Under the pieces are notes generated by a model. The model did no database searches. It was not told the origin of the DNA and was given only the letters and a program-made list of their open reading frames with translations. Position numbers and translations under genes: made by a program. DNA of 63,846 bases, the filler included, from Kipferlia bialata (taxonomy: Eukaryota): NCBI GenBank assembly GCA_003568945.1. It is 4 parts of 4 records of this genome, joined end to end, with 100 filler letters (N's around TTAATTAATTAA, not from the genome) between each part and the next. Parts side by side here need not be neighbours in the genome. Positions count along the whole stretch, not along the records: positions 1 to 20,348 come from BDIP01000383.1; positions 20,449 to 40,671 come from BDIP01000385.1; positions 40,772 to 60,989 come from BDIP01000386.1; 1 more part is not named here. One strand, given 5' to 3'. Below, one piece after another: positions 1 to 63,846 of the stretch. Within the stretch, counting starts at the first letter, position 1. Each line of letters starts with the position of its first letter.

Positions 1-3000
1 CCTGGCCCAGATGCCGGAGGAGGTGCAGGAGACACTGAAGCTGGGGGAGGAGGGTATGGGCACTGAGAATATACACTATATGTACAATATGTACACACTA
101 TTTGCACATACACAGGAGGGTTTGGTCTGAACCTGATTCATAATAGTTGTAACGACGAGTATATACACACCTCATTGTTCTATATATACACTAGATATCA
201 CTTATGGTTACCCATTTAGCCTGGAACAGGTGTACACATGCCTAAATACGCAGTTGATATATATATGTGTAAATATATGTGCATGTATATGCACGAAAGA
301 TAATACAGCTGCCCCCTCTCTCAACTCCCAGTGTACGTGCGGATATATATAGAGTATACTTGTATAGTAATCATATATAGCATATATAGTGTTATGCCAT
401 GTCTCTCACCCTAGGCCTGATCCAGGTGTACATGTGCTACAACGTCGAGGCCATGTGTGAGACATGCATCCCGTTCTCAGGTGTAGACATGTATATACAC
501 ATATATTTGTATACAAATGTATATATATACATATATATATATATATCTCCGATATTAAGGAAGATGTAAGTACATGATTCCATTCTTAGGTATGTGTATA
601 TGATACATGCACCCATTCATATCAGCACATGTCTTAAGAACCCAAGGATCTACATGTTTCGTGCATAGATAATATTTGTCTCTCCTCTATAACCACCGTT
701 GGGAATCTCTGTGTGTGTGTGTGTGTGGATACAACCTACATCTATATGAATATTGAACGTGAGTCTTCCCTTTGTGTATATCCCCGAGTGGTCCATATCA
801 TATACACCACAATACTTCGTGTTTGTAAACACCTTCCACGATAATGTAACTATGTCAGTGTCACCTATAGTCAGCACATATATGTGTTGTGTGTGTTGCT
901 GTGTTACACCTTGTGGGTTTGTTGTATCTATGAGTAATTACCGTGTATATGTCTTTCCATAGACTTGTTTATCCATCCATATCATCACATGAGTATCCTA
1001 TCTCGAGCCGGTCAGTGTTTTTGATATATCCCAGGACATATCTATATCTATATGTTATCAGGTGAAGATCCCAGTATTATATACTTCTATAAAACAATTC
1101 TACTCTGAGAATACTATACATATCACATGTATATCATATATACACTATGAATCATAACCTTAGGTGGTCAGTGCATTCGCTATGTCTCGGGGACAGAGTT
1201 GAAGTCAGCTAGGACCAGGTACACACCCCATCATTACATATGTTGATGTGACCCATGCGTCCACTCTCTCAGTAGCATTACTGGTATAGTCAAGTGTATT
1301 CTCATACACCAGAGATGCCCCCACCTTCCATATCTATCAATGTATATATGCATATACGTAAGTGTATAGGTATATATACTAATATAGCTCCAGCTATGAC
1401 CTCAGCTATAAACTCTATCATGACATCAGCGGCTTTGTCACTATTCTCAAGTATATCCTCTGGTCTCAGGGATGTGTATACATATGTGTATGTTGGCCTT
1501 ACACCAGGGATGCTATCCTCGCCCTCTATACCGAGGCCAGGGCAGGGCAGGCCCCCACAGAGGGCATTCCCCTCAATGAGGCGCCAGTGACAGGGTGAGT
1601 CGCACACACGAACACTCTAGATACCAAGTGTCACATCTATACATACCACCAACCTAACACGTCCCCTCCCCTCCCCTGCCTCTCACTATCAGTGTGGTGA
1701 GGGACCAGCAGGACTTCCCAAAGGTATGGCCACGCAGAAATATGTATATGTATATGTATACATATAGTAGCCAGTATTATGTATGTATCTGGACTACCCA
1801 AAGGTTAGGACGCACACGTATAGTTATAGATGTTTGCATAACAGTGTATACCGCTAGTCAGTTATGTATGAGTGTGGATAGATGTATGTATTGAGGTGTG
1901 GCTTGACTGACCTAGCGTATCTATAGACACCACTCAGTCTGACCACTGACCTACAAGGGTCCAGATCTATATATGTAGTATATCGTTTAGTATGTAAATA
2001 GTGATATATTAGAATACTCTGTGTCCGCTTAGTCTGACCATCAGGCTCCAGAGGTCAGACATACTAACTCACAGACAGACATATGTGTATATATATAGAA
2101 TACTGTATTGACCTCTATTACAATTGTTATAGTATCTATATGGTGTAGGTAGGTATTTGTATATATGTATACACTGTCACCCCTTAGTCTCACCACTAGG
2201 GCCCAGAGCTCGACGAGGTCCTATCCACCTTGGAGCACACTGAGGAGCAGAAGGAGAAGATTGTACGCAAATGCCATACTATATGGATAGACACTAAACA
2301 CCCCAACATATACACTACACAATCATAAGGATACACTCCATCCCGACAGATTAATCACAGCTGGACGAAATGTTACTCGCCCTTGATGCAAATCATTATA
2401 TAGCGCCAGCATCCTATCCATCAATACCCTATATATGTATACGTACACACATTTTGAACTGAGTACAGCTGGACACACATACACACTCTCTCTCTATACG
2501 TATAGTGTGTATATATTGTATGTAGTGTGTAGTGTATAGTATAGACACTGGTATATCCTCTCATGCCAGTCTGAGCACAGCTCATATGGATACACTCCCT
2601 ATTATCACAGCTGGACTTAATACCTCGTGCTTGATGGCGCCTCCTTCTATCCATTAATACACTATGTGTATACAAACGTATATATATATATACGTATTAT
2701 ATATATACGTATATATATATACTCATGCCAGTCTGAGCACAGCTGGACAAGGATGGAGGCACAGGGATATGAGGGGTTGGCCATAGGTACATATACAGTA
2801 TACTACATCCTGTTTATAGAGAGATATACATGGACTTATGTATATATCCCTATATTCATATGATACAAGTCAGGAGGCACCTGTGGGTGGATGGAAGTAT
2901 GTACTATGAGTGGTTGTATTTGTTGATTGTATATATATTTATGTATTGGTACATATAAATATACAGTATATAATATCCTATCCCACCCCAGGTGGCTGGT

Positions 3001-3788
3001 TCGACTGGGTTCAGGGGGTGGAGTACCCAGACTGCCCAGGTATATTGATATATATATATATATATAGGGACCCATACATCTATACCTATATATATATATA
3101 CAGTCATTGTCATCATCACTATCGCATTGAGTACCCAGACTGCCCAGGTCTGTACATTCAGATAGATGTACATAAGTATACGCATATATATACTGAGTGC
3201 CAAATGATTGAGTGTCCGGACTGCCCGGGTGCGTATATGGATATTTGAATATGTATGTGTATTAGGTGTGTATACATAGTCTAGATTTCTATAATTATTT
3301 ATGCAATTCCAATTAATTGTACATACTACTCTCCATATACATACATATATACTAACCATAGACTGTGGCACAGCCATGACAGGCACCGTCCTCAACATAG
3401 ACTCCATGAATACACTACCTGTACTATATTATATATATATATCTATGCTATACGTACTATTAATACCCAGACTGTGGCACAGCCATGACAGGCACCGTCC
3501 TCAACATTGACTCCATGGATGAGATCGGCCTCATGCTCGGTATGTGGACAAGTGTAACATTATACACACAGACTATATATGCATATATACACTCATGTAT
3601 ATATCACACGGCGTCTATGGACTTGGCTTCATTTGACTTACAAGCGTACCAGACCATCCTTGACCACATGTGACTATATGCTTGACTATTATTGACTCTG
3701 TTTGACCTCAGGTGACGGAGGGACTGCCCAGGTGTGCCAGTGTCCCAACCACCAGGGACAGCTGGCCATGGTGTGGGCATGTGGCTAA
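1..3788 (+). CDS. DUF1963/YwqG-like protein, multi-exon, 5' end outside the window
   Basis: Spliced by eye across GT-AG introns: LAQMPEEVQETLKLGEEG-LIQVYMCYNVEAMCETCIPFS...GLAIGGWFDWVQGVEYPDCPDCGTAMTGTVLNIDSMDEIGLMLGDGGTAQVCQCPNHQGQLAMVWACG*, with TAA at 3786-3788. The GGWxxWVQ-EYPxCPxC...IDS...GDxG...QCPxH...WAC pattern is what I recognise from bacterial DUF1963 proteins. Confidence 0.7.
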
Positions 3789-3881
3789 GGGGACTAAGGA
3801 AGTAGGCCTATTAGAGAGAGAGAGAGGGAGAGAGAGACAGCTGGCCATGGTGTGGGCATGTGGCTAAGTGGATAGACAGGA

Positions 3882-3934
<53 letters not shown>

Positions 3935-4471
3935 GGGAGAGAGACACCTCACCATGGTGTGGGCATGTGGCTATATGTAGAGAGAGAGAGAACGGGTGTT
4001 GGCAGGGCATCCTACTGGACAATGTAATGAGTAGATGGCTGCAGTGTAGTATGACAATTGTCCATATAGATGACCTGTTAGTGATAGAGTAGTCGAGTAT
4101 TCCACAGTGTACTACAAAGTGTACTGAATGCTCCGTCGCTACATGATTTCTACCCTTCTCTCCCCACTTTCTCTTTTTTCCCCAGACACGGATATCTCAT
4201 TGAGCTGCCTACTTCTGACAACCAAACATGGACAGCCCATACAAACTATGTCACTCGCTCTATTGTTGTCCCCTCAGCAGAAGAGGCCTCTGTGTAGCAG
4301 TGGACTCTACTTCTTCACCGCCTTGTTCACCTCAGCACAATCTCTGTGACCCTATTACCCTATCTTCGTTCTTCATAACCGCTATCTTTCTCCCTTCTAA
4401 CACCTCTCAATTCGTTCAGATATAGTACATACTTCATATCGTCTGTCTCTCTGTCTATTCACATCCTATCT

Positions 4472-5095
4472 CTACTTCTTGACCGCCTTGTCTATCTGGT
4501 CAAACAGGAACTGGGCATACTCGGGCTGCTGCAGCTCCTCGTCCTTGATGCCTGGGGGGTTAAAAGAATATCCTATATATTAATATCTGTATATAAATAT
4601 ATACATATATAAATATATACATATATATGTAACATACTTGTATAAACATTAGTACATAAATAGGTATGCTTCTGCAGCTCCTCGTCCTAGATGCCTGGGG
4701 GAAATAGTGTAGGTACAATACACAATGTATAGGTTTGTACAGTGTAATATATACATCCGCATGCATGTACACCAACATGTATTCATTCCCAGGTCCTATA
4801 TATGCTGCCGCCCTGAGCATACCGAGTAGCTCAACAGTGTGTCAATAGAGCATATATACACATGATATATGCATATACCAATTCATCTGTTCACTTGTGT
4901 ATCATACCTGCCGCTCTGAACATGTCAAGTAATATCAAAGGTATACACTACACCCTATATGAAATCATCTATACGCTTTATATACTATATATATCTATAT
5001 ATATATCTATTTGTACATAAGTATCATACCTGCCGCTCTGAACATGTCCAGCAGCTCCTCGGGCATGGCACTGGGGGTGAGGGTGGGGAGAGAGG

Positions 5096-5143
<48 letters not shown>

Positions 5144-8100
5144 TATGACATGGCACTGGGGGTGAGGATGAGGGGAGTATGAATTCATATAGAGAGAGAG
5201 ATGGCACAGAGATAGGGACAGGAAGGAAGAGAGAGAGACATGTATATCCAGGGCATGGCACTGGGAGAGGTGGGGAGAGAGAGGGCAAACACGCAAGAAT
5301 CGTAGTGAAAGTCTATGTATATTCACGCACAGGTATAATCACAGTAATATACTCATACTATATACCATACCTGAGGTCAAACACCTCTGTGTCGTAGTCA
5401 AACACCACATGTATTCTGTACATGGCTTCTCTACATACATGGATGACCATATCCATATATATGTGTGTGTTTATGTATATATGCATACACACCTCAGGTC
5501 AAACACCCCTGTGTCGTAGTCAAACCCGAGGAACTCATACACACTAATATATATTTCACTGATATACATAGAATATAGTATATATACAGTTTGGTATACA
5601 CTCTACCTCAGGTCAAACACCCCTGTGTCGTAGTCAAACCCAATGGTGTGCTCGTGCTGGAAGTCGGTGGGGGCACCTGATATGGGAGAAATAGGGAGAT
5701 GTATATATATATTTAGGGGGAGAGAGAGAGACCGAGATGCAGGAAGTCGGTGGGGGCACCTCAGATGAGATATCGATATGTATATATAGATAAATACATA
5801 TATGTATATATATAGAGAGAGATGCAGGAAGTCGGTGGGGGCACCTGGGATGAGAGAAGGAGATATGTATGTATATATATATGTATATATATGTATATGT
5901 ATGTATATATATAGGGAATGAGAGAAATAGAAGAGAGAGAGAGAGAGATAGACAGACGCTGGAAGTCGTTGTGGTACCTACGGAAAGACAGAGGCAAGTA
6001 CACACACACATAAATTCGGGTATATATATATCCCTGTCACCAACTGTACACACACACCATTCACCAACTGCTGTGTGTTATCTGCATATCCATACACATG
6101 CATAAAAATCTAGCACTATACATGGACACATATATATACAGAAATTTACAGACATATGTACCTATCACCAGCTGCTGTGTGTTGTCTACCTCGTCTCCAT
6201 GTAAATGCACATATACCTAGCACTATACATACACATATACATACAGAAATATATATAATCCATACCTATCACCAGCTGCTGTGTGTTGTCCTCCTCGTGG
6301 CCATGGCTGAAGGACTCACGCAGCTTGCCTGGGGGTAGAACAGGGTGCATATATGTATAGAGTATATGTATAGANNAGCTTGCCTGGGGGTAGAACAGGG
6401 TGCATATATGTATAGAGTATATGTATAGATATACTTAGTGTTTGAATCATAGATAGGTGAAGGACTCACGCAGCAGACCCGAGTGTAGGTTCACTATGAC
6501 TGACTATACATGACTCTATATGACTATCTGGGTCTACATGTAGATCGCAGAGTCTATAGGCATCGTGGGTCCATATCAGCTACCTAGATGTGTACACGAC
6601 AAACCATATATATAGTATATACATGGTATATATGGTACAGTACATATATAACTTATAGTATTTAATGAACACATACCAAACAGTGTCTGCCTCGTTGCCA
6701 TCTGCTCTGGGGTCTGGTGGGAGGGGGGGTATCGGGACAGGACGGCCTGGGGGTGAGGTGTACGTATACTAATACATTAGGGTAAGGAAGGAATGCTCCC
6801 ATTCTAAGAATCATATTCATGTACACACATTGTCAATATGTACCTTTGACAGCTCCAGGGCGTCTGTATCAAAGGAACAGGTTAATGTACGTATACATGT
6901 ATACACGTCCAATTATGACATTTATATATATTTATATATTAAAATAAATAGTATATGCAATACCTTTGACAGCTCCAGGGCATCTGTCTTTAAGACACAG
7001 CTAAGTATACACATACACACACACATATGTCCATATCAATGAAATACTTGTATATACACTATATTATACCCTATGTATACTATACCTTTGACAGCTCCAG
7101 GGCGTCTGTCTCAAAGGCATAGGACACACCCACAATGCTGTCCCTGGGGTCGGGATGATATATACAGACATATACTTCTATATCTTTACGTATTATATCT
7201 ATATGTACAAACACCACCCAACTTGTATCGAATATATACAAACACTATTATTGATATATATACATTCACATAATATGTCATATCATCAATAGTATATCTA
7301 TAATAGAGACTCATATATGCTACAAATACTACACATATAAACCCCCTCCTTGTCTCGAATGTGATGAAGTGGGCATAAGACATACCACATAGAATAATTG
7401 GAGTATGTGCTATTAATATACACCTATGCTATGTACTGCGTGTGACACCATAGCTTGTCTCGAATCTCAGGAAAGGGGACATGGAATATTCCATGAGTTG
7501 AGAGTATATTGTACACTTCAAATATATATACATATATACTGTAATATCTATACTATGAACTGCATGTGACATACCTTGTCTCGAATGTGATGAAGTGGGG
7601 CATGGGCAGGGACACCTCAAAGCCTAGATGTCAGCTTGGACATGACAATAAGAGTAAAAGTATATATATATATACATATATACAAGTATACACTAATGAG
7701 GCCCTATGCGTATCGAGAACATATATGTATATAGTAGTGTGTGGGGCATTGGCAGGGACACCTTAAATCCAATGGGTAAGGCTAGCCATGTAATGAAAGT
7801 ACACACAAGTAAGGGCACATATACAAATATTGTATGTATATGTACTATATTCTGTATACAATAGTATACTATACATACCCTCTGCTGGCAGCATCTCTGT
7901 GATAACTCTATATGGTACTTTTCAAATGATACTATATCTACACGTGCCCAAAGTATACAACAGTGTAAAAGCATATGAATGAATGATATGTATACACATT
8001 GTCCTACCCTGTGCTGGCAGCATCTCTGTGATATGTACACATATATAGTATATGCACTATAATATACAATCAATATAGATGATCTACTATGATATCGTAC

Positions 8101-8937
8101 CCTGTGCTGGCAGCATCTAGTAATATAAAAGAATCCAATCATATACCCTATGAGTATACCATATTATATATGCAATATTGTACAATAGTATATCATCCAT
8201 ACCCTGTGCTGGCAGCATCTCTGTGAACAGCACCTGGCCATCCGAGGGGGAGATCAACCTGATAGATAAGTAAAGGTATATACATATATATATAGAGAGA
8301 GCCTGGTATTAGAGAGCTAATACTATACTATAAGAAGTAGTATATCTATATATATAAGGGAGAGAGAGAGAGAGAGAGTGGACCTGGCCATCGGAGGGAG
8401 AGAGGAGCCTGATGGATTAGAGAGTTACTACTATACTATAAGAAGTAGTATATCTATATATAGAAGGGAGAGAGAGGACCTGGCCATCGGAGGGGGAGAT
8501 GAGCCTGAGGGTAGAAGAGGATATACACTACGTATATGTTTAGAATACTGCAAACACTACAACAAGAATAATACGTGTGATACACGTCTATACATTTGTA
8601 TACACCCTACCTCAGTGCATTGACCATGTTGGTCCTGTCAGCATGGAAGGTCATGAAGCATGGGGGTGAGACGGTGGGTGATACATGAACACACTATACT
8701 CATGTATATGTACAGATATGTAGCACGGAACGTCATAAAGCATGGGGTGAGGGGGGTGGGTAGGAGTGTGAAACGATGAATATGAATATGTATCCATACA
8801 TCCACGAATATATTCATTCCCTCCCACCCTATCGCTCTCCCTCTAGTATATATATAAAATCTGTGTGAGACTATGACCGCAATTAGTATATGGCCTCCCT
8901 ACCTACATGCCTTGTCTCCTCCCACTCCCCATCCGGC

Positions 8938-8980
<43 letters not shown>

Positions 8981-9789
8981 CTCCCCTCTCTGTATATACT
9001 ATATATATACTATACATGTGCATACCTACATGCCCTGTCTCCTCCCACTCCCTATCCGACACACCTCTCTCTCTCTCTCTCTCTCTCAATACTTATATAT
9101 ACTCTCTATACAGTATACATACCCACATGCCCTGTCTCCTCCCACTCCCCATCTGGCACAGCAGTGAACAGACGGGCAGGGCCACAGCAGATGTTCTAGA
9201 GGTTAAGGGAGGAACTCTACATACATATATGAGAGGGAAGGCCAGAGCAGATGTGGAGGGAAAGACAGCAGTAGAGAGAGTGAAAAGGAGAGAGAGAGAG
9301 AGAGACAGAGAAAAGTATGAAACAAGGTGGGCAAATCAATATATACACAGAGAGTCATCACAAAATAGCCACAGGGAGTAGGACGTATAATACATGATGA
9401 CACCGATTTAGAGAATCGAGAGAAGAACAGGGAGTGGGAATATAAGTCCTCGTTAACAATATCATGGCTAGAACTCAACACGCTCGTTCATGGAGAGAAA
9501 AATAAGGAGAGGGAGAGGCAAGTCCATACGTACACAAGGATAGTATACACCTGTCACTGACAGTATGTCACACTTCCATACACTCACTACACATATCACC
9601 CGCCTCTGTATACCTAACCAATACTAACTAGTGAGTAAGGCGTGACACTCTCCTTAATCAGCTCCCAAACGAAGCCCATACCACCATACGTGTCGCTATA
9701 TGTATAGTCCACTAAACACCACTCACCCTCCCCTTCCATGGCTTCAGGGCCCTCTCCACAAGACCAGTCTCCTTGGCACTCAACGGCAT
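4472..9789 (-). CDS. WASP-like protein: WH1/EVH1 domain plus CRIB/GTPase-binding domain, about 11 exons, about 225 aa, no polyproline or VCA
   Basis: Exons join in frame: MPLSAKETGLVERALKPWKGR (9789-9727) NICCGPARLFTAVPDGEWEETGHVGFMTFHADRTNMVNALRLISPSDGQVLFTEMLPAQGFEVSLPMPHFITFETRDSIVGVSYAFETDALELSKAVLSR (WH1-like) ... LVIGAPTDFQHEHTIGFDYDTGVFDLSAMPEELLDMFRAAGIKDEELQQPEYAQFLFDQIDKAVKK* (CRIB plus WASP GBD helices). Stop TAG at 4474-4472. Confidence 0.85.
6841..7110 (-). repeat. Exon-echo array (donor side) in the WASP-like gene
   Basis: TACCTTTGACAGCTCCAGGGC(G/A)TCTGT at 6841, 6961 and 7083 (the real exon). Spacing is about 120 bp with unrelated AT-rich spacers. Confidence 0.9.
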
Positions 9790-10005
9790 CCTACACTACT
9801 CAATAGGTCAGTTACTTGGTGTGTGGGTGTGTACAACTCCCCTCTAGCTGAGGTAGAGTGTATGGGGTGGAGGACACTGTAGAAGGCGACACACTACACC
9901 CTTTTCGACCAAAAAACTACATACGGCATGAGGGTGTAGGGTTCCCAAAAACGAAGGTGAGCTCTGAATCGACCTAAAGTGACCTTTTCAGCCAGATAAT
10001 CAGCT
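9790..10005. promoter_or_regulatory. Short divergent (bidirectional) promoter region
   Basis: 216 bp separate the head-to-head ATGs at 9789(-) and 10006(+). Contains GCTCTGAATC (9961-9970), which recurs exactly at 14051-14060 in the next divergent intergenic region. Confidence 0.45.
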
Positions 10006-10770
10006 ATGCGGGCTGCTGTGCTTGTTCTGGCCGTTATTGTGGCCGTGTGTGTGTCTGAGACCGTTAGGGTCCCTCTCTTTGCATTTTCCGGTGCCGAGCT
10101 CGGTGCTGAGTCTGTTTCTGACTTTGTAGCCTCTGAGGGCCAGCGCTACCTGCTTCTGGATGGCGTGTCCCACGAGAGGATCATGCTGAGGTCCTTCTCT
10201 GCCGGCATTCTGTCTGAGGGTGCCCCCTTCCACGCTGTGTCCAGCTACGAGGCTGAGGCCGGTGCCTCCCTCTCTGAGACCCTCTCCCTGTCTGTGACTG
10301 ATGTTGAGGACACAGAGGAGGCATCTGCTATGGGTATGGGCGAGGGTCTGACTGTGGTCAGGTTCAGCCACCCCGTGGTGGGCACAGAGGCAGCAGAGGC
10401 CAGGATGCAGTATGTCAGGTAGGGAGTGTATACACATATATATATGCATCACATGGGTGGGGGGATGGTGCATAGTGTGTATACATGTAGTCTTGAGAGC
10501 TAGGGTGTGTTGATTGTTGGTTATACGCCAGTAGCGTCGCCTGAGCATGTGTATATGGAGTCGGTACCGTTCTATGGTATATCGGTACCGATACCACTTT
10601 ATGGTCGATATCACATCCTATTCCACTATCACCTTTCTATGATACGTGTGCTCTAATACCTTACGCCAGGTCCCTTGTCTGCTCTGGTGCCACTGTCTCT
10701 CTCTCTCTCTGTCTGAATATATCTCTATGTCTCTCACCTCCTTGGTCCTTTGTCTCCTCCGGTGCCACTG

Positions 10771-10801
<31 letters not shown>

Positions 10802-11455
10802 ATATATCTCTATGTCTCTCACCTCCTAGGTCCCTTGTCTCCTCCGGTGCCACTGTGTACTACACCTGTGACACCACCCGTGACACAGTGCCAGTCCCAT
10901 CGGAGAGGTATGGATATGTCTATATATTGCACTGATCTTATATGTATATATTATATTTGCATATACAACACTGACCCCCAGGGTACTGACCGAGGAGCCC
11001 CCCCCCCCCTTCCCCTCTCTGAGTGTTATATATATTCATAACACATCTATATACATATACATCCCCCCCCCCTCCTCTCATAGACATGTATCAAGTGTAT
11101 ATGCTTATAGACCCCCCCCCCCTGACTGTCAGGGTGACCCAGCTGAGGTTCAACAGATACAACGGCAGCTGGCTGGACGTGGTACTCACGGAGGAGAAGG
11201 GGGATGAGGTGAGATAGATATGGTGCAACATCACAGAGGACATTGTATAGCGTCACCGACATGTGCATACACACAATATATATACCCTATACTCCCCCTA
11301 CCCCCCAGGTCCACATGGACGATGAGGATGACTGTGTGTGTATAGTGTTTGTGTATACACTAGTATATGTATACCTCTCCTACTCATACTGATCTCAGGT
11401 CCACATGGACGATGAGGATGACTATGGCAACATGCTCCTCCAGGGGGACTGGTAG
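10006..11455 (+). CDS. Hypothetical secreted protein, 4 exons
   Basis: N-terminal signal peptide MRAAVLVLAVIVAVCVS. Exons at about 10006-10418, 10830-10907, 11133-11207 and 11399-11455 join in frame, ending VHMDDEDDYGNMLLQGDW*. Confidence 0.7.
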
Positions 11456-11808
11456 AGACACCATTTGCTAGGGGGAGGAGTAGACGCTGATGAGTGCTCC
11501 TAACCCGACAATCCCTACTACCATGTGTCTTCCTGCCTGCGTATGTTCCCGCTGTTGTATTATGTGTTTTGGCTGTCCCTCTGTCTTTCGAGGGTGTTAA
11601 TAGTGTGTTGTTTAGTCTAAGGCAGGAATAGACGTGGGTAGACAGTGTGTGTATGGGTAGAGATGGGGTGATTCGATATATATCATTGACAGAACCCAAA
11701 CCATTATACCCAATCCCACAGTGGTCACTCATCTATTCAGCTCACAATAAAAGGGCTAGAGAGCGACGTATCAGTGGGTGTAACGTATATACCCATACAC
11801 ACATATAT

Positions 11809-13915
11809 CTATGCCTGCACATGCATGTAGCTGGTGAGTGCCATCCCCCCGTCAGTGATGGACATCAGAGACACACTGTCCGTGTCAGTCATCCGATAGC
11901 TGGACTCAGGCACCTCCACCACTGAGGCATCAGTAGGGATAGTGGCAGAAGGGGGGGCTGTACTGCTATCCCCTGTCATGGGTACATCCCCACACCCAGA
12001 GAGGGCATCAGTGCCCGTAGGTTGGGGTTGCATGGTGGTAGCAGTCACACCACCACTAGCACCACATGTACCAGTGGGGTTGGACCCAGCCAGTGCCATT
12101 GGGAACACAACAGGGGCAGAGGCAGTGGAGGCAGTAGAGGTGTAGGGGGAGGCAGTACCAACAGTACCAGGTGTGGGTGTGGGTGGGGCATGCCCAGCTA
12201 TGCCTATACCCAGTGCCCCACCAACCCCACTAGCACTACCTGTGACACTGGTGCTATCCCCTGTCCTCATGACAGGCTCAGATGCAGTGTGTCTCAGTCT
12301 GAACAGGTTCTCTCTCTCCATCTGTATCTCCCCCCTCAGCCTCATGTGGTAGGGGGACCGGAGTGGACTGGCCAACACCACACCACGCCCCTCCCTCCCC
12401 CTCTCCCTCTCCCGCCGCCTCCTCATCTCAGGTGTGGCCAAGAGTCTAGGGCCCCTGGGCCTCTGTAGCAGGTGGGCCCCCGACCCACTACCCTTGAGTA
12501 CAGAGGGCCGGTGGGTGTCCAGCCTTGTGACAGTGCTACCAGTCGTGGGTGTGCCCTGTATGGGTGCCCCTCCCTCTCCCTCTCCACCCATGGCCAGCAT
12601 ATCTGCAATAGCAGCCAGGGAGGGGGGCAGGCACCTATCACCAGATGCATCAGAGGCACTACTGGATGTGTCACAGGATGCAGGGGTGTCGGTGTGGGTG
12701 GGTGGGGGGAAGAGGCCAGACGGTACATCCCGTCTGATGGGGGTGTGGGTATGGGATCCATCCCTAGACACAGAGACAGAGGCAGAGGGGGAGGCAGTGA
12801 CCCTCTGCCCTATACACCCCTGTAGGGATGGAGGCAAGGGCTGGGGGGTGGCTGTGGACCTTGGGAAGGAGTGCAGATCAGAGTCACCAGTCTGGGGGGT
12901 CAGATGTGCACACATACACACACAGATACAGGGAGTATAGACATACCTTCGGTGGGTACAGTATGCCGTATCTGTTCCTGCTCTCCCTCTCTATGTGCCT
13001 GGGCATGGACTGGGCTATGCCTCTATTGTGGGTGGGGGTCCCATTCACACTGAAGTGGCGCCTGGCCACAGTTCTGGGGGTGGGTATATATACATAGAGA
13101 GTACATACATAGTGAGTATATATACATAGAGAGTAGGAAGGACAAAGCCTGTCGCCTGTCCAGGGCTGAGGATGCGTGAAGAGATACACAGGTCATGTAT
13201 AGCCATGCATACCTTGGACTGGGTCTGGCCCTGACCCTGAGGGGACCTGTGCAGGAGATGAAGCTGGGGTCAAATGTAAAGGGAGCACAGAAGAGGGAGT
13301 ATATACTAAGAGAGAATGTCTGTAATGTGGAGATGGAGCTGGGGTCAGGGGGGCAAGACCAGGGAGGCAGAAGAGGGTGTATAAATCCGTGTGTCTCACT
13401 GTCTGGTTCATTCCAGATAGTGTACTGAAGGGTGTGCAACAGACACAATAGAGTATGGACAGAGATACTAGCACAACACACATGCACATACCTAGCCGGC
13501 TGTCCTGACTGGGCTATCCTGGACAGGACCTTGCCACACTGACAATGAGGGGGAGTAAGATATTACACTGGCAGTGACCAAGATAGGATTGACACTATGA
13601 AGTACAGAGAGGATGCACCATACTCATACCCCTCATCCACTCACATACACACAGATACCACCCTCACTCTCATCCACATGACCCCCCTCCCACCGTATAC
13701 ATACATCCACCTGATACACTCAATCCACCCCCCACCTGACTGCTAATGGACTCTGGTGTAGCCTCGGTCAGGCCATTGGCCAGGAGGAACTGCACCAGGG
13801 CCTCCACGGGCTGTGTGGACACCCCGGGCAGCATAGACGTGACCCCAGTGTGGGAGTGAGGGTAGGCATCACTGGACTCCGGCACACACACGCCACTCTC
13901 GGCACGGTGCGTCAT
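11809..13915 (-). CDS. Hypothetical Ser/Thr/Pro-rich low-complexity protein, about 5 exons
   Basis: First exon MTHRAESG...ESISSQ, small internal exons (CGKVLSRIAQSGQPAR; TVARRHFSVNG...YPPK) and a long terminal exon within the 370-aa ORF 11809-12921. No recognisable domain. Confidence 0.55.
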
Positions 13916-14490
13916 GGACAGAGCGCTACAGACACAGGCGCACTAATAAAGAAGGCTAGTGAAGGGTACTGGGTCTGTATAAGACGTCGTGTCTTTGCCC
14001 GCACTTTGAGCACAAACAAGAGCAGCACGATGTCGTGAAATCCAATCTTTGCTCTGAATCAGAGTCTGATTTTGCTCTAAACCCTTTTGATAAACCCTAG
14101 ATCAAAAATGTTGTGCTGGCCTAACTCTCCTGTGTCTCTCTCTACCACTCCCTGCTCCCTGTGTGCACTGTATCAGAGCACAGAGACTAGGGACAGTGTC
14201 CCTGCATACTGGGGGAGTGTGTGGTTGCGTCCAGTCCTACCCGTGGCATAGGCCGTGTCAGGCTGTACCCCCATAGCCTATAGCCTCTAGGGCTATATAG
14301 GGTTGTATGGACATGGGATATAGCGACAGAGGCACACCCGTGGCAAGGAGACCAAGGTAGGGGGTAGAGATATATGTACTGTTACACCCCCCCTCCCCCT
14401 CTATATCCCCCCCCCCCCCCCCCCCCCACCGCACACATATATACGCTTATGTTCTCACTTTAGGAGAAGCACCAGCGTGACACCCTCCAG

Positions 14491-14778
14491 ATGGTTGAGT
14501 CTGCTGTGGAGGCCAGTCTGGGCCCAGTCTGTGAGAGGCTGTCTGCACTGGTCAGTATCAGATATATATATTTTGCAGTGTGCCTAACCCTTATATTAGG
14601 AGAGGGGCATGGCCACACACGAGTCCAGGAGGACAACGTCATCGGCCAACGCTGCTGCTGCGCTGGAGACCATCAAGGTGAGACACCCACATATATGTTT
14701 CTATTGTTATATATATGGGACCATCATATTTATACCCTACTCACCACTAGAGGATGTCAGATCTTCATTGCCTCCAGG

Positions 14779-14814
<36 letters not shown>

Positions 14815-14943
14815 TATATATATATATGTATATGTATACACAATAATATACCCTTCTCACCTCAGGATGGCCAGATCTCCATTGCCTCCAGGATCATGTC
14901 CATCCTGGACAGGGTGGGGGAGTGCGAGCAGGTATTGTATTAT

Positions 14944-14974
<31 letters not shown>

Positions 14975-17330
14975 CGAGAATCTATACAGTGTAGTATTCA
15001 TCCTGGACAGGGTGGGGGAGTGTGAGCAGGTGTTGTGTTATTATATCACCATATACCTATATGTATATAATTATATTAATATATATATGTATATGTATAT
15101 ATCTCTATTGTGACAATATACAGTGCAATATGCATCCTGGACAGGGTGGGGGAGTGTGAGCAGGTATGGTAGTTTATATACAGTCAATGACATATGAGTA
15201 TACATAGTATGGTATGTATAGAGAATATGTAGTGTATTATTATCCTGGACATGGAGGGGGGGTGGGGGGTGAACAGGTAGGACTTCTTTGTGTATAGGTC
15301 TCTATGGTATGTTGTATGTACTTCCCTCATGACCTCATTTGTGTTTACCATGTATGTATTTATATAGTAGTGGTATCTCACCCCATAGGCTCTTTATAAT
15401 TGTTTGTAGTGGTCCCTAACTCCCAGGTCCTTGGTGACATATTGAACCTAGATATACCCTCACCCGTATAGTATGTATATACATAAGAGAGTCTAACCCC
15501 CAGGCCCTGTGTGACAGACTGGCCCAGGTGGAGGGGCTGGTGGACTCGAGGTGGCAGCAGGTATACATTGCATATGTAATGAATATGTTGTTTGTATATA
15601 TAGTATAGGAGATGTACTACTAGGCACCTAATTAGTTTACTATACATACTCGTGTTGGGAGCTGGTGTAGAGGGTTTATATTGTATATGTGTATTATTGT
15701 ATATATAGTGGACTTGAGGTGGTAGCAGGCATTGATGTGCGCAGTATAGAAAATGTATGATATGTTTTCACAATCCCGTACCCCCTCACGGTGCAGACAA
15801 GGGATGCCATATATACATTGTATGGCCCTATATATATGTAATACAACTGCACTAGCCTCTATCATATATATATATATACACTCACCCCCAGACCTTGCAG
15901 ACCAGGGATGCCATATATACATAATATATATATATATACATATTGTAGTATATAGTACTATTATTGTATTCACCCCAGACCCTGCAGACCAGGGATGCCA
16001 TGGCCGAGGAGCAGAGGGTGGCAGCCATGGACAGGGAGGCTAGGTGTGTATAGCAATGATAGGTGCATATATACATGGTAGTATATATCTATATATGCAC
16101 ATATGGATTCCTGTAGGAGCAGAGGGTGGCAGCCATGGACAGAGAGGCTAGGTGTGTATAGGATGTACTAGACAACATATATGTATATAATTATATATGC
16201 TATGTATAAGTACATATGTTCATATGCCCATATAAGAAGACAGTGGGAGCCATGGACAGGCTAGGTACCTATTGTGTTTCCCATAGTGTAGATATATGTA
16301 TGTGTATTTGAGTATATGTATATATATATACATATCTTTTCTGATCTTACATCACAACAGGACCCGTATTTATATGTATCAGTATATGTGAGTACATTGT
16401 TTTGTATATACCTTTCTTCTGCTCCTGACCCCCAGGCGTCCCAGGGTGGACAGGTCCTGTGAGGCTCTTCCCCCCTCGCACTTCCCCCCTGTGAGTGTTG
16501 AGACCTCTGTGCAGACAGGCATAGAGGGAGATGGAGAGGGGGGGTTCACTGATGCATCCACAGGGACTGAGGCAGAGGTGGAGGCTATGCCCGTGATCAC
16601 TGTCGATGCGTGTATGTGCACTGACCCCATGCCTCTCCCTATTGTACCTGTTGTCTCTGTGCATGGACCTGCGCCCTCTCCTGAGGTGCAGGCTGTCCCC
16701 ACCCAGGTGACACCCACAGAGGACGAGGGAGAGAGGGAGAGGGACAGAGAGAGGGAGAGAGAGAGACCCGCTGCCAAGGCACAGCAGAGGGAGACAACTG
16801 CTGTCTCCGCCACTGTATCCAGACCCAAGGGTGGCAAGAGAGGGAGGGAGAGAGAGAGGCCTGCAAGAGAGAGTAGTGCCAAGGCCTACCCTGTGGAGTC
16901 AGAGCAGTCTGCCAGCACCTCCACCAGCAGCAACCTCCTCGAGCCCTTCTCCCCCGTGTCCCCCTCCCCCTTCTCCCTCCCTGCACCTGTCCAGCCCCCT
17001 GTCAAGAGGACTGTCCGCAGTGCACGCAGTGTCCGCAGTGTGAGGCGCAGCAGGACCAGGCCCACTCGCACCTTTGCCCTGGACCCTTTACTCACACCCA
17101 CACCCCCTGGGGCTGATGAGTCACTGGCTGCCAAGGGTGGGTCTCTCTCTCTGTTTGGAGGCAAGGAGAGAGAGAGAGAGTCTCTCTCTGTGTCTGACAT
17201 GGCTAGGGTCAGTGCAATGCACCAGAGAAGGGCCGCCGCATCTGTGCAGGGTGTGCCATCTATACTCGAGGAGAGTGATGATCAGATGCTGGACCTGCTC
17301 TGCTCACCTGACAGGCGGTACGGGTCTTGA
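14491..17330 (+). CDS. Hypothetical protein with N-terminal coiled coil and long disordered tail; start uncertain
   Basis: GC-rich exons MVESAVEASLGPVCERLSAL / ERGMATHES...LETIK / DGQISIASRIMSILDRVGECEQ / ALCDRLAQVEGLVDSRWQQ / TLQTRDAMAEEQRVAAMDREAR join the 294-aa terminal ORF that ends at 17330. Confidence 0.6.
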
Positions 17331-17456
17331 AGGGGGTAGGAATAGATAGAGAATAGATATTATATTATGTCAGGAGTCTGTAAATCAGATACAAGTCACA
17401 ACTCCTATATTGAATATATATTGCTTGTCACCCCAAGAAGTGTGTTCACACTCCTC

Positions 17457-19737
17457 TCACATCGATGTGAGCTGCTCCCCCGCCACCTTGATTGCCGTTG
17501 CCATCTGCTGCACCGCACTCTCCACCCCCATGCCCTGGCCCATGTTGACTATCTTCACACTCTCCACAGGCATGTTGCTGTAGATGCCTCCCACAGTCTC
17601 CATCAGCCTCAGCTGGGTGCTCTGGGGGGGTGCCTCCTTCTCAACCTCAAGCTGCCTCCCAAGCAGGGTAAGCTCCTGCTGCCTCTCAGCCTCGGCCTCC
17701 TTGGGGTCAAACGCAGTGTGTATGAGTATATGAATAGTCAATATACAATATTGTTTTCAATGCTTCCTACCTTGAGGTTAAACTCGTCTGCAATGTGGCG
17801 TCTCTTGTGCTCTGCGGCCTGTACCTCCAGGCCCTCTGTCAGCTCCTGCAGGGAGTGCTTCTGCTTGGCAAGGGTGCGCTCACTCTGCAGGCGTGCCTCG
17901 TCCACCAGTCTGTTGTGGGCAAGGAGGTCACGCTCCATGGCAACGGTCTCGTCAGCCTGCACCTGGGGTAAGCAGCGGCATAACTACAAGCGTATGTGAA
18001 AGTTGGAGACAGAAAGACAGACACATACTAGAGAGGGAGACAACTCGGTGTACCTGAGCCATCTCCAACTCCTTGGCCATCTCTAGCAGTAGTGTATATA
18101 TATGTATGCATGTGGACACGAGAGAGAGCAAGACGTCTCTGTATATACTATATCCAGTAATTACCTGGGCCATCTCCAGCTCCTTGGCCATCTCTAACTT
18201 GGCCCTCTCGATCCTCTGTCTCTCCAAGAAGAGCTTCTCCTCCTCCTTCTCGGCCTCAAGCTGCTTTTGCTTCTCGTACACGATCTGCTGGGCATCTGAC
18301 ATGAGAGGAAGTATAAGAGGGTAGAAGAAGTCTACCGCTAGAAGACACATACAAGAATGCCTCCACTATACACTTACTTGTATCAGCCCTTTGCTTGGAG
18401 AGTGCAAGCTCGGACTCCACCCTCTCGGCCTCTAGCACGCTGTCGGTCTCACGCTTGATGCGCTCTGATGTCTGGCGTGTCTCCTGGCGGTATGGGGTCT
18501 GGAGGTTGTTGAAGAGAGAGGAGGACAGCACCCGGACGTCAGTGACCTCGATCGTCTCCAGCCACACACCCCACCCTCCCACCACCGCCTGCATCTCCTC
18601 TCTGATGGCATCTCTCACCAGCTTCCTGTTCTGGATGACCTCCTGGATGGTTAGAACTTCTAAATACGGTATTTAGGTATTTAAAATACCAGAGTAAAGA
18701 ATATATACATTAGATCTAATTAGTATTCAATTATTATACCTGGATGGTGAGGTTGGCCACCTGGTGCCTCACGATAGACTCTGCCATGCGGGCTAGGTTC
18801 TCGTTGGTGGTGGGGTACTCGAAGGTGGTGCGACATAGACCCTGGATGTGCTGGAAGGCCTTGTAGGGGCCGTCATCGTTCCTGAGTCAGAATAGGGTAT
18901 GATGGTGATGGCACAAAGAGAGATAAGATTAGTAACCTCTATCAGTGGTAGTCAATATATATATGAATACAGTATTTCACATACGAATACAGGTATATTA
19001 TATACTATATATACTATATATACATATATAGACTACTATGCGCACCTGCGGATAACCCAAATAAGGAATCCCGAGATCTCAACACCAGAGAACTGCTTGG
19101 TAACCTGCGGTTGGAGGGATTTGTACGGCTACACGGAAGAGTATGTAGTGATACACAGTTACGGAAAGACGAAAGAATATGTTGTAGTGACACATAGTTA
19201 CAGAAGGTCAACTCAATTGTCAATACTAGCAAAGCTAGTCTAGAAATGCAAGACTAGAAGTTCTTGCATCTGAGTCATACATACATACATACATACATAC
19301 ATATACTGTATTCACATATATTGTATATACATGGTACCTGTTGGGCCACAAAGGGCACCTTCTGCAGCACAGTAGGGAACATGACAACCTGTGTCAGACT
19401 AGGGTGGCCACTATAGTATATATAACATTGCCACACACATTGTACTGTAGACAACATTGGCCATATATACCCAATCACCCACCTGCTCCCTTAGCCTGCG
19501 GAAGTGTGCAATACCCACACCTGAGTTCACGAGCTTGCCGTCCTTGACCACAATGCACCACTCGTTCGGCTTGGCCTGCTGTTATGCCATACAATACAAC
19601 TGTATATATGGGTGTATGAGGGGAGGCATGGTGTGTGGTACCTGCATGAAGCGTAGCCATATACCCACACCCAGGGCAACGGCGCTGAAGAGCCCGGCTG
19701 CCACTGCAATGGGCACCGCGTATCCACTGGAAGCCAT
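17457..19737 (-). CDS. SPFH/band-7 (flotillin-like) membrane protein, 9 exons
   Basis: N-terminal TM segment (YAVPIAVAAGLFSAVALGVGIWL), then AKPNEWCIVVKDGK...VEISGFLIW...ESIVRHQVANLTIQEVIQNRKLVRDAIREEM...WGVWLETIEVTDV, which is an SPFH signature. An E/A/K-rich coiled coil follows. Confidence 0.85.
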
Positions 19738-20298
19738 TTGGTTGGTGGAGCGGTGTCTGACTGACTGAGATCAGCGTGACACCGATATATGGCAAAAAAG
19801 GATTGACATTCAAAGGGTTCCCTCCCAGTCACCTTCATGATCTGTTTACTGTATCAGATAACTGGGACTCATAAGCGTCTTACCTCCGTCCACCCTCTAT
19901 AGCGGTCAGACTAGTGAATCTTAGGTACTCGTGGATGTGCAGAAGAGACCCCTGACCTCAATACTGTCACTTAACATATCCCTTTCTAATGATATATGGG
20001 GAAGGCCACTCTATTCTTGCTCACATATATCTCACAAGTTAGTATTTCGTTGATTACCATTAGTCAATTATGTGAAGAATGGCGATATACTAGAGAATGA
20101 CATCTCTGCACACTGTCTTTGCGCTGACAGGTACTCTCTCTCTCTCTCTCTTGCTGTCTCCCCCGCTCTCTAACTCTCCTTCCTTCTTTCTCCCTCTCAC
20201 AGACCAGCTTTGTGCTGAGAGGAACGCTCTCTCTCTCTCTCTCTCTCTCTCCTTCCTTCTTTCCACCTCTCCCACACTGGCTCTGCGCTGACATATAT

Positions 20299-20348
<50 letters not shown>

Positions 20349-20448
20349 NNNNNNNNNNNNNNNNNNNNNNNNNNNNNNNNNNNNNNNNNNNNTTAATTAA
20401 TTAANNNNNNNNNNNNNNNNNNNNNNNNNNNNNNNNNNNNNNNNNNNN
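20349..20448. other. Artificial contig linker (N-run, TTAATTAATTAA, N-run)
   Basis: The 12-mer gives stop codons in all six frames and is flanked by Ns. A poly-C tract precedes it. Confidence 0.95.
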
Positions 20449-20537
20449 TCCGTCAAATCCCGCCCCTGTTCCCCCCCCCCCCCCCCCCCAATCTTGGTAT
20501 GATACTGATTCTGTGTTGAGAGACATTCTGACGCCAG

Positions 20538-23500
20538 TTAGTGGACATTGGCTAGCTGTCCTCTCTGACCATGATGTCCATATGTATGACCTTACAGACA
20601 CCCAGTGGATGGAGTCTCCCTACCCCACACAGGTACAGTCTTATGGATATACATAATACAATTGGTGGGGGCAGTTGTATATTGTATTTTCTGTCTCGAT
20701 TCACCTGGTGATCTCACCCCTGTCCCTCCCCCTCCCGCACCCCTTGTACGAGACCTGGGACAGCATTGAGATGGACTCTCCCTCTCTAGCCATGGACTGT
20801 GTCTCTGGGGTACCCCGTCTGGCACTAGTCACTCGACATGACTTCCTAGTCTACTCTCTCTCCCCCTCCTTAGAGTGGAGACTAGAGCAGACACTACCTC
20901 TAGACAGTGAGTGGAGTCATGGACACCAAGACAGAGTGCAGGTATTAGCATATAGTACAATAACCCCCCCCCCCCCCTATTCCTCCTATAGGTATTTTAT
21001 ATGCAGCTCCCTCACACCCAGGTATCTCTGTATGGCGACTCTCTGACCCTGTCATCAGGGGGCACTCTCCTCTGGTACTCTCTAGATACCAGCAGAGACA
21101 CCCTCCTACCCTCTGACAGTGTCACCCTTCCTCCCACTCTCTCTGTGTCGTCAATGGTATCGTGTGAGGACGGAGTGTGGGTGAGGGGTGATACCCTCGA
21201 TGCTACTGGAGAGCAGTTGCCTGTGGTGTCACTGTACACTCACCCTGTCTCTCTCCCCTGGAGAGAGAGAGAGAGAGACCTGGAGGTAGAGGATGAGATC
21301 TACTACTCCAAGACGCTGTCTTCCAGGCCTGGGTATGCATCCAATGCCCCACCCAGTGTCCAGAAAACCAATGCAGTGACTGCCTCAGCGGCCACCGCAA
21401 CACCTGCTTCTACCTCTAAGAGTGTGGTATCCTCTTCACCCCTTCCTTCTACCCCCCGCTCCCCCTTCCCCCCTCCTGTGATGGGTATGGGTATGGATAT
21501 GGGTGTGAAGGATGCCACCCCCGACCCAGTATTCACACTAGACACCGGCACTGACCCCACCTCCACCCTCTCCTCCTCTGCCACCCCCGCAGCCTATACT
21601 GGTACCAGTATAGCAACACAGGCTGAGTGGATGGTGGTAGGGGCAGAGGGAGAGGCAGCCGCTATTGGTATGGTGTATGTGTATGAGAGACAGGATGACC
21701 TCTCCTGGGCTCTCTCCCAGACCCTCTCTCCACCTGTGGGTACTGTACCCACTACTGTGGATGGTACACCCACCCTCTCCTATGGCCATACAGTGTCTCT
21801 TTCCCCCACCCTCGTCCTAGCCATCAGTGCCCCCCACTTGTCTGTAGATGGCACAGACTCTGTCGGTGGGGTGTACATATACACACTGGTGGGTGGGTCT
21901 TGGGCGTTGGATACCACCCTCCTACCCCCTGTATCTGTCGCTGGTACCATGTTTGGCTCCGATGTTGCGCTCTCTCCCTGGCAGGCTGTGGTGGCTGGTG
22001 TCTCCAGTGTATACCACAGCGCCTATTCTGCTGGTATATGGGGTGAGGTGACCACTGTCCCTGAGGCGGTGGCCGGTGTATACGCCCTAGGGGTGGTACG
22101 TGTGGGAGCTGCCGGTCACTGGGTATCTATCATGACCCACTCCCATCTCTTCCTCTACCACACCGAGGAGTATGGGTGGGCGGATGTACCGACCCAGACC
22201 ATTGAGCACGGATATGATACTGATGATGTCACTGTCACACTGAGTGTACATAGTGAGAGTGCCAGCCTCGCTCTCTCTGCATATGATGCTGGGAATGCAT
22301 GTGTGGATGTGTACTCTCTGTCTGAGTCCACTTGGGTGTTTCAGACCACCATCACTGGGGTACAGGGTTCCACACTCTCCCTCTATGCTAGCACCCTAGC
22401 CATAGGGTCAGAGGCTGGTGTGGAGGTATACTCCAATGACTTCTCATCTGGGTGGGTGAGTACACTATCCCTCACACCTGACCTAAGTGGTGGTGCATGT
22501 GATGTGGCACTCTCTCCATATGGTCTCTTTGTTGGTGCTCCTGCTATTGAGTCAGGTGGCGGTGGAGTGTACTGGTTCTCAGCTGCTGTACCCACACCCA
22601 CACCATCCTCCGCCGTAGAGACGCTTCTAGAGGAGCTTGAGGTTGTACCTTCCCTACTCCAGCCTAGTGTGACTGCCAGTGCTCACGCTGGGCATGCTGT
22701 ATCCTCTAGTGCAGACTGGATAGCTGTGGGCGCCCCTAATGACGCTAGTGACGAGGGCCGTGTGTACATGTACCAGACCGTCCCAGACACTGGTGTGCAT
22801 ACACTCCACAGCACCCTCTCCCCCATTGGTACCCCAGTTGCATCAGGGGGTGAGATACTCTTTGGCCAGTCTGTCTCACTCTCTGGTGACAGACTGGCTG
22901 TGTCTGCTCCCAAGGTGCAAGGGTCTGGTGTCGACGGAGTGGGTGTGGTGTACATGTACCACTACAATGTGGACACTTGGGAGGAGACCGCCACTCTGAT
23001 ACCCCCTGTCAGCACCCTTGACCACTCATTCGGTACTAGCATCGGCCTGAATGGTGATCACCTAGTTGTTACGGCAGCGGATACTGTGTATAGTGTCAGG
23101 TACACTGAAGGGTCGGGGTGGGGGACTGTGACGCCTGTGTCAGAGCCTGTTGTTGGTGCATTCGCTGGCCTTACCTCCCAGATCTCTCTCGATGGAGGCT
23201 GGGCAGCTATAGTCACATCCGACCTATTGGTTCTGTATGACCTGTCTCTCTCAGAGTGGCACCTGCAGACACCCTACCAGACCATTTCCCATGGATATGC
23301 CACATCAAAGCTAGGTGTGGATCTAGACATGGAGTCGGGTCGATGTGCTATCAGTGTCTACGATACTACTCTCCAGTGTGTGGATGTGTATGGCTACGTT
23401 GACCCCACCTGGGTTCTAGAACAACACTTGACGGGAGTAGTGGGGACCAGCATATCTATGCATGGGGCTCTCCTTGCTATCGCCTCCGATATCAGTGTAG

Positions 23501-26500
23501 AGGTGTATGCCCATGACTCTACCCTTGGTATCTGGGGACACACCACCTCCATTGCACCTGCTGAGAGTACACAGATAGCATCTGTGGATATCTCTGACGG
23601 AGGTCTTGTTGTTGGCGACACCCTGCTTACTAACGCTGCTGCAGCAGAGGCTGGTGGGGTGTATTCTATCCCAATCACCTCTGTGAGCCTAGGCTATCTC
23701 ACACTACCCGGGTCCCCCAGTGCCTCCCTATTAGAGCAACTGGCTATTTCCCCCACACTCCTTCAGCCCTCCTGTGCTGCTGACGCCCATGTAGGTGCTA
23801 CAGTAGCCACCCATGGACACTGGTTAGTGATTGGAGCCCCTCAGGAATCAGCTCTGAGGGGACGGGTATATGTCTACAAGCTCCAGTCTAGTACTGGTGA
23901 CTGGCTACCTTTCCAGATTATTGATCCCCCTGTTTCATCCTTAGCGTCGCTTTCTGGTAGTCTAGAGTTGTCATTTGGACTCTCAGTGGCTGTTTATGGT
24001 GACAGGGTTGCTATTGGCGCCGAGGGTGAGAGGCTAGACGACCTCGACCATGTCGGTACTGTCTACACCTACACACTCTCTGGGGCATCGTTTGAGCTTG
24101 AGACCAAGTTCAGCCAGACAGTGAGTGCGGCTGGGTCCTACTTTGGAAAGAGTGTGGCCTTAGGCGATACAGACGTAGTCATCGGAGCAGTTGGCGATGT
24201 GTATACCTCCCGACTCTCTGAGGGAGTCTGGGGCTCCCTTCAGGAAGTGGTAGATCCCACTGGGACCTCTTTCACTTCTGATGAGTTCTCTCTTGTGGTA
24301 GACGAAGGCTGGTTGGCGGTACTCACCCGGAACGATCTCTACCTGTACAAGACTAGTACAGACGCCTGGTACTCTGCGCCTACCCAGACTGTCACCCATG
24401 CCCTCGACTCCACCACCCTCTGTCTTACCCTGGACAGTGGGAGTGGGTGGGGCCGACTCGCTTTGGGTGAGACAACCGCCTCCACTGTCGATGTGTATGT
24501 CTATGACTATCCAGACTGTGACTCTGACGCTGAGTGGGCACTGGAGCAGCACCTCTCAGCTATGAGTGTGGAGCATGTGGCTATCTATGGGTCCAGCCTC
24601 ATTCTATCCTCTGTAGGAGGGACAGCTGTCTACCTGCTAGATACAGTATGGACTGCCGGTCCTTCTCTCACACCTGCCCTCAATGGGGAGTTGTCCTCCC
24701 TCACCGTCTCTGAGCATGGGGTGTTCCTCGGGTCCTCTGCATTAGAGTCAGGCGGCATTGCCGGGGCTGGGGGTATAGTGGTGTACTCAGCCACAATGCC
24801 GTCCCTTCCGTTTGAGCCTTGCCTCTCACTTACAATGCGTGCCCCTGGAATCACTGTTGTGGGAGACTCATATGTCATAGAGGCCTTCCCAGTCGACAAG
24901 TGCGACAGCATTGTCTCTGGTACGAGTGTGTTCATTACACTGTCAGACTCCACTGGTGACATTCTAGAGACATGGTCAGTGGATGACAATGCAGTAGATG
25001 GGGTGTACTCTGTGACACATACCCTAGACTCCGTAGGAGAGTACTCTCTCTCCATCTTTGCGGAGGACCTGTCTGTGTCGCAGTCCCTCACAGTGTTAGA
25101 GGAGGCACCTGGGGTTGTATACCACTACCCGCCTATTGACAGCTACACACTGTCTGATTATAGTTACGACGAAGAGTACCCACTGAAAGCCTCTGACAGC
25201 AACACCTTCGTTTGCGAACATGATTATGGAGTGTTTGCTGTTTTTCACAGAGACAGTCACAATGTCGAGAGCCGGTGGCAGTATGTTCAAGATATTGAGT
25301 TGCCCTCTGAGTCTCGTAACTCTGCGTATCATAACTACTTGTCTCTCGCAGTCGACGGAGACTGGATAGCTGTTGGTGACTGGCAACTCAACAGTTATAG
25401 TGGCGTTGTTTACCTCTTCAAGTTCAGTGATGGAGAGTGGGGGTATCATGAAACCCTGCTGCCCCCAACAGCTGTGTCGTACCTGTACTTTGGGTATGCT
25501 GTTACCATCGGTTCAGACCTTATTATGGTGACAGCTAACGACTATGTATTCGCAGTTGAGTACTCCCAAGAGACTGGTACATGGGGATCTGTATTGGGAC
25601 TTGTGAGAGAGTCATCAGACCAGTTTTACAAATACACACAGATCCAAACTGACGTCACTGACAACTGGGTATTCGTGCTAACTCCGAGATACTACTATTG
25701 GGATGCCAACCTCCTGTATGTATACGACCGCACATCTCCGGACTGGGTGTCGGCTCCCCTTCAGGTAGTCTCTCTTTCCAATTCATCTAAGAGCGACAAC
25801 TCTGGGACGCTAGCAGCTAGCCGCAGTCATGATAGAGTCGTAATTGGAGTATTCTATAACTACGATTCGTATCCCTATGGGCTGGACATGTACAGCGTAG
25901 CGTACAATGGGGAACAATGGGTTGAGGAGGACAGCATTACCAGCGATTATGAGAAGCGCGGCAACACAGACCCAATGTCTACCGTGGCTTCCAACGGTGA
26001 TATTGTAGTAATTCGCCACTTTGAGGTGACATATGTCCAGATATTCAACGACGCTACGTCTGTTTGGGACACAAGGACCATTGGGAGGCCGAGTTCTGAT
26101 GACTTGGGGACATTTGCAACTCTGAGTTTGTGGGACAACGTCGAAGTGGTTGGAGAGTACATTTACCTGTACCCACAGGACGAAGTGTATGTGTATAGGG
26201 CGGCAGACCTATTTGTGTCTGAGGAGTGGCCTCTGGTGTCAGAGCATGTGGATCTTAAGATGACCCATACACAACCCAGTACGGGTTCCTTGACTCTATT
26301 CGATGCATACGGATATAAAGTCACTTCCAAAGTGGCTAGTCAACCAGAGTGTACACACGGCCTAGCATCTTCCTCTTGGGATAGTGAGGAATGTGTGTCT
26401 GCCCTCTCGTGGTCCTTGGACATGACATACGATGGTATTCAGAGGATGGAAGTGCGTGTAGGTGGAGAGCTTTTGGCAACTCGCACCTTGTATGTGTCCA

Positions 26501-29500
26501 CACTCTCCCTCTTCTGGGCTGCATCAGCTGAGTTTTCAGCTGCATATTCTGATGTGTGTGAGCGGCAGACATTCGACGTTGATGTAAGAAACAACGTTGG
26601 AGGACTGATGCCTGTGGATTACGGTGCTTCCATCACTGCAGGGTTTGACAGTGATGTCTTAGTCTCACCAACCTGGGTATCTAGTTCCAAGTCATACCGG
26701 TTCTCTGTACACGCACCTGCCACTGGTGGTCAGCACACTTTGAAGTGCTACATCGACGGAGAGGTACCCATGACTGCACTACACATATATACATATATAC
26801 ATTCTCCTGACACTTATCCCAGGTGCTAGCCACTGAGACGGTCACCATCAGTCGCACTACCAGTGAGGCCTTCTCTATCATAGAGGTTGCTGCGACGGTG
26901 CCCCCCAACACCCCCTTCACCATAGTGGCATCCCCGAGGGATAGCTGTGACGCTGTGATTGGGGGCCGTACTGTAACTCTCACTGTCAAGAACAGTAACT
27001 TAGGTGTGTCAGAGACCGCAGCCCTCGAGGATAGTGGCGGTGACCCAATGTACGCCCATACATTGTCGCTTGCCATTGAGGGAATCTACACGATTACAAT
27101 GACTGTCGATGGTGTTACCAAGACAAACACTGTCAATGTTGCTTCAGCCAGTATCGATATTGGGGGCACGTCACGGTACATCTCCTCTCAGTACTCAGTA
27201 CTATCTGGTACTCCTACCACACTAGGAGAGGCATTTACGGTGACTCTGGTCCTTAGAGATTCCGCCGATGTCCTTGTGAGATCCAATGCATACCCACTCT
27301 TTGGGTTTGACACTGAGATTCTTGTGGCTGGCACGTGGAGTTCCTACTATGACCAGTACACATACTCTGGTGTGGTGTGTGGACTATCTCTGGACACCTC
27401 AGCGTTCCAAGTAGAAGTGGGTGGGAGCATCTTGCTCTCTGTCCCCATTACTCTGACTCAGAGTGTCAGCCAGGCTGAGTCTGAGATTGATGCGGTAGAC
27501 ACTGTCCTCCCTGGAGCATCAGTCACCTACACACTCCTCCCCAGGGATGCATGTCGTGTAGTCATGGGTGGACTCACTCTGTCATTCACGATATCCTCGT
27601 CTGACGGGTCTATTCTGGTTGATGAATCCGTCACTGATGTTTCAGTGGCACTTGAGTACACACATACTGTTGTGGTACCGGTTGAGGGTGCATACACAGC
27701 TACAATGACCTCTGGGGACGTCGCTATACAAGACACCCTCTACGCATCTCCCCACGCGATTATGAGGGACGGAAAGTACCGATACCTCTCTCCATCTCAG
27801 TCCACCCTCGTTGGGATCCCCACCTACATATGCTCCTACGACATCGTCCTAACCCTCGTCGATGTCACTGGGACCGCCATTCCTGTCAACCTCTATCCCA
27901 AGCTGGGGTTCGACTCCTCTCTTGGACTTGCAACATGGGATGAGACGTCACAGAACTACACACTCTCCGGCAGTGTATGTGATGGCCATGCAAGTGCGAC
28001 CACCTTCTCAGTTGAGGTTGTAGGTGTGGTGATCTTCAGCGAGGCCGTTTCGCTGGCAAGAGATATGTCAGAGAGCGAGTCAGTGCTAGAGCTGCTCGAC
28101 TTCTGCACCCCAGGGACTGTAGTCCCTATCACTATGCAACCCAACGATGGGTGTGGGACAGTCTTCACTGGCCTGGACGTGACTCTCACTGTCCTCAACC
28201 CAGATGGATCAGAGTACTCGACTGAGATTGTCACAGACAGTGGGGGAGGAGTGTACAGCACATCTACAACACCTACATCTGAGGGAGAGTACATTGTCAG
28301 TATGTCCACTGGAGATTTGACAAAGAGTCACACGCTCTCTGTTGCAGTCCTCTCTGTCTTCCTAGGGGGGAGCTACACCCACGTCTCTGCAACCTACTCC
28401 TCTGTCGCTGGATTGCCCTCTTCTGCGGGCACATTTATCGCCTACCTCTCCCTACGCGATGTCACAGGTGCACTTATCACCCAGAACCTTGCACCGGTGA
28501 TGGGGTGGGAGGGGTATACCAGGACTGGTGCATGGGACCAGGACAGTAGTACGTACTCTGGTATGAGCAGGGTGTGCTCTCTCGGACCCCAGACCTACAA
28601 GGCCCGGGTTGGATCAGTGGAGATCCTCTCCATAGACACCACCATCCTGGAGTATGGGTATCTGTCACAGAGTCTTAGCCAGGTGACTGTCACACCAGCC
28701 GCAAGTGTAGGCGGTACTATAACCGTGACAGTGACACCACAGGATGACTGCGGAATAGCTGTGGCTGGCAAGGTGGTGGAGTTGTCGATAGTGTCAGGAC
28801 CCTCCCCTATGGTTGTGACCCAGCACAGGACAACAGAGGTAGATGGGGTATACACATACTCATACAGTCCCACTGAGGAGGGCACCTACGCTGTCAGTGC
28901 ATATGTTGGCAACACCCAACTTGAGGCCACGATGAGAGGGTCGGTGTCTCTGTACGAAGTGATAGATGTAGACGGTGCCACACAGTATGTGTCCTCCAAC
29001 TCTGCACTGGAGAGTGTTCCTGCATCCGTGTCTTCAGCAGAGACAGTGACCGGCGTAGTTACTCTTAAGGACTACAATGGAAACATCATCGACAAGGAGT
29101 GTCCTGTCACTGTAAAGTGGAGAGGAGGCGATGCTGGGACAGTGCAGTGGCAGAGTGACAGTAAGACTTACACAGTGTCACTCACTGCTCCCTCTTCCAT
29201 GGCCCTTGGTGCTGACCTCTGGGTTGATGTCTCAGTTGATGGCAATCCCCTACTGTCAGCCCCTGTGACTCTTGCCCTGTCATTCAGTCCCTCTGGAGGT
29301 GGAAGCATTGCAGTATCAAGTGTAGCTGGCCTCACCATTCCTGATCTGACAACCTGTGAGACAGTCAGTGTCACATTCCAGTTGGTGGATTCTGACTCTA
29401 CTGCCGTGACAGCTGATCTCTCTGACTCTCTTACTGCCGGCTGGGACGGTGTCTTTGATGCAACACCAAGCTTTGATGGCACCAATACCTACTCCGTCTG

Positions 29501-32500
29501 GATCACGGCTCCATCTACGGTAGGAGAGCATGAGTACTCTGTTCGTATTGGATCAGAGGTCGTGTCAACTGAGACTGTGTCTGTCTCCCAGAGTGTGTCT
29601 AGTGTCACCCTATCCCTGGTTCCTGAGGTGTTTGTGGTGGGAGACGCCTTTAGTATGGTAGTGGAACCCATTGATGAGTGTGGGGCAACAGTACTAGGCC
29701 AGCGTGTCTCCCTTAGGGTGACAAGTGGGTCTCTGGTGATACACGAAGCTGTTGTCTCAGATGTGGATAGTGTATACTCAGACTCCTACACGCTGGATAC
29801 TGAGGGTGTGTACACTGTATTCATGGTGGTTGGTGACGTTGAGATTACCGAGCAGATCACTGTGTCAACAGTAAGTGTCACTGCGTGTGACACTGTGTTC
29901 GACGTTTCATCCACTCTTGGTAGAGTCACAGGCCTACCTGAGTACTATGGAGAAGACTTCAGTGCTGGTGTGACTCTCTATGCTGTCAATGGCTCTGTAA
30001 TTGACTGTGATATCAGTCCAGTTATTGTGTGGTCATGTGGCGATGTACAGACTGTATGGAGTCCAGAGCTGTCACAGTACATAGTCACCGGTAGTGCCGC
30101 ACTAACTGGGGACTGCACTCTCACAGTGAGCCTTGACTCTCACACACTGGTGGCCAAGACCGTAACTCCCCTTACTGACACCCATCTGTCTCAGGGCCAG
30201 TCCTATCTGTCGGTTACTCCCCAAGTGTCAGTGGGTGAGGATGTCACGGTCTCTGTGTACCCCAAGAACCAGTATGGGATGGGGTTGACTGGCAGACTGA
30301 TCTCTGTGTCAATCCTGGCCGGCCCCTCTCCTGTTGTAATGTACCGGGGTGTGACAACCGAGGGTAACCCTGGAGAGTATACATACACTTACACACCAAC
30401 GTCAGAGGGAACCTACCGAATCAGTGGATACGTCGGCAATACCCTTCTCGAGTCCTCAGCTGATGGGAGTGTCGCTCTCTACACGGTTGCGGACTCTGGG
30501 ACAACTTACTATGTATCCACACTTTCCTCACTTAGTGGGTTGCCACAGAGAGTGTCACTTGACGAGGAAGTGGCTGGCACTCTGGTCCTTAGGGATGGTG
30601 CTGGTGCACTAGTCTCTGCCCAGCTGGATGTGAGTGTGGCATGGGATGACGGCACTCCTGGCATGGCTGTGTGGGACGGTGTGTCCACATACGCAATTAC
30701 CCTCACATCACCTACCACTATTGCGGGTGTTGGTACCCGAAGAGTAGTGGTCAGTGTTGCTACTCAACCACTAATGGAAGTTGATGTAGAAGTTGCTCTT
30801 GCCGCTGCCTCTGAAGGGGGTGCAGAAGTACACGTTACTGCCATGGCAGGGCTATTCATTGGACAGCTTCACACCTGTGAGACTGTCACACTGTCTCTGC
30901 AGCTAGTGGATAGTGGTGATGTCCCTATTACATCTGACATGAGTAGTGACCTATCCTGCGGGTGGGACGGTGCGAGAGACCTAGCACCAGAGTGGAATGG
31001 CGTTAGTATGTACACGCTTGATGTCACTGCGTCCTCCAGTGTTGGCACGTACACCGTATCATGCTACCTTGGGGCTGTATCCTTAGCTACTGAGAGTGTG
31101 TCTGTGTACCAGATACCATCTCTTGACACTAGTGTCGAGGTACCCACCAGCGTACAGGCAGGGACTGACTTCGACATACTAGTCCTCCCCGTTGATGCAT
31201 GTGGAGCACCTGTATCAGCGGTTGTGGAGGTGGAGATACTGACAGAGAGAGGCACTCTCTTGGAGCATGCCATACCTCCACCAACATCCCTTGGTAGATA
31301 CACCCACCCCACAACTATTGAGGCAGAGGGCACCTTCTCAGTGAGCGTCACAGTTGGTACACTATCCTTCACACGTGTGCTTCGTGTAGCTGCTGCACAG
31401 GTTACAGTCGCTGGTGTTGACTGCTACCTCGCAGCTTCTCTCACCACCGTGTCTGGGCTGCCTGTATACAGAGACGCACCCTTCACTGTCGATGTCACTG
31501 TCTATGACGTATCTGGGGAGAAGGTCAGTTATGATCTCTCGCCCTTAATCAACTGGACGTGTGGCACACTGGGTGTGACATGGAGAGGAAGTGTCAAGCA
31601 GTACTATGTGACAGGCAACGCTGGTGACAAAGCCTCCTGCATATTCAGTGTATCTGTGGATTCCATGGAACTGTACTCTGAGGTAGTTACACTCCAGGTT
31701 GACAGCTACCTGTCTCAGAGCCAATCTTCTATAGCTGCCGTTTCCCAAGTGGCTGTGGGTGATGACTTACTGATTGAGGTGTACCTCCGTAACCAGTATG
31801 GGAGTATACTCTCCATCCCCCAGAGCGTCACTGTGTCAGTGCTCTGTGGCCCTTCCCCCCTCACTATGGAGAAGGGGGTTGCAACTGCAGTAGCTGGAGG
31901 CACATACCAGTATACCACGTTGTTCCAGACGGAAGGTACCTACACGATCACAGCCAACGTAGGTGCCTCACAGATAGAGGACACAGTGGCTGGGAGTGTG
32001 GCGAAGTACAGACTTGATGTCGATGGCATCCCCCACTTCGTCTCTTCCAACTCGGTTCTCTCGGGACTTCCCAGCACTCTGGAGATTGGCGCTTCTGCTA
32101 CTGGCAGTCTCTCTCTCAGAGACTCTGCTGGCGTGACATCCACCACTAGGTTACCACTCACTATGTCGTGGGACGATGGCACTCCTATCAATGTCACGTG
32201 GTCTCCTGCAACCCACTCCTACCGTGTGCCAGTTGACAGTCCATCTACAATGGACGGTGGGGGTATCAGATCCCTAGATGCTTACCTTGACGGACGTCTT
32301 CTGCTGACCTACTACGTGGCAGTTGCAATGAAGGTTACGCTCGAGGTCCCCGACCTATCTACACGATCACCTGGCACTCCCAAGAGTGTGTCTGTGGATC
32401 TGTGGATTGGGGGAGTCAGTGGCCTAGATGCATATCCTTCAATGGGAACGTGTGAGAACGTGTCATTCTCTCTCAATGTACTAGATGACACAGAGACACC

Positions 32501-34880
32501 TATCCAGTATGACCTTACATCATACCTCACTATGGGATGGGATGGAGCCAAGGACATGGTACTGCGATTTGACCCTGTCTCTCACTCTTATTCATGTGAC
32601 ACTGTCAGTCCCTCTGACAGTGGTGCCCACTCCTTAGAGGTGTACCTAGAGGGTGTGTCTATTGGACATGAAAGTGTGGGTGTCAGCCAGGTCAGCGTGT
32701 CCGACCTGTCTACAGTGACAGTGCCCTCTACTGTCACACCCAATGAGGCATTTGCAGTGACTGTCATGCCTCTTGATGCCTGTCTAGCCCATGTGACAGG
32801 ACTCACTGTCGATGTACTTGTTAGAGACAGTGCAGGTCAGTCAGTGGCCCATGCCCCTGCTGTTGAGGGTATGGGTGACTACACACTGAGTGCAACACTC
32901 CCTGAGCCTGGTACATACTCGGTTATTGTCAAGTATGGATCCACATCTGTCATGACTTCTGTTACAGTGGCTGCCCCTACAGTCGAGCCAGAGCCAGAGT
33001 CCATCGGGTCTATCCGTACTATGATGTATGGGGTGATTGTGTTCTCCCTTGCCATGGGGTGTCTGTCTGTGTACAGCATCACTAGAGGTGACCACAAGAC
33101 GCTAGAGCCTTCGCGTAGCTACGACAAGAGCGAGGAAAGAGGCATCCACGTCCCTAGTCTCAAGCGCCAGGCCTCAGTCAGAGGGAGCCTACGCACCTTG
33201 CCCCAAGTGGCGGCCACTGACATGCGTCTCAACACACCCTATGGGATGTCGTCCGTGCCCCTCTCTGACACTCTCGTACCCGTCTATGTAGACACCCTTG
33301 GTAGTGCCGCCAGGTTGCTGCCTGTGGTGGTCTCCAGTGAGGAAGAGAGAGTGCAGTTAGAGAGAGATGTGGCCACTCTACAGCTGATGGGGTCTGAGTA
33401 CCACCTTCCCCTGATAGGCTATGCCGCACCTGGGTTCCTATTGGCAGACCAGGACTGGGCCGACACCCCATGTGCCACCCCACAGGTCTCGCCTAGGACA
33501 CAGACACAGAAGGATCCCGCTGTACCATCCACACTGGTGGATGCTGTCCTCAACGCATGTAGTACTGTTGTGCCACCTAGACTGTCCAACGTAGCGGCAC
33601 TGGTCTTTGCCGATATCGGAGGTGAGCTGCTGTCAGACTATCTCAGAACAGCACGCTACACAGACCAGCGTCTAGACCTGTGCCTCCAGTTAGCCAGGGC
33701 TGCGCGCCACATACAATCAGGACAGTTCCTTACACATGGCCTATCAGAGAGCAGTATTCTCGTGGACAAGGGTGGATCGATAGGGGTGTGCACCCACATC
33801 CTGGGCCACTCTCTTGATCCAGGGTCGATTCTCAAGAGAGGCCCGACTAGGGGACTGTTTGATGCCAATCCACCAGTCACCACCACACTCTCGGACGTTA
33901 CTACTCTCCTTGACACCATCTGTCCCACTGATCTTGCCACTGTCATTGCGGGTCTCTGCATGACTCTTCGTATCCATGGGGTGACAACTGACTCTGTTGA
34001 GAGAGCACTAGCTACTGCTGTCAGTGAGATTGTGACTAAGTGTGCTGATATGCCCCTCTGCTCTCGCTCTGTGGCCCAAGACTCTGTGCATCGAGCAGTC
34101 ACTGTCACGTTCCCCTTCTGTGGGGCATCCATACCCACTGGTAACAGCTGGGACTATCTCGCTGGACTGCTATTCCCAGGGGCCCCTCGGGGCCATGTAT
34201 CCAAGCTTCGCACCCGCTACTCCCAGTATGTTCTACTCGACATTCCAGCTACACGACTTCGGGGATACAAGGCGGCACTACGCCGATCCTCTCTCTCCTT
34301 TGCCCCTGGCCTGCCACTACCTACCCAGGAGTGTGTTGGAAAGATATGCTCTAGGCACAGTCGGGTGAACCCTGGCTCCGTACCCTCTGCTGTATCCAAC
34401 AGGATCATTGCATATGTGGGCACAACAGTATCCCAGGTGGCTGGGAAGAGACTGCCCCTAGTCCACGCCGGACCTCTAGGTACTGGTGTGTACATGACAA
34501 CATCGCTTAAGGCGGCCCTAGCTACTGCAGACAGCAAGGCCCAGAGAGACGGGTCTCAGGGTGTTGTACTATGCTGCGAGGCCATTCTAGGCAGGGTGGC
34601 TCCTATAGCGAGTGCCGAGAGTGGGAGTGCATACCAGTTGGTGGTGAGGGGCAGGCCTGCCACTGAGGCCGAGATCACTGTTTTGCACTCTGTGATGATG
34701 GAGAGAGGTAGCATGAAGACTGGGTTCGACGTACTCTTGGTCAAGGAGAGCAGTGTTCTACTCTTTGCTGCACTGACCCTGAAGGCCCAGGGTACGGGAC
34801 CTAGAGAGACTGTACCCAACACTCCTACCACTGATGGAGTCTCAGTGCCATTCTGCCCTGGGTCACCCTCAGAGCAGTGA
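20538..34880 (+). CDS. Giant single-pass receptor/adhesin-like protein (>4,700 aa, 5'-truncated): FG-GAP beta-propellers, Ig/filamin-like repeats, TM helix, pseudokinase, degenerate PARP-like ART domain
   Basis: ORFs 21001-26829 and 26823-34880 are joined by a 59-nt GT-AG intron (26764-26822; GE|VLATE), with upstream introns ending at 21021. FG-GAP-like motifs: WIAVGAP..GRVYMY, FGQSVSLSGDRLAVSAP, FGKSVAL. Repeats of V.P.D.CG...G.YT...PT.EG.Y.V. TM segment MMYGVIVFSLAMGCLSVYSIT at about 33021-33083. Confidence 0.85.
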
Positions 34881-35060
34881 GATAATATGTGTTTGTCTGA
34901 CCTTACTGCTGAACTGGTGTTTGATAGGTGGAATAGAATGTAATTATAATCTTCTCACTGATTGTCGCACTGACGATATGATCCGACCATATCTTCACTA
35001 ATCTATTCAGCTACTTAGTATTCATAACTCTAAGGGGTGGGGTACGTAGCTTTGGACACC

Positions 35061-38000
35061 CTAGTACCCCCCGTGCTCCTTGATGAGGTGCCTGTACACT
35101 GGTCCCTGTGTAGAGCTCACATACCCGCACTTCCAGCACCAGTGCTTGCCACAGTGGCAGTGCATGTGGTTGCACCCCGCTGTCTTGTTCACAGCCACCC
35201 CACACCCAGGGCAGGTGTGGACAGTATCGGACAGTTCTCTGAAGCTGGTCAGTGACTGGTTGAGTCTCTCCACCGCCACAGCCTCGGCCCTTCTTCCATC
35301 GCCAATGGTGATACCAACGGCGTCACAGCTGTCCTGGGGTGAGAAGGTGTACCGAAACTATATATATTAAAGTTGCATACCTGAAATGCCAGGTCGAGAT
35401 TGGCCAGACAGCAGTCAGGCACAGTGACACTGCTAGAGCACTGGTGGGCAGAGGGGAGGGCCAGACGAGGGGAGTTCTCAGCAAGCACCAAGGTGATGGG
35501 CCTCTGGGGTAGCATTGAAGACCCAGTGGCGAAGACTAGGAGGAGTCTAAGCAGGGTGTCGCTCTCTAGCCCTATCTGGGCATCCACGAAGGCGTCAAAG
35601 GCCTGGCGCAGCACCGAGCTCTCAGTGACAAATGCCACCTTGTACTGACTAGCACTGATAGGAGCCACAGAGGCTGAGGCCTTGACAAACTGGTCTAGGC
35701 TGAGGGCACTGACAGTAGACGCCCACTCTGCGTGTAGAGAGCAGTAGCCCCTGTGGATCTCTCTTCCAGCCACCATCATAAGACGGACATACGAGGTCTC
35801 AAACAGAGTGGCAAACTCGTCGCTGTTGTGCTTGGAGAGCACCTTGTCAGAGTCGGTCACACCCGGAATGGAGGTGAAGGGTACCGGATGGAGGTTGGCG
35901 AGTGTACGCAGGAGTGACCGGCGCTGGATAGGGAAGGTAGATGCAAAGACCCTAGACACAGCAGCCTCGTCCTTGAGGAAGGTGTCTATCCCTCCGTGCA
36001 TAGCTGCATACACAACCATGCCAAACAGGCCGTGGGGGAGGGGGCCGTCCAGAAGCTGAAAGGCCAGGAAGCGACCGAGTGCAGCGTAGTGCATGCGCAG
36101 ATCCTTGACGTACTCACTGTCCCTGATGCATGTGGAGTCCTGCATAAGGGTGCAGCCACATATAGAGGGGACAAGCTGGTACTCTCCTAGTCCAGCACGC
36201 TCCAGCAGAGGCACGTTGCACTTCCCCACAGGCTGCTGTAGGCAGCATACCAGCCGCATAAGTGGGCTCTGCTCCTCACTCTCTGGGTCTTCGGTACTCA
36301 GTCTGCAGTATCCCTCTATGGAAGCCGTGTCTCCAGGGTTGAAGTGGGAGACGAGAGACTCGGGAGAGCAAGGGACACTCTCTGCCTGAGCCTTCACTCC
36401 CTGCACCTGCACCCATGTCTGCCCCGCCAGAGCCTCCAGCCTCTGCACTGCGTCAGGACTGCTAGAGGCAGTGACGGCTGACTGAGCGAACAGGCCTGCC
36501 GCAGCCATGTGGTAGGCCGAGATTCTGTTCTTCTTGCTGCCTAAGCACCTGCGCACAGCACTGACCTCTCTTGCTGTCAGGTCTGGGCAGGCAAACTCCC
36601 TGTAGCGAGCCTGGCCGAAACCCCTATCAGGGCCACTGAAGACGTCCTCAACGGTGCGGCCGAAGGAGTAAACGTCTGAGAGAGAGTCAAAACACCCATC
36701 ACTGGCACTTTCGCTGTCGATATAGTGCATGGTGCCGCAGATGGTGCGTCTGAGGGTGGTGACGTAGTCCTGGCTGTTCTTGGAGATGTCAAAGTCACCT
36801 AGTGCAACAGAAGAGACCACGCCCTCGCTGTGCTTGAGGAACACGTTCTGGGGCTTGATGTCCCTGTGTACTACACGGTGGCCCTCAAGGACAGCCATGG
36901 CCAGCAGTAACTGCCTGACTATGTGGCGTCTGGTCTCGATTGGTGCCTCGGGATAGGCGCGTAGGTACTGCATGAGGTTGCAGTCGTACTTCTCTGTCAC
37001 GAGGTAGCACTTCAGCCCCTCCACGACAAGGCCCATGAACCGTACAATCAGCACGTCACGCACAGTCTGGTACACAGAGACCTCCCGTCTAGCATGCTCC
37101 ACATCTGTGATGTCGTCAAGGTTGTACTCCTTGAGGACAACAGGGAGGTTGGACTCGGGGTAGACACCCTCATACATGGGAAGCCTACCAGCCGAGGGGA
37201 ACTCAACTGGCTTGAACTGGTGGAAGGGGATATCCAGGCAGGTGCCGCAGAAGGGGGCTAGGCGGGTTGTGTCAAGGGGGTGTCTGAGGTATCTTGTCCT
37301 CAGTACCTGTGGTAAGAGTGTCTCACTATACCTAGACTGCACATGCACTACTCAATCGTACCTCAGCTGCCTCAGGGTGCTGGCTGTGACGCTGCAGCCT
37401 GGTCATGAGGCCACGTCCCCTAGTCATAGTCTCCATAATGGTGTCTCTCTCATTCTGCAGCACCCTGCTCTCAGCTTCGAGGGTATCCCGTGCCCTTTGG
37501 GACCTGGCCCTGCGGATACGCACTGCGTTGAGCTCAAGGCTCTCCTCAACCTCATCAAGCCTACAAGTGAGAGGCTACTTAACAGTGTAGGCGCAGAAGT
37601 ATATGCAATAATTGTATATGGGATACATCGTTACGACCAGCTCTACTGCGCCCGATGAGGTATAACAATGCAGTTAACCGGTACCTATCAAGTGAGATCT
37701 GGGGAAGAGCCTTCACACCCATAATGACCTCCTTCATATCCTTCTCCTCCTCTCCTCTCTGCAGCAGTCTCTGGTGGAGGTCTTGCACCCTGCTGGCAAT
37801 AGCAGTGGCACCAGCAACACTAGCTAGATCAACACCCGCTAGGGCGTCGACACACTTCTGGAGATCCTCCTGGCGAGGCATCAGAACTTCCACAGCGGTG
37901 TATGCGTCAGTGACAGAGCAGTTGTACTTGACAACGGTGCACACACGTGTGCGGACATCCAGAGACATGGCAGCAGTGGGTGCAGGGGGTATGATGGGTA

Positions 38001-40139
38001 GCAGTGCGCATACAGAGGTCACTGCTTGAAGCCACTCCTGGACACGGCCGAGGGCCTGGGTGGGGTCGACCTTGACTCCCTCTAGCTGAGCACAGCTGTT
38101 GTGGAAGGTCTTGGAGAGAGGGGTGAAGGAAGTTAGCAGAGGGGTCACGTCGCCACTGGCGAGACTGTCAATGGGGTGCTCTTCCATGAAGCACTTGAGG
38201 CTCTCAGCCGCACCAAGGAGAGCCTTGACCGAAGGGGTGAACACAGCTAGCTGGTCTAGTGTATAACCCACACCGTCTGTGTTGAGAGCGGAGACACTTG
38301 CCAGAGTGGCAGAAGCCCTCTCGGTGTCGAAGGGAGAGAAGGCATTGAACCTAGCCTCATAGTCGCTGATCTTCTCCATGAGAGAGTCTCTCTCAGCGGT
38401 GACGGCACTGAGTCTGTGTGTTTCCTGCTCAAGCACTGTGACTCTCTTCTTGGTCTCAGATAGCTGAGGTGAGTAACCTGTTAAAAATACTGTAACAATA
38501 CAGTCGTAGTTGGTCTCACTGTGTGACTCACACTATGAATAGTGAGAGGCCATAGACAATATTCACCTGGGTACCGGTGCTGGCCAGGTTCCTCTCTAGT
38601 GACTGTATCAGCTGAACAGTCCTCGGCAGAAGCTGGGAGTACGTAGTAGTAGATCCTGCTCTCAGGCTCCGGTCCAGGTCTAGGAGCTCCTGTTGCAGCT
38701 GGTCTCTCGCTCTCTGGTCCCTCCTCTTTCTATCTGCCTTGCGCCTCTCTGCCTGTGAGGGCCTCTCACGGAGCTGATCTTGGAGACGTACATCTGGTGG
38801 CACAGGATCCTCGTCTCCCACACCACCCATGTAGACAGGCACCACGTGCTGCACTGGGTTCGTGTCTGCATCTGTAACTGGTGTCTCCTCTACAACTGCC
38901 TTCTCGGGTGTGACCACCGTAGACGTCTCTCCCCCACCAACCACTGTCACGGGTCTTCCCACCATGAGACTCCTCTCACTGACCACATACACAGTGCTAT
39001 CGTTGAGAACACATGCACTGCCGGAGTCAAAGGGGACTGGCAGTGGGTCCCCCTTCCACCACTCCCGTGTCTGGGTGTTGTACATGTGGACCTGTCTACC
39101 ATGATGGGTACCCCCCATCACATGGATGTCAGTACCGAGACACACAGCGGCGGAAGCATGAGCCTGTGGTCAAATGTGAAATCAGTAATTGTGACATGAC
39201 ACGTCACTGTAGACACACTGACTCAGTGTGACACTGAGTTCGAAACGTTTCACTGTTGAAGGTGTCTCAAGAGAGAAACCACTGACAAGGAGTAGTTGTG
39301 TACAGCAGCTGTAGAGAGTTCTACACGGTCCATGAAGTGGAGGTTCTTGTCATATACTGATAAAGTAGTACTAGGTGTATATAGTACTAAGCATCCGGAT
39401 ATATGTTGTATACATATGTGCACACACGTATATGTATATTGAGTAGAAATACACCCACCTTGAATGGAAGAGGGGTCTCCTGGCTCCAGCTGGTGCCATC
39501 AAACGTCAGGTGCATGTCCTGACAAACACCCCCCATCACATGAGCAGCGTCCCCTACAGTCACTACACAAGCACTCTCGAAGCCAACAGGAGCATCAGAC
39601 ACACGACGCCACACAGATGTGTCAGGATTGAACTCCCAGCAGTCCCGGAGGGCCGGGGACCTCTTGCTGGAGTATCCGCCAGCCACGTATAGCATGCCAC
39701 CGAGGGTAAAGGCACTGTGGTTCATGCGCTGCTTGGGGCGCTGGCCTGAAGACAGGGATATCCACTCCTTGCTCTGGATGGTGTAGCGGAAGAGAGTGTT
39801 GAGAGTCCCATGCTTCTTGGTGCGTCCCCCAAAGACAAACACATAGTCACCAATGCGTGTAGCGGTGGCGCCCTGGGTACCGGAGAGTACCTTGCAGCCC
39901 TTGCCGGCAGATGGGTCTGCTATCAGGGCCCCGGCCGCAACCTCAGTGAGCAGCACTGTCTTGGTCAGCGGGTTGCGCTGATGGTCCAAGCCATTGTTTA
40001 CCCCAACAACCATGACAGGGCCGCTGTAGCCGTTATCTGTCAAGGGACCCAGGGGAGCCAGGCATGGCCGCCCCTCACCCTTACACTCGAGGTGGGTCTG
40101 GACGGTATAGGCCAGTCCGACTGACACCGCCATAGACAT
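35061..40139 (-). CDS. Kelch repeats / coiled coil / Ser/Thr kinase / HECT-like E3 / RBR-type RING2 fusion, 6 exons, 1,484 aa
   Basis: Exons 40139-39459, 39163-38567, 38463-37685, 37560-37362, 37306-35381 and 35333-35061 are all GT-AG and total 4,455 nt in frame. Kelch motifs YVFVFGG, LYVAGG, IHVMGG. Kinase motifs VVLKEY, HRDIKPQN, GDFD. HECT-like motifs LGRFLA and LLVFATGSS.LP...LPSAHQC. RING2 motif CPGC...KTAGCNHMHCHCGKHWCWKC. Confidence 0.85.
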
Positions 40140-40671
40140 CGTGTTGAAGAGAAGTAGAGAGCTCAGAAGGAATACTTGAGAGGAGTGGCCAGGATTCAGG
40201 TATACAGTTGACGAGCATCCCTCAACAGTGGTGCCCTTGACACCTTTCCTTCGGACCGTGTAGGATGTGCATCAACGCCACTTGTGTAGCAAGTGTAACT
40301 GTTGTTCAATTATTCCTAAGTTAGGAATCCTAACTGTTACCTTTAGTGCACTCAGTAAGGACCATAAATACAACGGAGCGGAGAGACAGAGAGAGGATTC
40401 TTTAGAGTTATTATTAGAGTCTATTCACTGTGCACATTCAAGACACGTATAACGTATCCTTCCGTATGTAGGCGGCGCTAGTAGATCACCATGCCATACC
40501 GAAACTAGACAGAGGGAGTGTAAGGCATAGTACCAGGGTGGAATGGATACCCCAACTGATCATCACCAACACCAACACCAAATACTACAACCAGTTCGCC
40601 GATGCCCTAATAATCGAGGGTGTGTGTGTGTGTGTGGGGGGGGGGGGACGATGACCCCACAACATCACCAC

Positions 40672-40771
40672 NNNNNNNNNNNNNNNNNNNNNNNNNNNNN
40701 NNNNNNNNNNNNNNNTTAATTAATTAANNNNNNNNNNNNNNNNNNNNNNNNNNNNNNNNNNNNNNNNNNNN
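40672..40771. other. Artificial contig linker
   Basis: Same N-TTAATTAATTAA-N structure as the first linker. Confidence 0.95.
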
Positions 40772-40784
40772 TTAAGTTCCTTCT

Positions 40785-40817
<33 letters not shown>

Positions 40818-40891
40818 TCATTCAATAGGAACCAGCACCCCTCTCTCTCTTTATGCATGTATGTTGATGTCATCTAATCCAGCACTGTATC

Positions 40892-40924
<33 letters not shown>

Positions 40925-41047
40925 TTCGCTTTTGTCTATATATGCTCCTCATATAGATGCACTGTGGCCACCTTCACCGACCTCCTCAACCATATCTCTC
41001 TCTCTCTCATTATACATATCTATATCATACTACTCATACTAATGCAG

Positions 41048-44000
41048 GCACAGTGGCCACCTTCACCGACTTACTCCTCCACCTCAAGGACGCAGTGTGT
41101 ACATACACAGTTGGGGGCACAGTGCACAGGTACGTAGTCATAATAATACTATGAGTGTATATATCCATATATATATATATATTTATTGTATAGCATACCT
41201 ATACATATTGTATATACCTATGTGGTGTATATATACAACACTCATATATATATACACACTATTACTATATGTATTTAGAGAAAGACATACCTCCCTGCAG
41301 GGTGGAAGACACTCTGGGCTGGGCCATGGCCCTCCCATCCATCTCTGCATCACAGCTAGTGCCAAGTGTAACACCTGAAGAGACACACACACTGAGAGAG
41401 AGAGTATGTGTCCAAAAGAGTGAAAGCTCCGGTTCAGAGTCTGACGCTCTCTCTCCCTCAGTGGAGACTCCAAGTGACCCTGTCTGTGACACTAAGGTAT
41501 ATACACAGATATATACATTTCCATATTTATATATATATATCTGTGCTATGTATATATCAATATGCACAACTTACTTTGAACTTTACTATTCACCCATATA
41601 TGTACCCATAACTAATGCTTTGTACCATATGTACACGGCATATACTATATAGAAATATTTCATATACATCCTAATCTTTAGGCAAGTGACCCTGTCTGTG
41701 ACAATAGGGTACACATATCCACACCATTTGTATACATATAGATAGGTTATAGATGTGTAAGTACACTAATCGTTAGGCTGGGGACCCTGTCTGTGACACT
41801 AGACTGGTCATGTGGGGTGGCATAGAGTGCTCAGGTCTGCAGATATGCTATATATTACATGTACACATATATGTATATACATGCAATATCAATATATACT
41901 TATATATACTCATGTATAGACTGGTCATGTGGGGTGGCATAGAGTGCGAAGGTACTAGAAGGTACTAGAAGGTCTAGAAGCATATGAGTATTAGAATGTA
42001 TTTTTGTACTATATAGTCACTATATTATAGTTTCAAGGTATAATATCAAGAAGGATATGGTACTACTATCTCCATTCTCTTGGTATTCACAGTTCTATTG
42101 TTGTATATCATTGTGTCATAATAGTTACAATCAGCATCAACTGCCAAGGGTGCCCATAAGAGGGTACTCCGCAGAATCATTCTGATAGTATATAATACTA
42201 TTATATTATATCTTATATGTATGATTATATACATATATGTCTCGTAGTGTCTAACACTAAGCCTCCAGAGCCAAGGGTGCCCTCAAGAGGGTGCTCCGCA
42301 GAATCATTCTGATATAGTGAACTATACTACTATATCAGAATACATATGTATATATGTGTCTCATTGGATCTAACCTTTAGCATCAACTGCCAAGGGTGCC
42401 CTCAAGAGGGTATATATATATATATATCCCGCACTGCCATTCTCAGAGATATTCCATACTCTTGTATATGAATATATACATATATATGTCTCGTAGTGTC
42501 TAACACTCAGCCTCCAGAGCCAAGGGTACCATTAGGAGGGTTCTTCGCACCGCCATCCTCAGGGATATTGAGAGGAGGGTGGAGAAGGGGGGGACAGTGG
42601 ATGAGGAACAGGTACGGTAATAAACTGAGTATACTATACACACAGTTCTATTTAGAATGATACTATTTTCATTATAGTATTATACATATGGCCGAGAAGG
42701 GGGAGACAGCAGATGAGGAACAAGTACTGTATATGTCACCATAATGAGCTGTAATATGCATGATATTATACCAACACTAGAGTGTCTATACAGTCGATTA
42801 GGCACAGGTGTGGATTTGGATGGAAAGTTCTATCTATACTGATATACCATTCCATTTCAGTATTATACATACTATTGAGGAAGAGACAGTCAATGAGGCA
42901 CATATATGGTATAGTGATGGGTATATGGTCTATTACACAATTCTAATCTATACATATGTATATCTATAGACGTGTGTGTGTATACAATACTATTCTACAT
43001 ATAATCCCTCACCTTAGACCAAGCAGAGACTGATTGGCAACTCCTTCTGGGTCAAGAGGAAGATCCTGGAGATACAGGTATTATATGTAATATATAAGTG
43101 TATATTGAAACATCATAGGGATGCATGTGTTTGAATGTAGTGTAATAGTACTGTATACTATATGCTCTATACTATATACTGTATTCATTCTTATATAACA
43201 TCAAGGATGTACAGCTAGCAGCTGACGACACGGATGGTCACATACACGCCTGTGTTGTCACCTGCAAGACTTCTAAGAATGTGGAGAGGCTTGTGAATAT
43301 GCTCAGGTGCCAGATAGTGCCTCTGCTACTGCACACATACTAGCCACAGTATTATGCTCTCATTGCGCAAATTAATAATTCACTTGCCGCCTGCAAACAC
43401 GAATACCATACATGTGTGCATGGCTTTGATATATATCTTAGCATTTATCAAGTTCATAGTATATTCTTAGTCGTGTGTGTCTCACCCCCAGCATTGTTGC
43501 CGATGCCCACCCTGCCATACCAACATATCTACATATATATATGATCATGTAAAGTTCCAAATTAGTATAGACTCTATACTACGTGTTGTTTGACTCCTAG
43601 TACTGTTGCTGATGCCCACCCTGCCATCCATCTGCAGCCCTATGCCAGTGTGGTATCTGACACCCACAGAGAGGTATCATGTCGTACATTACATACACAA
43701 TGTGATGATGTATATACAAACATACATGAATTATATCCTCATCTGCTGCCATATTCCAGTGTGGTCTCTGACACGCACAATGATATATATATATATGTAT
43801 ATAGATATATGTATATTGTGTATATACCGCATATTGTCAGATGTACACTTATCTATATTGGCAATCTGGAGGGTTTTGTGGTCATATTGATACCAATATC
43901 GTTAGTGATTCTGTCAGTGTGTGATCCTCTACGCTGACCCTAGGAAGCAGAGCAGGTGCTCTGTCACGTGACCAGAGACGCTCTTGCCAAGTGCTCTGCC

Positions 44001-45808
44001 TCTGACGCAGATGCTGCATCCCTGAATGCTGAGGGAATCAATGCTGGCATAATCAATCCTAAGGGAAACAATGCTGAGGGCGCTACAGGGGGTGACAAGA
44101 GCAGCCCTGCCTCTCCACCCCTCAATCCTGAGGGTAGTGTCACTGGAGTGGATGATACCTCTCTCGCTGTCGAGCAGGACTACCCATTGATGCCAGGTGT
44201 GTAACCTCTATAATCGTAATTGTCTGTAGCATTACATTGTATATATAGTTTTGAGTAGTTTATATCAATATCACAAGATGGAGGGACCTCTATCTCATTA
44301 ACAGAACCAGTCATTGAAGCATCAATATAGCATTTTACTCTATGGTATGTATATAATGCTTATACATAGTATAATATCTGTGTGTTGTTGATTCTCTTAT
44401 ACCTATTTGACACTAGGCCTGGGAACCAAGAACGAGCCCGACCTGGTTGTGATGTGGGGGAATCTCTCCAAGAAGGACCCCCTGTACACACACCTACTGC
44501 ACATAGCAGAGGGAGAGGGAGAGGCAGATGCATCACAGGGAGTGACAGGTACAACCCATAGTAGTATATATATATGTATATATAGGATATACTATATACG
44601 CATCTACTCAGCACAGCAGAGGGAAAGGGAGAAGCACATGTGCATGTCGAGGCTGTCACAGGTACTGCGCACTACATATACATATATATATACATATGTA
44701 TTATACTATATATATTACTGTTCTACACATGTACCTGTTACGGGTAAGACCTAGTCTTATGACACGTATTAAAGTGTGTTTTGTATTTACATCCCTATAT
44801 ACTAAAGGAAGAGCCTCTTCCGAAGAGGGAGAGGGAGAGGGAGCACTTGTTCAGAAGTCACAGTTCCCCATTTCTCTCATTTCAAAAGTGCATAGGTGTC
44901 GCCACAGATTCTGTATTTTGTATATATAGATATAAGTTAATCATATATTGTCCGGGATTCGTGATGTATATATGCGTAACACTAGGCACCACTGTTGTCT
45001 TCAGAACCAAGAGAAAGCCAGACTGTCGTCAGAAGGGAGTGATTCAGGTTCGTATGATAAACAATGTGTATACGATGCCTCTCATCTAGGCAAAACTTAT
45101 ACTCATTACTCATTACTTATGGTTATTCATTACCCAATGATACTCAGGTTGGTCTCTCTGATGATCCTGCCAAGGTGGCAGCTAGGGTTAAGGGGATTCA
45201 CCTGAACGCCATAATGCTACACAAGGTTGGTATTGTATATAATGTATATGTATATATAGTGGGCATACATATACAACTAGGTGTGGAGATGTGTAGTTTA
45301 CTTGGTATATACATTGTAATACAAAAATTGAAAACATATATATATATTCATTGTAAGAATTTCATACCTGTAGACATTTATGTATGTCCCTGCTACACCA
45401 GGTTTTGTAAATAGAGAATATACAACATATTGAGTGTGGTACATACTGTGTACTTCATATATTGTTATATATGTACACACATATATATGTGTGTTATTAG
45501 ATACCGCAACGCCTTCCTCTTACAACGTGTCGTACCCAAGGTCCTAACTTAGGACATACATATGATGATGGAGCACCCTATACTCACTCCCAGATTGGCA
45601 GCCTCAGGAATGTAGTAGAGAGCGAGGTCCCTTTCCCTGCTCTCCTGGACGCTGTGCTAAAGGGTGCAAAGGGAGGGGTGGGAACTGCCCCCATATGCAT
45701 CTACAAGCCAACAAGCTGCATATCTAACGCAGCAAGTGTGAGACAGAAGGCCAAGAGAGTCAGAAGGGTGTCCCAGATGTGCTGTGACAACCCTATGCTC
45801 AAGGCATA
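41048..45808 (+). CDS. Hypothetical multi-exon protein, 5' end probably lost at contig start
   Basis: About 12 GC-rich exons with GT-AG ends, e.g. ASRAKGTIRRVLRTAILRDIERRVEK, TKQRLIGNSFWVKRKILEIQ, DVQLAADDTDGHIHACVVTCK. It ends ...QMCCDNPMLKA* (TAG 45806-45808). No family recognised. Confidence 0.6.
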
Positions 45809-46260
45809 GACCAGGAGTCAATGGGCGCCAATCAATCAATTGATTCTATGACGTCCTCAAGGCCTAGATGGTATATATATATATAAATGATACATGGATC
45901 ACTCGTGTCAAGGTATTGTACTAGGGGAGTACTATAATAGAGACTCTAGTGCTCTGTACCATGAAGTTAGAAGGGAACCGCAAAGGGACTGTCTCATTCA
46001 TTCGATTGATAGACATGTTTACTGATGACACACCAGTGAACTCAATGATTTGGTGCCACGTAACCCTAACACTGCCAGCTGTCATATATGAATAAACCTC
46101 ATGATTAATGAGGTACTCTCTCCCTCTCCCTTCCCTAGTAACTAAACTCCAAAATTGAGACCCCATCACTGCCAGCTGGTCTGCAGATATCCTCTAAAGA
46201 GTCCATAACTGAGCCATCCTCTCGTCTATGTGTCTAACACTACTCAGACACAATGTCTAG

Positions 46261-48065
46261 TTACAACTGTGATCCCATCACTGCCAGCTGGTCTGCCTCC
46301 TCGTTCTCAGCTATGCCACTGTGACCTGGGGGTGAGGAATGTATATACACAAATACAAAAACTCTCTCTCTATCTCTCTCTCTCTCTATATATATATATA
46401 CATATGCATCAGCTAAGCCGCTGTGACCTTGGGTGAGGAAGGTATATGATGTATGCATATATACATATATATACTCACATATATATACATATATGCTATG
46501 TTGCTGTGGCCTGGGGGTGAGGAAGGCATATGTATAAATATTTATATATATATACACACTATATACACTAATATGTAGGTGCTGTGTGACAGTCCGGAAG
46601 GAGCACACAACACATATCAAAACATACACACATGTATATGTATATGTGGGAAAGGAGGTTGGAATATACTAGATGGACTGTACCTGGTGTGTACCACTGC
46701 TGCCAACTATACCTTACATACACAGACAGTCTTATACTGCCACTAAATACTCACTATTTGGCCTCCTATGGTATATAGAGTTCACCAGTACAGAATATAC
46801 CACACCTGGCGTGTACACCAGCACCACAGTTGCCAGGTTCCTGTATAACAATATATGTCTATTCTATACATATATACATATACATATATACATATATATA
46901 TATCAATATATATATATATGTGTGTGTATACCTGGTGTGTACACCAGCACCACAGTTGCCAGGTTCCTCAGACCAGCCAGCTCATATCTCAGCATGGAAA
47001 CATCCTGGGGGTAAGAATTGTATTGAAGCAGTATAATGAAGCATTCAAATAATAAATCATCGTTGTGATTGTATACCAGTCCCTCCAGCTCATAACTCAG
47101 CATGTCAACGTCCTGGTCGTTACTATTGTACTAAACTGACGTACATGTAATATACTGAATAAGAATACACTTACTTTTGTGTTCTCCTTTGCTTTCCAGT
47201 GCCCTGCAAGACCAAGGGTGTACTGAGGTGGGCGAATTTATCCATAGTACAATAATTGAATATACTATCACAAGTACACTCATTAACACAATGTAAATCC
47301 TGGTTCCGTATTGAGAGACTGTATCCCTAGTGTTCCCCTCAATGCATGTAATAAACACTGTTTACCATAATGTCCCTACCTTGCTGTCCGAGCATATGAA
47401 CTCATATATATATATCAGTATATATGTGTATATAACTATATACAGAGAGAGAGATAGAAGACATATGAGGTGCTGTGATACCTTGCTGTCTGAGCATATC
47501 TAATCACTATATATCAAGTTACCCACAATAATATTGATATCCATTCCCATAATATCTATATATCAATATATATTTACATACCTTGCTGTCTGAGCATCTC
47601 AGATAACAAGTTTACACATACACAAATATAGAAATACCGAGTAGAGAAGAGGTAATAGTTAATTATACTCACTGCCAATATACACTTTCTATCATCATAC
47701 TATTGATTTTCATACCTTGCTGTCTGAGCATATGAACACGACAGGCCTGGGTGGCTGGGTGTCAGAGAAAGAAGAGCATTGGTATCCCATAGAACAATCA
47801 TAAACACACTATATATGTATTAATGAACACGACTGATCCAAACGGCTGGGAATTAGAGAGAGAAGAGGACGATGGATGTAAACGCATATCAATACATGAA
47901 GAATACACTTTAACGCAGCACGATCACGAGTGGATACTCATACATATACACACACACACACACAAATATACGAGTATAAATACCGGTGTCGCTGTGTCAC
48001 TCCATGCGGCATGGAGTCCATGCTATATATATACATACATACATACCATGTATATATCCCGTATC

Positions 48066-48096
<31 letters not shown>

Positions 48097-48316
48097 ATAC
48101 CTGTGTCGCTGTGTCCCCCTCCCCCCTTGCTCTCTTGTCACTCCCAATTCCATCGTTTGATATATACAGTATATGAATACCATACATATATATATATATA
48201 TATATATATACCTGTATGTCCCCCTCTCGCCTTGCTCTCCTGTCACTCCCAATGGATGTCTTGAGGGCACGGCATGCTAGCATGAAGGCTGATATTAGGA
48301 ATGAAGAACACTTAGG

Positions 48317-48355
<39 letters not shown>

Positions 48356-51300
48356 GGATGTCTTGAGGGCACGGCAGGCCAGCATGAAGGCCGGAGTTAG
48401 GGTATATATAATGGTAAGAAAGATGGAGACAGAGAGCGGGGGGGAGAGAGAGAGAGAAAGAGATAATAGTGCAGAGACAGAGATGGAGAGAGAGAGAGAG
48501 AAAGATGTTTTGAGGGAACCCTACAGACATTTGTATATACCCTCACCATGTAGCTCTGCCCTCTATTTTGTCATATCTATAAATGAATACATAGTCAACA
48601 ATAGCCCTATATACAAGTAGGTATACATATACCATGTAGCTTGGCCCTCTGGTTGGTCTGCACATCCCCTACCGTACATATCAATAAATTTACACATAGC
48701 CAACAATAACNNNNNNNNNNNNNNNNNNNNNNNNNNNNNNNNATTTACACATAGCCAACAATAACCCTACTCATACTAATGTGGTGTTAATCCATACTAT
48801 GTAGCTCTGCCCTCTGGTTTGTCTGCACCTCCCTACCATACATATATATAAATATATACATAGCCAACAATAACCCTATACTAATGTGGTCATTATACAC
48901 ACCGTGTAGCTCTGCCCTCTGGTTTGTCTGCACCTGCCCTGGCAGAGGGACTTGGATGTCGGGGATGCGGCATCTGGCAGAGTCTGGGGTTAGACCCATA
49001 GATCAGGAACTCATTCAAAAAGCCGCCTAGTGCAGAAAGCTGGGGTGTGACACTAGGGTGTAATCTATAAATGCATACAGCCATTTGGTACCTGGGTATA
49101 CAAAGTGGACACCGGACCCAGCCTTGGCCTTCTTCTGGGGGTGAGGCAAAGACAATCATATATAATGTACTATGAAGAATAATACATGAAGCTGGATGGA
49201 TGGTTATAGTTTATATATAATACAATATAGATCCCGCCTTGGCCTTCTTCTGAGGGTCAAGACAGTTTGATTATAAGTAATATAGAGATATATTTAGTAT
49301 ATATTGATAGTTACAGTGTATAGAATACACTATAGATCCAGCCTTGGCCTTCTTCTGGGGGTGAGACAGTGATATATTTCACTATATATATTACACAATA
49401 TATATAGTATATATATATATATATATGATTTAGTATACCTTGCATTGGCCTTCTTCTGGGGTGAGACACAGTTATATAACACTATATGAGTATGATATGA
49501 GCATTCTAAAAGAATATGACAGTTACAGAAAATGTAATACGTAACATACCCAGCCTTGACCTTCTTCTGGGGGTCAAGGTAATCACATATACCTTATGGC
49601 AATGAATATAGTACTTTGAATAGATTTAATGCATAGAATAGAATCAAAATAGAGCACTATGATAAGCCTCATACCTTGCTCTGGTTGTTGCTGCATGCAC
49701 CGTCGGTAGGATAAATACTATATACATATATATATCACACTTACCACAGTGTACAACTGTTTTAGTAAACAAATATATATATATACATTTATACCTTGCT
49801 CTGGTTGTTGCTGCATGCACCGTCTGTGAATGCAATGTACGTGGCAACGCTGGGGTAAGTGATTATTTAACAGTATATTCACAAGTACTAATACCAATGG
49901 TATGGTATGCTAGTAATTGCAATGTACGTAGCAACGCTGGGGTAAATTAAGGGCACATAATAATGTCAATGTGCCGATATGCAGTATTCATTGGTTGAAA
50001 TGAGAGAGGGGGAGAGAGACAGAGACAGACTCACAAGCTCTCATACTCCTCTACGGCATGCTGTCTCTCTCTCTCTCTCTCTCTAATGAATTTGAGTAAC
50101 ACACCCTCTCTCATCCTCCTCTATGGCCTTGTCGTACATGCCTCCACAGGTGAACTGGGTGAGACGACCTGGGGTGCACTCTATGCATCTCTCGTAGGCT
50201 GTGACCCTGGTGGTGCCAGGGACGGGGCCTGGATTGATTAGTGGATTGATTAGTGGATTGATTAGTGGATTGATCCTGGTGGTGCCAGGGACGGGGCCTG
50301 TAGGGTTAGACTATACGACATAGAGTATCTATATCACAATACTAACGTTTAGAAATACTACACACATTATGTATTCGTACATATACATAGAAAGAGAGAT
50401 AGGGAGAGAGAGATCCATGTACCTGGCAGTATGAGGTGGCACAGCTTGGCATTTACCATATACACTTCATACGTATATATTGTGTATCATATATACATAT
50501 ATATATATACAATGTGTCATATATAGATGTACCTGGCAGTATGAGGTGGCACAGTATGAATGGCTTATCAGACACACTTTACATATGTATATTTCTATAT
50601 ATATTCGAATATCATTTTATGGGTATTGCAAATGTATGTGTGTGTGTGTGGGTACTATATATATGTAGATACCCGGCAGTACGAGGTGGCACAGCTTGGA
50701 GTACATGCACTATACACATTTGTATATACGCATATCCATATATCCATATATACACATATATACATACAATGTGTCATATATAGATACCTGGCAGTACGAG
50801 GTGGCACAGCTTGGAGAACTTGTCATGGATGCACTTGCGGTTGTTGCCTGAATTGAGGTCATAAAGAGGCATAGAAAGCATCGTATTGTATACAGTATAT
50901 ATTCATACCCAGGCCATATATTCTTTTGGGGTTCATGCCTGCAACTAAGGATTCAGGGCATAGTGTATGTATATATACATATATATGTAGAGAGAGAGAG
51001 AGATAGAGAGAATATATATAAATATAGATACATACCTCTAGCTGGTATGTGCATGGCATAGTATGGCGCCAGGTCTCTGAGAGTCTCACTGAGACAGGTG
51101 TCCCTGTGGATAAGGGAAAAAGAGAAAGAGAAAGAGAAAGAATGGGAGACAGAGAGATGTGGTGTGATTGCTGCTAGTGAGTGTCATATGAGGGTCATAT
51201 GAGTGTCACTCAGAGAAGTGTCCCTAGAAGCAGTATATTACACATATACAGATATGGAAAATGGATATTAAACTATTCTAAGGGATGGGACTGGGATAGA

Positions 51301-52224
51301 TAAGACAGACGTACAACGGCCTCTCAAAGAACAGTACATCTTCACATACTTGAGCTTGGGTCTCAATGGAGAGTAGAATGAGGCATTATTAACCTATAAT
51401 ACTTCATTATCGATACATATTCACTTACTTGAGCTTGGCCGCTATGTTGAAGGTCCGGAAGTCCCTGGGAGTGAGAGAGTACGGATATTATATTATACCA
51501 TACTTAACATACGAAAAGAGAGAGAGAGAGAGAGATAAGAGGTCCGGAAGTCCTTGGGGAGTTAGAGTACGGATATAGTACCATCTTTAACATACGAAGA
51601 GAGAGAGAGAGAGCGAGAGAGAGAGAAAGAAAGGAGAGAGGTCCCGAAGCCCTGGGGAGTGTTTGAGAATGGACATTTGAATCAATGTACATACGAAGAG
51701 AGAGAATGGAGAAAGAGGGAGTCAAATAAGGTGCCTGGTGAGTTTCTGGTCATGGACTATCCCATCCTGGGATGGTAGTACACCCCTGCCCCTCTGGTCA
51801 TCCCACTCTCTAGCCCTGTCTGCTCTATCTGCCCCTGGTCTCTCTCTCTCCCACTCCCTAGCCCTGTCTGCCCTGTCACCTGCCCCTGATGCACCCTTGG
51901 AGGGTCTCTCTCTCTCCCTCTCCCTGGAGCTGACAGCCACTACCTAGATGATGAGCATCGGATTCGATATATAGTATATAGAAATTGTATACAGATGCAC
52001 GTCTCTCTCTCTGTGCCCCCTATGTTATATTTCATGCAATATATAAAACAATAGCATAGTATATTATACCATATGTATATACCCATATATACTCTATATT
52101 ATACATATATATACTCTATATTATACATATATATTATACACAAGAGACACTAAATATTTGGTGCCCCCCAGGATACATCCACCACACTGTAAAATGACAC
52201 TATATAACATATATACTACATACC

Positions 52225-52263
<39 letters not shown>

Positions 52264-54532
52264 CACTATAAGTATACTATATTCCATACCTCCGGTGCCC
52301 CCCATGCTGCATCCCCCATATTACTCATCATGGCACTACACACTATATATATATACTATATACTACATATATATTTTATACTATACACCATGTATATATA
52401 GTACATATACACACCTCTGGTGCCCCCCATGCTGCATCCCCCATATTACTCATCATGGCACTACACACTAACTATATATGCATACTATATACACATATAC
52501 TATATATATATACTATTTACAATATACCTCTGGCGCCCCCCATGCTGCATCCCCCATACTACTCATCATGGCACGGTTGGCACCCCTGGGGAGTGAGCAT
52601 CTAGTATGTATATCAATGCAAAACTCATAATTCATTTAGAACAACACATATATATCTGTCGCGTATAGAGAGTATTGTGAATGGTGGAACATACACGCAT
52701 CGCCTTATAGGCCTGGTATGAGTACCTCATCATGGGCAGTGGTCTGTGCCCAACAGACACTGAGGACGGTAAGGGTCTCTCTCTCTCCCATTCCTTCTCT
52801 CTCTTTTTCTCCCGCTTCTCCAGCCTCCTCTCTCTCTCTTCAAGTTCCCTCTCCTGTCTCTCTAGCATCTGTTGCTTCTTGGCCAGTTCCTCCTGCTTCC
52901 TGGCTAGTGTCGCTCTCTCAGCCTCCGCAACCTCTCTCTCTCTCTTGGCTATCTCGGCTAGAGTGTCTCTCTCCCTAACTCTCTCCCTATCCCTTTCACT
53001 CTCTCTCTCTGGTCCCACCTCCACACCGCCAGAAGGCTGGTACAGGTTGGTGGGCTGTGGTCAGTCATGTTGGTACTCCTATTTAGGATGATATATGGTA
53101 TAATATTCACTCTTCATTCATATGTATGATATACTATTCAATTTTGCTCACAGAATACACCTCTATCTATATATACATGCATATATAGCCTTACCCTTGA
53201 TGCGGCACTCGGTCTAGGGCCAACATACTCGGGAAACAGACTGGAATTAGGTCTTGGCATACACCCATTATACACCACAATTACAAATGGTACCAACTCC
53301 CATTATTTTTAATGTAAGGGATACCACAGCATGCAGAATTCACAGTGGAGAACCACTGTCCTCCAGTGCCTCCAGCCCACCTATATATATAATTAAATAT
53401 ATATATAGTAACATGCCGCACCATGCTGAATCCACAGGAGATTCCGCCAGTGCCTCCAGCGCCTCCAGCCCAGTCTCCATGTCAAATGAACACATGTGTC
53501 CATGGGCTGAGGTAATGGGACCAGGGATGGCCCTCACACAAGTCTCGCTCTCCCACTCGGCCCTGACCCTGTCTGCTCTCTCTCTCCTTCTCTCTCTCCT
53601 TCTCTGTACACCGATGGTACCATACTCTCTTCCACCATCTGAGTTTGAACTGGAAGTGCTGCTTACACCCCTGCTATAGACACTCTCTCCCTCCATGGAT
53701 ACATCACCATTCCATGTGGTGCTCTCTGATACTGTACTGGGTACAATCTCTCTGTCACTCTCTCCCACTCCCTCTCCCTCTCCCTCTCCTTCTTTGTCTC
53801 TGGGAGAGTGCCATCCCTCACCAATGGCATTCTCACTACGGGGTAAGCTACAGGAGCATTCTAATGCCTGAAATATTGTACAATATAACATGAGACACAA
53901 ACTACATGCATCAAACATAATATAGAATATTTACACATGGAATATGTAGAAACTATGGAGAGTACCACCCATCACCGATGGCATTCTCACTGGAGAATGA
54001 GACTTAACTACATGCATCACACATCGTATAGTATATATACATAGGAAGTATATATATAACATGTCACGGGCCACCCATCACCGATGGCATTCTCACTGCT
54101 GCCCTGCATCCTTAAGGGTGTAGAAGCCGAAACAATGCTCATATTGAATAAAAATATACACTATTAAGGTTATTTTACTCCTGAATCCACATACGTTACC
54201 TCGTGTACTGCTCTGTATAGTAATAGTATATAATCAGAGTAAATATATATGTATCTAACACAAGTACATTATGCATTGACTATACAGAAGTTACCTCAGG
54301 TACTGCTCCGCATCCCCTCGGGTGTAGAAGTCAAGTATATACCTAGTATATACTTAGTAAATTGTAATAGCGAGATATTAATACTATTCGATACAGAATG
54401 AAAAGGGGTAAGTGTATATATTGATATAAGTATATGTACCTCATGTATTGCTCTGCATCCCCTCGGGTGAAGAAGCCCTTGTACCTGGCACCACTGTACC
54501 CTAGGACGAGATCCTTGCACTCGGCCCAGGAA
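46261..54532 (-). CDS. Ribonuclease H1-like protein with viroplasmin-type hybrid-binding domain and a very long linker; first exon not resolved
   Basis: HBD exon SWAECKDLVLGYSGARYKGFFTRGDAEQYM starts at 54532. Catalytic exons: YIAFTDGACSNNQSK, AKAGSGVHF, LPGQVQTNQRAELH, ICSDSKY, VYTPGHSGIAENEEADQLA. All four acidic active-site positions (D, E, D, D) are present. Stop at 46261. Confidence 0.85.
49118..49578 (-). repeat. Exon-echo array (acceptor side) in the RNase H1 gene
   Basis: GCCTTGGCCTTCTTCTGGGGGT-like unit at about 49120 (the real exon), 49236, 49341, 49446 and 49553. Spacing is about 105-115 bp with unique spacers. Confidence 0.9.
50231..50274. repeat. (GGATTGATTAGT)n 12-bp tandem repeat, about 3.7 copies, between two perfect 26-bp direct repeats
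   Basis: CCTGGTGGTGCCAGGGACGGGGCCTG occurs at 50206-50231 and 50275-50300. Confidence 0.9.
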
Positions 54533-56084
54533 CTAAGGTTAGAATAGAGAGTTCCTCATACTATCAACTGAATATAGTGTGTATGTGTAAGGACCAGATC
54601 CTTGCACTCGGCCCAGGAACTAAGGTGAAACTTCAGACTAATATTATGCTATTGTATATACTATGTATATAATACACTTAAAATACTGTATCCCATAAAT
54701 ATGGGTCCAATGACCAGATCCTTGCACTCGTCCCACGAACTAGGGTTAGAAGTAATACATACCACTCAAATACTATTGTACTTACTATATATATAAGTAT
54801 AACATGTACAAGTATAGCTCGACTGTACCCAAGGACCAGATCTTACACTCGTCCCAAGAACTAAGATGAAAAGAACACTGTTACATAATGTAGCAATATA
54901 TTACAGGTATTATGGAACAACATATCCTCTAAACTAGGTACAGGGACTCATATATCAACCAATTAAACACAATATAGACAGGAATAATGTAACATACACT
55001 ATGTTACATGTTGATAGAAACGTAGCATAAATAGATCGACCGAATGAATCGATGGGGGGGGGAGTATGGTTGTCATTGTCTCATCCAACGTATACCTTTA
55101 TGTTCCTGTTTAGTGACCGAGTGCTGGGGTAGTGCCCCCCCCCCCATATATATATATATGATGTAGCCACTTACTCCCTGTATCTCTCTCTCCATGTCTC
55201 TCCATGACTGTCTCTATCTATATACTCTCACCCCCAGAGAGACATCGATATTGACGACATCGTTCCTCTTAGGAATCCACACTACGGCTACAGCCATGGC
55301 CCCTGCCTGTGACAAGGCCCGTGAGCACCTGTGCAACCCGGTACGTTATAGTCCACTCATGTATACCAGTCGTATTATAATATAGAAATTATACATAATT
55401 ATATATATCTGATGATCCATGATTTGGGAATTGTTTTACTGCTGAGTTTGTGTGTAGGGTGTCATCTTATGACAGGATCTCGTTATTGAGTGGAGACGTC
55501 GCTGCAAGGGAGCCAGTCAATGCTGTGTGTGTGTATCACCACACATTGGACGTATGGGTAGCACGTGTAGCAGTGAGTGCCGTGATACTTACAAGGTATG
55601 GGGTGGAGAGAGAGAGATACTTTGAGTGCATAGCAAGCAGACCCCATAATGTAGTACAGTATGGTATAGTATATAATAGGATATCGTATGTCCCTGTAGC
55701 AGTATGTTTCCCTCTGACTTCTAGAAGTGGGTAGCTACAGCCTCCAAGCGTGGCAGAGACGCCATGGGGGTATGGGCTGGGTTACAGCCGGTACCTGCCA
55801 TCCCTGGAGGAGAGGGAGAGGGAGAAAGAGTGGGAGAGAGAGAGAGGGAGGGAGAGAGAGAGGGAGCGGGAGAGAGAGAGAGGGAGGGAGAGGGAGAGGG
55901 AGTGCGGGAATGGGAGTGCAAGTACTGCCTTTCAGACTCAAAGGCAGGTGGGTGGCATTTATGGCAGCATGTATAGAGGGTAATGCACATATCCTGACCC
56001 CCCCAAGCTCAATACTTTGAGTACCCATCCTAACTGTGTATGTATTACCCCTCTATATATGGATAGCCTGTCCCCCCGCTAACC

Positions 56085-57854
56085 ATGTCTCTCTCCTACA
56101 TCAGATGGTATAAAGGACCCAGCATACAGTCAGGACCAAGTAGGAATCCTACTAGGAGGCCCCCAGAGAGAGGTAAGGCTATGTACTCCGTCACTGTCTA
56201 TTGAATGTCTGCACACTTGTGCTTCTTAGGTTCTCAGAATTATACTTATGAACATGCATCAAGAGAGAGAGAGGAAGAGCGAGCCCTGGAGGACGAAGAA
56301 GATGCTAGGCGTGAGTTCCTGAAGATTCTCAGGGACAGAGAAAGCGGCTGCTTCTCATTCGCCTCATACACCCCTCCAAATGAGATATGTCGGTGAGTAT
56401 CAGCGTGTCTTGTATACTGAACGGAAGATATACATGTATCATGTTGTCCATGATATACAGTACAATCATACCTCTCTGTCACATTCAGCCTCGTGTTATA
56501 GGCGATGTTGGAAACTTATCCTCTCACTCTAGCGACTACCTCAGGGGGGTGTGCGATGGCACCTGTCGCAAGAAGATACACCCTGTCAACAAGTCGCCCT
56601 GGGTGGCTACAGCAGTGGGAGAGATGGGCAGTAGAACGGTGGAGGACCTCAGATTCGTGAACTCCCTTCCTGAGAGGTTCTTCACTGAGCACGGCCCCAT
56701 CATTGATGTCAGTGGCCGTGAGATCCACCACTGCCGGCACTACATCCCGCCACTGCCTCAGGTGATACTGTGTTTGCATAGCAATTATTGAACTACTATT
56801 ATAGGTATATTCAATACATTGTGTTCTGCCCCCACTCAATTCCGCTGTCACCCTCTTTCTCACATTAGGGTGTCCCTGCAATTACCCCTCCTGAAGCAAT
56901 AGTTCTGGTGGGCCTCCCAGGCAGTGGCAAGAGCACGTATTGCCGCACAGTATACGCACCTCAGGGATACGTCATCATCAACCAGGATGAGCTAGGATCT
57001 CGGTATGTGGTACCATCGTCATACACAACAGCATTCGTGAGCTAAATGGGCCACATATGACAATAGTCATATTTAGTGTGATGTCAGTACACTACTCAGT
57101 ACACAGTGGTGGCAAGTCTCCCCCAGTCCTTTACATTAATGATATTTGTGTTAGTGGGTGATTCATTCTAACCCCAGTCAGGCTTGCGAGGCCAAGATGG
57201 TCATGTGCCTGAGGCGGGGCAGGAGTGTGGTCATTGATAGGACCAATGTCAATTCGTACGTGTCACTCAATAGCCTCTACCACTGTATTTGGGACGGCGT
57301 ATTGCTACTTACCCAGGCAGCAGCGCAAGACATGGGTCGACCTCATGAGGGAAATGAAGTGTCGCTATCAGGAACGCTCTCCTCTCCCCAAGGACTCCCT
57401 GATCAAGTGTGTTCACTTTACGGCTTCCCTCTCCCACTGCGAGGCACTGAACTCTCACCGAAGAGCCCAGGGGGGTCGCTTTGTACCAGTCGAGGCAATC
57501 AGAAGGTGAATGAACAGAAGAATGCTGCAAACATATGCTTACAAGCAATCTCTCTTAGACAAGGCTCACGCAAGGTTACATTACGGTTCATATCATCCCA
57601 CGGACTCTGAGGGCTTCCATAGCATAGAAGAGGTACTAGTGATACTCTATTCCTCTATGTCTCTCCCTCTCCTGTTTGGACTTGACTTACCCTTACCACT
57701 TGATTCACCACTATTAATATGCGATATACACCTTCATCTCTCGAAATACTCTACTAATATACAGGTAGACATTAGGGACAACCCCGAGATGATGTCCATC
57801 GTGGAGACTGGCCAAGGATCAAGGGGCCAAGTCGGTGGGGGACCAGGGCCGTAA
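56085..57854 (+). CDS. AAA_33 / polynucleotide-kinase-like P-loop kinase with N-terminal extension
   Basis: Spliced: IVLVGLPGSGKSTYC...YVIINQDELGSRQACE...GRSVVIDRTNVNSQQRKTW...FVPVEAIRR...PTDSEGF. The Walker A, NQD and DxTN motifs are those of PNK-like kinases. Confidence 0.8.
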
Positions 57855-59100
57855 CTGGCATTATCCCCCAGGGGTGCAGCACTGTATGTATCGGCTTGGG
57901 TACTTGGTATTTGGACAGTTGTGGTGCTTCATGCCAGACCCGGGCTGAGTTGTATAGACACCTACGTTTCACTGCATTGCCATAGGGTCCAACCTCCTTT
58001 CCATCCGACTTCTACCTGAAGCTCAGACTCTGGGTTGTGTGCAATTTCTAATAGAGTAAGTCGATAACGTGGCTTGGAGAGTAGATGGCAATGTTGCTCG
58101 GACATACCTCCTATTCATATATTCTCCTCATGGGTCACCATGATACGGTATCATTGATACCTCTCATACTTCCCCCCTACCGGATGACTCTCAGAGACTG
58201 TTTCGGTGAGAGCGTGAGAGAGAGAGTGGGAGAGCCAACATGACACACCTCGAAGTGTGGCCATATTCCAGACCATCCAGACTAGTCAGCAGTTCCATAT
58301 ACGAGAATACACTCATCTATGAGAGTATATTGATGTACGGGAGTGAGACAGACATAACACACCTCAACAGTGCCATATTTCTAGGACTCTGATCTCCTCT
58401 ATATACTTGAGTGCCTCAATTGTGCTCATCTTGCCGTCTGTAGCCAGCTGTGCAGAACGTGTAACAGGGCGGTGCATAAGAGGATTCCAGACCTCAGGGG
58501 TGAGAGATAAGGTGTGTGTGACCCATGGACAGAGACGGGACTCCGTATGATACGGAGTCTCCGTATCTCACACCCCCGCCACGGGAGATATTGAGAATAG
58601 GAGTGAGTGAGTGCATGCATCTGTGTAGATGGTCACGTGTGTTCCCTTGCCACTGGATGTTGGGGCAGTGCTAGGATACAATTTCCAGCCTATCTCGAAG
58701 TAGTGTCCACAAAGTCTTTGAAAAATCACAAGATACACCCGATTGCCGAACCTTAGAGTCTAGGGCCTAGACTAGTAGTGACTCGGGAGCACAGTGTACC
58801 CATGACGGTTCTTTGAATAGTATATGGTGAATGAATCATTCATCATATTGACTCAACACCATTGAGAGACTCCTGGTACCTGGACTATTCGAGCAATAGA
58901 CTAACTTATTTCATTTATAGGATTAACCTGTCACTCTCAAGGCCCTTGAGAGTCTCAAGGGCAGTAACTCACACTGTCTACCATAGGAGCTCTAGTGAAT
59001 CAGTCACTGTGTCACAGAGTGGACTCTGTGCTGTATTGCCAAATGGCGTATTCCTTATAAGGAGGCGACACAGACTCCTAGATGCAAGGGAGCGCAAACA

Positions 59101-60989
59101 CTACTCGTCTGTGTCAGAGTCGGTATCTGTTCTGGAATACCCGTAGTACTCATAGTCTGAGTCTCCGTAGTACCTATGGTCGCTGGACTCTATGTCGTCC
59201 TGGATGTACTTGTCGACCTTGGCACGCAGTGAGGGAATGCTCCTCCAGAACTCTGCATCTGAGAGCATCTGAGATCCCTCCCAGGAGATACTAGTGTTCC
59301 TAGCATCTGTCTGTCCCCCCGAAACCTCTGAGGTGTCTCCGCTCTGGAGCATGTCCTCAGAGTCACCTGCAGACACGATGCCCATCAGGATATCAGACTC
59401 TGCCACGACAGCCTGTAGCTCGACACTGCCTGTCTGTAGTTCCTCTACCAGCCTTGGGAGGCGGAACAGCAGACCCTCGGGGATGGTGGCCAGTATACGT
59501 AGAGTCTCATCTGGCCTTGCACGGGCTTCTGTCGTCCTTCTCCCTTCCTCTCCACTGACTAGGTCCTCCTGACCCCACAGCTGGATACACTCGGTTGCTG
59601 CAAGCGCAGAGGCTAGTTGCTGACCTGTTGTCACAAGAGCCTCAGCGGTCTCAATGTGCTCCACAAAGTAGCGGTCTAGGGCAAGCCGTGCGGGATCTGT
59701 TGCAGGCCAACAGAATATGTTGTGGACATAGCTAATGCCCCTGGCCCAGTTGGATGTCTGATCAAATATGTCATCTTCAGTCATGTCTGCCTAGACTCAT
59801 TAGATGGATGTATTATACCCATATATCATATATAGGTTATTACTGTATAGGTAGTATAGATTCAATACATCAAAGATGTAACATACCTGTGGGAGCATCT
59901 CTCCGGCCATAGGGAGCACTACATCGTGGTACCCCTTCCTGATGAACTGATCTAAAGTAGAGTTGGACTTACTGGCGTCATACCCCTTGCGTCTCAACGG
60001 ACTCTTCATGGATAGACAGAGAACGTGAGGCATGACAGAGGTCAAATAGTCGTACACAGCGAGCCTAAGCTCAGGCTCAGTGGCGGGTGTGAGAAGACTC
60101 ATGAAGAAACAGAGCAGTGGGGCCTCGCCACCAAAGATGACATTGTCTGTGTCTTCGTACTGCTGTCTTCTCATCTCTGCAAACATCTCATCTCTAAAGG
60201 CTCTCAGCAACGCCTGCCTAGGATCGTTATCCGGGTAGTCTTCTCCAATGATCCTGCGGCACCGGTGTAGCAGCAGCTCGTTGTGTATCAACATACGGAG
60301 ATTGTCAGGGTCACTGAGGCAGAGCAGCTTGGCAGGGGATCCCTCATAGTCGGAGACACCCGACTTCTGTACCTCGGAGGACAGGTTACGCAGGAAGGCG
60401 ACACCGACCTTCCTGGCGTTAAGAGGTTCCCTATAATATCAGTTGAAGGTGTATCCTATATCAGAGATTTCGTATATACATCAGTATACAATTACGTATT
60501 CAGTGACAGTGGTGCATACATCCCCTGATAGCGTTTTCTCTTGGATAGATGACAAATATCATATAGCTCATAACGTATTGTATGTATGTACTCAAGTGAC
60601 ACTCACCGGCTGATAGCCTGCTCTATCTCCCAGCCAGTCCATGGGTAGTAGAAGATCCCCGTGTGATAGGGTGGAACCCCGTATGCCATGCGATCCTCAA
60701 CCTCCTGGAGCACCTTGATGACGTCATCAGACACCAGAGGCCTGACTGTGAGATAAATACAGTGATACTGTATTTCAGTGATATCCTCAAATGAGACAGT
60801 TGTAAACGCCAACTCGATTGTATTAGACTGGTGCGATGTATGAGTACCTAATCCTATTGATGTCCTCTGGAAGGTCCGCCTCCGCCTGGGTGCACTGCCG
60901 GAGGTGCACCCTACACTCTGTGTCCTGGGTGATAATGTCTAGGACGGAGGCACAGGCTGCCGCAGTGTCAGCAAGGGAGGTGTCACAGC
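59101..60989 (-). CDS. Hypothetical helical protein with acidic tail, 5'-truncated by the linker
   Basis: ORFs 59101-59784, 59800-60294 and 60603-60812 with intervening GT-AG introns. Ends ...DTDSDTDE*. Confidence 0.55.
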
Positions 60990-61089
60990 NNNNNNNNNNN
61001 NNNNNNNNNNNNNNNNNNNNNNNNNNNNNNNNNTTAATTAATTAANNNNNNNNNNNNNNNNNNNNNNNNNNNNNNNNNNNNNNNNNNNN
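60990..61089. other. Artificial contig linker
   Basis: Same N-TTAATTAATTAA-N structure as the other linkers. Confidence 0.95.
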
Positions 61090-61151
61090 CGCCCTCTGGG
61101 TGTGTATACACCCCCCCCCCCCCCCCCCTCTCTCTCCAACTCCTTTACACA

Positions 61152-63157
61152 TATTTGCACGACCAACCACCTCACTTCTTCATATCAGGAGACTGTCCAA
61201 TCTGCGCCATCCGTTCCCTTGCTGAGTATATAGACCTGGGGGGGTGGGGGGGGATGGGGGCAAAGGTATGATATACAAAGGATTCTCATCTATCAAGTAG
61301 TGATATCATGCTATCACTGTATCTCTCATTCAATGACCTTGACCATCCCTGTGTAAAACATATAATGTATAATGACGTACAGCACAACCACATTGTGGCT
61401 CCAGAGTCTCGTCAGGCTCTGAATGTTCAGTCTTATCATATGCCAGGTTATAGCCCCAACCCCCCCCCCCCCCTCTCCCCATATAGTCCTATATTGTATA
61501 CACTGAATCGGACTCATGCATAGGATAGTGTCTTCTGTGTCTTCTGTGCTATCTGACATGTACCCCACATGTGATGTCAGAGCAAGTGCTCGCTTGTGAG
61601 CGTGGCCATAAGTACTGATTGTCAGGAAGGTGTGTATATATGGTCTTTACCTTGAGATACCCCCCCACCCTCCACACATCTAGGTTACGGCAGAGCGAGG
61701 GAACTATGAATGACACAGAATTACGTATCAATACATGTCAATCCAGACATAGTCCTGAACTAGATGTGTCATATGGTACCATGGTGTATTCTGTACTCTG
61801 TACAATGTGGGAGGGAGTCATTGTGTGTGTGTTATCCCGACATCAGAATGAGTGAAGAACATGAGTGATGAATGATGGCACTGGCCCTGAGGTTTATACT
61901 GGCATATACTAAGTAGGTATGTGGCCAGATAGCCGTTATACTGGATGCATGATTGTCATCTACATGTACACATATATACCCCATATACATGTGTCCTCAT
62001 ATGCCCTAACTCATCTGGTACTGTGTGCAATGAGGGAGGACAGAGAAGGGGGCAGGGGTTAGGAAGGGGGGTGGGGGTGTGTGAGAGGAACTGCCCTCCA
62101 TACCATCACCTATGTTGCATAAGTGTATGTATCAGTGGTGTAGTATATATATACTCTGGGAGTGATGAGTGGGGAGTGGTAATAGTTATAGTTTTGTATA
62201 TTCAGACGAATCTGGGTCTGTAATTGATGTCATATATAGTAGATGATTCACTGTGAGATAGAGGGAGGTGCTATCTCTTTTGTATGTATTCCATATATGG
62301 CTCACCCACTCTTCCAACCCTCAGACTCATGGTATGTCATGCTGCCACGTGCTCTAGACAGTCTAGACTAGACTGTGCACCATAGTCTATGGCCAACACT
62401 GGATGTGCCATTATTCATCACACTATGCCTCGGTACCATGTTACATGGATAGAGGCGTACAGAGTGGAGGTGTATTGGACACCCAGAGTCAATATTTGCG
62501 GCATATCCCTCGCACATGTACGTGTATGTGAGTATACGGGTACCCAGTATGAGTACCCGGGTTACCATGACACGTGTCTGTGCAAGGAGGCATGGCACTG
62601 ATACTGATACTGGGGGGGATGGCCACGATGCATGTGCACTGTACACTCAATGACAGTGACAATAGAAACTCATTGTATATACCAGGGTTAGATGATCTGT
62701 CTGTCTCTACACCCCACTGTGACACACAAATATACATCAAGACACACTAATGCGCCCTCAGTCACAAGTTGAAGCCCATACGACTATATGGTGGAGGGCA
62801 AAAGGGGCTACTGTCCATGGCATATACAGGGACAAACAAGAAGAGGGAGGGGAGGCGAGGTAGTGGTATGAGAAGAGCAGGATGGCATGTGCTTCATTTA
62901 CAGCTAGAGTTCAGCTGTATATGGAACTACCATCGGCACAGGGACTCTATTAGTGTGTATGTCACAGCACACCCACATTCTTGGGGGTCAGTAATGGCTC
63001 ACTCAATAAATACCCATGCTAGGATCCATAATTAGTCATTCAGCAACAATATAGTGCGTGCGGTGGGCGACATCACCCTCCTACGCCGCTATGGCATGGT
63101 ATACTACCTCATACTGTCCTACCAAGGCATGGCCAAAGACAAAAAACATTTCATTCC
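61152..63157 (-). CDS. Possible exon fragments of a partial gene
   Basis: Candidate exons with 'ccccag' acceptors near 61235 and 63157 (NEMFFVFGHALVGQYE then GT). I could not link them into a model. Confidence 0.25.
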
Positions 63158-63797
63158 TGGGGGTGTAGATATTGCCCGCTGCGCTGATGTACTCACTGTT
63201 TGACAGAGGTAGAGCATATATGGAAACCTACGTCGCTAAAATGGTTTCGTCTGTTACACCTATGCACCTAACTGCACTGTGAGCCAGAGTGACTGGCTTA
63301 TGGGATACCTTAGCCCTTGCGGCCATAGAGTTCCAGTGACTAAGGATGAGGGTATACTGCTCTTCACAGCTCCCAATAGGTATGTACAGACTATCTGTAA
63401 GTAGTGATAGGAATGAAAATGCTCTAGTGAGTGGTTACTTCACTTGTTGTGTGGTATACAATGTGGTATGGGCCAAAGTATACCCCTCATCTGGCAGCAT
63501 GTGTCTCACACCCCTCCCCCCTCCCCCCTCCCCCTCCTCTACCTCTGTATATGTTCCTCATATATATTTATATCATTAGGAGACGATATGATAGTAGGCT
63601 TCCATGAAGGTAGTGAATATTTGTATATATTGTATTGATGTATGTATGTGGTGGTGTGGCCCACTCTTTTACGCGTTGTTTAGGGATGTGACAACCAATG
63701 CAGACAGGTAGAAGACAAGCGAAATTATATAATAATACAGTCAATACGTTGTGTTGTCTCGCCATCTTGGTTTCACACTGAATGTTTCGCACTCTCT

Positions 63798-63846
<49 letters not shown>

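Follow-up and report, generated by a model that had tools for sequence, protein, structure and literature searches.

The stretch analysed here (the window) comprises 63,846 nucleotides of Kipferlia bialata, a free-living relative of Giardia, and consists of four scaffolds joined end to end. The proteins it encodes show full identity to those of K. bialata. The genes and arrays found in it are listed in Table 1. The gene at 4472..9195 we take to be WASP-like, on account of what appear to be WH1 and CRIB-like motifs; Pfam searches with two of its single exons returned no match. Pfam likewise gave no match for P0003, the protein atlas provided no lead for that protein, and metagenome scans with P0003 and P0006 as queries recovered no related loci. 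The analysis of the exon-end copies ('echoes') was carried out on 72 modelled introns within ~64 kb, 40 of which derive from our own gene models, while the deposited gene models are predictions made with transcript hints and not with junction reads. The modelling omits scaffold 4 and the PNKP-like gene at 55238-57854, in which a near-repeat scan found no pair. The P0002 model is used here minus its first exon, of 14 nt, intron 41497-41776 was excluded from the spacer and codon tests, and echoes with a score/length below 0.6 were excluded from the codon, boundary and k tests.

Table 1. Genes, echo arrays and related features, in positions of the window
Feature	Position	Strand	Remarks
10-exon gene	11..3788	+	own model; echoes in 4/9 introns
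Stop-codon array	3754..3975	+	real end 3788; two echoes end at +5 and -1 of stop; purine-rich fillers
Stop-codon echo, WASP-like gene	4305..4492	-	ends at +2 of stop
WASP-like gene, 10 exons	4472..9195	-	own model, open frame; 9/9 introns with echoes, 24 copies
Donor-side array, WASP-like gene	5371..5640	-	real exon end 5607; echoes 5493-5527 (35/35 identical), 5371-5403; unrelated fillers
Donor-side array, WASP-like gene	7879..8230	-	real end 8203; echoes 8101-8118, 8008-8031, 7879-7902
Acceptor-side array, WASP-like gene	8258..8504	-	two fillers 59/63 identical (whole-unit duplication class)
4-exon gene	10006..11455	+	acceptor-side echoes 10670-10696, 10745-10771, 11309-11336
Gene of P0005 (KIPB_002358)	14464..17330	+	echoes in 4/5 introns, 9 copies
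Single donor-side echo, Band-7/SPFH gene	18054..18085	-	1/8 introns of gene
Gene of P0003 (KIPB_002365)	41440..45809	+	echoes in 5/10 introns
Candidate intron gain, P0003 gene	41471..41801	+	19 nt (peptide DPVCDT) doubled across intron 41497-41776
Stop-codon array, RNase H gene	46060..46297	-	two echoes
RNase H1 gene of P0002 (KIPB_002366)	46261..54532	-	echoes in 13/17 introns, 34 copies
Donor-side array, RNase H1 gene	47380..47740	-	real end 47716; echoes 47582-47597, 47482-47499, 47380-47401
Acceptor-side array, RNase H1 gene	49115..49566	-	four echoes ahead of exon start 49134
Acceptor-side echo, RNase H1 gene	50228..50297	-	filler made up of 3.8 copies of a perfect 12-nt repeat, supplying branch-point motif
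Donor-side array, RNase H1 gene	50423..50815	-	three echoes; of their fillers, 1 and 3 are alignable and 2 is not
Acceptor-side array	54495..54870	-	three echoes ahead of exon start 54532; no exon found upstream

Decoy copies of the adjacent exon end, set at even distances, occur in about half of the modelled introns. An echo consists of the end of an exon with its splice site, measures 10-50 nt and occurs one to four times per side, with up to five copies at one junction. The junction-anchored scan recovered echoes in 38 of the 72 introns and yielded 50 donor-side and 37 acceptor-side entries, where 0.14 entries are expected by chance; they represent 86 distinct echoes, as one copy was scored on both sides. 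A scan for near-repeats retrieved 47 pairs from scaffold 1 and another 63 from scaffold 3; scaffolds 2 and 4 had none, and ten block shuffles per scaffold gave 0-1 pairs. Every array cited in the preliminary description of this DNA was found in place or within a few bases, and its statement that the small exons of scaffolds 1 and 3 are mostly echoed agrees with the 37 of 60 exons of up to 135 nt that carry an echo. Echoes are present at 52/111 ends of short exons versus 2/33 ends otherwise, a bias that weakens to p=0.052 inside echo-rich genes. Assembly artefacts may account for two apparent copies that abut N gaps in the scaffolds (6322-6429 and about 48690-48765).

The geometry of the arrays is regular. 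Introns lengthen by ~110 nt per echo in the junction-anchored scan, in line with the growth of introns that had been proposed, and echo units constitute 46% of the intron DNA; unit length shows no tie to exon length (rho -0.05). Where an intron has both kinds, the donor echoes lie ahead of the acceptor echoes (15 of 16 cases), and the nearest echo is closer than the farthest to the real exon in 14 arrays versus 8 (p=0.02). The first unit straddles the exon-intron border in the junction repeat test, as in the type described for F7 intron 7 (see below). According to the boundary test the homology of the repeats stops at the coding edge, within ~4-6 nt of the splice site. The duplication includes the splice site, as had been claimed, but does not span it by chance, considering this narrow limit and the fact that stop codons, as noted earlier, are echoed as well (here at 3/11 gene ends). 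No echo was found at the 4 start codons, and introns without echoes contained no intron-only repeats.

The echoes decay neutrally. Their dN/dS of 0.44 differs from 0.2 (p=2e-5) and four stop codons occur within them, which argues that they are neither alleles nor alternative exons; 12 of the 59 variable sites have one letter in all echoes and another in the real exon. The splice dinucleotides are kept in 40/50 donor-side (GT) and 27/37 acceptor-side echoes (AG), AGGT is found in 28 of the 50 donor echoes, and 21 of the 37 acceptor echoes keep an AG at moderate score, versus 14% of background AGs. Use of the nearest decoy would break the frame or add a stop in 43 of 54 cases. The deposited models and proteins skip the echoes and use the innermost sites, which, at the level of predicted genes, would fit the expectation that decoys are ignored. 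Recursive splicing at AG|GT was rejected, as exons end in AG at 22/28 echo-bearing donors versus 33/44 others (p=0.78); exons start with GT in 5/26 echo-bearing cases versus 11/46 others. Tandem or mutually exclusive exons were rejected as well, given the decay, the stop codons and the fact that the longest echo covers 81% of its exon.

The fillers between the echoes have a median length of 81 nt (5-95% range 59-129) and a GC content of 30%. Two spacer classes can be discerned, an aligning minority (about a quarter of neighbours) and an unalignable majority. The spacers had been described as mutually unrelated, which is true for most, but in 19/128 pairs from one array the similarity lies above the 99th percentile for pairs from different arrays, and TRF recognises seven arrays as ordinary tandem repeats with a period of 83-134. 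Whole-unit matches are concentrated in the neighbouring filler-filler pairs, 9/33 of which are true duplicates (KS p=6e-7), and 13 of 85 neighbouring pairs are homologous along the full unit at or above the 99th percentile. The similarity ranks of filler versus core are uniform (KS p=0.57), with 4/52 reaching the 99th percentile, and the fillers look unrelated to the core from birth. All four introns with a high filler-core score hold another weak echo, and one of the matches is mainly a CT tract. In 24 neighbouring pairs the echoes are 93% identical or more, and the fillers of 18 of these pairs fall short of the 99th percentile. Given that echo identity and spacer similarity correlate at 0.11, whereas clock-like decay simulated at 8 settings predicts 0.4-0.8, most units are something other than plain tandem duplications; the earlier dismissal of that process stands for these and fails for the true duplicates. 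The alignments of those fillers that do align extend over 36-69 columns, with 0-13 mismatches and 0-5 gaps, and such few differences indicate that filler DNA is not hypermutable.

Several sources of the fillers were considered. Local templating produced no k-mer excess in the 50 of 85 fillers tested, on which basis local mosaic templating was rejected; neighbouring introns showed no excess as donors (p=0.34), and a donor for any filler was absent from the 64-kb window. The previously suggested all-versus-all comparison, run within the window, did not support a mobile filler family: the 12 best of 18,578 comparisons were microsatellite tracts. The fillers fit their position, carry their own branch point and resemble real intron ends. 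On our own ad hoc scale, the exon-proximal acceptor scores like a real one in 14/14 acceptor pairs sharing at most 5 nt, a level reached by 1.5-8% of filler-like DNA, and the older acceptor scores real-like in 7/14, with different letters. In the gene at 11..3788, echo 3362-3411 is 48/50 identical and its branch point differs. Complete introns were rejected as fillers, with a far-end AG in 26/41 versus 69% expected and a far-end GT in 6/29 versus 35%. Donor-side fillers display a G-over-C skew throughout, unlike the first halves of plain introns, and this counts against an intron-end source. They also contain direct repeats in excess (z 2.0-3.4), as do plain introns; palindromic snap-back synthesis was rejected for lack of a palindrome excess in them. 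Acceptor-side fillers have an excess of inverted repeats (z 2.6-4.3), and the fillers of the two sides are mirror-like in 93% of bootstraps, zero being within the interval. A perfect 12-nt repeat makes up one filler, and a 10-nt reiteration is found at a junction. Post-stop fillers are UTR-like (TA+AT 0.06-0.22 versus a median of 0.42 in intron fillers), and as there is no splice site to share at a stop, a same-locus template explains these echoes more easily.

The creation of introns at AG|GT, another earlier expectation, is not evident. There is one candidate intron gain, in which the same 19 nt stand at the end of one exon and the beginning of the following one, on either side of intron 41497-41776, leaving a duplicated peptide; a third copy lies at 41682-41708. 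This exon pair scores 19, while none of 4502 null pairs reached 15. Rogers-type ends, in which the intron start resembles the downstream exon and its end the upstream exon, are near the null among the 72 introns, the longest matches being 12-13 nt (2/72). Short exon-terminal repeats at the opposite intron end score at least 6 in 8/72 introns versus 5.7% in the null (means 3.5 versus 3.2).

Our best explanation, to which we give somewhat less than even confidence, is that the units arise by repair of breaks at the coding edge, in which a non-local intron end is copied, and that exchange then expands the arrays. Where the DNA breaks at the border of a coding exon, repair would copy in part of a real intron end situated elsewhere; the strands would then be rejoined before the point of the first break, which would duplicate the exon end and leave non-local filler. 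The filler would probably be joined via the few bases common to splice sites and closed by polymerase-theta end joining. New units would be added beside the exon, pushing the old site outward as a decoy. Once two copies are present, unequal exchange would probably duplicate whole units, which would account for the alignable spacers. The spliceosome probably passes over the decoys by pairing sites across short exons, and a break inside an exon could create a new intron with a duplicated peptide. In the available part of the published repair-gene table, K. bialata has PolQ, its Ku70 cell is empty, unlike what canonical NHEJ would need, and Rad51A is absent. Against this break-repair reading counts that it leaves the anchoring at the coding edge without a cause, and that the perfect 12-nt repeat filler looks like slippage synthesis and not like copied intron.

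A more speculative extension, possible but held with low confidence, is a genome-wide patching from junction to junction, in which other introns would provide their ends for the repair of coding-edge breaks, perhaps as excised RNA that polymerase theta copies. Intron growth would then start at the exon and proceed outward, in the manner of repeat-spacer arrays, hits in exon interiors would yield new introns, and the reduced spliceosome would now be exon-defining.

One may ask whether the units began as tandem duplications of the exon end plus most of the intron, the AT-rich part decaying while conversion keeps the exon-like part young. This calls on known processes only, covers the anchoring at splice sites and stops as well as the position-appropriate fillers, and fits the absence of intron-only repeats and the graded similarity among filler-filler pairs; simulations with 0.2-0.3 indels per site per copy match the pooled statistics. 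We nonetheless hold it to be unlikely, since the conversion would have to act across merely 10-50 nt of homology, and at the decay needed GT should be kept in 64% of donor echoes, fewer than observed (p=0.011). The different letters of the branch points retained by old acceptors, the absence of remnant k-mers in the fillers tested and the sites at which echoes jointly differ from the real exon speak against it too, and without conversion it is rejected by the clock simulation. The same break-and-rejoin process with filler made de novo by a slippage-prone polymerase theta, selection retaining usable splice signals, is nearest to the model of the preliminary description. It would explain the 12-nt repeat filler and the junction reiteration, and is consistent with the direct repeats (shared with plain introns), the mirror-like fillers, within their wide interval, and the presence of PolQ without Ku70 in the part of the table available. 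It appears quite unlikely, given that a new acceptor is far harder to hit than a donor, yet 37 acceptor echoes were scored next to 50 donor echoes, that post-stop fillers differ in composition, and that donor-side fillers lack the palindromes. A reading in which only the echo was pasted into a pre-existing long intron appears less likely in view of the 110-nt slope and the real-like old acceptors.

Exact anchoring at the coding edge, stop echoes and ready-made splice signals would all follow if repair used a homologous chromosome or gene copy with near-identical exons, and introns and UTRs diverged beyond recognition. A Dmc1-type recombinase is biased toward the homologue. Fornicates have this type only, as far as the available part of the source indicates, and two of three genes looked up have identical-protein copies on other scaffolds, namely P0003 (copies P0001 and P0004) and P0005 (copy P0006). 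However, no second copy is recorded for the RNase H gene, which has the most echoes, 17 of the 20 replication genes that are listed for K. bialata in the available part of the published list occur once, a dN/dS near 0.5 leaves little room for standing synonymous divergence, and no origin is given for the divergence, making this source very unlikely. Use of the echo sites, as alternative micro-exons or in recursive splicing at AG|GT, would suit the AGGT and scored AG motifs, but is highly improbable in view of the neutral decay with its stop codons, the lack of AG enrichment at echo-bearing exon ends, the disrupted frames and the deposited proteins. Stacking of alleles in tandem by the assembler is barely credible: two exact duplicates do flank N gaps, but junctions have up to five copies, the echoes show stop codons and a neutral spectrum, and arrays of regular period lie in gap-free sequence. 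A short-read graph assembler requires reads across each join. The published K. bialata draft is a SPAdes assembly of Illumina reads.

The origin of new intron DNA and the way in which introns acquire sequence have long been open questions, most new introns having no traceable source in the accessible parts of the literature (PMC3443670, PMC4202315). The arrays likely record an undescribed break-repair process that lengthens introns, in which each added unit is date-stamped by the divergence of the adjoining echo. For K. bialata 124,912 introns have been reported, and if the window is typical of these, thousands of dated events would be traceable and could test the view that its intron richness is ancestral (PMC5874029). 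The arrays are also natural experiments in splice-site choice, with near-identical donors or acceptors 70-170 nt apart, where the splicing machinery would be forced to choose the innermost site. In the available part of a survey of this lineage's spliceosome, 87 of 174 proteins were retained and snRNAs were unidentified (PMC6679479). On a practical level, echoes can be mis-predicted as micro-exons.

Our literature search, whose coverage stops short of subscription journals, returned no account of the echo-array pattern, and the main text of the K. bialata genome paper contains neither 'duplicat' nor 'tandem'. The likenesses to known systems below hold for the accessible parts of the accounts cited. 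Introners and introner-like elements have been proposed as a bulk source of intron sequence and are comparable in this respect; the fillers in the window form no element family and have one splice end only. The tandem duplication of AG|GT described by Rogers (PMC3265369, PMC3443670) similarly concerns a local duplicate with splice signals that is hidden by splicing, but makes a precise new intron from exon sequence, whereas in Kipferlia the duplicate adds foreign filler to introns already present and the lone candidate gain leaves a duplicated peptide. New introns of Daphnia pulex share the AT-rich inserts of mostly unknown source and the exon-terminal direct repeats, and repeated double-strand breaks were proposed to lengthen introns there (PMC4202315). 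Those repeats are 4-12 bp, lie at the opposite intron end and led to NHEJ being invoked (PMC4202315), while the Kipferlia repeats are 10-50 nt, stacked at a fixed period by the same junction, in an organism for which Ku70 is absent from the available part of the table. Closest in layout is human F7 intron 7, with a 37-bp VNTR across the exon-intron border, where the authentic donor precedes identical pseudo-sites that stay silent, the site farthest upstream being used (PMC1557585); the deposited Kipferlia models predict a similar choice. F7 represents one locus, in which homologous 37-bp units are arranged head to tail and confined to the donor side (PMC1557585), whereas in Kipferlia half of the modelled introns are involved, on both sides and at stops, with ~110-nt units of which the non-coding parts are mostly unalignable.

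The analysis drew on 64 kb of sequence, six proteins and published papers. K. bialata is a free-living fornicate, for which the draft genome paper describes a diploid profile of k-mers as well as 124,912 GT-AG introns (PMC5874029). The four scaffolds (positions 1-20348, 20449-40671, 40772-60989 and 61090-63846) are joined by N-linkers, and each of three exon queries returned one K. bialata protein at 100% identity. The deposited proteins P0002 (RNase H1) and P0003 were placed on the window with zero mismatches, residues 1-190 of P0005 mapped without mismatch, and one of our own exon versions is backed by P0006. The remaining genes were modelled to open frames, using a small gene finder together with manual curation. 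The resulting set comprised 72 introns in 11 genes (32 from deposited models, 40 from our own). In the modelled introns the branch-point motif sits a few bases upstream of the YAG acceptor, as has been described for diplomonads (PMC6679479).

The copies of exon ends plus splice site within introns ('echoes'), reported in the preliminary description, proved to be real. A junction-anchored scan recovered 50 donor-side entries (copies of the end of the upstream exon) and 37 acceptor-side entries (copies of the start of the downstream exon), representing 86 distinct copies in 38 of the 72 introns, where 0.14 is expected by chance when exons are swapped between introns; four further short echoes and one three-copy array (see table) fall outside this count. 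Near-repeat pairs numbered 47 on scaffold 1, 63 on scaffold 3 and zero on scaffolds 2 and 4 (shuffles: 0-1). Echoes measure 10-50 nt and recur at median periods of 111.5 nt (donor side) and 108 nt (acceptor side), each adding 110 nt of intron length (r=0.83). They occur in 33 of the 37 introns of at least 250 nt and in none of the 20 introns of at most 140 nt; together with the intervening DNA ('filler') they cover 9,940 of 21,464 intron bases. In 15 of the 16 introns with both kinds, every donor-side echo lies 5' of every acceptor-side echo.

Features of individual loci in the window
Position (strand)	Observation	Reading
6322-6429; ~48690-48765	Exact duplicates flanking scaffold N gaps	Overlap in the assembly, or unresolved units of very recent origin
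8660-8661; 8742-8743 (-)	WASP-like gene: frame needs acceptor in AT, not AG; branch-point motif normal; same AT in its echo	Possible non-canonical 3' splice site
14307-17330	Identical protein P0006 on other scaffold, over ~385 aa	Possibly alleles left uncollapsed, or else recent segmental duplicates
20449-40671	Scaffold 2 overall: long exons, short introns, no arrays	
20771-34880 (+)	4,657-codon reading frame; only two introns (59 and 80 nt), no echoes	
41440-45809	Identical proteins P0001 and P0004 on other scaffolds, over 396 aa	Possibly alleles left uncollapsed, or else recent segmental duplicates
41497-41776	Intron of the P0003 gene; third copy of the flanking 19-nt repeat inside	Candidate intron gain
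41948-41980	10-nt unit repeated directly at echo's GT	
42135-42545 (+)	Two types of echo alternate (A-B-A-B) along an acceptor-side array	Points to duplication of a two-unit block
50230-50274	Whole filler a perfect 12-nt repeat, 3.8 copies	
51734-51465 (-)	Deposited RNase H model uses GC donor; bases upstream resemble acceptors of following array	Boundary may be mis-predicted
~54070-54130 (-)	RNase H intron: donor-side echo abuts acceptor-side echo with no intron between, like a spliced junction less a few bases	Simpler reading: old core deleted
54495-54870	Three-copy array	
54870-55245	Exon 5' of first RNase H acceptor array not located; deposited 14-nt first exon overlaps opposite-strand gene start	

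Homology between neighbouring copies extends into the exon side (median 31 for donors, 23 for acceptors) and is short on the intron side (median 4 nt and 6 nt, respectively; 3 in unrelated introns). Stop-codon exons are echoed as well, as initially noted: the last coding bases were copied at 3 of 11 gene ends, and 4 of these 5 copies stop within 5 nt of the stop codon. Start-codon echoes were found at none of four gene starts. Since the homology ends at splice sites and at stop codons, the anchor is the coding edge and not the splice site alone. All 16 intron-internal repeats lie in echo-bearing introns, with none in the 34 plain introns.

Echoes differ from the real exon at 11% of third and 4.6% of second codon positions and 4 stops in 137 are among the changes. 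Their dN/dS, with each change counted once, is 0.44 (0.30-0.64), which fits 0.5 (p=0.46), the expectation for a neutral copy next to a constrained exon, and rejects 1 and 0.2. The splice dinucleotide is retained in 40 of 50 donor echoes (GT) and 27 of 37 acceptor echoes (AG). Echoes are always partial, reaching at most 81% of an exon, and in 43 of 54 cases splicing at the nearest decoy would break the frame or introduce a stop. Given this neutral decay, the stops, the partial exons and the frame breakage, it is unlikely that the echoes represent stacked alleles, alternative exons or sites of recursive AG|GT splicing. The only suspect copies are the two exact duplicates at N gaps.

The spacers had been described as mutually unrelated, which holds for most pairs, but 19 of 128 within-array filler pairs aligned above the 99th percentile set by 7,713 pairs from different arrays. 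Among neighbouring filler-filler pairs 9 of 33 reached this level, with ranks shifted upward (KS p=6e-7). Ranks of fillers against the core, the rest of the intron, were uniform (p=0.57); the 4 of 52 comparisons that passed were all in introns with another weak echo, one mainly via a CT tract. Over 36-69 aligned columns, alignable fillers show 0-13 mismatches with 0-5 gaps, comparable with the echoes, and for echo pairs at least 93% identical the fillers stayed under the threshold in 18 of 24 cases. Tests rejected fillers as complete introns, as pieced together from their own intron and as derived from neighbouring introns, and the mobile filler family envisaged earlier did not emerge from the spacer comparison within the 64-kb window. 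Fillers nevertheless suit their position, being G-skewed on the donor side, C-skewed on the acceptor side, and rich in purines with few TA/AT after stop codons. On our own ad hoc scale, the exon-proximal acceptor scored real-like in all 14 acceptor pairs sharing at most 5 nt (chance 1.5-8%) and the older acceptor in 7 of these, with different letters.

Our favoured reading, to which we tentatively give a little less than an even chance, is that a DNA break would occur at the coding edge, the broken end would be extended on a non-local intron end and rejoined 10-50 nt inside the exon, and copies would later undergo unequal exchange. Of 22 untied arrays, 14 have a nearest echo that resembles the real exon more closely than the farthest one does (p=0.02), suggesting that arrays grow at the exon side. 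In a published survey of repair genes PolQ is listed for K. bialata and the Ku70 and Rad51A cells are empty (PMC8516963).

Each rival fits part of the data better. The preliminary exclusion of plain tandem duplication is upheld as far as clock-like decay is concerned, as in eight simulated settings echo identity and filler score were correlated at 0.38-0.81, versus an observed 0.11 (n=73), but it is qualified by the neighbouring fillers that align. Counting against our favoured reading, the pooled values are recovered in simulations with a flat rate of 0.2-0.3 indels per site per copy, although the echo alignments have just 1 gap in 2,331 bases; with gene conversion added, duplication accounts for the anchoring and leaves the retained GT and branch points unexplained. 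De novo synthesis of filler accounts for the perfect 12-nt repeat, whose sequence points away from a copied intron end and toward slippage, but not for the near-equal donor and acceptor counts. Nearly all of the geometry is accounted for by repair from a diverged homologue, and two of three genes looked up have identical-protein copies elsewhere; the RNase H gene, however, has none on record, and of the replication genes examined, 17 of the 20 with a K. bialata entry are single.

Deposited models choose the first donor and the last acceptor, thus the shortest exon. Among exons of at most 135 nt, 52 of 111 ends are flanked by echoes, versus 2 of 33 among longer exons (p=9e-6; p=0.052 inside echo-rich genes alone). 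Exon definition would explain both the innermost-site use and this bias. As to the proposed creation of new introns inside exons, the Rogers-type duplication signature is absent or weak overall in the 72 introns, but one candidate was obtained: an identical 19 nt closes the upstream and opens the downstream exon, placing DPVCDT twice in P0003. The score of this pair was approached by none of 4,502 null pairs, and it is the sole case.

The consulted main text of the genome paper makes no mention of intron duplications or tandem repeats (PMC5874029). Our literature search returned no account of two-sided arrays that are pervasive and have unrelated fillers, and we found no description of their scale, constant period, anchoring at the coding edge and foreign filler DNA. 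PMC13685798 contained nothing that bears on them. The Kipferlia arrays are real and striking, and their component parts have precedents. Precise intron gain through duplication has been demonstrated by experiment (PMC3265369). Duplicated donor sites are shared with the minisatellite of F7 intron 7, where they are silent (PMC1557585), and break-repair inserts in Daphnia carry exon repeats of 4-12 bp (PMC4202315), against 10-50 nt for the echoes of Kipferlia.

Follow-up and report, generated by a model that had tools for sequence, protein, structure and literature searches.

Gene structure of KIPB_002363

The window analyzed here is a stretch of 63,846 nucleotides of Kipferlia bialata DNA, filler included, and harbours on its + strand two long open reading frames, 20992-26829 (1945 aa) and 26811-34880 (2689 aa). 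They represent the locus KIPB_002363, which is without annotation and is truncated at its 5' side by the end of the contig. An earlier note on this DNA had read the two frames as one gene joined by a 59-nt intron, and this proved correct. The intron has GT..AG borders and is in phase in both frames (Table 1), and the GenBank model of the protein (P0001, 4630 aa) contains a join identical to the predicted 26764-26822 intron. An Ig-repeat profile built from paralog P0002 alone crosses the join gaplessly, scoring 61.7 bits on the joined sequence and, on the unjoined pieces, 44.6 bits at the end of the first frame and 6.7 bits at the start of the second. Furthermore, one contig of sequencing run X1 (depth 2.2; its shorter side spans 84 letters) omits 59 nt with GT..AG ends at these same positions; that X1 is RNA is a guess, none of the listed runs being recorded as such. 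Expression support for the gene consists of this one low-depth contig of a run guessed to be RNA. Two separate genes are ruled out by the position of the join within a single Ig repeat, and a decaying pseudogene by 13.9 kb of open sequence and a conserved tail.

The source contig (20,223 bases) fills exactly positions 20449-40671 between two N gaps, and the 5' end of the gene is therefore missing. For this reason a signal peptide is not visible in P0001. The paralog P0002 has a hydrophobic segment at its N-terminus.

Table 1 Features of the KIPB_002363 gene and its predicted product (positions along the window)
Feature	Position	Strand	Evidence or remark
First exon of GenBank model, part of truncated propeller	20540..20632	+	real 5' end lost at contig end or N gap 20349-20448
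Candidate additional exon of 63 codons in same frame, propeller-like	20753..20941	+	putative; omitted by GenBank model; acceptor GAG atypical
Large exon: partial propeller end, Ser/Thr/Pro linker, four propellers, first Ig repeats	21022..26763	+
FG-GAP propeller block 1, ~331 aa	21613..22605	+	Pfam FG-GAP_2 E 4e-5; repeat HMM
FG-GAP propeller block 2	22702..23694	+	FG-GAP_2 E 1e-9; weak integrin alpha-M PDB match E 0.027
FG-GAP propeller block 3	23806..24810	+	FG-GAP_2 E 3e-12
Lone Ig-like repeat between propellers 3 and 4	24832..25119	+
FG-GAP propeller block 4, most divergent	25204..26220	+	FG-GAP_2 E 0.011
Stalk, 22 tandem Ig-like repeats, ~100 aa each	26239..32993	+	Filamin/YtkA/Invasin_D3/MG2/Big_1-like
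Intron, 59 nt, GT..AG	26764..26822	+	phase 0 in both frames; inside Ig repeat
TM helix, predicted, single	33018..33083	+	acidic before; 5 K/R and 5 D/E after
Pseudokinase: N-lobe, insert between beta4 and beta5, alphaE, catalytic loop	33198..33977	+	C-lobe end uncertain
Predicted helical linker	33978..34226	+	low conservation; P0002 shares 23% identity
Probable PARP-like ART domain (core 34398-34778)	34227..34778	+	best-conserved region of protein

The ectodomain and its likeness to integrins

P0001 carries four complete FG-GAP propellers plus a partial one. It also has 23 Ig-like repeats, a single TM helix and a 598-aa tail. The several propeller blocks reported previously were recovered with a repeat HMM and Pfam FG-GAP_2, while the "dozens" of Ig-like repeats came down to 23. 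Pfam HD_4 (E 0.03-0.08) and NCBIfam matches were taken as noise. A type I membrane topology is supported, and the positive-inside bias is more distinct in both paralogs, with 7 K/R each after the TM segment.

The protein had been described as integrin-alpha-like. FG-GAP beta-propeller blades are indeed present (Pfam FG-GAP_2, E 6e-29), and the top PDB matches for the blades are integrin alpha chains (E 0.004-0.2, alpha-M at 0.004). Like integrin alpha, including amoebozoan ITGA as presented in the consulted part of that study, P0001 combines FG-GAP blades, an Ig-like stalk and a single TM helix, but it differs in its four-plus propellers, 23 filamin/invasin-type Ig repeats and 598-aa enzyme-like tail (bioRxiv 10.1101/2020.04.29.069435). 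The integrin alpha plan has one head and three leg domains. The cation-binding motif of integrin blades given in the same part of that source, D/E-h-D/N-x-D/N-G-h-x-D/E (bioRxiv 10.1101/2020.04.29.069435), had neither strict nor loose matches (0 of each) in P0001 and P0002. KxGFFxR is absent from all three paralogs, and the long tail contrasts with the short one of integrin alpha. The Pfam search returned no integrin leg family, matching Filamin, YtkA, Invasin_D3, MG2, Big_1 and BatD instead. On propeller count, motif and leg-domain tests, membership of the integrin alpha family was thus abandoned; judged by sequence, "integrin-like" holds for the blade type only.

Paralogs and the enzyme-like tail

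An exhaustive phmmer search of 1.84 billion representatives gave five matches. Four come from K. bialata and comprise the query plus three paralogs or fragments. The fifth, P0004, is an unrelated PPC/Fn3-repeat protein matched through a repeat, and was dropped. Word-indexed homolog searches were empty, but one of them missed even P0003, which was present in its query alignment, so that these empty results carry no weight. No relative turned up when viral, prokaryote-genome and metagenome contigs were scanned by pattern; the sole locus returned was a short spurious frame matching the seed peptide only, and was rejected. Matches obtained by tblastn in phages and plasmids stayed at chance level. 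So far, the family is known from K. bialata alone. Paralogs P0002 and P0003 have the Ig-TM-tail layout and the motif losses in common with P0001. Between P0001 and P0002, identity is 55% in the ART core, 46% in the kinase-like domain, 37% in the Ig stalk and 19-29% in the linkers; columns invariant in all three paralogs number 37/113 in the ART core and 8/83 in the helical linker. The kinase-like and PARP-like domains are conserved above the stalk and are therefore maintained rather than decaying.

The first half of the tail is supported as a kinase fold by several profile and model-based comparisons, each with weak scores. In a profile search against the PDB, the best 60 of 199 matches were all kinases, headed by GCN2 (E 0.0084). 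Foldseek on an alignment-based model listed kinases in 45 of 45 matches (best E 1.4e-3), and VIA-align in 50 of 50 chains listed, with the JAK2 pseudokinase first (Z 8.5, rmsd 3.2, 89 aligned residues); the structural match spans mainly the N-lobe (model residues 2-150) and model confidence is low. A BFVD search gave weak matches with kinases first, and the sole Pfam match of the trimmed kinase core was PK_Tyr_Ser-Thr (E 0.099). The tail showed no similarity to a neighbouring active kinase. Both AlphaFold models of the tail were poor (mean pLDDT 34.6 and 35.7), and fold searches with the single-sequence model were uninformative, returning generic helical bundles only. The previously suggested fold search of the last ~600 aa thus matched the kinase part, while an ART fold was not returned by these poor models.

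Mapping to BTK places THG at HRD, Ser at the catalytic Asn and THI at DFG; the motif THGLSESSILV begins at 33732. The beta3 segment, assigned by reading of the alignment, is without Lys in all three paralogs. A pseudokinase is defined, in the available portion of the source, by loss of at least one of VAIK Lys, HRD Asp and DFG Asp (PMC13519141). By motif loss the domain is supported as a pseudokinase, as all three residues appear to be gone in the three paralogs. The eroded kinase-like fold proposed earlier therefore stands, with its start moved from 33290 to ~33198.

The C-terminal segment is probably PARP-like and without the NAD-binding His of the triad. The motifs AYVGT (34410) and GPLGTGVYMT (34470) quoted in the earlier note were confirmed, and the triad His position, with AY[VI]GT equated with the HGS/HGT strand by motif and spacing, is Val, Ile and Ile across the three paralogs. 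The Gly following this position is retained. The first Tyr is kept, GVYM aligning with GIYF of PARP4 and being invariant in the three paralogs, and the second is lost, with Thr opposite it in the PARP4 alignment. Where the triad Glu would lie, P0001 reads KESSVLL and P0002 QEERVLL, P0003 being truncated; the last strand lies outside every alignment. Invariant residues of the core include Arg, Tyr, Gly, Thr, Thr-Thr-Ser, Cys, Glu and Asp. The ESM atlas gave 0.94-0.95 with PARP clusters, with the same family or clan in 10/10 named matches. The sole Pfam match of the trimmed core was PARP (E 0.31), and PARP4 was the sole PDB match in one sequence search and the top two of four in another; all sequence matches to ARTs had E 0.3-1.5. 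Neither AlphaFold model, both too poor to test the fold, returned an ART structure, and PARP identity, which draws on sequence and language-model comparisons, is only probable.

Profile-profile alignment with hhalign against two phage PARP-like proteins was not significant (18/100 shuffles as high), a search of three phage genomes with the A2 profile was empty, and HMM scores of phage PARP-like ORFs were at most 1.6 bits. In pairwise shuffle tests 2/500 shuffles scored as high for P0001 against the Aeh1 ORF and 0/500 for P0002 against phage G L007, and four of six phage ART-like reference ORFs showed nothing.

Possible function and place among known receptors

We favour, with a probability of about 0.55, a small Kipferlia family of giant predicted single-pass receptors or adhesins that would signal non-catalytically through a kinase-fold and likely His-less PARP-like tail. 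This reading builds on the splicing, the repeat architecture, the motif loss in three paralogs and the conservation of the enzyme-like domains above the stalk. At about 4 nm per Ig repeat, the stalk would extend roughly 80-90 nm and could keep the propellers beyond the cell coat. The propellers may bind prey bacteria, substrate or other cells and thereby cluster the receptor, the pseudokinase would switch by a change of conformation or oligomerisation, and the ART-like domain may provide a surface on which cytoskeletal or signalling partners dock. Since catalytic residues are missing, signalling would probably proceed by partner recruitment rather than catalysis. Several observations count against this reading: taken one by one, the kinase and ART scores all fall short of significance, the AlphaFold models are poor and match kinases mainly in the N-lobe, the profile-profile comparison with phage PARP-like proteins was not significant and just two of six phage ORFs beat shuffles, expression support comes from one low-depth contig, and the ART core keeps many invariant polar residues, more than a pure scaffold would be expected to need.

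Those polar residues, together with the retained Gly and first Tyr and the position of the core as the most conserved region (55%; 37/113 columns), would also suit a live ART-like domain, a divergent output using or binding NAD+ or ADP-ribose under a pseudokinase acting as allosteric switch, comparable to receptor guanylyl cyclases or RNase L; in known cases described in the accessible part of one source, pseudokinases control adjacent enzymes (PMC13519141). We consider this unlikely, as the His position is aliphatic in all three paralogs, the second Tyr is replaced by Thr in the PARP4 alignment, and PARPs with a replaced His, such as PARP9, are inactive according to the part of the literature at hand (PMC2964712). 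The ART E-values, the negative hhalign comparison and the failure of both models to return an ART structure could alternatively mean that the pseudokinase is followed by an unrelated alpha/beta domain. This is quite improbable: PARP ranked first by three methods (Pfam HMM, PDB sequences and ESM atlas), motif order and spacing fit PARP, and the models are too poor for a fold test. The protein might also be mainly a structural surface-coat or adhesin component whose tail anchors it to the cortex without relaying signals, which would agree with the loss of all catalytic motifs and with the very large, repeat-built ectodomain, which is similar to the repeats of bacterial adhesins (matches to Invasin_D3, Big_1 and YtkA). 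However, two enzyme-derived domains, ~450 aa in total and conserved above the stalk, exceed the usual need of an anchor, and we regard this possibility as rather improbable.

As noted before, the architecture is unfamiliar; none such was described in the literature searched. The receptor pseudokinases HER3, PTK7, ROR1/2 and EphB6/EphA10, as treated in the consulted part of the source, are likewise single-pass with a catalytically deficient kinase domain, and scaffold or allosteric signalling is presumed for them as for the Kipferlia protein (PMC13519141). In comparison, the Kipferlia domain is far more eroded, with changes in the Gly loop, the Lys, HRD, the Asn and DFG alike, and the protein, from a fornicate protist, adds an ART-like domain and a 4,000-aa FG-GAP/Ig ectodomain. 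Receptor guanylyl cyclases, RNase L and IRE1 comprise a sensor, in some a TM segment, a kinase-homology domain and a C-terminal enzyme fold. The Kipferlia protein shares this (pseudo)kinase-enzyme tandem layout, with a probable ART fold as output in place of the cyclase or KEN RNase, and this fold appears degraded as well. The inactive PARP-family members PARP9 and plant RCD1/SRO have a PARP-like core with a degraded H-Y-E triad, as the Kipferlia protein probably does, but are soluble macro/WWE/RST proteins, and for the TM-bearing PARPs (PARP16, a sponge protein, Rhizaria, rice) the consulted parts of these sources describe no kinase or large ectodomain (PMC2964712; PMC4245714).

The K. bialata genome paper reported a poorer surface-protein repertoire for this free-living fornicate than for Giardia or Spironucleus. 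Its main text is silent on kinases, integrins and PARP, and a family of receptors of 4,400-4,600 aa was therefore missed. The family contributes an architecture that unites a receptor pseudokinase with what is probably another pseudoenzyme, conserved under apparent selection, and is a candidate for a putative role in prey or surface sensing in an anaerobic free-living bacterivore. It may also serve as a test case for the function of tandem dead enzymes. Diplomonads are reported, in the available part of the source, to lack PARPs (PMC2964712), and the probable PARP-like domains are now placed in Fornicata. A bolder and doubtful extension is a new receptor class of free-living fornicates, a 4,500-aa prey or surface antenna with a pseudokinase switch and a re-engineered His-less ART output for NAD+/ADP-ribose chemistry or binding. 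If true, the class would parallel receptor guanylyl cyclases with an ART domain as output, and this in a lineage with parasitic relatives that have lost PARPs.

Gene structure and relatives

The locus KIPB_002363 of K. bialata, a free-living, bacterivorous fornicate according to the available text of PMC5874029, encodes a partial protein of 4630 aa (P0001, GCA62259.1). A phmmer search of 1.84 billion representatives with its 598-aa cytoplasmic tail matched five proteins; cluster look-up identified four of these, and one further cluster member, as K. bialata hypothetical proteins. The paralogs are P0002 (KIPB_000757, 4404 aa) and P0003 (KIPB_005172, partial, 794 aa), while P0005 and P0006, also K. 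bialata hypothetical proteins, are fragments. The fifth match, P0004, was rejected as an unrelated repeat protein.

Both ORFs described in the earlier note exist, and their union into one gene by a 59-nt intron was supported. The segment has GT..AG ends and phase 0 on both sides, and the GenBank model places its join there. It is skipped by a single low-depth contig of sequencing run X1, whose RNA status is a guess. An Ig-repeat profile built from P0002 alone matches with its positions 9-79 where ORF1 ends and with 78-104 where ORF2 begins; along the joined model its match is gapless. Since 20449 is the end of the contig, P0001 lacks its N-terminus; among the genes listed, those read directly upstream of the N gap are encoded on the minus strand. 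The GenBank model probably skips an additional in-frame exon predicted to encode propeller sequence. Only one intron is present in 13.9 kb, versus ~34 expected at the genome average of 2.45 introns per kb (PMC5874029, available text), which points to a gene that was enlarged by duplicating intron-free units within itself, or whose origin was retro-derived or horizontal.

Positions of features along the stretch
Feature	Position	Strand
Intron-rich coding exons	17300-19750	minus
Candidate propeller-coding exon	~20753-20941	plus
Region with one intron	21022-34880	plus
Start of propeller 1, matched by X1 contigs	21587-21642	
Ig stalk	26239-32993	plus
Intron, 59 nt	26764-26822	plus
Kinase-like domain	33198-33977	plus
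ART-like domain	34227-34778	plus
ART core	34398-34778	plus
Multi-exon neighbour, tail-to-tail	35071-40200	minus

Ectodomain and membrane span

Iterated repeat profiles bore out the FG-GAP propellers and Ig-like repeats of the earlier note, with 23 Ig repeats where dozens had been claimed. P0001 carries four complete propeller blocks, each of ~335 aa, and one that is incomplete; its Ig-like repeats of ~100 aa comprise one between propellers and 22 in a row. The same profiles count 2 propellers and 27 Ig repeats in P0002. The propellers match Pfam FG-GAP_2 and the stalk Filamin, YtkA, Invasin_D3, MG2 and Big_1. Integrin alpha chains were the best PDB matches of the propeller profile (E 0.004). 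However, integrin alpha is defined by a cation motif and KxGFFxR (bioRxiv 10.1101/2020.04.29.069435, available text), and neither was found in the Kipferlia proteins searched, so the protein is not an integrin alpha. The single predicted TM helix of the earlier note stood; all three paralogs have one, placed after the final Ig repeat and before the tail.

Within the Ig stalk a larger pattern recurs roughly every five repeats (~508 aa), as in those starting at P0001 2565, 3073 and 3581, and a PxDxC motif occurs in many of the repeats. At the start of propeller 1, deeper X1 contigs match at least 90% and then diverge from the window, hinting at further close, more abundant paralogs with propeller 1.

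The cytoplasmic tail and its possible function

Weak kinase tests of the tail are concordant, despite a Pfam scan of the whole tail without a kinase match. The trimmed core matched only PK_Tyr_Ser-Thr in Pfam (E 0.099), and a single-sequence PDB search gave BTK (E 0.12). With a three-paralog profile all 60 PDB matches listed were kinases (best GCN2, E 0.0084). In the ESM atlas nine of ten listed clusters carried kinase Pfam families and the tenth was named a kinase (best score 0.88, a lead only). The alignment-based tail model is poor (mean pLDDT 35.7; ~50-60 over the first 80 residues); with this low-confidence model all 45 Foldseek matches listed (best E 1.4e-3) and all 50 listed by VIA-align were kinases, mostly over the N-lobe, including the JAK2 pseudokinase (Z 8.5, rmsd 3.2, 89 residues). 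In the BTK alignment HRD is replaced by THG, the catalytic-loop Asn by Ser and DFG by THI. The motifs are equally eroded in the paralogs, and the putative beta3 segment lacks Lys in all three. The kinase-like fold with eroded motifs was upheld, and the domain is a predicted pseudokinase under the standard definition in PMC13519141 (available text).

The C-terminal segment probably adopts an ART fold, judging from sequence matches that are individually weak and concordant. ESM atlas scores were 0.94-0.95, with PARP the family in all ten named matches; PARP was the sole match of the trimmed core among 24,736 Pfam families (E 0.31). PARP4 was the only PDB match of 156 aa (E 1.5) and the top two of four for 77 aa (E 0.34), where GTGVYMT pairs with GSGIYFS and VVLCCEAILGRV with LLICDVALGKC. 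Against the ART fold, comparison with six phage ART-like ORFs was mostly negative, and the tail models were of too low quality for it to appear; a non-ART domain is nevertheless the improbable reading. The loss of the triad His claimed earlier held: Val or Ile occupies its position in three of three paralogs. The first Tyr is invariant among them, and in the alignment with PARP4 a Thr stands at the place of the second Tyr. A second pseudoenzyme beside the pseudokinase is probable.

P0001 and P0002 are most alike in the ART core (55% identity), followed by both kinase blocks (46%), the Ig stalk (37%; last five repeats 41%) and the linkers (19-29%). Three-way invariant columns number 37/113 in the ART core, 16/78 and 26/139 in the kinase blocks, 8/83 in the helical linker and 1/21 in the kinase insert. 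The shared motif losses and domain conservation indicate that the losses predate the paralog split and that the domains were kept since. Such retention, measured as identity between two or three protein sequences and not as dN/dS, argues against decay and for some function, which may be non-catalytic or non-canonical.

We infer every step beyond the anatomy of the protein. On the most likely reading (probability roughly 0.55) it is a surface receptor or adhesin whose propellers would bind an external ligand, possibly prey bacteria; a pseudokinase switch together with an ART-fold docking surface would then sense its clustering. The main alternative, that the pseudokinase controls an ART-like domain still capable of NAD-related chemistry or binding, would fit that domain being the best-conserved part of the protein and has analogues among receptor guanylyl cyclases and in RNase L; with the triad His replaced, it is considered unlikely. 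A purely structural coat protein, against which the retained tail domains speak, is more doubtful still.

The feature is real and not an artefact, and KIPB_002363 is a lineage-specific variation on the receptor-pseudokinase theme. Its architecture was not found in the open full-text literature searched, including the available text of PMC5874029, PMC2964712, PMC4245714, PMC3417536, PMC9503650, PMC13519141 and bioRxiv 10.1101/2020.04.29.069435; in the three supplementary files of PMC5874029 neither the gene numbers nor the terms FG-GAP, PARP and integrin turned up. The available text of the PARP surveys (PMC2964712; PMC4245714) mentions TM-bearing or inactive PARPs, and no kinase fusion was found there.

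Neighbouring genes

The tail-to-tail neighbour encodes Kelch repeats, a coiled coil, an intact-looking kinase (HRDIKPQN, DFD; Pfam E 9e-24) without detectable similarity to the pseudokinase of KIPB_002363, and a weak HECT-like region (E 0.005). Its C-terminal Cys/His motif is RBR RING2/IBR-like, and the predicted product is an unusual kinase-HECT-RING fusion. The exons directly upstream of the N gap have a coiled-coil, SPFH/flotillin-like appearance by eye.

Follow-up and report, generated by a model that had tools for sequence, protein, structure and literature searches.

One gene of Kipferlia bialata, a free-living anaerobic flagellate, encodes a protein in which a divergent HECT domain runs through a linker helix into a lone RBR-type Rcat (RING2) domain, and this pairing is found in a lineage-expanded family rather than in one isolated protein. 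Each module carries a cysteine at its catalytic position, and, judging from the sequences and predicted structures, there is a little less than an even chance that the protein is a ubiquitin ligase in which ubiquitin would be relayed from E2 to HECT Cys1375, then to Rcat Cys1448, and finally to substrate.

The gene lies on the minus strand of the window (the whole 63,846-nucleotide stretch of DNA that was analysed) and comprises six exons between an ATG at 40139 and a stop at 35061. A first-pass annotation had placed a kinase–HECT–RING2 fusion at 35061..37306; those domains do lie within that extent, but the gene continues to the ATG and thereby takes in Kelch repeats and a helical region as well. 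The main features are as follows.

39459..40139, minus strand: exon 1, N-terminal region and first Kelch repeats, beginning at ATG 40139; identical to P0001 residues 1-227
38567..39163, minus strand: exon 2, more Kelch repeats and the start of a helical/coiled-coil region
37685..38463, minus strand: exon 3, helical region common to paralogues; no Pfam family above cutoff
37362..37560, minus strand: exon 4, coiled-coil-like segment preceding the kinase
36488..37195, minus strand: protein kinase domain, about residues 790-1025 (Pfam and motifs)
35381..36460, minus strand: divergent HECT domain, N- and C-lobe, residues 1035-1394 (AF2, Foldseek, NEDD4 match, Atlas)
35438..35440, minus strand: HECT catalytic-position Cys1375 (LPSAHQC), codon TGC; Cys in 12 of 14 family records
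35334..35380, minus strand: last intron, 47 nt, GT..AG, phase 0
35214..35333, minus strand: HECT tail G-I-T-I-G, which lacks a Phe, then the linker helix, whose length hardly varies
35061..35213, minus strand: Rcat/RING2, residues 1435-1484; stop codon 35063-35061
35172..35174, minus strand: Rcat catalytic-position Cys1448 in GCNHM, codon TGC, followed at +2 by His1450; in alignment it falls in the catalytic loop of parkin RING2

All five introns are GT..AG, and the spliced frame is open for 1495 residues, or for 1484 if the upstream of two in-frame intron 2 donors is used (38566 and 38533, 33 nt apart, the latter adding 11 residues). The database model takes the donor at 38566, and a protein search with the HECT exon gave an identical match, P0001 (KIPB_002364, 1484 aa), together with four paralogues at 52-58% identity. 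The domain order is Kelch, helical region, kinase, HECT, linker helix, Rcat. The window consists of separate contigs joined by N44-TTAATTAATTAA-N44 spacers at 20349-20448, 40672-40771 and 60990-61089, so that neighbours across spacers are not real; the gene lies wholly inside one spacer-bounded segment (20449-40671; 20,223 nt), which rules out an artefact of concatenation. Within the same segment a very large gene of about 4,600 codons (20992-34880, plus strand) is convergent with it, the two stops lying about 180 nt apart. This neighbour encodes FG-GAP repeats, many Ig/filamin-like repeats and one likely transmembrane segment, after which a stretch resembling a pseudokinase and a GTGVYMT motif like that of PARPs can be made out by eye; its cytoplasmic part has no significant Pfam match.

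The kinase that had been read ahead of the HECT-like region is confirmed by Pfam in exon 5 (E 9e-24). It retains the VVLK Lys, the alphaC Glu and HRDIKPQN, but DFG is replaced by DFD, and the glycine loop and APE motif are degenerate. N-termini differ across the family (Kelch here, LRR in P0004, others elsewhere), and the kinase is degenerate and without catalytic motifs in P0009 (a pseudokinase) and undetectable in P0018, which makes the HECT-Rcat pair the core of the family. The architecture first proposed holds for this protein, but across the family Kelch is one N-terminus among several, and members can do without the kinase. P0009 (KIPB_001096) is itself a Kelch-pseudokinase-HECT-Rcat protein and the member nearest to canonical HECT by Pfam score, and P0018 and P0015 (KIPB_000236 and KIPB_000237) are consecutive models that may be one split Kelch-HECT-Rcat gene without a kinase.

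The HECT domain is real but divergent. The Pfam match in exon 5 is weak (E 0.001-0.005; 19.2 bits against a gathering cutoff of 23.9), the paralogue P0009 exceeds the cutoff (37.5 bits against 23.9, E 2.8e-9, profile positions 28-299 of 306), and five of the eight members in a HECT-only alignment match the HECT model at E<=1. An AF2 model of the domain built from 19 family sequences reached a pLDDT of 89.8 and a pTM of 0.86, and with this model all 40 matches listed by Foldseek (prob 1.0) and all 50 listed by VIA were HECT domains; the best among the matches listed was NEDD4 4bbn (Z 19.0, with an rmsd of 4.8 over 320 aligned residues at 15% identity). The top three clusters by Atlas features were likewise all HECT (0.93). 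PDB sequence searches with the HECT alone as query found no HECT, and word-index protein searches returned no canonical HECT relatives but missed even known paralogues, and are therefore uninformative. The first-pass reading hung in part on structure comparison recovering a HECT fold, and the NEDD4 match supplies one.

Cys1375 sits in the Pfam-matched stretch of the C-lobe, in an LP..H.C loop, and the TGC codon at 35440-35438 is thus at the HECT catalytic position, as had been proposed. It is kept in 12 of the 14 family records that cover the position, a degree of conservation matched by 17 of 99 C-lobe columns, and two further HECT cysteines are kept in 10/10 and 11/14 records. The domain ends in G-[IV]-[ST]-[LIV]-G in most members, and about 80 more residues come after this tail; counted from Cys1375 there are 109, so the domain is not C-terminal. 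The ligation Phe at the G-x-x-x-G tail is absent in all 13 records, a single Phe flagged in P0008 lying upstream of the tail motif, after an insertion, and not being the tail Phe; conserved Asp residues are present in the tail. NEDD4-type HECTs have a beta-hairpin in the E2-binding subdomain. Here the subdomain predicted to bind E2 is short, and the model has no such hairpin between helices 177-188 and 210-239; the family nevertheless conserves this subdomain, with 12 of 54 columns invariant across nine proteins.

Exon 6 matches IBR-type Pfam models (E 1e-5), and the Rcat profile finds its counterpart in parkin (E 3.5e-6), HHARI, RNF216, CUL9 and HOIL-1, in each case in the zinc domain that comes last, the catalytic one in parkin, HHARI and RNF216, with the preceding tether helix inside the match to parkin, HHARI and RNF216. 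The GCNHM cysteine (TGC, 35174-35172) was thus rightly assigned to a RING2. Eight zinc ligands forming two sites are predicted (C1435, C1438, C1453, C1455, C1460, C1463, H1476 and H1481); Cys1448 is not among them. All eight, together with the catalytic-position Cys and a His at the parkin Glu444 position, are invariant in an alignment of 31 rows (13 family and 18 outside sequences), and the Rcat Cys is kept in 12 of the 13 family records reaching it. The residue two positions on is His in 8 of 12 paralogues and Arg in 4; of 122 outside relatives, 104 have His there, 12 Lys and 6 Arg. Over nine proteins conservation is highest in Rcat (mean identity 0.62, 18 of 50 columns invariant), the tail plus linker standing at 0.54 vs 0.52 for the C-lobe.

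The absence of RING1 and IBR that had been noted before is borne out: upstream of Rcat there is no Pfam RING match, and the 260 preceding residues contain no CxxC. Among outside relatives of this Rcat, 64 of the 68 with at least 200 upstream residues have at least three CxxC there, a RING1-IBR-like region, and in this protein the HECT occupies the place that this region has in ordinary relatives. Many of the outside matches of about 1000 residues (P0025, P0028, P0035 and P0036 among them) combine an N-terminal VWA domain and a cysteine-rich region with the same ...Y.H....HGG subtype of Rcat. Joint modelling of HECT and Rcat gave little: AF2 from five sequences left the HECT at a mean pLDDT of 42.6, unusable for a Cys-Cys distance, Foldseek with this low-confidence model returned nothing at E<=0.001 and only weak HECT and RBR rows, and a complex prediction of HECT with linker-Rcat in which alignments were not used scored 0.00, uninformative either way.

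The join between the two domains depends on the last intron, since its retention would bring in a stop at 35249-35251 and no Rcat. The intron has the length and position first reported for it and GT..AG borders, and carries a CTCAC branch-like motif akin to the CTCAC/CTTAC/TTGAC motifs of the other four introns. All 11 of the 11 paralogues align over the full length of the spliced junction, at 40-64% identity and in eight cases gap-free, and the intron-retained product aligns only up to about the junction. The paralogue models were built by AUGUSTUS with transcriptome hints (PMC5874029, in excerpt), so these alignments are not wholly independent evidence. Run X1 is RNA by guess; it has 17 contigs at least 99% like this region and skips the GT..AG intron 26764-26822 of the neighbouring gene. 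One paralogue contig of X1, of low depth (3.9), joins 35337 to 35403 with 18 letters, exactly what is left of the genomic 65 once the 47-nt intron is removed, and its frame gives RLDIA, as in P0003 and P0012. A second paralogue contig, whose joints all have the depth value 6.93, covers parts of the HECT N-lobe, of the beginning of exon 6 and of Rcat. No transcript of KIPB_002364 itself is listed and X1 does not cover the gene at 92%, which is uninformative on expression. Splicing of the last intron, rather than the retention that would have kept the RING2 untranslated, is therefore supported by the paralogue alignment and a paralogue RNA contig.

Searching 1.84 billion representatives with a profile yielded 2745 matches at E<=0.001, of which the best 150 were examined. 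The HECT part was matched by 16 of the best 150 of 2745, all of them K. bialata records; the other 134 matched linker or Rcat only, and none scores with the HECT-only family profile (best E 0.33). The same architecture, for which a search in other protists had been suggested, was thus not recovered from any other organism among the best 150 of 2745 matches, and in a metagenome scan nine of nine loci were linker or Rcat only. With P0003, P0005 and P0153 added, the family stands at 19 records, some of them fragments; P0007 and P0153 share a 90% cluster. In the junction-spanning set of 13 Kipferlia records, from which P0153 was left out, both cysteines are kept in 11, and in eight of these 11 they are 73 residues apart. 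P0010 has lost both sites and P0013 the HECT Cys with its Rcat motif intact, both on long branches (2.56 and 1.96 vs a median of 0.62), as is P0015; in P0019, a partial model from a contig of 769 bases, the HECT Cys is present but the sequence that follows is not Rcat. The Rcat tree, which has too few columns to prove a single origin, places 12 Kipferlia rows on one side of a branch (SH-aLRT 83). It is likely that the module had a single origin, in which a kinase-HECT gene acquired at its end the linker and Rcat of an RBR gene, and that the family expanded afterwards.

There is reason to think that the two domains could act in series. The HECT N-lobe would bind E2, Cys1375 would take ubiquitin from it as a thioester and may pass it to Cys1448, and Cys1448 would then modify a substrate presumably chosen by the variable N-terminus, Kelch in this protein; the kinase may regulate the ligase, by analogy to Leishmania TKUL. 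E6AP still forms the thioester when it carries F849A or lacks its last four residues, but its chain elongation is impaired (PMC6463701, in part), and given that the tail Phe and free C-terminus are both missing here, the HECT looks able to load ubiquitin and poorly able to ligate it. A tail without the ligation Phe that runs on into Rcat thus favours a relay from E2 to Cys1375 to Cys1448, which we regard as plausible, with indirect support from the missing Phe and the fixed cysteine spacing. Counted against the relay are P0013 and P0019, each of which keeps one site without the other, the unexceptional conservation of Cys1375, the short E2-binding subdomain, and the Arg at His+2 in 4 of 12 paralogues.

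The main and serious rival to the relay, which we nonetheless consider unlikely, is that the HECT only docks E2~ubiquitin in a RING1-like manner, with direct transfer from E2 to Cys1448 and Cys1375 structural or vestigial. A BRcat-Rcat fragment of parkin without RING1 is active (PMC3940038, in excerpt), so an Rcat can work without an E3 cysteine ahead of it, and an E2 dock would fit P0013 as well as the retained RBR tether helix and the conservation of Rcat above all other regions. It fits less well with a Cys1375 that persists in 12 of 14 records, in its LP..H.C loop, at 35-60% overall identity, with a C-lobe retained in whole, and with losses of that cysteine confined to long-branch copies. 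It is rather improbable that both sites are instead loaded independently from E2s for different jobs, such as substrate priming and chain building or branching. Both cysteines are indeed conserved, and the HECT C-terminal carboxyl, which contributes to aminolysis, can be replaced by an acidic side chain (PMC13196369, as excerpted), and conserved Asp residues lie in the tail. Against it, the tail Phe is lacking in 13 of 13 records, no more than one E2-binding module is evident, and the near-constant spacing points to coupling. Slightly less probable again is a HECT that is the sole catalytic unit, with Rcat a zinc module binding ubiquitin or regulating the HECT: Arg at His+2 in 4 of 12 paralogues vs Arg or Lys in 18 of 122 outside relatives, and P0019 without Rcat after its HECT, would suit such a role, but Cys1448, no predicted zinc ligand, is invariant in the 31-row alignment and kept in 12 of 13 records. 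That the join is a gene-model artefact or the family a set of inactive relics is very doubtful, since the unseen mRNA of KIPB_002364 in X1, the AUGUSTUS origin of the paralogue models (PMC5874029, in excerpt) and several degenerate copies are set against a spliced junction shared with 11 of 11 paralogues, an intron-retained product whose alignment stops near it, and X1 paralogue contigs of which one crosses the junction in frame at spliced spacing and the other holds HECT, exon 6 and Rcat pieces.

Were the relay from Cys1375 to Cys1448 true, it would make for a new E3 class and a new way of building a ubiquitin ligase. Tentatively, and at not quite even chances, the family may be such a transthiolating class, in which a HECT that has lost its own ligation tail would load an RBR catalytic domain, with a five-step cascade from E1 to E2 to HECT Cys to Rcat Cys to substrate under kinase control and with exchangeable Kelch or LRR modules. 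Even if the HECT only docks E2, this would be an RBR-type enzyme with HECT replacing RING1-IBR. The existence of a natural, expanded family of this kind shows that thioester-forming E3s can have their loading and ligation steps combined anew. It also provides a small testable unit, about 450 residues and two point mutants, for the question of an Rcat being charged by a HECT thioester.

HECT and RBR ligases are regarded as two distinct classes, each having a single catalytic cysteine, and HECT is described as C-terminal. The Kipferlia domain resembles HECT E3s (NEDD4 4bbn, NEDD4L, UBR5, HUWE1, E6AP) in its bilobal fold over the whole domain (Z 14-19) and in the C-lobe Cys in an LP..H.C loop; it differs in its low identity (10-17%), short predicted E2-binding subdomain, missing tail Phe and the 109 residues that follow its Cys. 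With the RBR ligases (parkin, HHARI/ARIH1, RNF216) it shares the tether helix and an Rcat with Cys-x-His and two predicted zinc sites, but RING1 and IBR are lacking and a HECT lies upstream instead. The Rcat is of the type found in a protist, fungal and viral RBR subtype ending C..C...Y.H....HGG, and the third triad residue of parkin, Glu444, is His, as in ordinary members of that subtype. The HECT-Rcat protein is not canonical in either class, because its HECT lacks the C-terminal position and tail Phe of other HECT ligases and its Rcat lacks the RING1 and IBR of other RBR ligases.

By their descriptions, kinase and HECT share a chain in several ligases: the GL-Bikonta HECTs of Naegleria and Ectocarpus (PMC3673628, in part), Leishmania TKUL, whose kinase regulates the ligase (according to part of a review), and an Atlas kinase+HECT cluster of 71 members, mostly Streptophyta. 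No Rcat is reported or listed for these, whereas the Kipferlia protein has one; 'IBR' occurs 0 times in the main text of PMC3673628 as excerpted, and two of its supplements contain no IBR, Pkinase or Giardia, the architecture tables being perhaps elsewhere. The literature searched, in which subscription journals are largely uncovered, yielded no description of a HECT-Rcat fusion, the available part of PMC11354881 included. The precedent for a two-cysteine ubiquitin relay is MYCBP2 (PMC9527308, in part), in whose RING-Cys-Relay two catalytic cysteines in one chain have been shown to pass ubiquitin on, as is only proposed for Kipferlia; MYCBP2 pairs a RING with a tandem-cysteine zinc domain, whereas Kipferlia pairs a HECT with an Rcat and has no RING, and the folds are unrelated. 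The kinase-HECT fusion is thus already known, and what is new is the HECT-Rcat part.
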